A stretch of DNA of 63,236 nt, filler included, from Asterionella formosa (GCA_002256025.1; 12 parts of 11 records of this genome joined end to end with filler, not necessarily neighbours in it), one strand, 5' to 3'; counted from the whole stretch's first letter, positions 1-63,236 are shown. Notes: a model not told the origin generated them from the sequence alone. Numbers and translations are program-made.

Positions 1-429
1 GAGACATGCAATGCTCAACGATGCTCAACAAGTACCAACGGTGCTTTATTTCCAATCTGGCAGGCTATTGTAATCTCTACAATCAACAATGACTTAATTA
101 TGTGTCTACAACATCAACTACTACTACTACGTGTGCTGAATTCTACAGTGTGAATCTTCCTCTTGCATGTGTTATTCTTTGCCAGTTCAGATCAAAGAAA
201 TATGTCGGAGCGGAAAAAATAATAAGTGAATCGGAATTGGCGACTCTTTCGTTCATTATATGGTGAAAGCAGCATAATATTGCGGCAGAGCAGCATAATT
301 TCGCTTTTAAACTGTTGCGATGGCTAGTTGGTCAACATATATTGTCACGAACACACATAATTATTGGTGTGATCACATAATTATTCGATAAGTGAAATAA
401 ATTTTTGTTTAACCCGAATAAATTAGGGA

Positions 430-561
430 AAAAGTAGCATAATATTTCAAAAAAGTAACATAATATTTTAGAAAAGTAACATAATATTTTAAAAAAGTAG
501 CATAAATACGTCACTTTACACATAAATTCGAAAAAGTGCCGTAAACGGCGTCTTAGATGTG
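430..561. mobile_element. Right end of a CACTA/EnSpm-like DNA transposon with four ~21-bp subterminal tandem repeats
   Basis: Four units of AAAAGTA(A/G)CATAATATTT at ~430-507. The terminus GCGTCTTAGATGTG (548-561; reverse complement CACATCTAAGACGC) recurs identically at 61922-61935, and it cuts off the adjacent gag-like ORF. Confidence 0.5.
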
Positions 562-1145
562 TCTGCTTGATAGACACTTCCGTGATGTGGTGTATCCCTG
601 ATGATCACACTCATGTCATTGTCATCAGTTTCAATATATCCTTGTTCTTCTCTTATGAGGTAAAGAAAAGGGACATTGTTGCAATTGCGGCGTTTAGCCA
701 TATAAGCAATGAGCTCTCGTTTTCGCTTACGCCAATCTTGTGGTTTGCCAAGCCATGGTTCAGGTTCTTTAATATCACGGACATTGTTTCTTTGTGATGC
801 GTCAATGGTGCGTTTTTGGCCATTTCCAACCTGTTCAAGCATTTTTGTTAGTTCTTCATTTGTAAAATAGTTTGAAGAAACATTTCCGAAACCTTCATTT
901 GCCTGTTGTTCTCTGATCCACATCTTAAATGCCATCAGTCGCATTTTCTTTCCAGCTGTAGGACGATTATTAGCTTGGAAACATAACATAAGAGTCTCGT
1001 CATCAACATATGAGAGCTCGGATGACATTGAAATGTCTTGCATGATCAAACGATCTGCTTGTGCTTCATTTAATTGCACCACGTGGATCAGTGCATTTTT
1101 AAAATGTTCTCTTTCGCCTGGGCGATCGTCGTTTTGTTCGGCCAT
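562..1145 (-). pseudogene. Truncated gag-like ORF of a diatom Ty1/copia (CoDi-like) retrotransposon
   Basis: The translation contains KEPEPWLGKPQDWRKRKRELIAYMAKRRNCNNVPFLYLIRE, resembling the P-x-F...W...L..YL...G.VPL.Y.IR block of diatom copia Gag. The 3' part is replaced by the transposon end at 561. Confidence 0.5.
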
Positions 1146-1615
1146 GCCGACTTTATATATGTTCTTTGATGAGTGGAATCTATCCAACAACACCAGCACA
1201 CAATCCCTCTTCCGGTGGGATTTTATGTCACAATGACAAAATGTGTGAACGATGACACCCTGTGTCTTACGGTCCCTTTGACCTGTCACTCCAAAGTTGG
1301 ATGATCTGCTGTTTAGACAGTGAGATACTGTGACTGTTTGTTATGCTTGTCACCGGCGCAACTTCCGGCACTTGTTGCTCACAATGGCGCAATCGCAGTT
1401 GCTATCGTCCGATTCTTCTCAAACCTCTTCTTCCCTCTTTCGAGTGCGATGGGTCTGATAAACTGTTCCGATCTCAACAAACACACTAACGATTGAAGAG
1501 GCTCATGAGGAATACANNNNNNNNNNNNNNNNNNNNNNNNNNNNNNNNNNNNNNNNNNNNTTAATTAATTAANNNNNNNNNNNNNNNNNNNNNNNNNNNN
1601 NNNNNNNNNNNNNNN

Positions 1616-2080
1616 NGAGCTGTGGGAGTGGGAGGAAGGGCCGGAAAGGGCAGACCAGGCAGAGGCATGGTCAGAAAGGTGTAGATAGGATGCCGGGGAA
1701 GCCGAAGGCAGAGCCCGGGGTGAAATATGGGGTGGTGGGTAGGGACTCATAGAATACGGGGCTGAATAGCGAAGAGGAGGCGCAGACGTGCGGGGGTCCA
1801 TAGCGAACTCGGATGATGAGGGCGGGACAAAATGCGGAAGTTGAGCATTAGTGGAGAACTGGTGATGGCAGGTAGGGTTAGGGTTCTGGTTAGGGTTCTG
1901 GTTAGGGTTCTGGTTAGGGTTCTGGTTAGGGTTAGGGTTAGGGTTAAGCGGTGCCACCAAAAGTTCACCATGGGGATGGGGAAATAATGCACCAGCATTG
2001 TGTTGTTGCCATGCAGCCAATTCGCCACTGAATGCAGCTGCATCAGTGTCATTGGCATCATGAGGCGATGGAGATCGCAT
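1616..2080 (-). CDS. Partial Pro/Ser-rich low-complexity ORF running into a gap (possibly the N-terminus of a retroelement protein)
   Basis: ATG at 2080; GC-rich open frame up to the N-gap; contains a PNPNPNQ repeat; no recognisable domain. Confidence 0.3.
1872..1946 (+). repeat. Interstitial TTAGGG-containing array: (GGTTAGGGTTCT)n followed by (TTAGGG)3
   Basis: Directly visible: four 12-bp units followed by pure TTAGGG units. Confidence 0.9.
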
Positions 2081-2713
2081 GATGGAGGGAAGTCTGGTAA
2101 GGGATCAGTAACCTGTGTGTGTTGAGAGGGAGAAACGCTTGCAACGGATGCCAGCGGCAGCTACATTAACAAGGAACTGAGATTCTAAAGTAGTATTTAA
2201 CTAGCTGTAGAGGGACCAGTACTCACGGGAATTAAGCACTTACAGGAATCTTGGTAGGATATACGGAGTAACCGGTATATGGTACCAACAGATATCATGC
2301 ATGTACTGTCAATCCGAGTCCTACGATGGTACAAAATTGAGCGCTGTTTCTACATGTTTTTGGGGAGAAAAGTCTCCCCAAAAAGCCGCTGCTGACGGGG
2401 CCGCAGAAAACATACGTGTTAAAAGCTAAAGGGGAATAAACGTCAGCGCAGAAAAAAGGGGAGAATTTCTCCCCAAAAATGTACAAGGATCTCCTACATT
2501 CTCCCCATTTTTCCACGCTTCTGCCTGCCAGCACTCACTGATGCTGCCTGGTGGTGGGTGGTTGTAACTAGTACTTTGTACCAGGTACATACCAGCTACT
2601 CTTGGTACCGGTACCCTGGTACCAGTACCAAGGAATGCGGAACCGAGACAGGAGTACCATGTTCCAGGTAGCAGCTACTCCTGGTACTGGTACCGTTGTA
2701 GGAGTACCAGGTA

Positions 2714-2808
2714 CCTGCAAGTTGCGGTCATTTTGCTGAAAGTAACATTTGAATCTTGGATAAAGAAAGCTAAACTTTTAGATTCAGCAAGTTACCGCAA
2801 CTTGCTGG
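2714..2808. mobile_element. 95-bp MITE with ~25-bp TIRs and TA target-site duplication (Tc1/mariner-type)
   Basis: TA|CCTGCAAGTTGCGGTCATTTTGCTG ... CAGCAAGTTACCGCAACTTGCTGG|TA. A second copy lies at 15395-15496. Confidence 0.8.
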
Positions 2809-3959
2809 TACCAAGTAACTTCTGAAATGACCGGTGATATGTATGTGGACATGTACAGCAGAGTAGACCACTGTACCTGGTAGCAGGTCGGTACCAGGTA
2901 CACAATTATAAACTATGAGACTTACCACCACTGTACCAGGTACCTGGTACCTTCGGAATACATTGAGCACAAGCAAATGTCGTCTAATTTGCGTAGTTTT
3001 AGGTTATTATTATGGGTACCAGCATATTTTCTATTGGCCATCAGTGTGTCTCCTATAATTCATCCATTTCTAAACATCAGATTTGCACGCGACCATGTCG
3101 GGTGCAAAACGACGAGATACGCGAGGCAGCCANNNNNNNNNNNNNNNNNNNNNNNNNNNNNNNNNNNNNNNNNNNNTTAATTAATTAANNNNNNNNNNNN
3201 NNNNNNNNNNNNNNNNNNNNNNNNNNNNNNNNTTTTTTTTTTGCTGTTCCAAGGCGCCAGGAGAAAACCTATCCGGCCGCTTTGCCCGCCTGCCCCATCG
3301 ATGTGGGGTGCTTGGGGGGCATCATGGGAGGATTCGAACTCCTCCCACCAGTTCATGTGTTCAGGAATGTTTTTGAGGCACCCCGTCATCCAATCATGTC
3401 CCAGTGTCCGGTGAGGCACCCCGCCCCTCTCACCTGGGCGAGGTAGTGTGAGACTTTCACTCACTAAAAACCTGTGTGCAGCCCCAGTCTTGACCAGTAC
3501 GCGGTCTGCCCTACCCGTCGGGGCGTTGGCCCGTGGATGTTGTCCACTGGTTGTTAATGGAGTACCGGTAGCACCTTCGACAAAAAGCTATGTAGCGATG
3601 TACCGGTACTCGTTTAGACTGGGTACCAGTACCAGGTACCTAGTACATAAAGTCGTCGCTATGTAGTCCAGCAGTAGTAAACTAGCACCTTCGACAAAGC
3701 TCAGTATGTATACTGCCTTGTATAGAGTGACCTCTAATAGTTTTGTCATGAAATGAAATCCCTTGTTGTACCTCCCCAGTTTTCTAGTAATATGCATGTT
3801 AACATGCAAACCATGAAACTACTAGTAGATAAAATAGTTAATAACAATTGAGGTACTAAACAAGCAAAGTAAATACTAAAGACACTGCAAATTTTAAAAT
3901 TTCAATGAATTTATCTAAACACACAGTAGTGAATGCCCACCAGTGCAACAATCTTCTAT

Positions 3960-4215
3960 AAGATGCATGAGTATGTATGTCACTGTTTGGTCTTGGCCAT
4001 ATGGCTCATAAATTCGGTCTATTGCTGTGTTTGCAGGAGTATCACCAGCAGAAACTAGCATTGCAACAGTCTCCCACAGAATTTTACACCAGCAGTAAAT
4101 AAATTTCAGTCTACTCCTTTCGACCCTTGTAAATAGCCTTGCTGGCTTTTGTCCTCCAATCCCAACTTCCCATTCCTGTCAAAGAACAACTAGCATCTTT
4201 GGTGTCTTAGCTACT
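3960..4215 (-). pseudogene. GCR1_C-like C-terminal domain remnant of a CryptonF-like element
   Basis: Manual minus-strand translation gives KTPKMLVVL*QEWEVGIGGQKPARLFTRVERSRLKFIYCWCKILWETVAMLVSAGDTPANTAIDRIYEPYG. This matches the LWxEW..GIGG.K.A..FT and AIDRIY..YG pattern; the conserved Trp has become a stop. Confidence 0.65.
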
Positions 4216-4848
4216 GCTATTGTACTAGACTGGATCAACAGCCATTTTACTTTCCAAATCGATTTATTTTGGGTTAAAGTACTGAAAGACTATTTAGGTT
4301 TAAGCAAATGATGGAATCTAATTTAATCAAGACAACGTTAAGCAATATTTTTCTTAAATGCTTGTAGACAAGCATGCCCAGTCCTTAATTCATATGTAGA
4401 TGACTACATGTGTCACTACAGAAGGAAAGAGATTTACCAGCATTAGTCTACTGGTACTATGTCAACACTATGCTGGTAATAACAGTGGATCACTATGTGT
4501 AGCATTATTTCATAATGATGTTCTGTACTCCTCCTGTAAGCACTCACATGTATGCTGCATGAAGGGGCTGTCAAACATTAACTATAGGTTATTACTAGTA
4601 GTAGTTTTGACAGCATACTTTACATTTGTCAGCTTTCACCACTATACAACTTGCCAATTCGTAATCAATCAATTCTCAGTAGATAAATAGCTTATTTAAC
4701 ATCTGTTGCTCCAATTATTCATGTTATCGACGTAGTCATAGTCTTATTNNNNNNNNNNNNNNNNNNNNNNNNNNNNNNNNNNNNNNNNNNNNTTAATTAA
4801 TTAANNNNNNNNNNNNNNNNNNNNNNNNNNNNNNNNNNNNNNNNNNNN

Positions 4849-6259
4849 GCTACTGAAGAAATGCGGCTTTGAACCAACACGAACCTTGTTAGGCATGATT
4901 CTGAGATAGGTAGGCCAGTTTTTGCACTCTAGATGCCGGCGTTGGTCCTTTGGAGTCAATGTAGGAACCCCAATGATGAACTAGCCACAATATCAAATGC
5001 TTTCCTCCTACAATGAAAATCTGACACTTCCTGATGTAGCAAGAACCCTTTTTCATGTGCAGCCAAATCTAACCTCCTCATGAGACGCGTGAATTTCTCT
5101 AGCCTTCGCCTCCCATCTGTCAAAAAATCAACATCCATGGGCTTCAAAAACTTCAAGGCACACTGCCCTGACACTGTCTCCTTTGTGTGCCATAGTTTTT
5201 ATGCAACAAGGAGGCCGCATTTCGGGAATTCCCAGTTGGAAGGCACCCGTCTCAAGTTTCCCTTGTAAATCCAAATTTTGTGTTCACCCACATCAATTCG
5301 GTATGATCTGTACCATTGCCAGTAGCTGACCATGGCATATTGTTTGCTGTTGTTGGCAAACTTTGATCTAGCTCCTCAACAAACGTTTTTCGACTTTCTT
5401 CCAAAATGGACTTCATTCTAGTCTCTGATAATGTCACAACCATGGTACGGTCATCCAACATTTTTTCGACACCTTCTAACACTCCTAGCTGTATTTCTGA
5501 AAAAATGGTTTTGATCAGCTCAATTGCAGCAAGCTGGACAACATGGTGCGGAACTCCAGTCAGCTTCATAACACGCTTGTTCCTCTGTGCAATGCTATCA
5601 TTTTCCCAAGGATACACTACTCTGACAGAATCCCGCAATTCAATAAATTCTTGTTTCCTGAAAATAGGTGACATTGCAAGCGGTGAATTGGTGTGGAATT
5701 CATTTGCAACATCAAAATGGTGAAGCATTGATGGTATTCCAAACCGTAGTGTCTTTCTGATGCACAATAAATCCTGTAGTTCTCCAAAGCATGCTTTCAA
5801 CATGGTAGAAACCTTTTGATTCAACTCCATCTGTTTTCTTCACAATAGCCACTGCCTCGGGAACACCAACAGTACCATGAAAAAAGAAATCCAGTGCAGA
5901 AGCGCCAAACTTATCAGATAGTATATTCATACCACTCAAAATTCGAACTACATACTGGTCATCAGCACGCTCATACAGCATATAAACATCACGTACACCT
6001 TCCAAAGTCCACCCACCACGGTTATTGACTGATACACTTGAAGGAGCTGCAGTTATACCACTAGAAGCATATGTAGCTGCCCCTTTCCAAGTGGAATGTA
6101 CACCTATGTCATTATGTTCGTAGCCAAGTTCAAGTAGCTCATCCTTGTGCTTTTCTAGCACACGTACTAGGATAGTCCCAAATCGTTCCTCTTGCTTGGA
6201 ACCTGGGAATGGTATACCATTCCCATCCTGAAAGAGTTGTGGGAAGCACAACAGGTACT
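4849..6259 (-). pseudogene. Crypton (CryptonS-like) tyrosine recombinase, frameshifted and 5'-truncated
   Basis: DIGVHSTWKGAATYASSG...RGGWTLEGVRDVYMLYERADDQYVVRILSGM matches the Crypton HS(I)RKG..GW..V.D.Y..GDQYVGR motif. It continues through shifted frames (LTGVPHHV; RVPSNWEFP). The 5' part is replaced by a transposon end at 6260. Confidence 0.8.
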
Positions 6260-7717
6260 CTCGTCTGCAAATAAAAAGTATCATGCATATAGGATCAAGG
6301 GTATCGCACACTAAGTGGCAAAGGATTTTCGTATCTATGATAATTTTTGGATCAAAACTATGATCAAGGTATCCTATAACTATGATGATTTATTAATATT
6401 TTACGGACCTTGAAGTATAATGATAATAAGAACATTATTATCATCACACAATGTATATCAACTGATCAACAACATTTCTCATCAATATCATAAACCTTCT
6501 CATATTATTTTCACTTCTCGTGATCGCCCGATGTATATTACTACTACAACGCATCCTAAAATCAGCTCAACTCTATGCTATCATGTGAATTGTTTCATTG
6601 TAAATCTATCTTAGACATGATCATATTCTAATCACAGGCGGTATTCAAAAAGGATTGGAATGGATCGTAATTTAATTAGCAAATTTAAAAATGATATTTC
6701 TGTTTTGACAGCTACCCGATGAGTGTTTCTCTCCTCTACACTAGTCTCAATGTATATTCCTGTCTCGCCCTTTTCTTCNNNNNNNNNNNNNNNNNNNNNN
6801 NNNNNNNNNNNNNNNNNNNNNNNNNNNNNNNNNNNNNNNNNNNNNNNNNNNNNNNNNNNNNNNNNNNNNNNNNNNNNNNNNNNNNNNNNNNNNNNNNNNN
6901 NNNNNNNNNNNNNNNNNNNNNNNNNNTTTGTCTGCCTTACTAATATTGCGTCTATCTCCCTGCTGTTAGTGTGATTCTGAAATCGCCAGCTATTCCGTTG
7001 TTTGATCGGTTTTATTGTCCTATGCAGTTGTTACAGGCAGTAACAATGAGAAGGAATGATTTGTTAGCTACTCATGTTACATTGACACAACATCACGCCA
7101 TTCCATCGTATCCTCTTGCTTGCTTACCTTAACACAGCCAAATCAAAGCAAGTGATGTATAAGTCTGTAACATTAAATTGTCAGTAAATTCTTGAATAAG
7201 TAAGTTTCAGGTTTCCAATGTTGAGAAATAAAACTTACCGATTCATTTTCATTAGCTTAACTTTGAGAGAAGGTAAAGTGGCGTATCCGTCAGATATGTT
7301 CCATCAGAAGTGAATAAGCCCAACGACAAGAGCACTTACCAATTTTGTTTTGTTTTACATTGGTGCTCCCCAACAAGCGAAACGAGCTGTTGAATCAGCT
7401 GAGAAAAAAGAAAATGTGCGTTTAGTTTACAATTTGTTGTTGTCCTGCCTCCCAATGATTGTCATCCAAGTACCACGCACATTGATGGCTTCATTACCTT
7501 AAACATACTCCATCCTTCAAAGGCGCAATGTGTTTTGTTATTGCGTTAATTTTCTTTTCTTGTCATGTGCTTTATTACGATATTTCTTTTTATGAAGCAG
7601 GCATTGTTTGTTAACATGACAGAACGATTTCAAATAAATGAAATAATTGAGTAAACTTTATAGTACGCTATTGTTATACAGAGTACCAGTAGCAGGTAGG
7701 AAGTGATATACTGGGGG

Positions 7718-8067
7718 TAGTCAGAGTAGTAAGCGAGCAAGAACAGAACACCATATGTTCATGATTGTTGCTACTGCAGTGGGACAGAAAATCATCATAG
7801 TTTTAGGATTGTATGATCATAAAATTGAAAAAGGATAGTCGGAGTAGTAAGCAAGCAACAGAGCACCATATGTTCATGACTGCTGCTACTGCAGCGGGAC
7901 AAAAAAGCATCATAGTTTCAGGATCGTATCATCATAAAAATGAAAAAGGATATTTGGAGTAGTAAGCGAGCAACAGAGCACCATATGTTCATGACTGTTG
8001 CTACTGCAGCGGGACAGTAAATCATCATAGTTTCATGATTGTATAATCGCAAAATTGAAAACAAGAT
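7718..8067 (+). repeat. Three tandem ~115-bp units inside transposon copy 1
   Basis: Units begin TAGTC(A/G)GAGTAGTAAGCGAGCAACAG at ~7718, 7836 and 7951. Confidence 0.9.
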
Positions 8068-8264
8068 ATGATATTACTCAAACTCGGTTATGATTTTGTA
8101 TATGATAATGTAAATAGCACTGTTGGTCTTATGGTATCATATCTAGACAGCGTAAAAAATTATATGTAGTGGCTGATGATTCATTTCATTGTAGCTAGCA
8201 ACACCTGATTTTAAGATCATCAAACTTTAACGAAGACAACGACAACAGTTATCTAGTATTAGAA

Positions 8265-10165
8265 TGTCTTCATAAAACCATAAAGAGGTTCATGGAAACA
8301 AGCGACATGTGGAAAATACTGTCGGTATGGAACAAAGAAGCAAGTACAAAAATGAGTTAACAAAGAAAAAGCGAATAGGCGATTATCCAAAGGAACCCAA
8401 TTGGCGACAGGGAGCTAGTGGGGGTACTACCCCATCGTTGATGGGGACACCATCAGCTACTAGTACAAAGGATCCCATAATTGATACTGACAGCGATGAT
8501 GACGTTTCTACTTCAGTTATTGATACAAGAAAAATGGCTCCTGTCGATGATACCATTAATAACTCCCGGATGCAGATGGATGACATGGTACCATATCATA
8601 AATTTTCTAATCGCACGGACCAACAAGTACATGACAAACTGTGGGAAAAAAATTTTGCACTTGCCAAAGGATATTATCAATTGGTCAATGAACTCAATCA
8701 CTACAAAGTTGCGTTGTAATTCGGTTCAAAACTCGTCCATACGAGGTTATCAAGAATCTTCAATTTCAGCAGCCTTATCAGAACGTCGTTCCCGCTTAGC
8801 TAAAATTGAACCAAACCATCAATTGTAACAAAGGTTGTGAGTTTTATTTTCAAGACCAAGAAGTTTTGCTGTGAACATGTAAGCTTGAGGTTATAGTTCG
8901 CGAATTGCAGGTACTGTAAAAAAGAATATCAATCTAATGTGCTTTTTTCTGGTCCCAAAAGAGAATCAAACATCCCGCCCTGCCAATCTGGTCCAAGTAG
9001 TATGAAAGGCATTTCCAATCACAAACAGGATTGGATTGCCCAATGTTGACCTGCCTAACTCGGCTATACACAGTGAAACCGGAGTTAGGCAAAGAATTGG
9101 AGATTGACCCAGAGCATGCCGATTTCATATGGAATGGTTCTGATGCACTACTTTTGATGAATAAAACCATTGAACATACCAACAAGGCATGTTTAGATAA
9201 TATTAAATCAACATGTGGTAGCATGTGGCTGCATTAAAAAGTTGAGAGAATGTCAGAATGTATTGAAAAATCAATTTGTAGGAATCTTAGGTAAGTTCTT
9301 GCAGGGAGATGCTCCGAAAGCATGATGTTTTGAGTCGGCGATTATATTCTTATCAAATATGTCAGAATTTAAAAATGCTAACATAATTCATGACACACCA
9401 GCTGGTTTAACAGGATATAACTTTCAGACTATGGATATTGATGACTCTATTAAGTGGGCGTTCACGCTTTATTGTTTTGCGCAGTCAAAGGACATTGACA
9501 GGGGAAGCCAAGGATACCAAGTCTGGCGTGATGTTCTTGCTCCAGTGTATTTTATAGGCAGGACAAGCCGTGGAGAACCATTTCTAACAGGAGACAAATC
9601 TGGTGTGACTAAATTTCAACTCAGCATTCAGGCACAGTGTGAATTGCAATCACGTTTTGTTGGTTCGCTGATCAATGCCAGTACAGAAGCCTTTTGCTTC
9701 TTGGTGCTGCTGAAAGGAAAATTCCGATTGCAACAAAACTATTCGGGTTCAATCCAGATCCGCAGGAAATTTCAGAGAAGCAACAATATTCGTCATTCTA
9801 CTGATTTTGTCGACATTGGTGGGAACCACTTATCAAAAAAAGTGTGAGGGAAGAAAGTTCAGTTTCAAATGGTCTCACTGATCAACGGACTGATGATTTA
9901 CTCGTTTATTATAAGGAAATCTACACTGGACTTTCACAAAAGAGCGAATCGATCTGAATACGGAAGGAATCCTAGTGGAATTGCCACTTCCACAACAAAT
10001 ATCATCTACCCACACTCATTCTTCTCATTTCCCAACGTAAGTGATGAGGATTTGCATCAATATGTTGAATCACTTCAACCAAATGCTCCTGAGAAGAATA
10101 TTGATTACAATGACCGCATTAACCAACGGGACATTGATGACAACATTGATTTTGAATGGAACTAA
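8265..10165 (+). pseudogene. Accessory (TnpA-like) gene of the Plavaka-like element, copy 1, fragmented
   Basis: A run of + strand ORF pieces is conserved in copy 2. It includes INASTEAFCFLVL, resembling the S.EAF..LV.EN motif of EnSpm-type accessory proteins. Exon structure not resolved. Confidence 0.45.
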
Positions 10166-10452
10166 TAGAATACAATGCATACTTAGTAGTTACATAATAT
10201 ATATAGTTAGTGTGAGACTTCTACAATGCACAAACCATATCATAGATGTTAGGAAAACATTGATGCTGCTCTATACTACTAGTAGTGGCGCCTGTACTCT
10301 ATGTAGCGGTATACCTCCATTTTTACTACTATGGTGGAGTGATAATTTCACGACTCTGTATTGTCCAGCACAGCATGTTCGGAGTTATTCCAAATTCATC
10401 ATTATTAATTCATTTTCATTCTATCCTGTTCATATCCTGACTTGGTTATCAT

Positions 10453-11980
10453 TTGAGATTTGCAATGTCTTTGCGGACATTGCAATGGTGCTATCTGTGT
10501 AACTACAAATTTCGGAAGAACAAATCCCCATCTGAGTCTGACAATCGAAATTGTAGCAACCGTGTTTTCTATGCATATGGTCACCATCGACATTGCATGA
10601 AAGAACATCGAGTTCCTGGAATACATAATGAAACTATGTATTGCGGTAGTGCATGGAATCATTCAAGGAAAGAAGTTAATGTCAGTGTTACTGCTGCAGC
10701 ATTTAGGGAGAGTCCTTGAATCAAGTGGCCACAATCAGCATCCATTTCATGACGACAGCGACGATTCAGTTTATAACAATATTCAGTCACAACAAGACAA
10801 ACAATTGAGACTAAAAACTCTCCAAGGATTGAATTCAGAGACCATGCAATATTCAGATTTCCAAGATCACACCGGCTTTCTCCCTGAAAATGCAATGGAA
10901 ATGCCCCTTCCTCCTCAATTTCAACTTCCAAGAAAAAATTCTCTAAACATGCATCCAGTGGAATTAGCACTCATGTTATTCGTTAACGAGAATTACCTTC
11001 CATCAGTTTACTTTGATCATCTAATGAAATGGCTGTTCAAGGCAAAAGCAATGAAATATTTTGATGGAAGGTATCAAGCTCCATCCTACCAGACTTTGAA
11101 AAAACGCATGGATATTTCATTTCCGCCAACATTAGCTGGTGGTCAACTGATGGCCAAACAAATACAAATTGATAACAATTCAAACATGATCATCCCACGC
11201 ACAGTCCATTATTTCGAACCAGTACAGCTCATGGCAGGATTGCTACGTGATTCCGATATCATGCAACATTTTGTATGTCACCCACAAGTGAAACTTACAT
11301 CTTGTGAAGAACGCATGCGTATATGACAAAGTATCTTCCGGGACTTGGTTTGAAAATGCATTCAACAATTCTCCTGCATCAGAAAATGGAGTGTTGAAGG
11401 CAAGACTGGGTGTTTATTTGTTGCCCTAGCAGTTTTCAGTGATGGTGAGGGCTCACCTATTGATAAACAAATGAAACATTCCGAGCATCCGTTTTGTTGA
11501 CAATGTTAAACTTAACATTAGAAGGAAGGAAAAAAGTTGATGGATGGCAATTGGTATCTCTTTTGTCAGACCCCTACATTGAAGTCAGCGATCTGGAGAA
11601 ACAAATGATTAATAAGTTATCTGGTGACGACTTGTCCTTATGTAGACTCAATTTATACCATTCTGTTACAGGATTTCTATTGTCGCCTTTCGAAGATTCA
11701 AACAAGTCATACGATATTTGGATTCATGGTCTTGGTATGACAAAAGTTTATTTCCAGATTGGAATGATCACTGGTGATACAGAAGAGCACAACAAAATTT
11801 GTGGTTTCAGGGGTGGTAATGGATTATATCGACGATATGTTTGTCGTGATTGCCTGGTTTCAACCGAAGATGCTGATAATCCCGATATTGGATGTGAACG
11901 TCGTAAAGTGTCAGATGTTAAAAAGTTTTTAAACAAATTTCTTAACAAAAATGCATATCCCGATGGAAAATTACCATGTA
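10453..11980 (+). pseudogene. Plavaka/EnSpm-like transposase, copy 1 (frameshifts, C-terminal deletion)
   Basis: N-terminal Cys/His cluster followed by LAVFSDG, HP.LLTMLNL...R...W.LVSLL.DP, LYH...LL.PF and GDTEEHNKICG...CRDC.....ADNP..C motifs. Confidence 0.8.
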
Positions 11981-13414
11981 GTATGATTTGGAAAAAGATT
12001 CAATTTTGTGCTTCAAATTTCGTTCCCGACTCAGTGCATCAACTGCCTTAGCCAGCAACACATCTCTGTCTGCAGTGATCTTCTTGAATTCGAGGTCTCG
12101 AGGTCTTGATCTAGCTTGGACTTTCTCTTGAATATCTTTTCTTTTTGAAATGCAATAGGAGATTCTCTGCTTTCATGATGTTCATCTTGATGTTCTGGAC
12201 GAATAGGCCTAGTGAGACATATTTCTTGGTTTTCAACCATTTCTATTTCAGAAGTGATGTCTCCCACATTTCCGCCGGTATTTTAATTCATCGCATGAAC
12301 TTGTTCATCAAATGAATGAGAATCACTGAGTTCTTCTTCATTATCAGCAATTTCAGGAGAATGAGGAGCAAAAACTGGATGGAAGTATGACTATGTAGGA
12401 ATAGAGTCTTCATCTGCGAAGAACAACTGTTTGGGTTTCTTCTTCGAAAGCAATCTTTTCTTCCATTCGATCTCTGCCACCATTGTATTGGCATACTTCA
12501 TTATTTTTTCTCAAGTACTATGAATATTTTCAGATTCATCTGATCTTTGAGTGTATTCAAAGGAATCTTCGATTAATTTCATAAGTTTCTTCATCTTCTT
12601 TTCCGAAAACATAAAGTGGTGTAGGGTAAACAATGGAAGTAAGTCACGTTTCTTGCTTATTTGACTGATACTTTGCATGAAATCCATGAAATGCCATTTG
12701 GAAAGCTATTTGTCAAAGGGCCAGAAGACTATGATGTAAAACAGTGGAAGGGAAACGCGGAGCTTTTTGCGGCGCTTGTGGAGGTGCAACTGGTGTGATG
12801 GTAACCAAGTGTAGTAATTGTTGAACAGAGCACAATGTAATATGAATGTTCCGCCAGCGTAGTGATCCATATCACAAATCATATTATAGTGATGTACAAA
12901 TCAACGCATCCATTTACTTAGATCCTATCCACCATATACTGCTATCATATTAACTGTTGGCTTTTACTGTATACATTAAAAAGCGAATTTATACATTAAG
13001 TAACATAATTATATTTATTTATTGATTTATTTATTTATTTTCTGTGATGTTTCGATAACACTTGCGTACATATTTTATTTTATTGTCATTGTATTATTTC
13101 AACATGATCATATTTTGATCAAAATTATATCACAAACATTTAAAAAAATCATCATAGTTCTATAATCAATGCATCATAGCTATGTGATATACTTTATTCA
13201 ATATTACGTATAGTACTTTGGTGATGTATGCGTCGATGTAAATCTATCGTGATATCACATTATCAATTTATCAATCATGATGAGATGATTGGGAACAGTA
13301 GTATTTTGCATCGTACTACAGAGTATGATATTATAACACGCACTTTAGTAGCTAAGTCACTCCTGTAATGTACACAAGTCGACAGTGCACGAACACTCGT
13401 ACACACAGGTTAAT

Positions 13415-13832
13415 CAGGTTTGAGGCAACGGACAGTGGTTCCAACGAGCGAATGATGATACCACGGGTACCAATTTTTCCAGCAGCAAACCGGAATGATG
13501 AAGGACACTTGTCCCTCTATTGATGGGGATGACACGGACACCGACTTTTCCAGAAGCTCCACTTGTTGCTCTATTGATGGTAACAAAGATGCGGACAAGT
13601 TCAACAGTAAATACAACAACAACATACCAATGAAGACAAGTCAACAGTGTGTGTATGCACATGCCAAGCAGGTTTGAGGCAATGGACAGTTCCAACAAGC
13701 AAATGACGATACGGATATCAAATTTTTCCTACGAGCAAACAACAATGAAGAGAACCACTTGCTTTCGCTCTCTTGATGGTATGAAAGATTCGGACAAATT
13801 CAATAGTAAATACAAGTACAACATGCCAAATG
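13415..13832 (+). repeat. Diverged tandem duplication (units ~13415-13632 and ~13669-13832)
   Basis: Both units start CAGGTTTGAGGCAA(C/T)GGACAGT and end ...GGACAA.TTCAA.AGTAAATACAA..ACAACAT.CCAA. Confidence 0.8.
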
Positions 13833-14767
13833 CAGAAACGAGCGATATGAAAAAGAAATTGTAATCAGAATCATTCTATAACTATAGCTATGTGANNNNN
13901 NNNNNNNNNNNNNNNNNNNNNNNNNNNNNNNNNNNNNNNTTAATTAATTAANNNNNNNNNNNNNNNNNNNNNNNNNNNNNNNNNNNNNNNNNNNNGAACT
14001 ATTCTCCTCATCCAACCATTCCATAATAACAAATCTTGCAGCAGCAGCTTCCCTACTATTCTTCTGTGAAATCCCTTGGTCATCTGTGATTGCTACATGA
14101 ATCTGGCCAAATCATAGTATTGGGTTGATCAAACTCATCTGTCTATCCCTTGTTTCCTTGTCAGATTCATTCTTGTTCCCAAGTAACAACCACATTATTA
14201 GTTTCACAACTTCTTTTCGATTATTGTCTCTGGTTGATTGTGCTCTATTTAGCTTTGGACATTCATCAGGCAACTTCTTCTTCTTCTTTGTTTCTTCCAC
14301 CAAGTGATCATGCTCACTTTGTTTTATTGTTGTTGTTGTTGTAGTGCCAGTTTCATATCCCACTTGCTGCTCAAACCAATCTCCTCCTCCCAAAAGATAT
14401 TCAAAGTCATCCTTGCCTTTAAATGATCTTCCATATTGCTTGAAGCATCCGAGACAAGTCAAAAGGCTTGAAATTTGAATTCGTCTCTCTGCAAAGGGGA
14501 CGTATCGCCCCATCACAGGAAACACATCGGCAGCTGATTATTACATTCTGTAATCAACAATCTGAAAGCTTTGAAAGAGTAACGATTATTTCTGATCTTA
14601 GTATACTATTTCAATCAAAAAATTGAATCATCAGTTCTCTATATATGTACAGAATCATAGCACCTACTATAGTGCGGCTCATGGTGACTTCATGACACTC
14701 TCAGCGCCTACAGGACGAGGTGATCCATCAACTATTTTACTCTGCGCAAATGTATCGAAAGCAGCAA

Positions 14768-14916
14768 GTCATTATTAGGTTTTTCTGCACCTAAAATTCC
14801 AAGAACTGAAAAGGAAGTTTAACTTGTCTGTAGACTTGTACTGGTGTTCTTCTGTAGGACGAGAAAATATTCTCTAACATTTCCTGAATTTTAGGTGTGG
14901 AATAACCTAAAATGAC
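14768..14916. mobile_element. MITE-like element with ~36-bp imperfect inverted repeats
   Basis: GTCATTATTAGGTTTTTCTGCACCTAAAATTCCAAGAA is the near reverse complement of TTCCTGAATTTTAGGTGTGGAATAACCTAAAATGAC. Confidence 0.55.
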
Positions 14917-15148
14917 CCTCAGGGACAGTTAATTTAACCTACAATTCACCACCTGCTTCGGGCCACCCCTCTATTGCCCTGGTCATTGTTGTGTTTTCTT
15001 GACGTTTCCCTGTTTTGGAGAATATAAGTAGCATAAAACCTAGTATGTCACTGAGTGGTGAACACCATGTATACAGACGATTTTAAAGAGTGAATTGATA
15101 ACGTTTTCTATTTAATTAAACGTCTGTCCTGCATCACGTTATCAACTA

Positions 15149-15173
15149 CAGCAAAATGACCGCAACTTACAGG
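15149..15173. mobile_element. Solo right TIR of the CCTGCAAGTTGCGG MITE family
   Basis: CAGCAAAATGACCGCAACTTACAGG|TA is the reverse complement of the 2714 left TIR with one mismatch. Confidence 0.65.
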
Positions 15174-15394
15174 TACCTCTTTGACATTATAGGAACTTTG
15201 ATTAGCCCGGCCATCATAAAATTCGTTTTGGGATATCCTCCTAATGTCAAGCAAATGGCATTACTGTTATACTGGTATATCAGAGGCCGAAATTAGTTCC
15301 AGTACCGGTAATAAAAATGTCAAAAAGCCTCCCAGCAAAAGGTATCGTACGGGCATCAGAACAGTACTGGCACAATTGTACCTGGTACCAGGTA

Positions 15395-15496
15395 CCCGCA
15401 AGTTGCGCTCATTTCGCTTAAATAAACATTTTAATATGGGATAAAGATAGCTAAATCTTTAGATGCTTCAGCACAATTACTTCAACCATTTGCTGG
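15395..15496. mobile_element. MITE, second copy of the 2714-2808 family, in the SKP1 upstream region
   Basis: TA|CCCGCAAGTTGCGCTCATTTCGCT ... TTTGCTGG|TA, with an internal GGATAAAGA.AGCTAAA.CTTTAGAT segment shared with copy 1. Confidence 0.75.
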
Positions 15497-15642
15497 TACA
15501 CGGTATGTTTGATTTTCCAATGCTTCAAGCACGGGGTCTATTCACAGCACAACAAAAGGACTACTCAAGAATTTGTTGACTGCGATCGACGACCTCCATC
15601 CATTGTCCTTCGTAACCTTGCTCCCGAAGCAACAAACTCATC

Positions 15643-16137
15643 ATGACTGACGAAGACGACGAATTGATTACCCTTGTGAGCAAAGAAAGCGAAGAAATAT
15701 CTGTTCATGCAGAGGCGGCAAAGCTGTCAGACCTGGTTGCTACAACCCTGGAAGAAGGAGACGATACTGTTCATGTGCCTCGAGTAAGCTCAACATGCTT
15801 GCGCAAAGTCGTTCAATTCCTCGAACATTACAGATTCGATGCCATGAAGGAAATTCCAACTCCGCTTGGAGGCACGAGTTTAAAAGAAATTGTCGATCAA
15901 GTCTGGTACCAAGAATACGTGGAAAACGAAGACCGCGAAATGCTTTTTGACCTCGTAACTGCTGCTAACTACATGGGTATCAAACCTCTTCTCGATTTAA
16001 CATGTTTGAAGGTGACGTTTGAGCTTACTGGAAAGAATGCTGAAGAGATCCGAGTTATTCTCAACTTACCGATGCTCACTGCAGAGGAAGAAGAAAAGGC
16101 GCGACAGGAGCACAAGTGGGTCTTCGAGGATGCTTAA
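15643..16137 (+). CDS. SKP1: S-phase kinase-associated protein 1 (SCF ubiquitin ligase adaptor), 164 aa, intronless
   Basis: ITLVSKE, VPRVSSTCLRKVVQFLEHY, and LFDLVTAANYMGIKPLLDLTC...GKNAEEIR..LNL...EEEEKARQEHKWV are classic Skp1 POZ and dimerisation motifs. Confidence 0.95.
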   Translation: MTDEDDELITLVSKESEEISVHAEAAKLSDLVATTLEEGDDTVHVPRVSSTCLRKVVQFLEHYRFDAMKEIPTPLGGTSLKEIVDQVWYQEYVENEDREMLFDLVTAANYMGIKPLLDLTCLKVTFELTGKNAEEIRVILNLPMLTAEEEEKARQEHKWVFEDA

Positions 16138-17147
16138 ATTCGCATACAGACACGAAAGGATGTCGAGGGATACTCAAAGGGGCGATGAAGGGTTTTGCGG
16201 GTACGGCAGTTATAGCTATGTAAAATGTCATCGTTTATCCAAACTCTTGGACATGCGCTTATAATTTTATAGTGTTTGGAAGGCCGAACACAAGGTGTCC
16301 AATAATTTCCTCCACTCTCATACAAAAGCGTCTTCATGGTGCAGATGCGCAAAATTGTGACTTTCACACGATAGGTTTCGTAAATTGATCAGGGAGAAGG
16401 TCATTTTCTAAAGTAGGTCGCCATTCTCGTAATGTGCACTTGCTTCAGAATTGGTACTCCCTCTAGTTGAAAATAGTTGTGTTGATTTGCCATGAGCAAA
16501 CTCAAAAATGCGTTTTTTATGAGTTACAATGATGTGAGTATAAACTCTGTCTCTGTAATTAAATAGTTTATCATCTAAATAAATGAATTGAAACCAAATT
16601 AACATACATATATACATTGCATATATGTGCACATCACCAACTGCTTGTTCATACATTGGCTGGCTGGCCAATTAAATATTTGCAGGAGAACGAATACACA
16701 TGTCACCATAATAATTATTACTACAACAGCATTACAGCCATTCCATATACATTCTTCGGTAGTTAAATTAACATCGACCATTCTGCCAGTTATGTAACAG
16801 CTCCGATCACCAAAACAAGCATACCAGTGTTTTCTTCCTTCCCATCATCGCCACTTTCGTAGTGGTGCAATCCCTAATCGAAGGCAAGTTGCCATTCTTC
16901 TACTGTTATATCCTCCTTATATGGTGAGAATAGATGGGTCGAAAAAATGGGGGGGGGGGTCATGCATCTACATTTTGTTCGAGATGACCAGAAGCGAAAA
17001 TCGAAGAAGTCGAAAAAGGTTTTTCTGAAGCATAATTGCCCATTTTAAAATTACTACATTTATATCATACATAGATCATTAGCTTGTGTGATTGCAAACA
17101 TTGGGGCAATTTGAACTGTAGAAAGTCATAGGAATCAAAATGCTCCC

Positions 17148-18770
17148 GGAAGGTCCAGTAAGCAGCAAATTGCGCACACTATATACTAAAAATTCCACGT
17201 AGCGGTTTCAACCTACTTCATTGGACGTCTGACCGGCTCACCAATTCCGAAATGATGAAAAATCTCAAAATATTTCCATGTATTTATACTACCTGTAACC
17301 GTTATAAAGTTTCAAATGGAAAAGCGCTGCCACCTTTCACAGCAGAATCGCTGACTACCAACTTCAACTTGCTGACTGCGGACGCACTTCTTGTTGCTAA
17401 CTGCTGACTTGTTTTGCTGAAAATTTGGAAATGTTCGCACAATATTTTCCTTGTTCTTGTTTCAGAGCACAGGGGAAAGATGACTGTATCTCAGCAGTCC
17501 TAATGTAAATGCAAATGTTCCAAAAGAATGGAAACATTCCAGGGAGGTCGAGGCCATTAAAATAGCATGAGAGTTCCGTTTGGTTGAATCATCATACATG
17601 GGGAACCAGTGATAGCAACAAGAGAACAATGTAAGCAATGGTGGGAAACCCAGCCACCCCTAATGGAGAGCAAAGATGCAAAGGTGCAAGCAAACTGACT
17701 CCATGATCCCAAAAATGCCCACACATTGAGCTGCTGAAGTCGCCAAGCTGCTTGATCAACATCACATGTGCTCATGGCAATAAGCAAGCGGAATTGGCTT
17801 GATTGCTCTTGCAGACAGACAATGCATCCTCCCACCGCCACAGCAACAAACTTAAACCTTCTTGTGCACTGTTGATTGATGTGTGTTCATCAGCTGAATG
17901 GAGCTGCCTTCTTACATTGAAAAATCGCTTGAGTGAAGGTGAACATGATGGAAGCACAGCCGATGACTGAAAACAGAGCATACATAGTCAATAATCACAT
18001 AATTACATGCACCATATCAAAGCATAATCATGCTTGTTGTTTCGCGTGCTTTGACTCAAATGACTCAATTATATTCACGTTGTTATGGGAATGGCAGATT
18101 CCTCAACCTATGAGACCTCGTTTTGCAATCTCTCCATCGGAAGTACTCCACAACAAGCCCTGCTATCGATGGTGAGAATCGCGCCAATTGGAACTGGTCA
18201 TACGACCAACAATTGAAATTCGCATATGGCTTTTTGAACAACAAGCATTATTCCGTGTTGACGTTTTTAGTTGATGAAAATGTCGAAAAATTCCTCGATA
18301 CACAGGGGTTGGGAAATCTAGAGTAACGTAGACGTACCTGGTACTCCGTACATGATAACAAACTGTGAAATAGACATTGATGCTACCTACTTCTTCATAT
18401 TGCTACCACTATGTACCGGTATTATTGTAAAAATGCTGACTTCAACTTGCTAACTACTGACTGCGGACTTTGTTTTGCTGACTGCTGACTTGATTCGATG
18501 AAAATTTGAAAAAATCGCTGACTGCTGACTTCTTTTCCTGACTGCTGACATGAAATCGCTGACTGCTGACTTCAAGTTCATTTATACAATAAAACGAGTA
18601 ATGGCGGCTTAACATCTATGTAAACAACTATTTAAAGAATAATGCAGTGGCCCAAAATTTAGGGGTTCGACAATTTTCGGGGTTGTGCTCTTGCCTTTTC
18701 TTGTATGTGAATCGATGAACAGAAAACGAGCAACCTGCACGCTATACGTGCGCTGATTACCGGACCTTCC
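17148..18770. mobile_element. Non-autonomous TIR element, copy A, rich in GCTGACT subrepeats
   Basis: Left GGAAGGTCCAGTAAGCAGC and right GCTGATTACCGGACCTTCC are inverted repeats. Both arms are duplicated in the adjacent copy B. Confidence 0.7.
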
Positions 18771-18771
18771 T

Positions 18772-19820
18772 GAAATGTGCGGTAATCAGCAAATTTCGCG
18801 CACTATAAACTAAAAATTCCACGCAGCGGTTTCAACCTGCTTCATTGGAAGTCTGACCGGCTCACCAATTCCGAAATGATGAAAAATCTCAAAATATTTC
18901 AATTTATTTAGATTACCTGTAACTGTTAAAAAGTTTCAAACGGAAAAGCGCTGCCACCTTTCACAGCAGAATCGCTGACTACTAACTTCAACTTGCTGAC
19001 TGCGGACTTCTTGTTGCTAACTGCTGACTTGATTTGCCGAAAATTTGAAATATTCGCTGACTGCTGACTTCATTTGCTGATTACTGACATGAAATCGCTG
19101 ACTGCTAACTTCAACTTGCTGACGTCAAGCAACCTACTTTGTACATAGGAAGAGACCATCTACCGGTACCGGTGTACGAGTTGTGTTTACTTTTCATATT
19201 TAATAACGATGGAAGCATCTTANNNNNNNNNNNNNNNNNNNNNNNNNNNNNNNNNNNNNNNNNNNNNNNNNNNNNNNNNNNNNNNNNNNNNNNNNNNNNN
19301 NNNNNNNNNNNNNNNNNNNNNNNNNNNNNNNNNNNNNNNNNNNNNNNNNNNNNNNNNNNNNNNNAAAAAGCCATTCCTTCTACACTCATACTATCGGGAG
19401 TAACAAAGAGGTACCTGGTACTCCGTACATAATTAAATACTGTGAAATAGACATTGATGACTGAAAAAGTCATTGCTATCTACTTCTTCATGTTGCTACC
19501 ACTATGTACTATCGTATAAATGCTGACTTCAACTTGCTGACTACTGACTGCGGACTTCGTTTCGCTGGCTGCTGACTTGATTCAATGAAAATTTGAAAAA
19601 ATCGCTGACTGCTGACTTAAAGAGTTCATTTTGACAATAAAATGACTAATGGCTTAACGTCTATAAAAACAACTACCGGTATTTAAAGAATAACAGAGTG
19701 GCGCAAAATTAGGGGTTCGACAATTTTTGGGGGTGTGCTTTTCCTTTTCTCGTACTATGTTAATCGATGAACAGAAAATGAGCAACCTGCACGCTATGTA
19801 CACTGATTACCGGACCTTCC
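18772..19820. mobile_element. Non-autonomous TIR element, copy B, in direct tandem with copy A (contains an N-gap)
   Basis: 18780-19050 matches 17155-17430, and 19410-19820 matches 18335-18770. Ends in CTGATTACCGGACCTTCC. Confidence 0.7.
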
Positions 19821-20946
19821 TGGAGAAAATTTAAGAATCGCCACAACTATATTCAACTATAGGGATTAGCAAACAGACAATTCAATGCAAAGAATGTGTT
19901 AGAACATTTTCACCCAAGAAGGTAACCACATGATGTTGTGTGGAAAATTTAATTCTTGCCTACATCAACAACTCAATTTTCCCGTCAGGTACAAAATCCT
20001 GAATTGCTTTGTACCTCGCAATTAAACAGGATCCAAAAGGATGCTCTTGAACATTCTACTCAGCTTGCTCCTCCTCACTCAGCAGTTCAAAATTTTCTAT
20101 TTTCTAACTTTTCCTTTGTGCGGCAAAAACACAAATCAAGTTTGGGAATGAAAAGCACTTCTAGCTCGTCAAGTAATCGCCACAGCTCCTTGGTAAGGAC
20201 AGTCTGATAAGTGCCTAACCAAAATTGTACCAAGGGATGTATCTCCTTAAAAGGAATGGTAAATCTTAGTTTCCTGTTGATTCAAAAATCACAAGACAAG
20301 ACATGACATGTGCTACACAGATGATCCCTCATTTCAATTTTGGCTCATCACAATGATATGATCATCCTTGGTCATCCAATATCATATTTTAACAAATTAC
20401 TATTCCAGTATCATCCCCATACATAATAAATAATTAAATAAACTAGACCCCGTATATAGGTATGTGATGAAGTATTTCATATCTATGCATGATCCTCTAT
20501 TTGATTGAATGGTAACTGTTCAATGTAATTGTTTGTAAAATATGGAGTACTGACCGGTACATGCATGGTCTTGCAGCACAGCCAACCTTCAAAATGTACA
20601 GAAGCATGCTAAAAGCTTCATATTCCTTCCCATGTGCAGGTATCTCCTTACGTAGAACTTACCTGTTGTAGTACTAGTAAATATACCTATTGTTGCAAGG
20701 TTGCAAGCCTTGCTTCTCGCTAGTCAGTTTTCGCTATTGACCTTTCTCTGTCAATTCTCAGTTTCTTAAATTAATAAGCTTACTCTAAAAACCTAGTTTC
20801 AATCCCATTCATCACACTTTGAGAACCTGTTCTTCGTGTTCCCTTTTGCTGATGCAAACCTTCTTCTGATTGATCTGAAACATCAATCTTGTTAATAGCA
20901 GTTTATTGACATGGGAATGCTCCATTTGATTCATTGGACTGTAGTT

Positions 20947-21038
20947 GAGTCCACAATTCTCGTGACTCATAATCATGACGTTCCAGTGACAGGTCGAGTC
21001 CACAATTCTCGTGACTCTTAATCATGACGTTCCAGTGA
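20947..21038 (+). repeat. Tandem duplication with 49-bp period upstream of the PPR-like gene
   Basis: GAGTCCACAATTCTCGTGACTC(A/T)TAATCATGACGTTCCAGTGA at 20947 and 20996. Confidence 0.9.
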
Positions 21039-21216
21039 TAGGAGACTGGTGTTGCTGTTTTGGAAAAGTCCAAACTCTTTCAGTAGTGGTGCATATACCG
21101 GTAAGTACGATTCTGCTATTTACTTCTAGTATAGACGTGTAACATTGCTTCCATTTGCTCCCCTCCTGTCGAACGAAATCTCATTGCTCCATCTTGACTG
21201 CTGGCTACGACGTGTT

Positions 21217-23718
21217 ATGAGCGGCGTTGTTCTTCGGTGTGTTCGAATTCCCCGACGTCTGCTGACTCCGGGGATATCTTTGCATTGTGGCGGGGCCGAC
21301 AATTCCTCAAATGCAAGAAATCGGCGGTTCATTAGTGTACATGCAGCCAGACCAGCAGGCCCGAAGAGGATTGACAAGGGTCCACACTGGTTTCGAAAGA
21401 AGAACTTGACCGTCAGGAGCAAACATCCTTATCGAAAGAAAGACTCCGCGGCGCAAGAGAGCAACCGGGATCATGGCAACCGTGCGTATAGCTACAATGT
21501 CCCTGCGATGTACAGGAGACAGCACGAGGACAGAGATGATAAACTTCCTGTCAAGTCGGCAGATCAGGCAGCAAGTGAAGATCAGCATAGGAAACTTCTG
21601 CAGAAAGAATGCCATGCGCTACTTCTTGACTATCAGCGACAACTTTTTCCAGTTGACTTGTCCAACACTGATACCAACTCGACTTCTTCGTCGCACGGGT
21701 TTGAGATTGATACAATTACAATACACTTGCTTGTTGGTGATCTCACAAGCAAGAGTCAACAAAATCAAAAAACAGCGCTGCAAAATCTTCGAAACACAGA
21801 AGAGCAGTTCAAGAATATCTGTTTTAAATTGCAGAAGTTGACTCAGACCGCTGCTACTCGTGGCACTGCATGTAGCTTGGAAGCTGAAGCCTCCCTCCGG
21901 AGTTTGATTCAACTGCGAACACACCGAGCTTCCATGGTTGGACAAGCAACAAAAGTTCCAATGGAAAGCAATGAAATGGGTTCGTGGGGTAAATGGATTG
22001 CAAACGTATTTATTCTGGCGGATGTGGATGACGCAGATGGATCTATGTTGACTGCCCATTTGGACACAAACTTTGGGCCCAATCTTTCTCTTTTTGGGAT
22101 GGTGTTGGAGTCTATATCCAATGAGGCTTCCCAGAAACTTGAATCCACTCCTACTGGAGATCACAAGCAGGAATGTTCACAAATCCAAGCTGCAGAACGA
22201 ATGACTCGATTGGTTGAGCTCATGCCCTCATCCGGATTTGAAGCTAGTTCCCAGATACTGTGTCAAGTTCTTAATGTATACCGAAACGTTGCATCATTCC
22301 TGGCCGCTTGTAAGGCTGAAAAATTTTACAATACCCATTGCAAAGCCATATTATCTTGGCATCCAGCAAGGGCTACGTTGGGAGTATATCAGGCAGCTTT
22401 GGAAACGGAAGGTTCTCCAAACATCCATGCTCAGATAGCTATGATGGCCAGTACTTTAGTAAACAAAACTGACATCAAGTCTGGGGAATCATTCTCACAG
22501 AGAGTCAACACATTCTCTTGCGCTCTTCGTTGCCTACAATTTTCGACAGCTACTGGAATTCCAGGAGGACAATGTAGCTTGGCTGATGCGATGGTAAAGA
22601 AGTGTGTTGGAAGGAAATACTATCGAAGTTTCTTTCATCTTGACCAAGCCCATCCTGAGCCGAAATTTGCCACTCTGATCAATAACTTGTTGTCAGTCTA
22701 TGTCATGTCTAGGGATGAGGCCAGGGTCGAGCAGGCCAAAGCGCTCCTTACATATCTTGAAGCTACAGCGGAGAGGCTTGGTTCAAATGATCCAAGACAT
22801 GAACATCCTCCATTGTTAGACACTTACGTTGCCATACTAATGGGTATTGAACAAATCTTGTGTGCGCAAGGCATCATTTCCAAAAGAAAGATAGATTGGG
22901 TCATGTATGCATTAAGTTTACTTGATCGAATTGTCGCGCAAGGTTTATGGCCCGACAACAAATGCTTTGCTCTACTGTTTCGGATTTGTGCTCGCTTAGA
23001 TGCGCCCGATGCTGGTGAGGAAATGGAGAGAATTTTGCGGCGAATGAAGCTACGAGAGGTATTTGATTCCAACTTGTATGTCACCGCTCAGCACTATAAC
23101 GAAACCATTCATGCCTGGGGCGTCAGTGCAAATCATTCATTTCTAGGAGCGGCTGAAAGAGCAGGTCAACTCTTGAAAACAATGGAGATTCAAAGTGGTG
23201 TGAGTAGTGGCTATGTCTTCACAGAAGATACAATTCACGAGGACACTGTCCGCGGTGGGTTTCCTGTCTTGTACAACCAACGTATTATTCCCGATGCGAG
23301 TACCTACTCTGCATTCCTCCAAACATGCTCCATGGTGATAGAAAACAACGAAAAGGATCGAACGCTGGCAATGGTCTTTGATACTCTTGACAGGATGGAA
23401 GCATTTGGTATTGAACCAAATGATGATGTCTTCAAACACGCACTGTTGTCATGCAAGAATTTATGCATGGACCCTGCTCGACAGGTCCTTGAAGCAGGGA
23501 AAGTCTTCGATTTTGCACAGAAGAAAGCAAAGGTTAGTAGGGAGTTGGTTAAAATATTTCGAGAGATGTCTGACAGTCAAAAGAAGGCAATCGGTAACAA
23601 GAATCTCCTTTTTGACATGTATGAACACAATGGAGACCTACCAGTTCTTTCCCCTCCAATACTCTTTGATAAGAGCCAAATCAGTAAAGAGCTTCCTCTT
23701 TTACCCCCAATGACCTAA
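21217..23718 (+). CDS. Pentatricopeptide-repeat-like helical protein, probably mitochondrial (~833 aa from the first ATG)
   Basis: Long uninterrupted ORF with an Arg-rich, acid-poor N-terminus (MSGVVLRCVRIPRRLL). Degenerate PPR-like motifs: PDNKCFALLFRICAR, HYNETIHAWG...AAERAGQLLKTME, PDASTYSAFLQTCS and MEAFGIEPNDDVFKHALLSC. Confidence 0.75.
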   Translation: MSGVVLRCVRIPRRLLTPGISLHCGGADNSSNARNRRFISVHAARPAGPKRIDKGPHWFRKKNLTVRSKHPYRKKDSAAQESNRDHGNRAYSYNVPAMYRRQHEDRDDKLPVKSADQAASEDQHRKLLQKECHALLLDYQRQLFPVDLSNTDTNSTSSSHGFEIDTITIHLLVGDLTSKSQQNQKTALQNLRNTEEQFKNICFKLQKLTQTAATRGTACSLEAEASLRSLIQLRTHRASMVGQATKVPMESNEMGSWGKWIANVFILADVDDADGSMLTAHLDTNFGPNLSLFGMVLESISNEASQKLESTPTGDHKQECSQIQAAERMTRLVELMPSSGFEASSQILCQVLNVYRNVASFLAACKAEKFYNTHCKAILSWHPARATLGVYQAALETEGSPNIHAQIAMMASTLVNKTDIKSGESFSQRVNTFSCALRCLQFSTATGIPGGQCSLADAMVKKCVGRKYYRSFFHLDQAHPEPKFATLINNLLSVYVMSRDEARVEQAKALLTYLEATAERLGSNDPRHEHPPLLDTYVAILMGIEQILCAQGIISKRKIDWVMYALSLLDRIVAQGLWPDNKCFALLFRICARLDAPDAGEEMERILRRMKLREVFDSNLYVTAQHYNETIHAWGVSANHSFLGAAERAGQLLKTMEIQSGVSSGYVFTEDTIHEDTVRGGFPVLYNQRIIPDASTYSAFLQTCSMVIENNEKDRTLAMVFDTLDRMEAFGIEPNDDVFKHALLSCKNLCMDPARQVLEAGKVFDFAQKKAKVSRELVKIFREMSDSQKKAIGNKNLLFDMYEHNGDLPVLSPPILFDKSQISKELPLLPPMT

Positions 23719-24150
23719 ACGCAATTTTGGAATGGGTAGGATAGAACAGGACCATCTTAGCTTATAATCCGACAAAAAATCCAGGTGACTGCATTGTTGA
23801 TTACGCTTTCCTTACAACTCAATATCCAAGTCTTTTTAACATTCTACTTGTATTTGACTTCCTTCCAAACAATTCATGTGCATGTACAACCAATGCAAAC
23901 ATGTTGCTCTGATTGATGGAAGTGTTGCAACAAAATTGATATCTACATTTGCTACAAGGTTTGATAACTACGATGTGCAGAGTCGAATGGTGTGCATTGG
24001 AGGAATGACTTCTTGACTGTTTATTTCAAGTGATCACCTGTTAGACATTCAGGCAAATTAAATAGATAAACCTTCAATGAATGGAAATGTTTACATGACT
24101 TAACTAGATAGGTTTTTGTGGGAGCTTCAGTACATCTTTCTGTTAATTTG

Positions 24151-25323
24151 TCACACCAAGTACTTTGTAACCCAACCATCAAAGTCTTCCATTGAAAATT
24201 GCAAATGGTCTCCTTGGAATGATTCATAATGATTCTTTCCAGCCTCTTCAGCCGATTTCAATCCAAACAAGTCGTTGATGTACCACTCTGTTTCCTCACG
24301 TGGCAAAATGTGCTGAAATGGGTTCGTTGGGTCTGGTGCTCCCCACTGTTCTCCTTCTTTGGGCCATACCATAGCATCGTCCATTGCCATAATCCACACA
24401 TATGTTTCAGTCTTAAGAAAATTATCCTTGTATGTTTGATTTACACCCCCAAGTCCTTCATTGTTCCACTTGGCAAGCTGTGCGTATTTTTGGTAGGTCG
24501 GAAATTCCGAGGGCCGTGGATCTCTCCAATAATTGGCTTGAAAAGAATGCTTTTGAGCATACTCCGTATACGCAGCTCGACTAGCTTGTTCCATCAGTAA
24601 ATCACACATAGTCATGCCGATCCCAGCGACGGATGATGGTCGACAATATGGGACGGCTCCTTCACCGGCATTGACTCCATTGATGGATAAAAAGGTCTTC
24701 ACTGGTGGATCATTGTATTTAGTAATGTATCCACGAATGATGTTGTTCCCTTGAGAGAAGCCAATTGCGTGAAATCCTTCGTTCAGTTTGACGTTTTGTC
24801 TGACGGCATTGGCAAATATTTCGACAGAAGCATCCATGTTAAGAAAGTATCCATTGTTGGTATCTTCCGTTTCTGAGTCTCCAATCGGGATGCATGTCGT
24901 GTAAGCCCCATGCAAGAGTTGTGATACATGCGAAGTGATTCGTTGCATTCCAGTATTGAAACAGGAATCCCCCATCCCATGTGCCAAGACGACAGGAACA
25001 TCAACCTCAAGTGTGCGACTATTACTATCGGTACTCCTCGTAGAACCAAGTCGACGCTGAATGGTGTCTGTCCTGGAAAGTGGCCTTGTTGTCGTTATAT
25101 CCGCGAGACGATGATGAGCCTTGGCCCAATCATGCAGCACTTGACTGATTGCCAATGGATCTAGTCGAACAAGATCCATCATGTCACACAGAATAGGGTG
25201 AATCGACCTATCGTTGTCGTTACATTCGCCATCGTCAGCAGCTCGACTAAGAATGGTCGTTTGCGCTGAGCCCTCGACCAACGCGACGAGAAAGGAGAAG
25301 ACAATGATTTTAGAGCGACGCAT
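24151..25323 (-). CDS. PPT1: Palmitoyl-protein thioesterase 1-like lysosomal/vacuolar hydrolase, 390 aa
   Basis: Signal peptide, PVVLAHGMGDSC, nucleophile motif IGFSQG, QANYWRDP, D..VWPKE..W and GDHLQF (Ser/Asp/His triad). Confidence 0.93.
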   Translation of the reverse strand: MRRSKIIVFSFLVALVEGSAQTTILSRAADDGECNDNDRSIHPILCDMMDLVRLDPLAISQVLHDWAKAHHRLADITTTRPLSRTDTIQRRLGSTRSTDSNSRTLEVDVPVVLAHGMGDSCFNTGMQRITSHVSQLLHGAYTTCIPIGDSETEDTNNGYFLNMDASVEIFANAVRQNVKLNEGFHAIGFSQGNNIIRGYITKYNDPPVKTFLSINGVNAGEGAVPYCRPSSVAGIGMTMCDLLMEQASRAAYTEYAQKHSFQANYWRDPRPSEFPTYQKYAQLAKWNNEGLGGVNQTYKDNFLKTETYVWIMAMDDAMVWPKEGEQWGAPDPTNPFQHILPREETEWYINDLFGLKSAEEAGKNHYESFQGDHLQFSMEDFDGWVTKYLV

Positions 25324-26644
25324 TGCTGATTATGGTTCAAGTGTAAGCAATGCTAAGCTAGAGTTAACCAACAGTGGTACCGGTACCGGTTATGGCAATG
25401 GTATATTCGTTGTATTACTTCCGGTACCCGTAATAATAAATGATAGAAATACTCACATTATTATCATAGCTGTGATGACTCTTTGGACGTGAGACATATC
25501 ATGCCACGTTAAAACTAAGAAGAATAAGATTGAGAGATGCTCTCAGGAATATATTTTAATTGCTGTCGCTGGGGAGTGTGAGTGTGACTTCACGAAGAAA
25601 ATCAAGGAGGCAGGAGGATACTCAAAAAAAGAGCATGTTGGGCTTCAAACTCGAAGCGACAAAAAGGGCAATTAATTTTGGNNNNNNNNNNNNNNNNNNN
25701 NNNNNNNNNNNNNNNNNNNNNNNNNNNNNNNNNNNNNNNNNNNNNNNNNNNNNNNNNNNNNNNNNNNNNNNNNNNNNNNNNNNNNNNNNNNNNNNNNNNN
25801 NNNNNNNNNNNNNNNNNGAATTCTAAGTTCTTCACACTGTTTTATGCTAAATTTATATCGTTTCGTCGCTGCAATCACGAGAAAGGAAATGAGGGGTTGA
25901 TCAGAAAACAATTTCCTTCATTTACTTGCCAATTCTGGTCACATTTTAGCGAAAAAATAGGTCCAGTGTTGTACCCTGGTACCGGTACTGTACAGACAAA
26001 TAAAACGAAAAGATAGGTCGAGTTGTGCCAAAAGGACGAATAAAACCAGTACTAATTGCATCCATTTATTTGGGCCCAACTGCAATTTTGAATAGCTTTA
26101 ACATACTATATAATTTAAGTGAAAAAAAAGTTCTTTGTTACTTCAATGGCGATTTGATTTGATTGATTTTCGAATAGAAATAGTACAGGTTAATTACTAC
26201 TCCGAGTAGCAAATATACCACCATACTTGTATACCATGATAGGTGAAAAATATACATGATGAAGCTAGTAAATTCAGGTCCCACTATATTGTCCCTATTT
26301 TTGTAGAGACAAACTCACCTGTTGACTCTTATAGTCATTCATGGTCTCCAATGAATCCAAATAGACAGGCCTGATGCCTCCAAAGGTTGTTTTTAGCTCC
26401 TTAATAGTCTTAAAAGGTACTACCACCATGGTCATTGGAGAGTCACTAGCTTTGTCGTCTTAATTGATTTTTAGGGGTATCAAATCAATGTTGACCGATG
26501 ATTACTATGTAATAGCCTTAAAAAGTACTACAGCATTTAACTGACCAGGGAAACTATGAAAACAAGTTTTAGCTTTAACAACTAGCCCAGAAAACTGGAT
26601 TGGTGAATTGCGATGATGGGATTGCTAGGGCTAAAGAACCAACA

Positions 26645-27957
26645 GATTATTCAAGATTTTTCAAAAATTCGATATTGCTGCAGAACTCAATAGTGTATTT
26701 TTTGTTGTTAAAATAGCGAAATAAATATGAACGTTGGTAAAGGACTATACCAGTAGCTAGTATTATAGATATTTGTTTGCTATTAACCTTAAAATGATTA
26801 TCCTGATACTTTAACAGTTTCGCAAATGAGTTATTGGGTCCAATTCAACAGCTACCTTGTATTAGTCCCAATCAAGGTACACCATGTATGGGCATGTCCA
26901 AACAAGGTATACCTTAAATTGGAACTCATGTTCTGATTGGTTAACCATCAAGACAACAAGGTGGATGAGAACTAGTTAAACCAATACAAGCTACACCTTG
27001 TATTGGACATTAAACCCTATTTCGGAGATTTGGAGAAAATATTCATACCTTGTACTGAAAAAAGAGCCTATTTCCTTGCATTGGCAAAAGCACGGATTCG
27101 CAACCCTAACAACGAAGCTAGTAGCCAATACAAAAAACCGCATGAGACAGACCACCTGAGCAAACAAACTTCGCCGTCAATATTTCAAGATGTCTTCAAA
27201 GCACAGCAACAAGCGGGAGGAGGAGATCATGCACTCTCGTTGGCTTTCTTTGAACTTGCCAATGTTGCCCATGTATGGATAGTTTCTCTGAAATAGTGTA
27301 CGATGTCCAATACAAGGTGTCCCTTGCGTTGATTTTCTCTTGTCGCATCCACTTCCTTGTATTGGTAAATAAATCAGATCATCAGTTCCAATTAAAGCCA
27401 TGTTTTGGTCATGCTCCTACAAGGAGTACAAAACCATTCAAGGTACTAGCCCTGGCTTGAATTGTACTACTCAAAAACTCATTTGCGAAACCCATTACAG
27501 TGCGTACGAGTAAAATCAATTCAAGTTTAATAGGAAACTAACATCTAAAATAAAAATGCTTCTCTGTTTCATAGCCCATTTGCATTTTCCATTCTCTAGG
27601 CAAGTATTAATTTTGCTTCCTGCCAGCAAGACCTGTGCTTCCCTAGATTTGACTATCGCAGGTGAGATTCCAACCAACTTTTCTGCCCACCAGGAAAAAC
27701 CATGCAGGAAGATATGGAGTGTGTAAGTAAAAGTCAACAATTTCGTCTCAAAATAATTTCAGGAGTCGAACAACACAACTTCAGATCATAGCCAAAGCAA
27801 TCCCCTACTAAAATCAATAATACTACCACATTCTTTTACAAATATTCTAAATTATTTTGTTATTTTAACAAAGAACAAGCACAATATAGAGTTGAAAATT
27901 CTAAGTTCTAATAAAATTTAATGTTCTCATGTAGATTTATTGAAGAACTTGATGGCT
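26645..27957. mobile_element. Diverged foldback / long-TIR element
   Basis: Inverted arms: 26981-27028 vs 27283-27330, 26813-26848 vs ~27457-27495, and 26645-26750 vs ~27825-27957. Internal CAAGGT/ACCTTG subrepeats. Confidence 0.6.
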
Positions 27958-28009
27958 TGTCCTTTTTTGTATGATCTAGCTGCCTATTCCTGAATCTGAA
28001 TATCCTCCA

Positions 28010-28375
28010 GTAGCCAGAATGAACACCAAATTCCAAGGTTGTTGTATGCCGTTTTTACCTTTTGGCAGCATTCTCACTACAATCATATCGCTTAAAGACT
28101 TGAAAAAAAGGTTGACAAACTTATTTCTGGATGTCTTCAAAGTTGCAATTATTCACCAAAGGGCTAACCATGATGCAAACCAGTGGCACTCTTTCCCATC
28201 AAGTTTCAGGACAGCTTTGATCCCTGCCTTCTCTTCTCTGTCAATCTGCAAAACTGAATCCTTGAACCTGACATTATCATTGGGCCTAAAAATTACCCCA
28301 CAGCAGGCATGTTACTTGCAGCTTCTTCCATTGCTATGACCTGTGATGAGGAGGATTTCGCCATCACACATTTCA
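28010..28375 (-). pseudogene. Degenerate ORF of probable transposon-associated type (SNGRSC.xH..CG motif)
   Basis: The minus strand reads DGEILLITGHSNGRSCK*HACCGVIFRPNDNVRFK...EEKAGIKAV. It resembles repeated diatom hypothetical proteins, recognised from memory only. Confidence 0.3.
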
Positions 28376-28664
28376 TCCACAAGCAGTGTTGCTGCATTTC
28401 AATGTAGTGATACTTTACCAGTTAACAAAAATATAAATTGAATACATTAATGGTGTGGTATTCTTCTTCACAAAAAAATTTAGGAGTGTTGCTCCACATG
28501 TCTATGGGGGAAATTATTGTTTGTGGTTTTCGGTCAAATCATAAATACTGATGATGTGTGTGCANNNNNNNNNNNNNNNNNNNNNNNNNNNNNNNNNNNN
28601 NNNNNNNNTTAATTAATTAANNNNNNNNNNNNNNNNNNNNNNNNNNNNNNNNNNNNNNNNNNNN

Positions 28665-30179
28665 CTTGTAAATGGAAAGTCGATAATGGAAAACATTCAA
28701 ATCTGGCGTTGTAAGCATTGTATTTCATTCAGGGATGAGCAGCAGCTAATGAAGGAGTTGGGAAAGGGGTACTGGCGAGGATTCATGAAGCGGAATGGGC
28801 TGAATGTCAAGGTAAAAAAGGTGTTAAGTTTGACAGCAAACGTGCGGGCTGGTGTACCTGCCTGTCAGAACTTCGAAGCAATGTATGCCGACAATTACAA
28901 GGAGATGGTGATGGGAAAGATTGCTGAGGAGCTGGAGCAGGAAGTGTGGTTCGACAAGGAAGATGATGTGGTTGAAACTGAAGGGGAGGCATTTGGATTG
29001 CAAACAAAATATAAATTGAGAAAACCAGACAAGCTGCCTTTTGTCGACGAAGTTGGAAGCAACACCAGTCAGGCAAAGGATGGACAGATTGGGGGTGAGA
29101 AATTTTTGGTCAATGCAGCTGGAAGACCACAACAACGAAGTGCTCTCAAGGATGCCTATTTCACTGTGTTAGGATTCACTGCTGCTGGCGGTTACCCTGT
29201 AATGTGTGCAATTATTTTCGCCGCAAAACAGTTGGAGATTGGTTGGGTTCAAGGACTTGATCCCTTTGCTGAATGGATTGGAACTCCTGACAATATTCCT
29301 GCCAACACTTGACCTGGCAAGCGCTACCCACAGGGACCAACATGCATACTAAATGGAACCACTATGCCCACTATGTGGTGCTGCTCGGACTCTGGCTCCA
29401 TCACTGCTGAACTCTTGGCTGCAATGCTCAAACAAATCGATTCATCAAACATATTTGATCGGTCAGTTGGCATCCCTCCCTTCCTTTTGCTTGATGGCCA
29501 TGGATCCCGCTTCGTCCTGGCTTTCCTTGAATACATCAATAGTCCTCTCCATCCATGGCATGTGTGTATTGGGGTCCCTATGGAACATCATACTGGCAAG
29601 TTGGGGATTAGACAGAACAGAATGGATGTTTCAAGATGTACCTCACACAAACAAAGAGAGACTTACTCACCAAGAAGGCTTTGTACCATCTTCCATTTGC
29701 AATTGAGAAGACAGATGTAGTCAGAATTTTTGCACATTCTTGGGAAATTTTTTTGAGAGATTACGCACAAACAAAAAAGCGGTAGCAGAGCGAGGCTGGG
29801 GACCTTTGAACTATAATTGTTTGTTGAATCCTGAAATACAGCTGACGAAATTTGGTGTTTTCCCATTGAATAGTAGAATCTCACACAGCAACAGAACCTC
29901 TATTACACCTGACCAGCTCAACCTACAAGAAGGACTTTCAGGAACTCTTACAAATCAAATCGTTGAATACATACACAGAGAAGATGTGCAAAATGGTAAT
30001 GATGCAGCAGAACATACCAGGAAAAGAAAGCAAACAGCACAAGCAGCAATTGACACCACACACAAACGAATGACCGCAGGACTGCACTTTGCTGTTAGAA
30101 ACACTTGTCTAGGACCACCGCTTTTTGAGCATATGCTGGAAATCAAACGCCGGCATGAAATCCAGGAACAAAACAAGGA
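28665..30179 (+). pseudogene. pogo/Fot1-like (DDE_1) Tc1/mariner transposase, central and C-terminal part, with stop and frameshifts
   Basis: LGKGYWRGFMKRN, FVDEVGSNTSQAKDG, FTVLGFTAAGGYPVMCAIIF, SGSITAELL, PFLLLDGHGSRF and AVAERGWGPLNYNCL. Confidence 0.88.
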
Positions 30180-30489
30180 NNNNNNNNNNNNNNNNNNNNN
30201 NNNNNNNNNNNNNNNNNNNNNNNTTAATTAATTAANNNNNNNNNNNNNNNNNNNNNNNNNNNNNNNNNNNNNNNNNNNNTCATATTCCTCTCGAATCCAA
30301 TCATCCCAACATTCCATTGCAGCTAAATAGTCTTGTTCATTGTACCATGACCGAATTCCTTCCATCCAAAGATCCATTCTAGATATACCGGTATGTAAGT
30401 AGTAGTGAAAAGTAGTTATAGTAAGAACTCAAATCGCTATTGTTGTGGTTGTGAATGCTTCCACATAAGAATGTAGGAAAGTACCGGTA

Positions 30490-31794
30490 CCAGTAAAAAA
30501 CTGCTGTGACCCACTAAAAATAAATTGGAACTGCTGTGACCCACTGAACAGGAGAAAAACACGGTTTGACCCTCCCAAATGCAGATTTGTTAATTTTAAA
30601 ACTTCGACCCTAATCTTGAGCATGTACGCTTTAAGGCTATGTCATTAGATATTAGTTTATAGCAATTGGTTTCTCCTAAAATATTGGTTGAAAAGTGCGA
30701 TCGACGAAAATATTGCCAGAACACGGATTACCCCATGTTTTGAGGATTCATTGTTATATGATATACGCAGCTTAATACAAAAATATCGCCTTCGATTTAT
30801 TTGTTGTATGATTCCTGTCATATCCTTATCCCTGTCACTTGATAGTGCCTAAGTAACTTGAGCATCATAAACTGGCGCCCTATCACCCATACGCTTGAAA
30901 GGAAATGAGTACATACCAGTATACAATTTTCAGCTCATAATATGCATCCAATCTATGGCAAAAAAGAAATCGACTGTGCCTTCGGGCAAGGCGGCTCAGT
31001 CTATTAGCAGCGCAAACAAAGCGAGGATGATTGAACATTGCCTATTGAACATTTCCTATTGAACATTTCTACAAATATGGAAGTGTTGAAAGCGAAAAAT
31101 AATGGAAAACTACCATATGGCGCAATTTCTCGTTCTGTGCACGATGTACAAGAACTTGTCCCATGGGAGACTACACAGAAAGTGAAATACTTTCTAAGGA
31201 AAATAAGGTTATCTGGTGGCACCAGTAGCTACCAGAACGGACAAACAGCCTGAGGAGGATGAGCAAGAGGATTAACAAGAAAGCGAAATATCTATGCTGA
31301 CAATGGAAGGTGTAGAAAATTACAGCTATAGCAGAAAAAATCATCATCATTCTTCCATTACTACTATGATTATGTCTACAAGTTCTAGTTTGCCTCCTGC
31401 CAGGCAGCACTACTACTGCATCAACTGAAAGCAGCAGCAGCACCATTTCTGTCACTGCAACCCTGCCCTATGGTGGTCATCCAAAGAAAAAGTGAAAGAA
31501 TGTATTTCCAATTCGGCAGCAGAATATATGGTGAGAGAAGAGGAAAAAGAAAAAGGAGGAGAATCACGAGTGAAGAGAAATACACTTACCTGTATAATAC
31601 TGAGAGAAAAGGAGGCAATTGGTATTCTTCCTGCTGTCAATATTAATTTCGAAACAGTTAGAACATGTGCAAAAAGAAAAAACCATCAAGGAACAAACAC
31701 AGAATGCCTCTCACCTATGCTTGAAGTGGAACTTTACATTGTGGAGCTCATTGATCAGTTGAGTAAAATGCGTTCGCCCATCATATGCCGAGAG
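30490..31794 (+). mobile_element. Left end and degenerate N-terminal coding region of a pogo-like transposon
   Basis: TA|CCAGTAAAAAACTGCTGTGACCCACT with a 17-bp direct repeat at 30499-30515 and 30529-30545. Downstream fragments NNGKLPYGAI...PW and SPMLEVELYIVELIDQLSKMRSPI are typical of the region preceding the DDE domain. Confidence 0.65.
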
Positions 31795-32356
31795 NNNNNN
31801 NNNNNNNNNNNNNNNNNNNNNNNNNNNNNNNNNNNNNNTTAATTAATTAANNNNNNNNNNNNNNNNNNNNNNNNNNNNNNNNNNNNNNNNNNNNTTCATA
31901 ATTCAATAATTAAACAAAATTGTCATTCATCATTGTCATGTCTTTGTCGATCAGCAACATTGTCATGACGTTTACCCGGTACCAGTACCAGGTACCCTGG
32001 TACACAGCTTCATTGCCAGCAGTTATTGTATGGCTTACATGTTTTATCTATGAGGATTGTCAAACAACAAGTGGTAGGCTGCCACGCGATAGACGTAGTT
32101 AAATAATACTGAAACTGTCACTAAAATAAATGACTTAAGTTGCATTTGACCCGAAACCAAATATTAATAGTGGAGCATGATCGTCGAAACCGACTATTAT
32201 TATGGGAAGAAAACATCGAAAGGGACAATAAATAAGGGTAGTAATCTGTAACGGACTAATTATTTTGTGGCGTCAAAAAGTTCTTGTGGCAACAATAGGG
32301 TAATTGGGGAAAATGGATGATTAAAATTTCCTCATGCATGTATTAAAAATCAATAT

Positions 32357-32576
32357 ACTGAGAGTCATCCTTATGAGGCAAAACGATGACATTACAAAAA
32401 ATTTTATCTCAAGAAATATTGAGTTCACCATAGTTATATTTAGATCTAGTAGTACCCAACAGGAGGACGAGCCACAATAACCTTCGTACTTGCTTCAATA
32501 TTACCATGTAATCGGACTAAAATAATTTGAATTGTAACATGGGGTAAAATAAGGATGACTCTCAGTTTTTAGGTGG
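32357..32576. mobile_element. MITE (CTGAGAGTCATCC family), deleted copy with truncated left TIR
   Basis: ACTGAGAGTCATCCTTAT ... ATAAGGATGACTCTCAGTTTTTAGGTGG|TA. The interior matches 51159-51553. Confidence 0.75.
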
Positions 32577-33509
32577 TACCACTATTGAACAAATGAATCT
32601 GCAATTCGTTAGAATTTACCTTAGTCAGAGCGAGAGGAGTCAAACAAACATCCTACTAGTAACTCAATGGGTCATGGATGTTTTTTACTGGTACCCCTGG
32701 TAATAGGCAATTTAACATTCTATAATTCTGTTGGTCCTCGAAGACACTGATATATACTGGTCATTATTTGGCTATCATAATGTTGTGATCTTTTGTACAG
32801 ATTAAACCTCGAGTAGATAGGTACTGGTTGTGAGCAGCTGTGGAAGGTCCGGTAATTGAGATATCATGTTGTCACAACCTTGACCATATTTGCATGCATT
32901 CATGTTCCTGTTCCAACCAACAACGCTGAAGAACTCACATTTCCTATAACATCTGAACTTCATGCATGTATCCTTGCTTGATCAATGCAAGGCGTACTCA
33001 CTCATTGACACAAAAATCATTAACCCTCACTTCCAAGACACTCTAATCAATTGCATCACTTTCAAATCACTTCCAATTTTGATTTTGCCTTCTTCCTGTC
33101 CAATATATCAATGGATCATATTCTTCTTGTAATTTTTGTTGAAACTTGTAGGAATCTTTCTCCTATTCTTGTTGTACTTTTGTTGAAACTTGTAGACACT
33201 GTTCACCTTGGCAAGCTTCTTGTGGCAATTCTGACAAATTGTCTCTTAATATTCAGATGTGCGCTTTGGATTTATGCCGATGATCAAGGATATCCTTCTG
33301 TGCCTTGACTTTTTTGTCTCATTCTTGTGATTATCTCACCATTGTTGCAGGAACCTCGGTGACTCTAGAAATGATGACATTACCGTAGTGCTAATATTGC
33401 ATATATTAANNNNNNNNNNNNNNNNNNNNNNNNNNNNNNNNNNNNNNNNNNNNTTAATTAATTAANNNNNNNNNNNNNNNNNNNNNNNNNNNNNNNNNNN
33501 NNNNNNNNN

Positions 33510-35027
33510 GTAGATTCGTTGCGAAGACAGTTTCCTTTGAGCCGTTACTGAGTGCGACATATTCACACTCGGTGCTTGATTGCGTTACGATATCCTGTCC
33601 TTTTGATATCCAGTGAATTAGGGCGCACCCTCCGATTGTGCCTAAATAACCGCTGACACTTTTTCGTGTATCAGGATTAGAGGCGAAGGCGCTGTCCACG
33701 ACATCTTGTATACGTAGCTCGTTGGGCGCACGTAGTTTCATTCTGCATGCAATGTCCCCATGTAGACACAAATACCCGAGTAGGCGTTCCAATGCTTGCC
33801 AGTGCGTTTCGCCTGGGTTGTCGAGGTGCTGTGACAATTCACGACATGCGTTGGCGCATACTGGCGATATTTTCTTCACGAAGTACAGTATCTTTCCAAC
33901 GAGGGAGCGATATTCCTTATTCTTGATCGTCTCTCCTCGGTTCTTACTTAGGACCGTTCCCGGGAATCCCGGCGTTGAGGCTTTCTTTGGTTCCTTTCCA
34001 AATATAGTCGTGTAGTCATTAATCATATCTTTGACAAAGTCCTCCATTTCGGACTGTAGATAGCGTCCGTTCTCGTCTTCGCCCCATTCGTACCATACTC
34101 CTAGATGCTTGCGTAGCTGGCCAAGCTCTTTAACGTTGAAGTATTGTTTCAGTGCCAACTTGAACTTGTTGACGTCGGCTTGGGTGCCGGTTACTGCGAG
34201 GTCATCGACGTAGGTGTATGGCAGTAGGGTAAGGATGCCTTCTCGTTTTTCGTAGAACACGCAGGGGTCGACACGGCTTTGCTTGAGTCCCATATCAAGT
34301 AGGCAGTCTCGGAGTTTCTTGAACCATTGCCGTGCAGCTTGTACCGTGCCGTACATTGCCTTGTCCACCCTGCCAAACTGAATCAGGTGAGGATAAATCT
34401 TAGGCTGAAAGCCGTAGAAAAGCCAATCGGGGCATTTTCCCGTCTTCGAGTTAGCGACAGAGTTCGTTAGTCGCGTGTGCATGTGGACACTCTCGGCCCA
34501 CAGTAGCCGCCCCTGGTATTCGTCTGACAGTTTTGCACTGAACATGGAGGCACATGCTCGGTCTCGTATCGTCACAAATTTTCGTTCCACGACTCCGTTC
34601 TGTTGAGGAGTATGGGGGGCAGTATACTCAATCTGAATACCCTGCGTGGTGCAGACGATACTTAGACTGGTCATATTTTCACCGGCGTTGTCGCAGCGTA
34701 GGAAGCGTACTACATAGCCCGCTGACTTGAGTGTAGTCAGTAGGGCATCCGCGATGCTCGCCAAAAGACTCTTCTTGTTAACGAAATAACTCCATGCCTT
34801 GCCTGTGTACTGATCCACAAATAGAATCCAGTAGTTGCTTCCAATTAGAGATTTCTTGTAGGGACCTGAAATGTCCACGTACAATCGTTCAGCAGGAGTA
34901 GAGGCCTTGAGGGTCGTGACTTTAGGCAACGCTTTGGCCTTTGCCTTAGCTAGTGCGCAGCCTTCACACGACTGAATCTTGCCCGTAGGTTCAATACCGA
35001 GGGACTTTAGCGTTGCGCGAAGGGATG
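33510..35027 (-). mobile_element. Ty1/copia pol fragment: pre-integrase Zn motif, integrase core, partial RT and start of RNase H, bounded by gaps
   Basis: CEGCALAKA; LYVDISGP; LRCDNAGEN; YTAPHTPQQNGVVER; KAMYGTVQAARQW; YVDD; YRSLVGKILY; DSAFA..PDTRKSVSG; SSTECEYVA. Confidence 0.95.
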
Positions 35028-38000
35028 NNNNNNNNNNNNNNNNNNNNNNNNNNNNNNNNNNNNNNNNNNNNTTAATTAATTAANNNNNNNNNNNNNNNNN
35101 NNNNNNNNNNNNNNNNNNNNNNNNNNNCCTGACACCAGTAGCAGTATTTCCGCCACAGTCATTCCTCTCCGCTGCCCACCAAACAAGCAACCCTGATCAT
35201 TCCATTCTGAGCAAGCGTGATCGCCACGCTGCTCCAGAACTATTGACTCTCTCTAGCTGAGTATTCATGTAGCTTCTGATACGAACTCGCAGTAGAAATG
35301 TAGCAAAGCGCGTTAGTACAAGAAATGCATTGCTTGGTGGCAGTATTGACATCATTGTCAACGACTATACAAATCAACAAATACGATCAACAACGGCACA
35401 ATACCACATCTTCAATGAGTAGTCATTGATAAATGCATTGGTTCTTATGTAGATATGTACAATCAAAACAAAACGACAGTGCGTAACAACAAACAACGAT
35501 GGAAGCGATCAAAACAAACCACGGAAGCAATGAAATCGGAAAGTCGATAAATACGATCTACAACCCACATTCAGTGTTTCACTGTTGTACTTACCGATCC
35601 GCTTCAACTAGCATAACAAGCAGCAGACGATGGGATCAAAGAAAGACGAACGTTGCCTATTGCAAGGCCGAATAGAGCAAAGGCAGGCAAGATAGAGTGA
35701 GAACTATATTTGTGAGGACGAAGTCGGGCATATGGTACGTAAAATCAATGAATATGTGAACGATATAATTCAACATTTCAGGTCTCGTAAAAATAATACC
35801 AAGTCTACAGAGATAATATTATAACATGTTCAAAGTAAGCGTTAAAGCATAGCATAAACCATGCATGGTTGTTTTTAGTGCCACGTACATATGTAGACTT
35901 GATGACTGCCGGTAACCGGTAGAATATCTGTAAAGCATCATTACATACATGACCGGAGCAAAAACTTGCCACCAATATCAGATGTATCGATATCATCGTT
36001 TGTCACACGAAAAATGGACGACGCGACTACATGAATACCTCGAGAAGTCAAGCAATCCAACAATCAACTGTATCCTTTAGGCAAAGAATCGCTACTGGCG
36101 TCATCGCGGAACTGATTTCGCTTCAAACTGGTCATGATGGACGACGACTGGCATGGTGAAAGGTGAATTGCCGGAGTCCACTTTTCAGGAGACGAACAAC
36201 AACGAGGTGAATTCTAGATATAAATTATTAAAAACTGAATAGTATATAAAATGGTTTCCTTAAGTAGACCCCTTGCCGATTTCGGCAATCCCAGGGCTGG
36301 AAAACCGAGGGGCAACTGGTGTCTGTTGTCTTGCAAAAATGCAAACATATGAAATATATAAAATATATTTTAATGATGGGCAATATCGGACCTTTGGCAA
36401 TTTTCGAGGTGAAGATAGGAAATATGCAAAATATATTTTATATGATGGGCAATAGTAGGCTGAAATTGACATTTATGCTAAATTTGTGGGCAGTAGGTAA
36501 GCGACTGACGCGACGATAGCTAGAGCGGGAATTGCCTCAACAATACCCTTCTCGGCGGCTACTTGCCTTCTCATATACATGTGTACTTGCAGGCAAGAGA
36601 CCACCTCGGGCATGTATTGCCTTCAGCAATTTAGTCGGGGAANNNNNNNNNNNNNNNNNNNNNNNNNNNNNNNNNNNNNNNNNNNNTTAATTAATTAANN
36701 NNNNNNNNNNNNNNNNNNNNNNNNNNNNNNNNNNNNNNNNNNTGGAGCTCGGATTGCAGTTAAAAATAATGGTTGTACTCCCACAATAAAGTGTCGAGTT
36801 ATGCAATGGCAGCATGCCGTTTCCTCATCGCTCCTCGTCTGTTTGAGTGCGAAGCAACAACGTACCGAGATCAATAATTGTACCGGTAGAGCTCCGACCC
36901 GATCGCATGAACAATCGATAGAGCAAGAGCGGGAATCGTTAGCAACGGCATCCAAAGCAGACGTTCTGCCGTTACAATATGTGCGGCGAGACCAATCAGC
37001 GCAAATGAAGTTATCAGAAGCAACAGCCCAAATGCTGCTGAGGGTGACGATCCGGTGGCGCTTGGGTTTCCGCTGCTGCTGCTGATTGACATTGTCGTAA
37101 CAGGCAGTTATTTAATTGGACTACTGGTATTACCGGTATGTATGTAAGAGGAAACGGCGGATGGCCGGATTGGTGATGTACCGGGATAGTACCGGTACCT
37201 GGTACCAGGTACTGGCAACATCAGGAACCGGTACCGGTGTGTCAAAAGTGTGTCAGACAAGCAAGTTGAGCTTGATTATCCTTCACCAGTAGAAAAGGTA
37301 GGTATGACTCAAAGTCGAAAGCGTCGACTTTTGCCATCAACCAGCCACACGATTATATTCTGGTATAATGAGCCCAACAATATAGACTATTTGGAAGACT
37401 GATAGTTTGAATCTAATGATCAATGGTTAGTATGAACCTATGATCCACAAGTGTCAGATAAAAATGGGTCTATCTATCAATGTATGTTCTGACAAAAGCA
37501 AACAGTATTTGGAAAATAGTTTGTTTGATTATTCAAACTGGACAAACATAATAAGTAGCTTAGCAACTCACAATAAGAATATAGAAATGAAAGAGAAATG
37601 AACATCTGTATATAGTCATCTTTGTCTACATCTGCAAAAAAAGCATCATGCATATAGGATCAAGGGTATTGTATGCTACGTGGCACAGGATTTTCCTATG
37701 TATGATAATTTTTGGATCAAAACTATGATCAAGGTATCCTATAACTATGATGATTTAATATTATTTTACTGACCTTGAAGTGTAATGATGATAAGAACAT
37801 TATCATCACACAATGTATATCAACTGATCTACAACATTTCTCATCAATATCATAAACCTTCTCATATTATTTTCAATTCTTGTGATTGCCCAATGTTAAG
37901 CAATGATTACTACAATGCATCATAAAATCAGCTAAACTCTATGCTATCATGTGAATTGTTTCATCGTAAATCTATCTTAAACATGATCATGACTCTAATC

Positions 38001-39310
38001 ACAAGCATTGTTCAAAATAGATTGAAATGGATTGTATTTTAATTAACAAAGTTAACAATGATATTTCTGTTCCAACAGCAACCTGAGGAATTTTTCTCTC
38101 CTCTCCATTCGTCTCAATGTATATTCCTGTCTCGCCCTTTTCTTCCTCTTTTCTGAATCTTGTGCCAAGCAATGCCTTACTAATGTTGCGCCTCTCTCCC
38201 TGCTGTTAGTGCCATTCTGAACTTGCCGACTATTCCGTCGTTGTTTGGTCGGTTTTATTGTCCTATGCAGTTACAGTAACAATGAGAAGGAATGACTTGT
38301 AAGCTAGACATGTTACACTGACACAATATCATGACGCCATTCCATCTTATCCTCTTGCTTGCTTCACTTACCACAAATCAAAGCAAGTGATGCATAAGTC
38401 TGTACTAGTAAATTGTCAGTAAATTCTTGAATAAGTAAGTTTCAGGTATCCAATGTTGTCGAATGAAACTTACCGATTCATTTTCGTTAGCTTAACTTTG
38501 AGAGAAGGTAAACGTGGTGTCATGTCCATCAGTTATCTTCAATCAGAAGTGAATAGTTCCAATGACAAGAGCACTTACCAATTTTGTTTTGTTTTACATT
38601 GGTGCTCCCTAACAAGCGAAACGACGAGCTTTTGAATCAACTGAGAAGAAAGGAAACATGCGTTTAGTTTACTTTTTGTTGTTATCCTCCCACGACTGTC
38701 ATCCAACAAGTACCACATTGATGGCTTCATTAGCTACCTTAAACATAGTCCATCCTTCGAAGGCGCAATGTGTCAAAGCCACAATGCTTTTCGTTATTGC
38801 GTAGCTTTCCTTTTCATATGCTTTACTATGATTTTTCTTTTCATGAAGCAGGCACTGTTTGTTAACATGAGAGAACGATTTCAAATATATTTGCCATGTA
38901 TAAAGTTATAACTTTTAAATATATAAAGTGTTGTACATTTATAAAAATCAAAGGCACTCTCAATATGAAACGTCTGGTATTGTTGAGATGATCATATTTG
39001 CAGATAGATAATTCGAAAATATTCAATGCACAATATGTCCATTGTTTTCCACGACTTCGTGTACTGGTACTGTTTCTGAAATTTGTTTGCATCAATATTT
39101 TCAACGTCTGTTTGGAACAGACCAAACAATTGGTGTAAGTCACATCCCATTTGTATCATTATTTATACGCAAGGATTTTGGTAGCAAATTGTTTAAGCCC
39201 CTTTTTTGGGCGGGAGTTCTTCATGTGTACCGGTACATCATATGACAATGACATTTTATCATATATATATACAGAACACCAGTAGCAGGTAGGAAGTGAT
39301 ATACTTGGGG

Positions 39311-39656
39311 TAGTCAGAGTAGTAAGCGAGCAACAGAACACCATATGTTCATGACTGTTGCTACTGCAGCGGGACAGTAAATCATCATAGTTTTAGGATC
39401 GTATGATCATAAAATTGAAAAAGGATAGTCAGAGTAGTAAGCGAGCAACAGAGCACCATATGTTCATGACTACTGCTACTGCAGCGGGACAGTAATTCAT
39501 CATAGTCTTCGGATTGTACAATTGTAAAATTGAAAGAGGGTAGTCGGAGTAGTAAGCGAGCAACAGAACACCATATGTTCAAGACTGTTGCTACTACAGC
39601 GGGACAGTAAAGCATCATAGTTCAGTATCGTATAATTGCATAATTGAAAACAAGAT
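39311..39656 (+). repeat. Three tandem 115-bp units inside transposon copy 2
   Basis: Units start at 39311, 39426 and 39541. Confidence 0.9.
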
Positions 39657-39856
39657 ATGCTATTTCTCAAACTCGGTTCTGATTTTGTATATGATAATGT
39701 AAGTAGCACTATTGGTTTTATGGTATCATATCTAGACAGCGTAAAATATTATATGTAGTGGTTGATGATACATTTCATTGTAGCTAGCAACACCTGATAT
39801 TAAGATCATCGAACTTTAAGGAAGACAACGACAACAGCTATCTAGTTGTGCAAGCA

Positions 39857-41755
39857 ATGTCTTCAAAAAACCATAAAGAGATTCATGGAAACAAGCGACA
39901 TGTGACAAATACTGCCGGTATGGAACAAAGAAGTAAGTACCAAAATGAGTGAACAAAGAAAAAGCGAATAGGCGATTATCCAAAGGAACCCAATCAGCAA
40001 CAGGGAGTCAGTGGGGGTACTACCCCATTGTTGATGAGGACACCATCAGCTACTAGTACACAGGATCCCCTAATTGATACTGAAAGTAATGATGACATTT
40101 CTTCTTCAGTTGTTGATACAAGAAAAATGGCTCCTGTCGATGATACCAATAATAACTCCCGGATGCAGATGGATGACATGGTACCATATCATAAATTTTC
40201 TAATTGCACGGACCAACAAGTACATGACAAACTGAGTGAAAAAAATTTTGCATTTGCCAAAGGATATTATCAATTGGTCAATGAACTCAATCACTACAAA
40301 GGTCGTAATTAGGTTCAAAACTCGTCCACAAGAGGCCATCAAGAATCTTCAATTTCAGCAGCCTTATCAGAACGTCATTTCCGCTTAGCTAAAATTGAAC
40401 CGATCCATCAATTGTCACAATGGTTGTAAGTTTTATTTACTCTCAAGACCAAGAATCTTTGCTGTGAACATGTAAGTTTGAGGTTATACTTCGTGAAATG
40501 CAGGTACTGCAAAACAGAGCAAATATCAATCTAATGTGCTTTTTTCTGGTCCCAAAAGAGAATCAAACATCCCGCACGCCCTATCTGGTCCAAGTAGTAT
40601 GAAAGGCATTTATAATCACAAACAGCATTGGTTTGCCCAATGTTGACCTGCCTAACTCGGCTATACACAGTGAAACAGGAGTTAGGCAAAGAAGTGGAGA
40701 GTGACCCAGAGCTTGCCGATTTCATATGGAATGGTTCTGATGCACTACTTCTGATGAATCATACCATTGATCGTACCAACAAGGCATGTTTAGATTACAT
40801 CAAAACAACATTTGGTGGTATGTGCATTAAAAAGTTGAGCAAGTGATTGTCAGAATGTATTGAATAATCAATTTAAAGGAATCTTAGGTAAGTTCTTGCA
40901 GGCCGGGAGATGCTCTGAAAGCATGATGTTTTGAGTCGATAATTAGATTCTAATCAAATATGTTTGAATTTAAAAATGCTAACATAATTCATGACACACC
41001 AGCTGGTCTAACAGAATATAGCTAAGTTCCAGACTATGGATGTTGATGACTTTATTAGGTGGGCGTTGACGCTTTATCATTTTGCGCAGTCAAAGGACAT
41101 TGACAGGGGAAGCCATGGATACCAAGTCTGGCGTGATGTTCTTGCTCCAGTGTATTTTATAGGCAGGACAAGCCGTGGGTAACCACTTTTAACAGGAGAC
41201 AAATCTGGTGAGCCCAAGCCAAATTTCAACTAAGTCTTCGGGCTGAATTGCAATCACGTTTGAATTTTTGGTTTGCTGATCAATGCCAGTACAGAAGCAT
41301 TTTGCTTCTTGGTGCTGAAAGGAAAATTGCGATTGCAAAAAAAGTATTTGGGTTTCAATCCAGATACGCATGAGATTTCAGAGAAGCATTGATATTCGTC
41401 ATTCTACTGATTTTGTCGACATTGGTGGGAAACCAGTTATAAAAAATTGTGAGGGAAGAATGTTCAGTTTCAAATGGTCTCACTGATCAATGGACAGATG
41501 ATATTGATTTACTCGATTATTATAAGGAAATCTACACTGGACTTTCACAAAAGAATCGATCTGAATATGGAAGGATTCCTAGTGGAATTGCTACTTCCAA
41601 CAGCAAATATCATCTACCCACACTCATTCTTCTCATTTACCAACGTAAGTGAAGAGGATATGCATCAATATGTTGAACCACTTCAAACCAAATGTTCCTG
41701 AGAAGAATATTGATTACAATGAACGCATTAATCAACGGGACATTGATGATGACGT
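39857..41755 (+). pseudogene. Accessory (TnpA-like) gene of the Plavaka-like element, copy 2, fragmented
   Basis: Homologous to 8265-10165 with additional stops and frameshifts. Confidence 0.45.
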
Positions 41756-41972
41756 TCACAGATGTTAGGAAAACATTGATGATGCTCCATACTACTAGTA
41801 GTGGCGCCTGTACTGGCTGTATGTAGCGGTATACCTCCATTTTTACTACTATGGTGGAGTGATAATTTCACAACTCTGTATTGTCCAGCACAGCATGATC
41901 GGAGTGATGCTAAATATATTATTATCAATTCATTTTCATTCTATCCTGTTCATATCCTGACTTTGTCATCAT

Positions 41973-44330
41973 TTGAAATTTGCAATGTCTTTGCGCACAT
42001 TGCAATGGTGTCATTTGTGTAACTACAAATTTCGGAAAAACAAATCCCCATCTGAGTCTCACAATCGAAATTGTAGCAACTGTGTTTTCAATGCACATGG
42101 TCACTTTCGACATTGCATGCAAGAACATCGAGTTCCTGGAATACATAATGAAATTATTTATTGCGGTAGTGCATCTAATCATTCAAGGAAAGGAGTTAAT
42201 GATGGCAGTGTAACTGCTACAGCATTTAGGAAGAGTAGACAACAAAAAGAGATTATGTGTCCTTTCATTGAATCAAGTGGCCACAATCATCCATTTCATG
42301 ACGACAGCGACGATTCAGTTTATAACAATATTCAGTCACAACAAGACGAACAATTGAGACTAAAAACTCTCCAAGGATTGAATTCAGAGACCATGCAATA
42401 TTCAGATTTCCAAGATCACACCGGCTTTCTCCCTGAAAATGCAATGGAAATGCCCCTTCCTCCTCAATTTCAACTTCCAAGTAAACATTCCCTAAACCTG
42501 CATCCAATCGATTTAGAACTCATGTCATTCCTTAATGAGAATTACCTTCCATCAGTTTACTTTGATCATCTAATGATATGGCTGTTCAAGGCAAAAGCAA
42601 CGAAATATATGGATGGAAGGTATCAAGTTCCATCCTACCAGACTTTGAAAAACGCATGGATATTTCATTTCCACCAAAATTAGCTGGTGGTCAACTGTTG
42701 ACCAAACAAATAAAGATTGATAACATTTCAAACATGATCATCCCACGCACACTCCATTATTTCGAACCAGCACAGCTCATGGCAGGATTATTACGTGATT
42801 CCGATATCATGCAACATTTTGTATGTCACCCACAAGTGAAACTTACAACTTGTCGAGAACGCATATATGACGAAGTAACTTCTGCGACTTGGTTTGAAAA
42901 TGCATTCAACAATTCTCCTGCATCAGAAAATGGAGTGTTGAAGACAGGGTGTTTATTTGTTGCCCTAGCAGTTTTCAGTGATGGTTCACCTATTGATAAA
43001 CAAATGAAACATTCCGAGCATCCTTTTTGCTGACAATGTTAAACTTAATGTTAGAAGGAAGGAAAAAAGTTGCCTATTGGATGACAATTGGTATCTCTTT
43101 TGCCAGACCCCCACATTGAAGTCAGTGATCTGGAGAAACAAATGAATAATAAGTTATCTGCTGGTGAGGACTTGTCCTTATGTCAACTCAAATTATACCA
43201 TTCTGTTAGAGGATTTCTATTGTCGCCTTTCGAAGAGCGATCCAAACAAGTCATACGATATTTGGGTTCATGGTCTTGGTATGAAAAAAGTTTATTTCCA
43301 AATTGAAATGATCATTGGTGATACAGAAGAGCACAACAAAATTTGTTGTTTCAGGGGTGGTAATGGATTATTTCGACGATATGTTTGTCGTGATTGCCTG
43401 GTTGCAACTGAAGATGCTGATAATCCCGATATTGGATGTGAACGTCGTAAAGTGTCAGATGTTAAAAAGTCTTTAAACAAATTTCTTGACAAAAATGCAT
43501 ATCCCGATGGAAAATTACCATGTATGCCACCTGAGTATTGTGTCTCCCAATCTAATGGCAAATACGCAACAGCAAACGAGTGGTGCCATGTGTGTTATAT
43601 CGCATAATCCCATAATGCCTGCACTAATAAATCATCTTTTTGGTGGTGACTTAGAAGGATTATTTGGTGCAACTCCATTTGAGGTTCTTCATCAATTAAT
43701 ACTTGGAATATTTAAGTACATTTTGGAATCATTGTACAAATACCGGACTATCCCTGAAGAATGGACATGTTTTTTTTAAAGAACGAAAATCTCCAGATAT
43801 TCCAGAGAACATCTCTGATCAGAAACGTATCACTGAAACAACAGACACTGCTTTCCTTGATCAAGAGCAACCGAAGAAACAGGTAAAGACCAAAAAGGAC
43901 ACACGCACCAGTTACCAAAAAAATTAACTCTACACTGGCAAAAATCAAGACCCAACACTTGTACCAGCACCAGAAATGTATTTTCGAAACTATACTATAC
44001 TTCGAACAAAGTGCTAGTTATATCAATAGTCATTTGGAAAGCAAGGAGATGGATCAAGTTCCTTCACAATTCTGGCATAACTACTTCTTTGGGGAAATGT
44101 TATTTCTCTTAGCGCGTATTCGTTCCTTGAAAAGTTCAACTAAAATGAATATTCATAAACGCATGTTTTTTGCAAGAAGAGACACCTTTTGCAATGATAC
44201 AACTGAATTAAGTGTTGTTCAATTTCATAACATGCTTTCGGCAGCATTTGTTTTTCCTGATTTGAAATCACAGGAAACAAGGAAATCTCTGAAACCGCAA
44301 GATGTTTTGGAACAGATATGAAAGATAATT
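41973..44330 (+). pseudogene. Plavaka/EnSpm-like transposase, copy 2
   Basis: WCHLC...C...HGHFRHCMQEH; RIYDEVTSATWF; LAVFSDGSPIDK; IIGDTEEHNKIC; CRDC; FGATPFEVLHQLILGIFKYI. Multiple frameshifts. Confidence 0.85.
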
Positions 44331-44449
44331 TTTATGTTGCCATGCCTCCACGTCATTTATGGAAATCAATCGGGTGGGACCAAAAACTAACAAGCAAACG
44401 TTGATAAATATACAAGAATAATGTAAATGATAGCGATAATATAGATTCT

Positions 44450-45701
44450 GATACTAGTTAAGTTATTAGAAAGTTTTCACAATCTAAAATGTCCTGAGGA
44501 ATGATGAGATTGGATGATCCCGAGCAATGGTCCAATATTTGTTCTTTTTCACTCCCATAGAACCTAAGATGGTCCTTCTCCTTTCGTCCGAAATTTTTCT
44601 TCTCCACTTTTCAACTGCAGTTCGATATTAGTCTGTAAACTTTTTCAATTTGATTCCAGAAGGGCTATAATTTTTTCAACTTTTTCTCAATTATGATGCA
44701 TCCAGAAATTTGGCCAAGAGGTGCATGATTATGATTATACCATAGTATGAAGGGAGCACCGTTTTCATTCATTTGTTGGATCATGTATTTCACCTTGACA
44801 ACATCATCCTTCTTGAATGATGAATTGCAAGGAAGTCGTCTAAATAATTCGTTCAACATTTTTAAATCTAAATAGGAGCTCAAAATTTTGTTGATACAAA
44901 ATTGAAGAACAATATTTTCCAACTGAAACATATCCTCACGAATGTTGTCGTTGTCACTTGAGGCCAAACTGTTCCAAGATGAAAGTATGTTGACTTGGTT
45001 GGTGTGTCAGATGTAGCATATAAAAAATTGTCTTGTTTTCGCTGTTGCTACCACCTGACGTTTTAAAACTTTCCAGGACTCCGTCTCCAAGCGGAATTGT
45101 TCCCGGTTGCCAAGAAATTTTCAAGTTCATGAATTATATAATGGATCATAGAGCAAGGTAATTGTTTCAAGGTCCCACTATGCAAGATCTTTAAAATCTG
45201 AAGATGATTTTTTGATACCTTAGACTCCATAAAATATATAGGCGAAATTGCATATTTCTTGTGGGGTACGTCGTGCGTACAAATCTTTTCACAATTTTAG
45301 TTGTCCATGCGTTTTCAGCAAACTCAAGGAAAATGAAGTTTTCTTTGGCAATATAACTCTACACATTTCACATGCTGACTCTTCACAAAAGTAGCTAGCT
45401 GCCTTCGGGATTGTTCTCGATGATTTTACAGAGAAATTCTTTTTCTTCCATGTATGATTTGAAAAAAGATTCAATTCTTTTCTTCAAACTTCGTTCCCGA
45501 CTCAGTTCATCAAGCAACTGCCATGTTGCTTAGCCAGCATCACATCTCTGTATGCATTGATCTTCTTAAATTCGAGGTCTTGATGTAGCTCGGACTTTTT
45601 CCTGAATATCTTGCTTTTATTTTAGAAATGCAATAGTTTCTCTGCTTTCATGATGTTCATCTTGATGTTCTGGACGAATAATGAGACATATTTCTTGGTT
45701 T
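44450..45701 (-). pseudogene. Antisense (convergent) third gene remnant of the Plavaka-like element, function unknown
   Basis: Chain of minus-strand ORF pieces (44665-44967, 45289-45474). Their upstream continuation is preserved in copy 1 at ~11985-12690. Confidence 0.4.
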
Positions 45702-45874
45702 TGCGTTTATCATTTCTAAAAGATTTTATAGAATTATGAGTTTTAGTTGCGGTGCTGTTTGCTTTCGAATTCTTATTTTGGTATCCTTTTTGATTCATTG
45801 AGTCAATTTACTTGTGTGTATATGTCGGGTAATTTTAATACTGGGATGTATGTCTCTAAATAATTTCTCCAACA
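45702..45874 (-). repeat. Putative 3' LTR (173 bp, TG...CA) of the minus-strand copia element
   Basis: On the minus strand, CAGCAGGAGTC (purine-rich, PPT-like) is followed by TGTTGG right after RNase H. It ends in CA exactly where similarity to the host transposon resumes. Confidence 0.6.
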
Positions 45875-45899
45875 GACTCCTGCTGCTGGACCTGGATGC

Positions 45900-47320
45900 T
45901 CACCTTGATGAATGAATGTCGTACCAACCAATGGTTTTGTCATCTGATCTGCAATCATTGCATCCGTTGGACAGTGCTCAATCCATACTTCCCTTCTTTC
46001 AATTAGATCAGTGATGTAAGAATACTTAGTGGTGAAATGCTTCATGCGTTTTCCTGAACTTGTTGCTTTTCCATTTTCTTCTAGCTTCATTGATCTAGTG
46101 TTGTCCTTGTTGTGATATATAATGTTTGTAGTCATTTTATGTCCTTGCCCTTTGATGAACCGTTTTGTTCACAACACCTTTGATATAAACATGTCATTAA
46201 CACCAACCAATTCCGATTCAGTTGAACTTCTAGTGTTCACTTTCAGTTTGGTAGACACAGAAAGAATATTGCTTTTTCCAAGTGACAAAGTAGCTCCAGT
46301 GTGACTTTAAAAATCCACCTTGTGGACTGCAAAGACCGCATCAACATACCACTTAATACTCTGATTGCTGTCATCAGCACTAATCATTGATACAACCTCA
46401 TTTTGATTTGCTTTCAAGGAATTCATGATCTTGATTAATTTTGCCTAATCGCCTTCATTTGTCTCAGTAGTTCGGTTTACCAGAAATGTAATTCCTGGCT
46501 GAATTTCCTGTCTTCCTTGCAAACAAAGGAACACTCTTTTCATAATAAAAGTATGGAAGATTTTTGCCTTAGCTATCATATAAAAGTTTTTCGATTTTTT
46601 ATTGACAGTGAACAACAGCTTGTCAGTCCAGAAAGATTTCCCAACACCTTCAAGTTTATCTGGGAAATTGACTGTCATTGATTTCACATCATAGCTAATT
46701 AGTCAAATCCACTCTCAATTCTCCCAAAAATTAAATGTTCACTTTGCTCTCCACTTTATCTCTCTCCATGTATTCTCATTGACAACCGCCATTGGCACAA
46801 GTCCTGCTTTTTATACTCTTGTCTCTCTTTTCAACCAAGAAAATTAGTTTTTCCATCGCGCATCGTTTTTCAAGCTCAGTTAGCTAGGAAACAGCCATTT
46901 GAACAAGTCCTGAATTTAACGCTTTGGTCTCTCTTTTCAACCAAGAAAATCAGTTTTTCCATCGCGCGTCGCTTTTCAAGATCAGCTAGGACTCTGGCCA
47001 TAATTGATTCAAATACAACCCTATCATGTAGTTGCTGCATTTCTTTGTGCGCGGTTTCCCATCCTCTCAAGCCAGATTTCTTGAGACATTTCATTGATCC
47101 ATATGATTGCTTGAATGAAGTGAAATCCTTCTTTCTTATGGGCATTGAAAGGCATTTCTTTGATGGGACACATTGTCATCTCAATCACTTTTGCATTTCA
47201 GTTGTGTATTCTTCTTGACTGAGCCGCGCTTGAGTATGCAAATGATATTGGGCCATAGTCAGTTTTGTTGGTGGCTTTGAGACCCTTCCAGGCCTTGTCA
47301 CATTTGAACGTTTAGGTTTC
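45900..47320 (-). pseudogene. CoDi-like Ty1/copia RT and RNase H remnant
   Basis: KEMQQLHDRVVF, FLVEKRDQSVK.R.C.NG, and DN.RSMKLEENGK..SGKRMKHF..KY.YITDLI...IEHCPTDAMIAD.MTKPL.G. Many disruptions. Confidence 0.85.
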
Positions 47321-47389
47321 TGTTGTCCTCAGTGCTTGGATTGGCTTCTTCTTTCATACTTCCCGAATATAAATCCATGGTTGATGCCC

Positions 47390-48260
47390 TTACCCTGTCT
47401 TGCCGTGGCTTAGGAGACCTCTTTTGCCAGGCATTTCATCACCTGACAAGCACACAAGCCACTGCCACCATCTTCGGTCTATGGTTTACTCCGATACCAT
47501 ATTTATCGATAGTAAAAGTTCACGAGGAGGACATGTGTGTGCAAATCTTTGTCACTGATAGGGGTGGTCACAACCGAGTCTACCCCATGTCAAGTAAAGG
47601 CCTGGCCTATGATAAGCTAGATAATACATATGGTTCAACCGCTGCATTACCCAAAGCAATCATTACAGTCAATGCTGGTGAAGAAACTGGCAGTGAATGG
47701 GATCATATACACAAGAAGAGCCTTTTCCAACAACGGATGACAAAAGCCTACTCACCATAGCAAAATCTGGCAGAAAGGGAAATTCAGGAGCTTAAGAAAC
47801 ATTTCAGGCGGATCATGCAAAAATCAAAAATCCCTAAAGTCTTCTGGAACTATACTAGGATTGAATATACATCAAAGATAAGGGAACATATGTCAAGACT
47901 CCTCAATGATAACCGCACCCCACTGGAAACAACTACTGGAGCGATACATATCTGACATTTCGAAAAACCTCGAATTCGATTTCTCTTCCTGCGTGAAAAA
48001 TTATGATGTAAGAGGGGGCGACTCCAAGAATGATCTGGCAACGTGGTTGGGGGTGACCCACAACATTGGTCAAGCAATGTGCTATTATGTACTCAAAAGC
48101 AATGGTAGAGTCATAGTTCAATCCACAATACGGCCACTGAACAAGGAAGAATGGCTAGATAAAGGGAAGAAACAAGAACCGCATCAAATTTGACAAGAAT
48201 ATCTCAGAAATGTGACGAAACTCCTCTTATTCATGATGTTTTTGATGAAGAAATGGAAGA
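47390..48260 (+). pseudogene. Copia-type integrase remnant from a second element in the opposite orientation
   Basis: QIFVTD...VYPMSSK; PKAIIT.NAGEE; YSP*QNLAEREIQELKK; IPKVFWNY; DIS.NLEFDF; WLGVTHNIGQAMCYYVLKSNGRVIVQST. Confidence 0.85.
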
Positions 48261-48455
48261 ACCTCTTTGCTTTGTTGAGAATGTCATGGGACTGAGCATC
48301 TGGAGTATTGCAATGCTTATCCAGTCAGACAAGACGACATCTTTGAGGCATCTTTTGTAACAGTAGAAGAACAAGTAATGTATCTGCTGGACTGAAGGTA
48401 CATGTGTTAGCCATTTCCTCACAGGATTCACTGAAATCAATCAGCAAGATTCCAC

Positions 48456-48537
48456 TGAGTGTCCATTGATCATATCTTGGTTGAAAGACTCCAAACATCA
48501 ACTTGAGTGTCCATTGATCATATCTTGGTTGAAAGAC
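48456..48537 (+). repeat. Short tandem duplication (34-bp identical core)
   Basis: TGAGTGTCCATTGATCATATCTTGGTTGAAAGAC occurs twice, ~48 bp apart. Confidence 0.85.
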
Positions 48538-49314
48538 CCAACACATCGACCCGTTAGTACTCTGAGTCTTGCTGTTTAGTATATGTTGTTACCTTCATCA
48601 ATGGGACCACTGGGACTTGAGAGTACATCAACATTATTAATTCTAATTGGACTCTTTTTGAATTCAAAGTAAAGTATCAAACTAGAAGTAGTAGTAATTG
48701 TTGAATATTCGAGTTTAATAGTCTGCAACTCATTCTCTTTGTTGACGCCAAAGTAAACAACAGTCGAAATCTCCTATTATTGCGTTCTGAAATATATGAT
48801 TTACCACTAACCCTTTCTACATCTGTACTGGTGCACAGGATCGCCCAAGGGGGTCTGGGACACTGAAGTATACAGTAGTTATCCTTTTTCTATGTCCGGC
48901 AAAATATGGCTTTGTCGTGATTTGCGCAACAGCTGTTTATATTGTGATCCGCTTACCCTTCACTATTAGACATCCCGGTAAGATGGTAAAATAAATGTTT
49001 GGAACAAAAATCCCTATTGCTTATTATAAAATATTTATGATCCAGCCATAGAGTACAGTACAGTACAGTACAGTAAAATTAAAANNNNNNNNNNNNNNNN
49101 NNNNNNNNNNNNNNNNNNNNNNNNNNNNNNNNNNNNNNNNNNNNNNNNNNNNNNNNNNNNNNNNNNNNNNNNNNNNNNNNNNNNNNNNNNNNNNNNNNNN
49201 NNNNNNNNNNNNNNNNNNNNNNNNNNNNNNNNNNNNNNNNNNNNNNNNNNNNNNNNNNNNNNNNNNNNNNNNNNNNNNNNNNNNNNNNNNNNNNNNNNNN
49301 NNNNNNNNNNNNNN

Positions 49315-49873
49315 TTATGCTTGAGCTGCTCTTGGTGGAAGAGAGGGACGAAGATCTATCACTATTCCTTGTACATTTCCTTTTTCTCTTCTGTTGGACC
49401 AAGTTGCTGCTCTCCAATACTTCTTCGTTAGTTGACTTGTTGCTTATGTTGTTGTTGCTGCTGCATTGACTTGATTGACTTCTTCGCTTATACTTTTCTA
49501 GGATGAGCTCCCTTGGGATTGGCGTTCTTCTATAACTTGCAAGTCGGAGTGGTGGTAGGAGGAAGTCAACATAGTCCGACCCATCACCATCATGGCCCGA
49601 TGAGCAACACGATGGTTTTTCTCGCGCTAATTTCTGTGCTCTCAGGACTTCTTCTGTCAAGTATTTTAATTCTTTCTGGTATTTCGTTGTTCGCGTGGTG
49701 CTCGTGTGCTTATTCTCAATGTATTCATTGTCAGCGAACAAGGAAAAACAACTTCCCATATCATTTCTCCGCTGTTTGGTATAGTCGACAAGCTTGCTCT
49801 TCGCACTGCAGGTAGTTGTGTGAAATGGTTCCTTTTGATCTTCATTGCCGCAATGTAGCACCGTGGTCGTCAT
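49315..49873 (-). CDS. Partial hypothetical protein (3' end in a gap); alternative start MGSCFS at 49759
   Basis: About 185 open codons of Ser/Lys/Arg-rich sequence; no domain recognised. Confidence 0.45.
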
Positions 49874-51007
49874 CGCGCTGTTAATGGCTGGTTTCCTCGT
49901 AGCTTTAATTGAGCAGATTAAATGTCCGATCCACCTGCGATCTATTTTTGCTCAAAGCGTATATCTGCTCGCTGAAGGCGAAATTGTGTAAGGAGACGAT
50001 TTGTATTGTGCTGACCGATTAGCTCAAAATAGTTTTTTTGAGTGATGGCAAGTGCCTAGCGAAAGACTTGGTTCTGGTATAGTACCACCTGAAACCGGTA
50101 CCAGGGAACCTGAGTCTTCCTCTCAGAAAGGGACAAGCTTGTCGTTGCGACAAAAGTACAAACATATTTATGTTTAAATAACTATAATACCGGTACATTC
50201 TTGCACACGAGGTCTTGTGTGGAACGCTTCTTTTCATAAGGTCATACGACGCTGCTTTTGATCAATCCAACCGAGGTCATTCAACAAGCAAAATTAACAA
50301 TCCGAAGTACGGTGGTGAAATCCATATGTAAATTATACGGCGGGAGAAAACATTTATGTACCTGTACTCACGCTTTCTCTTTTGTTGACCCAATATTGCA
50401 TGTACTGGTCAAAATTACCATAAATGTCTTTTCCCGAAATTTCATCTGATCTCAGTTTTGGTCCTCAATACTATTACCTACTCCAGATCAATTGTAATGT
50501 TCAATGATGAGCTGTAAAGCGTCATATGACCTCCTGTGCGATTATATATATTCATACACAAATTCGTATGTCCATCGTCTGCCATTTGTGCATTACGTTG
50601 TTTTAAATGTCCTGGTATTAAAAATGTGTGTTGGTTCATTATAATGAGTTCGGACCTACGGAGGACATGCCTATCAATATTAGAGGCAGAGTGCCTCAAA
50701 ACACACCTAAATATTCTTTCCCGAGGAAATTTGACTTGGATTACGGTATCAGTCTTGGTACTCTCAGAGGCCCGGTAATTTCTTTGTTGAATGACCTTTG
50801 TTTAAGGGATGCAAGCGAAAGCGTCTTATGACCTCATGTGATTCAGATTTATAAATGTCGAAGCAACGAGCATTTGGGTGCTTTCCGGACAAATAGGCTA
50901 AACAATCGTTGAATGCATCGTCTCGTCTTGCACAACCCTACCCGGTAAGGTAACAAATGGACCATAAAAAAAGAATTGTAAAACAGTAATTATGAAACCC
51001 TGAGGTG

Positions 51008-51092
51008 AACCTCAATATGAGAAGCTTCAATAGATGAGCCTAAAGAGAAGCCTTTAAGAGGAGCTTCAATGAGGAGCCTCAATGAGAAGCCC
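51008..51092 (+). repeat. Degenerate ~12-bp minisatellite (GAGCCTCAATGA-like)
   Basis: About seven imperfect consecutive units. Confidence 0.65.
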
Positions 51093-51158
51093 AAAGCCTT
51101 GAGTTCCAAACTACTACCGGTACACTCCAATTACTGGTACCTGTTACCAGGTTGAGTA

Positions 51159-51553
51159 CCACCAAAAAACTGAGAGTCATCCTTATTTCTTTTTTTACTC
51201 TGTGTAATCCTTAAACAAGGTAATCACGATGACATTAGAAAAATTTATATCTCAAGAAATATTGACTTCATCCAAGTTATAATTATATCTAGTGGGACCA
51301 GGTACCTGGTTGGAGTACCTGAGAGGGTGACGACTACCAGGTACTAAAGTTGCCCTTTCCACGGCCTTGCTTGTCTTGTCACATGCTGGAATAGGTAAGG
51401 AGGTTGTCCGTCCTGTATCGTCCTTTCAGGCGCACTCCCATAGAATTGAGCTACAATAACCTTCGAACTTGCTTCAACGTTACCATGCAATCGGACAAAA
51501 ATAGTTTGAGTCATAACACAGGGTAAAAACGGATGACTCTCAGTTTTAGGTGG
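51159..51553. mobile_element. 395-bp MITE with ~25-bp TIRs and TA target-site duplication
   Basis: TA|CCACCAAAAAACTGAGAGTCATCC ... GGATGACTCTCAGTTTTAGGTGG|TA. Confidence 0.85.
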
Positions 51554-53728
51554 TAGGCAGTGGCTGAGTACCGGGCCCTCCTATGGTGCTGAAAATCACG
51601 ATCCATACATTGGTGAGACATAACCCCTTCCAGGTAACTGTTCATTGGGTAGACCACGGGGATGGCATAATTACACTAGTTGTGGAGGGACAACTTTTGT
51701 CTTGGTTCCATGCACTGAAGGGCCTAACGAACCTGGAGGTAAGATTGGCTTCAGATCTGCAGACATGGACCAAACCAATCACTACTGTAGAGGCGTGGAG
51801 TACTAATCCACACCTGACTGGATTTTCCATGATACCTGCACGTTGCAGTAATTTTGCTGATGCACGTTTGCGGCTGATGGGCAGACATAGGAATTCAAAA
51901 AGAAATAAGCAGGAGCGTTAGCTAACGGTTAGATCAATGACGCTTGGCGCAAACCCATGAAATCGATGTTTGCCAAATCAATTGGAGCGATATGTTTTGG
52001 TCCAAAATAAGTCATTAGGAAGAATATTAGTGTGAAACGGTTTAATTTATGAGAATTTAGGATAAGAAATGCATGAACAAATATTGTTTAGGCGCATATC
52101 AATCATTTCAGACATGTGCAAAATTGTTTCAGACGATTCTCGCTCTTTGTCATTTCAAAAAGTATATGTGTCTACAGTTGTGGTACCTGGTATTGCTCTG
52201 ATGCATCATCATCAATGAGAAACCAAGGAACCCTCGTGGGCCCTTGGCCTTGTATATTATTATTTAGCATTTCTTTTCTATGTATTAATCACTATGTAAA
52301 GGGCAATCGTGGTGTCAGTCTGGGGAGCATCTTGTGCATCATGTTGTCTTGGCCTTGACCCTGACGAAAATAGCGGAAATGTCTGTGAAAATCGAGGGCG
52401 ATGCCTTCCTATTTGATGGAGAAGTTTTTCATTTACTTTGGAAATGCACAATTCAACACAATGACGTTTGATAAAGATTCAACACATCAAAGTAGCTGCA
52501 CAAAGGCTACTGCTGCAAGTAGAACAATAAAATGATTAATTGAAGTTACTGTGTTGTATGAACGACTGTGTGCATCTCTTGATTTGTTGATTTTTCGAGA
52601 CGAGGACATGATGCATTTTGTTGATTATAATATAATATTGCTTGTTTCGCTATCTCTCATCATCTTATGTACACGGTATGCATGCATGATTAGGCACCAG
52701 CGGCGTGACCTCTGTGGACAAACTACAAACTATTTTTCCTCATACATATGTTACGTACAGCCTGCCCCAACCAGGAGCTCGTGTCAGACGAATTTTTGTC
52801 AGACAGATAGTAACAGTTTTCAGACATCAGTCGCTTCTTGTCAGACACACACAACTAAGATAGCATCAGACGCACACAAAAATCATAGCACCATAATTCA
52901 TTTAGTCAATTGATTTACCGGTAAACTCTACGTATTTCGATTGAACGGAAAAAATTGGAGCCTATTAGACGCGATAATAGAAAAATCAAGTGGTTGACCA
53001 GCCTGCCGGGGGTTCTACCATAATTAGTAGTAGGTTTCGAGCAGGCCAGCAAATTAATATGAGTAAGGACCCAATATGCTGGTGGTTTGATCCCTGGACA
53101 CGACATCCCCAATGCCCTCCTGGATCAATCCAACCCAAGTGCCCCCTAACATGGCCCCCACCCCCTGGTTCGCCTTTGGCCCATCATAGTAGGGCAAATC
53201 TAGACTTTAGACTCTGAGTAAGCAAGGCGGAATCAGGCAAGGTGGCGGAATTCCTAGTAAATCCGCCATTACCAGCATCACCCAGCTTCTCCTACTACTA
53301 CTAGCTTATCTTCTTGTAAATCCCACACTCAAGTTGAGTAAGAACGGGAGTCCTATAGGCAAAGCGGCAAAAGCCGCAAATAAGAAGCCTACATAAAAGT
53401 ACAAATGTATGCGCACCCCCCACCCCCGTACGCCGGTATGTACGTGGTACGGAAAAAGCTGTTCTACTTACAGACCAATACAACGGTATACTCTGGTGGA
53501 AGAAAAATACATCTACATTACCGGTATGTTAGTGCTAAATACATTATATGGAGGCACCAGGGTCCCACCTGGAACTCCCACCTGGTCACCTAGCAATACT
53601 GTTATGAAGCCTCACAAAAATATTGACCCTTCCCGCACCAAATACCGGTAAATCAGAAGTCTCACAATACAAAAATATATTGATGAAACCTTGTGAAATC
53701 TTTTTGATCTCCGATTTACAACGTTTGC

Positions 53729-54518
53729 TTAAACATTCACCACATTGTCAGTTGCAATCTCAGGAGTAGTGGTACCTTCTGGAAGCATGTCGCCATGATC
53801 AATTGAAGTCTCCGCACTGCTTTCTCCGTCTTGCAATTCCTTCTTGTTGGCATCAGCAAGGTGGTCAAGGCGTTTCTTGGTAACAACAGCCATCATGGCA
53901 AGAATAACACCACCCATTACACCAAGACAAGTGCCCAAGATCCACCTGTTGGATTTCTTGGAAAATTCATTCTCACCATCAACTGAAGTCAATGGTTGCA
54001 GATCCACAACCGTAGGTGCCGCAATCACAGGAATCGACGGTGCCAAGGTCTCAGATGTAGGAGTTGTGATGGAGGAAGGAGTTTCTGGCGTTGGGACCGG
54101 AGAAGAAACACCAGCAGGACTCATTGTCACGATAGGAGTCGAGACTGGTGAAAAACTTGTGGGGGTAGCAAATGGTGCCACAGTCACAAATTCCTTATTA
54201 GGTGACAAAACTGGTGTTGAGGTTGGCACGGCATAAACAAACGACATTGATAGCGACATGGACATTGAAATGGAAAAGTTCACGAGAAAGCTGCGCTCAA
54301 GTTCGAGGAGACTATGGGAACAAGTATAAAGAATTTATGGTTAGCAACAGGTAATGCTCGCTTCATTCAATGCCATGCAAGAACGGAATCATGCCTTACC
54401 CTCTCGTAACATCGTCATTGTCGTTAATGTTTTGATTTCTGAGTTTTCGCAAAAGTCCAAACTCGCTGTGAGCATTAGCACCGGCGACAAGGGCAACCAC
54501 AAATAGGAAATAAATCAT
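53729..54518 (-). CDS. Single-pass membrane protein with signal peptide, RXL sites, SMSMS motif and P/S/T-rich ectodomain (paralog 1, ~233 aa). Exons 54518-54400 and 54311-53729.
   Basis: Signal peptide MIYFLFVVALVAGANA. An 88-nt GT..AG phase-2 intron (54399-54312) joins the frames (DVTRGLLELER). TM helix WILGTCLGVMGGVILAMMAVV followed by TKKR. Confidence 0.85.
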
Positions 54519-55375
54519 GATGATGATTGCTATAGTTAATTTAAAATATANNNNNNNNNNNNNNNNNNNNNNNNNNNNNNNNNNNNNNNNNNNNNNNNNN
54601 NNNNNNNNNNNNNNNNNNNNNNNNNNNNNNNNNNNNNNNNNNNNNNNNNNNNNNNNNNNNNNNNNNNNNNNNNNNNNNNNNNNNNNNNNNNNNNNNNNNN
54701 NNNNNNNNNNNNNNNNNNNNNNNNNNNNNNNNNNNNNNNNNNNNNNNNNNNNNNNNNNNNNNNNNNNNNNNNNNNNNNNNNNNNNNNNNNNNNNNNNNNN
54801 NNNNNNNNNNNNNNNNNNNNNNNNNNNNNNNNNNNNNNNNNNNNNNNNNNNNNNNNNNNNNNNNNNNNNNNNNNNNNNNNNNNNNNNNNNNNNNNNNNNN
54901 NNNNNNNNNNNNNNNNNNNNNNNNNNNNNNNNNNNNNNNNNNNNNNNNNNNNNNNNNNNNNNNNNNNNNNNNNNNNNNNNNNNNNNNNNNNNNNNNNNNN
55001 NNNNNNNNNNNNNNNNNNNNNNNNNNNNNNNNNNNNNNNNNNNNNNNNNNNNNNNNNNNNNNNNNNNNNNNNNNNNNNNNNNNNNNNNNNNNNNNNNNNN
55101 NNNNNNNNNNNNNNNNNNNNNNNNNNNNNNNNNNNNNNNNNNNNNNNNNNNNNNNNNNNNNNNNNNNNNNNNNNNNNNNNNNNNNNNNNNNNNNNNNNNN
55201 NNNNNNNNNNNNNNNNNNNNNNNNNNNNNNNNNNNNNNNNNNNNNNNNNNNNNNNNNNNNNNNNNNNNNNNNNNNNNNNNNNCTAATATATAAATAAATG
55301 TGACCAACGTGAGGAGGTGTCGTTTGTCCACAGAAAATAACGTTGTATTCACCCTTCCTTCCCCATGTCGTAATC

Positions 55376-56123
55376 CTAAGCATTCTCAACAGTGTCAGCT
55401 GGAAGATCAGGAGTAGTCGTGCCGGTCAAAATGTCATCACCATGATCAATAGAAGTCTCTGCACTGCTTTCTCCATCTTGCAATTCCTTCTTGTTGGCGT
55501 CAAGGTGGTCAAGGCGTTTCTTGGTAACAAGAGCCATCAATGCAAGAATTACACCACCCAATACACCAAGGCAGGTACCCAAGATCCAATGTTTTGATCC
55601 ATTGGAACCCGTGCTCACATCGACATTGGCAATCAATGGTTGCTCGTCGAGAAATGTTGGTGCCAAAGTTGCAGTAGCCAACGGATCAACACGGGCAAAC
55701 GAGGGTACGACAGTACTGGCTGGCGTTGGGTAAACATAATCAGAAGGACTCATAGTGACGGGAGGGAACGATACAAATGGAGCGCTGGTAGGAGTCGCCA
55801 ATGGAGCCACAGTCAAAAGTGGCGAAATGGGTGACAACGAAAATGTTGGCGCCGAGTAATCCATCGACATGGACAACGACATGGACATTGAAAAGTCCAC
55901 GAGCAAACTTTGTTCGAGTTCAAGGAGTCTGTGCGTGGAAGAGTTGCATGATAAGTATTGGGAAAATGGAGAGGCACCCTTGCAATGACGCATCAAACAA
56001 GTCTTACCTTCTCATCACATCATCCCTGTCGTGAGCGTTGCGATTGTTGAGTTTACGCAGACCAAACTCTTCATACGCGTGAACACCAGAGGCAAGGGCA
56101 AGAGCAAGGGTGAAATAAATCAT
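55376..56123 (-). CDS. Single-pass membrane protein, tandem paralog 2 (~222 aa). Exons 56123-56008 and 55928-55376.
   Basis: Signal peptide MIYFTLALALASGVHA. A 79-nt GT..AG intron (56007-55929) sits at the same position as in paralog 1 (DVMRRLLELEQ). SMSMSLSMSM, TM helix and a near-identical tail. Confidence 0.87.
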
Positions 56124-57848
56124 GATTTCGCTAGTGTTAATGTGTATAATGCGAAATGTGGAGTTTGCTTTTGTCGGCTCAAGAAAATTATGAGTAAATG
56201 TTGAGATGAGAAATTGGGCATCGGAAATTTCTAGGGGATACTTTTCATTGGGTCCCACCATAATAGGCCAAAATGCGTTGGATGTTTCTATCTTGTGGGA
56301 CAACGATATTGTCTCATGTGAGGTGCAAATAATGAGTCCCCTCATGGTTCTAATCCGACTCCACAATATAGGACGCAACGTATGAATCCCATCTGTGTTA
56401 GCTACACTCCGTCTCTTGGTATATTCATGTGTCCTGATATACGATCCATCAATGGGTATAACTAATCAAAGTATAGTGAATGGTTTTGGTTGAGAGACCA
56501 TCTTATTTTCCAGAAGGAAGGAGAAAAAGGTTTGGTTGTTTGAGAGCAATACTTTGCTCTTTTTCAATTTCCGTGTTTTTCCAACAAACGAGAAAGGAAC
56601 GTGTATAGGGTGAGGAAGGGTATCTGCGACGGACAGTCTCACAAAAATTCTAAAGGCACCGGTCACAAGGTGGTTTTGGTGTTCGTTGCCAATCTTTCGA
56701 CTGTACCATTCCCTTTCTTTTGGATCTCTCTCTCTCTCTTAAATTTCTGTAACCACAAACAACATGAGGGATGAGTTTCGATTGGTCGAATATACTATAA
56801 AGTGCGCCTTGATTGCTGCAAACACGAGAATCCGAGACATTTTGTTTTAAGAAATGCCAATTGTGCCAAGAGCATCATCATCAAGGACTCAGAAGGAATC
56901 CGACTGATTGTATATGCAATTTCGTCCTTTTCTCATGTTGTGGTTGCAGCGAGTATCGNNNNNNNNNNNNNNNNNNNNNNNNNNNNNNNNNNNNNNNNNN
57001 NNNNNNNNNNNNNNNNNNNNNNNNNNNNNNNNNNNNNNNNNNNNNNNNNNNNNNNNNNNNNNNNNNNNNNNNNNNNNNNNNNNNNNNNNNNNNNNNNNNN
57101 NNNNNNNNNNNNNNNNNNNNNNNNNNNNNNNNNNNNNNNNNNNNNNNNNNNNNNNNNNNNNNNNNNNNNNNNNNNNNNNNNNNNNNNNNNNNNNNNNNNN
57201 NNNNNNNNNNNNNNNNNNNNNNNNNNNNNNNNNNNNNNNNNNNNNNNNNNNNNNNNNNNNNNNNNNNNNNNNNNNNNNNNNNNNNNNNNNNNNNNNNNNN
57301 NNNNNNNNNNNNNNNNNNNNNNNNNNNNNNNNNNNNNNNNNNNNNNNNNNNNNNNNNNNNNNNNNNNNNNNNNNNNNNNNNNNNNNNNNNNNNNNNNNNN
57401 NNNNNNNNNNNNNNNNNNNNNNNNNNNNNNNNNNNNNNNNNNNNNNNNNNNNNNNNNNNNNNNNNNNNNNNNNNNNNNNNNNNNNNTGCTGTATGGAGTG
57501 GTATGAAGTATGAAATATGCCTGTGCCTTGTATGTATGTACCGACACGGTACCTGGAACCAGGAGTTTACGTACTGGCTGATTAATGGCCAGAATCCAGT
57601 CGAGGTTGTGACGTTCATATTCTACAAGCATCATCACTGATTTCTTCGGCAAAGAAAATACGCACAGTAATGTCAAGAGGATACGACTGGTACAGGGATG
57701 CAGCACCTAGTACCGGTAGCCAAAATATCAGTATTGCTTATTGGAACAATAGTACATGTGGGTTAACCATTGATCCACCACTGCTTCTACCAATCATCCC
57801 ATCCCACCCAGTCACATACACACAAACACATCAAGAGGGACAATTGTA

Positions 57849-59977
57849 ATGACAAGATCGCGGACAGCACTCGCATCATGGCTGCTAATGACAATGCTCC
57901 GTTCCGTCTCGGCCTTTGCGCCACCAAAACTGCACCGGCGTCAGCGTTCGGCCCCTTCATTTCTTCACATGTCGTCGGAAGCCCCAGGAGCCACCAAGAA
58001 ACTCTCCAACAACAATAAGAATCTCGTACCCATGGTGGAATACAATGCTGAACGCATTCGCAATTTCAGCATCATTGCTCACATTGATCATGGAAAGTCG
58101 ACGCTTGCCGATCGGTTGTTGGAAATGACCCAAACGGTCGCCTCCAGAGACATGGAAGCTCAATTGTTGGATAACATGGATTTAGAACGGGAACGAGGGA
58201 TTACTATTAAACTGCAAGCGGCACGAGTCTTGTACACGTCGAAAGTGGATGGACTTGTTTACACCTTGAACCTTATTGACACACCCGGTCATGTGGACTT
58301 TAGCTATGAAGTCAGTCGGAGTTTGGCCGCCTGTGAAGGGGCGTTGCTAGTTGTGGATGCTAGCCAAGGAATTGAAGCGCAGGTAATACCATGTTCTGCA
58401 ATGATCGTTTCGCGCTTTCTTCTCTATACTCATGTCGTGGGCTAAACATACCTCCCAAAACACATTTTTACTTACAGACACTAGCCAACGTCTACCTTGC
58501 CCTTGACAACAACCTGGAAGTCATTCCTGTCTTGAATAAAATTGATTTGCCTGCTGCCGAACCTGACAAGGTCAAGGAAGAAATCGAACAAACCATTGGC
58601 TTGGATTGTACTGACATTGTTCTGGCCAGCGCCAAATCGGGAATTGGCATTGAAGATATTATGGAACGAATTGTGAAATGCGTTCCGCCCCCACCAGCAT
58701 CCACTGGGGGACCCTTTCGGGCATTAATTTTTGATTCGCTCTATGATTCCTATCGTGGGGTGATTGTATTTTTTAGAGTTGTGGACGGAAAAGTCAGAAA
58801 AGGGGACAAAGTGCGCTTCTTGGCCAGCTGTGCCGAGCATGAAGTTACGGAAGTGGGAATTATGCAACCGAATCAAGTGTCTGTCGACTCGTTACAAGCA
58901 GGAGAAGTTGGGTTCCTTTGTGGGGGCATTAAGGACGTGTTGGATGCCAGAGTTGGTGACACGATTGTTTTGACACGAGAATTCAAGGAGGGCATTGCCA
59001 AAGGGATGGATCCACCCATACCTGCCCTTCCAGGATATGCTGACTCAGTTCCAATGGTGTATTGTGGATTGTTCCCCGTGGATGCAGATCAATATGAAGG
59101 TCTGCGGGATTCATTGGGGAAATTGCGTTTGAATGATGCAGCCTTGTCCTACGAACCAGAAGTGTCGGCAGCCATGGGCTTTGGCTTTAGATGTGGTTTT
59201 TTGGGGTTGTTACATATGGAGATTGTTCAAGAACGATTGCAGCGAGAATATGATATTGACTTGATTGTCACAGCACCCTCTGTCAAATATCGTGTCCGTT
59301 CCAAGGGAGAAAATCTGGAAACAGTGGTTGATGCTCCTAGCAAAATGCCGGATCTAATGCGCGATCAAGAGTGCCTGGAACCCTTTGTCAAGATGGAAAT
59401 TTTGACGCCGTCAGATTACAATGGACAGATCATTGAACTTTGCCAAGAACGTAGAGGAATTTTGAAAGACATCAAATACTTGACACTAACGAGGTCAACG
59501 ATTGTGTATGAAATTCCATTGGGGGAAGTGATTACTGACTTTTTTGATCAACTCAAGTCGAGAACACAAGGATATGCATCCATGGAATACTCCATAATTG
59601 AATATCGTCCGAGTGATTTGGTGAGGTTGGATGTCAAGATCAATTACGAATTAGCAACACCTCTGGCATGCATCGTTCATCGCGACAATGCCCAAATTAT
59701 TGGTCGTAAGCTCGTGGCGTCACTCAAAAAGCTGATCCCTCGTCAAATGTTTAATGTTCCCATTCAAGCCTGTATTGGAGTGAAAGTCATTGCTTCGGAA
59801 TCAATTTCTGCAATGAAGAAGGATGTTTTGGCCAAATGTTATGGAGGCGATATCTCTAGAAAGAAGAAGCTTTTGCAAAAGCAAGCAAAAGGAAAGAAGA
59901 GAATGAAAGCAATAGGTAAGGTAAATGTTCCACAAGAGGCATTTATGGCTGTTCTCAAGCTTGATGCCAATGATTAG
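57849..59977 (+). CDS. lepA: Plastid-targeted translation factor LepA/EF4 (GUF1 family), ~677 aa. Exons 57849-58382 and 58478-59977.
   Basis: [53 protein letters not shown] and [15 protein letters not shown] 95-nt GT-AG intron restores IEAQ/TLAN. Bipartite presequence ...RSVSA-FAP. Confidence 0.97.
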
Positions 59978-60058
59978 GACAAGGCTAAAGTAAAGTAGTG
60001 AAAGTGCTGCTGTATTTTTGTTACAACTTAAGGCATCTACATTACCATGGTTTTGTCC

Positions 60059-61081
60059 TCAATACACTTGAGTAAGCGGCTTCTTTGCTGCCGGTTTCTT
60101 TGTTCCTGGCTTCTTTGCAACTGTTTTCTTCTGTCTCAAGAATGAGAACAATCCCTTTTTTGTATTTTGCTGGGCTTTAGGGGCAGGCTTGGTTGAGATC
60201 TTCGCCAAGTTTGTCACGGCCACAATGCAAGTAGGTATAGGTGGAACATAACGCCGCATTGGAAACGACAACACATAGATAATCAAAAACAGAACTGGTG
60301 ATAAGACAAAGATTGATATCAACGAGATGATCAGGGTCTCTTTTGGTCTATTTTTCCATGATATGGAGGTGTAAATAGCATCGTCATCACCTGCCGCGTC
60401 GTCACCTGCGGCGTCGTCACCTGCCGCGTCGTCACCTGCCGAGTCATCAACATTGGGATAGCCGACATCGAACAAAATGTCGTGAATCAACGTCCAAAGA
60501 ACGTAGAGAAATGAAATGAACATGGGATATACAATGTGCCTGAAACGGACTGGAACTCGATTGACCACTAGGCCTTCCAACAAAACCAAAATCATAACTC
60601 CTCCATGTTTCATGAAATTATAGTACGTCACTCCGGAAACGTAGTCGTATTCCACACTCCAGTAGAGGAAGGTGACTGAAGCTTGCAGTGAACTGGCAAC
60701 TGCAAAGAGCCCCCAAGGTAGTTTGATGAACCAGTTGAGCTTATTGGAGGAATCTTGCACAACCAGTTGAGCAATCAACGAAGTGACCAAATACAATTCG
60801 GCAAAGCTGAGAGCCCAGTGAGTCAAGTTCGCCATGAAGAATCCTCGCGCATATATATCAGGGTAGGAGAGAAGGTTGCCGATGAGCACTTCTAGCGCCC
60901 ATAAAACAATGGCTAGTTTGACAAGGAACACGGACCATTTGGGAGTGGGAGCAAATGTGCGCTGCAAGTCCAGCGTCTTGCCGTTTGAATCTTCCAGCGA
61001 GAAGGAGTCGAGCTGTATCTCAGTGCAGCATACTCCACGTTTGGTGCTACGGGCATTGTAACTGTGATAGACGGAGTCCAT
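60059..61081 (-). CDS. Rolling-stone (rost)-like multi-pass membrane protein with a Lys-rich C-terminus
   Basis: About six to seven hydrophobic helices. Motifs LTHW, VTFLYW, HG...VLLE.LVVNRVPVRFRHIVYP and IY..ISW..RP match the rost family. First in-frame ATG at 61081. Confidence 0.78.
   Translation of the reverse strand: MDSVYHSYNARSTKRGVCCTEIQLDSFSLEDSNGKTLDLQRTFAPTPKWSVFLVKLAIVLWALEVLIGNLLSYPDIYARGFFMANLTHWALSFAELYLVTSLIAQLVVQDSSNKLNWFIKLPWGLFAVASSLQASVTFLYWSVEYDYVSGVTYYNFMKHGGVMILVLLEGLVVNRVPVRFRHIVYPMFISFLYVLWTLIHDILFDVGYPNVDDSAGDDAAGDDAAGDDAAGDDDAIYTSISWKNRPKETLIISLISIFVLSPVLFLIIYVLSFPMRRYVPPIPTCIVAVTNLAKISTKPAPKAQQNTKKGLFSFLRQKKTVAKKPGTKKPAAKKPLTQVY
60387..60440 (-). repeat. Coding 15-bp tandem repeat (AGDDA, ~3.6 units)
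   Basis: TCACCTGC(C/G)GCGTCG units at 60387, 60402, 60417 and a partial unit at 60432. Confidence 0.9.
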
Positions 61082-61702
61082 CGTCGCAAAATAGGACGAC
61101 AAAACGTGAGGGGTAGTCTAGTGCATCAGTATCAGTATACCTTTATTTTCATTTGAGCAACGCAATACCGGTATTTACCGGTCAAATGTGAAAGTCATTT
61201 AAATACTGGAATGAGCGTTCGAATTGAAGCTACATACAAACCAGTACTACCGGTATGTTCAGCCGCCAGAAATTTGGAGACGCTTCCGCAATATACATCT
61301 ACCGGTATGGAGAGTGAATGTTTGTTCTGTATGATTGGAATTTCGTGCAGAATGCACGCCTGCCATCCTATTACCCGGTGCGCTCTTTTTGTATATATTG
61401 CACTACACTATGTACAATAATGCTTCGTTTTGATTTGCACGACCTGTCATGTTTACCGGCTCCTATGTCGGGCCAATGAGCGAGTACAAAGTACTGGTAC
61501 CGCTATCTTACTGGTGTGAAGGAGCAACAAACAAGTACTAGGACACGGACTCCAAGCAGAATTTTCGCAACGGTCATCCATGCTATCATTGTCGCAGTCG
61601 GCTGTACATACCACATGTGCTGNNNNNNNNNNNNNNNNNNNNNNNNNNNNNNNNNNNNNNNNNNNNTTAATTAATTAANNNNNNNNNNNNNNNNNNNNNN
61701 NN

Positions 61703-61935
61703 NNNNNNNNNNNNNNNNNNNNTCAAATGAATTATTTGAAACATCAACTAATTCAGTCTCGCGTTCAAAATTCATTGTGAAAACTTCACATGAAACAGTT
61801 AAAACTTCACATAAAACAGTTAAAAGTAATCTTTTTTACGTGAAGAGTGGCATTAATGCATGTGAAGTACCACATAATTAACACTCATACGTAGACGAAA
61901 TTTCGAAAAGTGGCGTATTTCGCGTCTTAGATGTG
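61703..61935. mobile_element. Right end of a CACTA-like element related to the end at 430-561
   Basis: Ends AATTTCGAAAAGTGGCGTATTTCGCGTCTTAGATGTG and is preceded by two ~21-bp tandem units AAAACTTCACAT(G/A)AAACAGTT. Confidence 0.5.
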
Positions 61936-62929
61936 GTAGTGAATTTTTAACTAAGGCACTCCTTGCTGACATCATATTGTTGCTGCACCACATTGCACCA
62001 CCATAGACCTACTGGGACTTCTTATTCACACCCTGAATCTTAGGTCAAACCGACTCCAAAAAAATGGTCGGGACAAAATGTACACACGAGAACGACTTCT
62101 ACCTCGGGCGGACCACACCCATCCATACCTAATACAGAAAGTACTGATAATGCGTTCCAGGGCAGAGCAGATGACAAAAAATATTGTAACTATAGTATAC
62201 GCACAATATGTTAATTACAACTCACTATCACTTCATTTCAACCTCAACCAAATGATAGAATGTAGATGAAATGAATAGCTAGCTATTAGTGGTGTCAGTA
62301 CTACTTGTTCTGTTGAAATTTGTTGACAACATTAAACAATGGCCTGATTCTTCAGTTGACTGCTTGAACCAAACTTATTCCTTTGTTCATTTCAATAACT
62401 ACTAGTAGCAATTCATTAGCATCAAAATTTCAAAATCAGAGTTTCGATGTTAACATTGTAGTCTTTAGTAGTAGATTTATCCATACTGCTAGCTAGTTTG
62501 AATAATCTTGTTGGCTGCACCACATTGTGAGTTTAGCTTCATGCACTCCTTGCATCGCTCATGAAGCCTCAATGATAGGCTTAGTCTATGGAGCGAATTC
62601 AATCATCTCTTAAATCCATCAAAGAATCATGCTATTTGTGTGAATTTTTAACTACCCGACCTGCTTGTTTCTCAGCTTGCAACAAATGGTGGACCCTCAG
62701 TGACAAATTTGCATGACATAGTGATAGAGAATCCAGAAAGCTTCTTGATTCAATTCACCAATCAATAATGCGCCAGAGTTTAAAAACTTGTTTAAAAACT
62801 TGTAGTTGGTAATTAATGGACGAACACATTCGAAGGCTTTTTTCTAGCAATAAGAACTGGGTGGTAAATCGATGATAGTTGGCAATCAATTGGGCTTGAA
62901 TTGGCAACGAAAGCGAAGAAGGATGACTC

Positions 62930-63236
62930 TACGTCTGTAAATAAAAAATATCATGAAAATATGATCAAGGGTATTGTACGCTAGCTAAGCGGCACAGGAT
63001 TTTCAAATATATGATAGTTTTTCGATCAAAAATATGATCAATGTATCATATAATTATGATGATGCAGTAAACTTTTACTGAGCTTGAAGTATGATGAGAC
63101 TATCATAGTTATAATACCATTGCATCATATAATTAGTTAAACATGGTCATATGATGTGTATACTTTTGTCATACATCTATCTTAGCATGATTGTAATTCT
63201 CATCGATATCACTGTCTAAAATAGGAGGAAATTGAT
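62930..63236 (+). mobile_element. End of a third, more diverged relative of the Plavaka-like element (runs off the window)
   Basis: TACGTCTGTAAATAAAAAATATCATG...GATCAAGGGTATTGTACGCT...GGCACAGGATTTTC aligns to the termini at 6260 and 37627. Confidence 0.75.

Follow-up and report, generated by a model that had tools for sequence, protein, structure and literature searches.

What has filled the non-coding DNA of the freshwater diatom Asterionella formosa with short palindromes of the form TA-CCGG-TA (TACCGGTA) and TA-CC(A/T)GG-TA (TACCWGGTA)? The window, i.e., the whole stretch of 63,236 nucleotides that was analysed, consists of short contigs of this organism, many of approximately 1515 bp, set end to end with N-TTAATTAATTAA-N linkers between them, and its motif density may therefore not represent that of the whole genome. 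The evidence leans towards an origin of these words as debris of TA-inserting DNA transposons with CC(A/T)...(A/T)GG ends, namely mariner-like MITEs of the IS630-Tc1-mariner kind.

The abundance of both words in the window, noticed in the initial annotation, is confirmed. TACCGGTA is present 25 times and TACCWGGTA 16 times, with 0.26 matches expected for each, and none of 100 shuffles reached either count. The excess also holds against an order-2 Markov background, under which 0.44 copies of TACCGGTA are expected (57-fold enrichment, the highest of any palindromic 8-mer in the window) and 0.24 copies each of TACCAGGTA and TACCTGGTA, which occur nine and seven times, respectively. At most sites the flanks are unlike, and the sites therefore represent separate loci rather than copies of a single repeat; 17 of the 25 TACCGGTA stand alone, the surrounding 30 bp on either side containing no further tip-like word. 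The enrichment is lineage-specific: across other diatom-like LepA loci totalling 123 kb, TACCGGTA was found twice against 0.69 expected and TACCWGGTA was absent against 0.55 expected. Among these, the closest relative (L001, with 90% identity) carries one TACCGGTA 6 bases past the LepA stop codon, on a contig that ends before the upstream region.

The half-words TACC and GGTA are found 25, 18, and 3 times with zero, one, and two letters between them, respectively, and at background frequency with three or more. The single spacer base is A nine times, T seven times, C twice, and never G (A/T in 16 of 18), a pattern as expected of heterogeneous junctions in which the inverted repeat's third base occupies the central position. 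Within TAC-NN-GTA, the central dinucleotide is CG in 25 cases, TA in 10, TG in 8, CA in 7, and CT in 4, with every other at 0–2. The CpG observed/expected ratio is 0.69, and CpG decay would convert TACCGGTA to TACTGGTA, TACCAGTA, and TACTAGTA, which are likewise enriched. Fourteen of the 16 nine-mers read CCWGGTAC, the initial 8 bases of the MITE inverted repeat; their pooled flanks are G/C at 29 of 32 positions, and three to four of the 16 extend into repeat-like sequence.

Elements whose ends match the words reside in the window, including the two local TA-flanked families with CC(A/T)...(A/T)GG ends that had been described before; the pogo-like left end named alongside them, for which no coordinates had been given, was not located:

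2705–2817, plus strand: MITE copy 1, TA + CCAGGTACCTGCAAGTTGCGG ... CCGCAACTTGCTGGTACCAAG + TA; the two arms of its inner inverted repeat, CCTGCAAGTTGCGG / CCAGCAAGTTGCGG, differ at 1 of 14 positions.
15386–15505, plus strand: MITE copy 2, approximately 81% identical to copy 1 over approximately 110 bp, with an extra TACCTGG unit before it and the Skp1 ATG (15643) approximately 138 bp downstream.
50083–51555, plus strand: candidate 1469-bp TA-flanked element with the ends CCACCTGAAACC... and ...TTTTAGGTGG, with TACCGGTA in its interior (50188, 51115) along with patches rich in GGTACC.
32469–32580, plus strand: second right-end copy of the 50083–51555 family, ending ...TTTTTAGGTGG + TA; its similarity to 51448–51555 ceases immediately past the TA.
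51335–52192, plus strand: two CCAGGTAC tips in inverted orientation at a distance of 854 bp; the left tip runs on as CTAAAGTTGCCC, like the MITE inverted repeat.

The MITE ends in CCAGG.../CCTGC... and ...CTGG and the second family in CCACCT... and ...AGGTGG + TA (at 51555 and 32578), such that the bases kept in the words are the terminal 2–3 bases of resident TA-flanked elements. The MITE copies are short and non-coding, have terminal inverted repeats and TA flanks, and are alike up to the repeats, with unrelated flanks beyond the TA. MADE1 is a mariner-derived MITE from Hsmar1, and Stowaway is another MITE name. The diatom MITE, of which only two complete copies and some tips lie in the window, resembles such elements in being TA-flanked, approximately 110 bp long, and bounded by terminal inverted repeats. 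Judged by eye, with no statistic, its outer end CCAGGTACCTGCAAGTTGCGGT has AGGT, TGCAA, and TTGCGGT in common, and in the same order, with the mariner end given for Hsmar1 in the accessible part of PMC5714172; of 27 bases compared, 5 are mismatched and 5 fall in gaps, with no autonomous diatom element as comparator. It differs in its tip, which is CCAGGTACC and not TTAGGTTGG, and in having 5 bases fewer than Hsmar1 between GCAA and TTGCGG. No DDE/D transposase was found among 100/101 stop-to-stop ORFs of at least 85 aa in the window. The sole transposable-element protein there is a Ty1/copia fragment.

How a word is gained or lost can be seen in the paralogous copies at 18300–18800 and 19377–19860, where the only informative cases lie. 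TACCGGTA is present in just one copy in two cases, both of which are 6-bp indels at TA and neither of which is a substitution, although this count of two comes from one repeat region and the direction (gain versus precise loss) is unpolarised. The tabulation of indels at TA that the initial annotation had proposed thus yields the predicted +6 class at both informative sites, neither of which has a strand assigned:

19674–19681: TACCGGTA, a clean 6-bp insertion at TA versus the paralogous "empty" site near 18629.
18414–18421: TACCGGTA overlapping a 6-bp indel versus the paralogous site near 19510; a pure CCGGTA insertion requires one additional substitution.

At 19674, "caac TA ttt" aligns with "caac TACCGG TA ttt", i.e., a duplicated TA surrounds the extra bases where the empty site carries just one TA, as in ITm footprints. 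The flanks of the empty site hold nothing able to template CCGG, and there is no residual repeat sequence.

A transposon origin may account for these features as follows. Insertion at TA would duplicate the TA, and a transposase may then excise the element by cutting the non-transferred strand 2–3 bases within each end. End joining would seal the donor as TA + CC + GG + TA (net +6, CCGGTA), as the indel structure suggests; the stagger may be of two or three bases, and the third base, A or T, would sometimes be retained at the junction. Alongside such excision footprints, a second type of debris, mixed with the first, would consist of inverted-repeat tips. Because the MITE end reads TA + CCAGGTAC, intact, truncated, or internally collapsed copies would yield G-TACCWGGTA-C and palindromes like TACCAGGTACCTGGTA.

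That Tc1/mariner excision leaves TA + terminal bases + TA, the premise of the initial annotation, agrees with the accessible parts of two sources: in ITm transposases the 5′ end is recessed by 2–3 bases, 3 in mariner (PMC5714172), and the bases that the TAs enclose in canonical Sleeping Beauty footprints are "cag" or "ctg" (PMC5224488). Its reading of the words as excision footprints is partly supported, by the indels and the CC...GG elements; of the nine-mers, at least those that read CCWGGTAC, with three to four running into repeat-like sequence, are element tips and not footprints. The diatom sites share with IS630-Tc1-mariner footprints (TA-C(A/T)G-TA in Sleeping Beauty) a duplicated TA around a few terminus-matching bases and a net gain of 5–7 bp. 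In contrast to Sleeping Beauty, the kept bases are CC and GG with an optional A/T, and CCWGG is a less natural product than C(A/T)G since CCA overhangs are not self-complementary and cannot pair as CAG/CTG do. These putative scars further depart from canonical footprints in a density that makes the word the top-enriched 8-mer, in their chains, in their concentration upstream of genes, and in the absence of a transposase from the window. In rice, a perfect footprint followed only 8 of 94 excisions according to the available part of PMC4423477, and a uniform footprint approximately once per 2.4 kb would therefore be unusually clean and frequent. Also against a scar origin are the missing transposase, the 10-mer TACCATGGTA, which is expected if both 3-base ends are kept and occurs 0 times in the window, and the gene-upstream clustering, which fits a transcription-factor site as well.

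The initial annotation had placed the motifs in non-coding DNA, and none of the 25 TACCGGTA falls within the five supported genes, which span 7.3 kb; one lies in 13.9 kb of high-copy repeat and 24 in the remaining 38.9 kb. Seven of the 25 are within 350 bp upstream of the five gene starts versus 0.83 expected (P ~1e-5), and on gene-bearing contigs alone the figure is 7 of 10 versus 2.1 expected. The sites, none with a strand of its own, are:

21096–21103: TACCGGTA, preceding by 114 bp the first ATG in an 833-aa ORF (21217–23718, plus strand).
25378–25385: TACCGGTA as TACCGGTACCGGTT, upstream of the gene for palmitoyl-protein thioesterase (24151–25323, minus strand) by 55 bp.
57711–57718: TACCGGTA, 131 bp before the start of LepA/GUF1 (57849–59977, plus strand).
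61166–61307: three TACCGGTA (61166, 61248, 61300) and degenerate copies, 85–219 bp upstream of a 340-aa ORF (60059–61081, minus strand).
15303–15310: TACCGGTA, 333 bp before the start of Skp1 (15643–16137, plus strand).

On a transposon origin, debris would build up in such unique, gene-proximal non-coding DNA, likely through element insertion near gene 5′ ends, as with the MITE upstream of Skp1. Neither the gene-upstream clustering nor the published oomycete promoter motif discussed below had been picked up by the initial annotation.

The same clustering is the starting point of a less likely alternative, namely that the words are sites of a dimeric transcription factor, with the half-sites TACC and GGTA abutted or one base apart, and serve the lineage of this diatom as a promoter element that transposon ends merely resemble or carry. 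Palindromy suits a dimer, bZIP factors read 7- and 8-base palindromes alike, and full and degenerate copies cluster in promoters. Oomycetes, another stramenopile lineage, have similar palindromic words enriched upstream of genes. In the accessible parts of the sources, TACCGGTA is identical to motif M94 of Phytophthora infestans promoters (PMC3597505), motif-9 GTACCGGTA lies upstream of 1,284 Phytophthora genes (PMC3520976; sequence as quoted in PMC10031896), and streme-5 in Plasmopara is ATACCGGTAT (PMC10031896); M93 is TACATGTA. As far as these texts go, the oomycete motifs are defined by over-representation and expression correlation and read as transcription-factor sites, whereas the diatom word goes together with indels anchored at TA and with the ends of transposons. 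Both informative sites were gained or lost as 6-bp indels and not by point changes, the nine-mers are the tip of the MITE inverted repeat, and the distance to the ATG varies from 55 to 333 bp. The 123 kb of other diatom-like loci give no sign of conservation in related diatoms, and the M93 word is not enriched in the diatom window (0 versus 2.15 expected). The available portion of a P. infestans transcription-factor specificity study gives no factor for the word (0 matches for CCGGTA, TACCGG, ACCGGT, and GGTACC; PMC11267843), and the accessible account of six functionally tested motifs includes neither M93 nor M94. Because a part of the sites lies upstream of genes and the same word is an oomycete promoter motif, the words may nevertheless have a regulatory role, which transposon debris could have taken on later.

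Nine chains, each with at least two CC..G(G) units sharing a TA, were parsed. The example sites of the initial annotation (2579–2713, 2933–2950, 3563–3645, 15379–15394, 31973–32002, 37190–37211, and 51115–51344) are all present. The chains, listed without strand, are:

37190–37211: TA CCGG TA CCTGG TA CCAGG TA, then inverted-repeat-like CTGGCAAC; exact match in an independent run.
2606–2627: TA CCGG TA CCCTGG TA CCAG TA, within the GGTACC-rich patch 2575–2713.
2934–2949: perfect 16-bp palindrome TACCAGGTACCTGGTA, either two units or two inverted-repeat tips fused at GTAC.
3624–3645: TA CCAG TA CCAGG TA CCTAG TA.
15379–15394: TA CCTGG TA CCAGG TA, adjoining MITE copy 2.
31973–32002: TA CCCGG TA CCAG TA CCAGG TA CCCTGG TA, four units, all different.
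25972–25987: TA CCCTGG TA CCGG TA.
30482–30495: TA CCGG TA CCAG TA.
19161–19176: TA CCGG TA CCGGTG TA.

The proposal that such chains record repeated insertion and excision at a self-reinforcing TA hotspot was not demonstrated. Some chains can be read as collapsed repeat tips; TACCAGGTACCTGGTA, which had been taken for stacked footprints, is equally one element collapsed to two tips. Extended to all of the words, collapse would mean that they stem from transposon ends with no transposase excision, ordinary deletion or inverted-repeat recombination having reduced MITEs to tips, and that the 8-mer is a further decay product or the tip of another family. The left tip CCAGGTAC and right tip GTACCTGG fused at GTAC in TACCAGGTACCTGGTA, the CCWGGTAC reading of most nine-mers, and the several words within messy GGTACC-rich patches are in its favor. 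It is nonetheless rather improbable, considering that random deletion would not keep exactly 2 + 2 bases time after time, that most TACCGGTA are isolated, and that the clean change from TA to TA-CCGG-TA at 19674 leaves no repeat remnant.

Replication slippage on a microsatellite with units of six, (GGTACC)n, or seven nucleotides, (CCWGGTA)n, is very improbable. GGTACC is enriched in the window (42 versus 10.2 expected), and the units have periods of 6–7 bases. Contigs of other runs differ from motif-bearing stretches by net +6, +12, and −7 letters; within 36743–37412, the difference is net +6 in runs X6 and X8 and +12 in X1, located somewhere inside the stretch. A (GCT)4 run lies inside the same stretch. 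The units, however, are not tandem and identical; neighbors almost always differ in the nine chains, which does not fit slippage. Most TACCGGTA are isolated, and the insertion at 19674 had no prior unit on which to slip.

An artefact of the assembly or the library, arising in short unplaced contigs, which the make-up of the window from many ~1.5-kb contigs with linkers might suggest, is effectively refuted, because run X5, which belongs to a different study, has contigs that match 36942–37339, 49751–50301, and 52617–53097 without gaps at 0, 0, and 1 differing letters and reproduce the motif sites 37131, 37190–37211, 50188, and 52916; longer gene-bearing contigs carry motif sites too, and the stretch 57487–61622 is present in 20 runs from 16 studies.

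To our knowledge, DNA transposons are little studied in diatoms, and a literature search found nothing on the TACCGGTA word or on Tc1/mariner MITEs in this group. If the pattern is genome-wide, excision, and not insertion, would write the genome's most over-represented short word, and would do so beside genes. Such scars would offer a simple sequence read-out of past cut-and-paste transposition and end-joining repair in diatoms. A wider and more doubtful proposal is that, across stramenopiles in general, scars of transposon excision give rise to palindromic "promoter motifs". M94, motif-9, streme-5, and M93 could all be 2 + 2-base footprints from CC...GG- and CA...TG-ended TA-inserting elements landing in open promoter DNA, the G-TA-C context of a scar may be the preferred next target and so give rise to chains, and some scars may be co-opted as binding sites. 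A genome-wide pattern in the diatom would also mean that TA-anchored indels should be checked before abundant TA-bounded upstream palindromes are called transcription-factor sites, a caution that would bear directly on the published oomycete motifs near effector genes. If the regulatory reading is right, the word would be a candidate core promoter element common to diatoms and oomycetes.

A dispersed, strongly over-represented 8-base palindrome with a methylatable core has a counterpart in cyanobacterial HIP1, a prokaryotic highly iterated palindrome that lies largely within genes; the diatom word differs from HIP1 in that it lies in non-coding DNA with TA at its borders, is generated by indels, and has a link to transposon termini.

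The palindromic eight-mer TACCGGTA occurs 25 times and the nine-mers TACCWGGTA (W = A or T) 16 times in the window, against about 0.26 expected for each in dinucleotide-preserving shuffles, none of which reached these counts. The word enrichment put forward in the initial annotation is borne out, and every example position that it cited was recovered. Under an order-2 model, TACCGGTA is enriched 57-fold, the highest value among palindromic 8-mers, and the two nine-mers 29-fold and 37-fold. Flanking sequence is unlike at most sites, and 17 of the 25 eight-mers are isolated from any related word by more than 30 bp. The 7.3 kb of supported genes (five in number) contain none of the 25 and the 13.9 kb of a high-copy repeat one, leaving 24 in the other 38.9 kb. 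Contigs of X5, an independent sequencing run from another study, match the sites at 37131, 37190-37211, 50188, and 52916 with 0-1 differences; because four sites are reproduced, the words are not an assembly artefact.

The window is a string of contigs rather than a single locus, many of them close to 1,515 bp in length, with linkers of 44 N + TTAATTAATTAA + 44 N and other N runs between them. Its genes are eukaryotic and almost without introns. The recognizable coding features are the following.

15643-16137, Skp1
24151-25323, palmitoyl-protein thioesterase, a single ORF
33454-34929, Ty1/copia fragment
57849-59977, LepA/GUF1

The LepA ORF is 97% and 88% identical to unnamed proteins and 76-78% identical to named diatom proteins (Cylindrotheca, Seminavis, Nitzschia, and others), while 57487-61622 is present in 20 runs from 16 studies, labeled mostly as freshwater metagenomes. 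On both grounds, the source of the window is a freshwater diatom.

The most direct evidence on how the eight-mer arises comes from paralogous copies at 18300-18800 and 19377-19860, which are ~76% (blastn) to 84% identical, depending on the alignment, and each of which has one TACCGGTA absent from the other. At 19674, the two differ by a clean 6-bp indel, "aaacaac TA tttaaag" versus "aaacaac TACCGG TA tttaaag". At 18414, a 6-bp indel again spans the motif, and a pure CCGGTA insertion needs one further substitution. Thus, the +6 indel at TA, predicted if the words are excision footprints (the bases left between duplicated TA), is seen at both informative paralogous sites, with none explained by substitution, in a small sample in which the direction of change is not polarized. 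All intra-window alignments together yield 20 indels of 5-9 bp, namely these two TACCGGTA events and 18 others with no relation to the motif. The empty flanks hold no template for CCGG, which neither slippage nor local duplication can therefore produce.

The informative indels are carried by units of a nested repeat (17140-19860; periods of ~540 and 1080 bp), a region rich in TGCTGACT, which totals 17 in the window versus 1.1 expected. Elsewhere, contigs of other runs differ in length from the window over 36743-37412, by a net +6 letters in X6 and X8 and +12 in X1, somewhere in a stretch that contains the chain at 37190, two TACCGGTA sites, and one (GCT)4 run; X5 is identical to the window over 36942-37339. 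Over 52629-54548, the X1 contig is a net 7 letters shorter, again somewhere in the stretch.

TA-flanked families with CC...GG ends, the expected source of such footprints, are present as the initial annotation had described: a miniature element (MITE) in two copies and a second family with right ends at 51555 and 32578. An inverted-repeat scan returned numerous pairs that are due to chance, in AT-rich words (TAAA, TATG, TAAT), and only TACC candidates with a second copy were kept. The elements and candidates are as follows.

2705-2817 and 15386-15505, MITE of ~110 bp, copies ~81% identical, TA-flanked, flanks unrelated beyond TA; ends CCAGGTACCYGCAAGTTGCGG... and ...TTGCTGG
51555 and 32578, right ends of family 2, ...TTTT(T)AGGTGG then TA, similarity stopping just past TA
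50083, candidate left end of family 2, TA then CCACCTGAAACC
51335 and 52192, inverted pair of CCAGGTAC tips, the left tip running on into CTAAAGTTGCCC, which is MITE-repeat-like
10994-11073 / 42543-42622, 76-bp candidate from the inverted-repeat scan
61254-61610, candidate pair from the same scan

The second MITE copy lies ~138 bp upstream of Skp1. Compared by eye with the Hsmar1 mariner end in the consulted part of PMC5714172, the MITE outer end has AGGT, TGCAA, and TTGCGGT in common and in the same order, an apparent resemblance that serves as a lead rather than as a test. At 51000-51100, just upstream of the TACCGGTA at 51115 and inside a candidate 1469-bp element, gagaagc.t.aa... units form a short, imperfect tandem array.

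Isolated eight-mers are read as footprints proper. At least some nine-mers, perhaps many, together with some chains, are taken to be repeat tips or collapsed elements, a reading that draws on five observations. The nine-mer context is nearly always G-TACCWGGTA-C, with G/C at 29 of 32 pooled flank positions and on both sides in 13 of 16; CCWGGTAC, the first eight bases of the MITE inverted repeat, is found in 14 of 16; between 3 and 4 of them run on into repeat-like sequence; two tips joined at GTAC would yield the 16-base palindrome seen at 2934-2949; and the 10-mer TACCATGGTA, predicted if both 3-base ends were kept, has no occurrence in the window. Counts of TACC-Nk-GGTA (25 at k=0; 18 at k=1, comprising A 9, T 7, C 2, and G 0; three at k=2, all CT; background from k=3) are consistent with variable junctions in which the repeat's third base takes the central position. 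Adjoining units in the nine chains are nearly always unlike, which argues against slippage and is no proof of serial insertion and excision.

Decay of the eight-mer may be traced in the 16 words of the form TAC-NN-GTA, where CG (25) is followed by TA (10), TG (8), CA (7), and CT (4), the rest numbering 0-2. CpG deamination converts the CG form to TG, CA, and TA. In the window, CpG has an observed/expected ratio of 0.69, and TG and CA stand at 1.27-1.29. A window search for CT...AG-ended elements as another source of TACTAGTA gave no convincing candidate.

On balance, an origin in transposon ends is probably the best explanation of the words. The initial annotation had read them as stacked excision footprints at a self-reinforcing TA hotspot: the TA-anchored +6 difference holds in both informative cases, while stacking and self-reinforcement are not shown and some nine-mers are tips. 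Domain searches of 100 of the 101 window ORFs of at least 85 aa returned no transposase domain, the matches being one copia fragment and ordinary genes. As a system, the words and elements would be a variant of Tc1/mariner footprints and mariner-like MITEs. Canonical Sleeping Beauty footprints, in the part of PMC5224488 consulted, are "cag" or "ctg" between TA duplicates. CAG/CTG overhangs can pair, whereas the CCA overhangs of the window elements cannot, so that CCWGG would be reached less naturally than the Sleeping Beauty footprints. The CCGG junction would point to a 2-base stagger or trimming. In rice, a passage of PMC4423477 reports a perfect footprint after only 8 of 94 excisions, beside which the uniformity and density of footprints in the window would be unusual. 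Density, chain structure, gene-proximal location, and identity with published oomycete promoter motifs are notable beside known Tc1/mariner systems.

The last two features bear on the rival reading, a transcription-factor site, possibly co-opted, which is less likely but still a live alternative. Each of the five supported genes for which the contig includes the 5′ flank is preceded by a TACCGGTA, at a distance of 55-333 bp from its first ATG. Within 350 bp upstream of gene starts lie 7 of the 25 eight-mers versus 0.83 expected (P ~1e-5), or 7 of 10 versus 2.1 on gene-bearing contigs alone (P ~1e-3), for genes picked by Pfam hit or length after the pattern had already been seen for four. Such proximity fits a regulatory site and is equally expected if elements insert near gene 5′ ends. 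The same word is the "high-confidence" motif M94 of Phytophthora infestans promoters, listed in passages of PMC3597505 with M93 (TACATGTA). Related reports, likewise consulted in part, place motif-9 upstream of 1,284 Phytophthora genes (PMC3520976; GTACCGGTA as quoted in PMC10031896) and give ATACCGGTAT as streme-5 in Plasmopara (PMC10031896). The main-text passages of this literature name no protein as binding the word, and in them neither M93 nor M94 is among the six functionally tested P. infestans motifs. A literature search found nothing on the word in diatoms. A regulatory element conserved in diatoms is disfavored by 123 kb of other diatom-like LepA loci from metagenomes, which lack enrichment (TACCGGTA 2 versus 0.69 expected; TACCWGGTA 0 versus 0.55). 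The closest relative (90% identity) has one TACCGGTA 6 bases past the LepA stop codon in 1,964 bp, on a contig from which the upstream region is missing. M93 and M94 correspond exactly to the 2+2 footprints that TA elements with CA...TG and CC...GG ends, respectively, would be predicted to leave, and these oomycete motifs may themselves have a transposon origin.

Four of the 25 eight-mers (30386, 37131, 53519, and 61248) are followed by TGT (TACCGGTATGT) and that at 21096 by AGT, resembling the splice-donor words GTATGT and GTAAGT, a likeness in few sites that may be chance.

The high-copy repeat is ~8 kb long, with two copies (6264-12233 and 37625-45702; also 62926-63097) that are ~84-91% identical, the second having an extra ~1.9 kb at 43524-45452. 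Its depth is roughly 500 times that of neighboring single-copy DNA in four runs, which rules out the 6.3-12.2 kb and 37.6-45.7 kb segments as diverged alleles. No Pfam match was obtained for its ORFs (e.g., 10628-11326 and 41973-42683), and the repeat includes a 115-bp tandem array (7627-8147 and 39217-39737). The two copies show no CCGGTA indels; the pair's single motif copy sits within a 228-bp indel, and the comparison is uninformative. Indels between 6933-11980 and 38173-43524 number 7, 1, 8, 17, 4, and 3 for sizes of 1 to 6 bp, with a mode of 4 bp. In nine of the 17 four-base indels, a 2-bp direct repeat flanks two extra bases (XY-NN then XY; P ~7e-5), with NN = GC in five of the nine. 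These indels resemble footprints of a second kind, independent of TA. Among TA-NN-TA hexamers, enrichment is greatest for TAGCTA, at 30 versus 9.4 expected.
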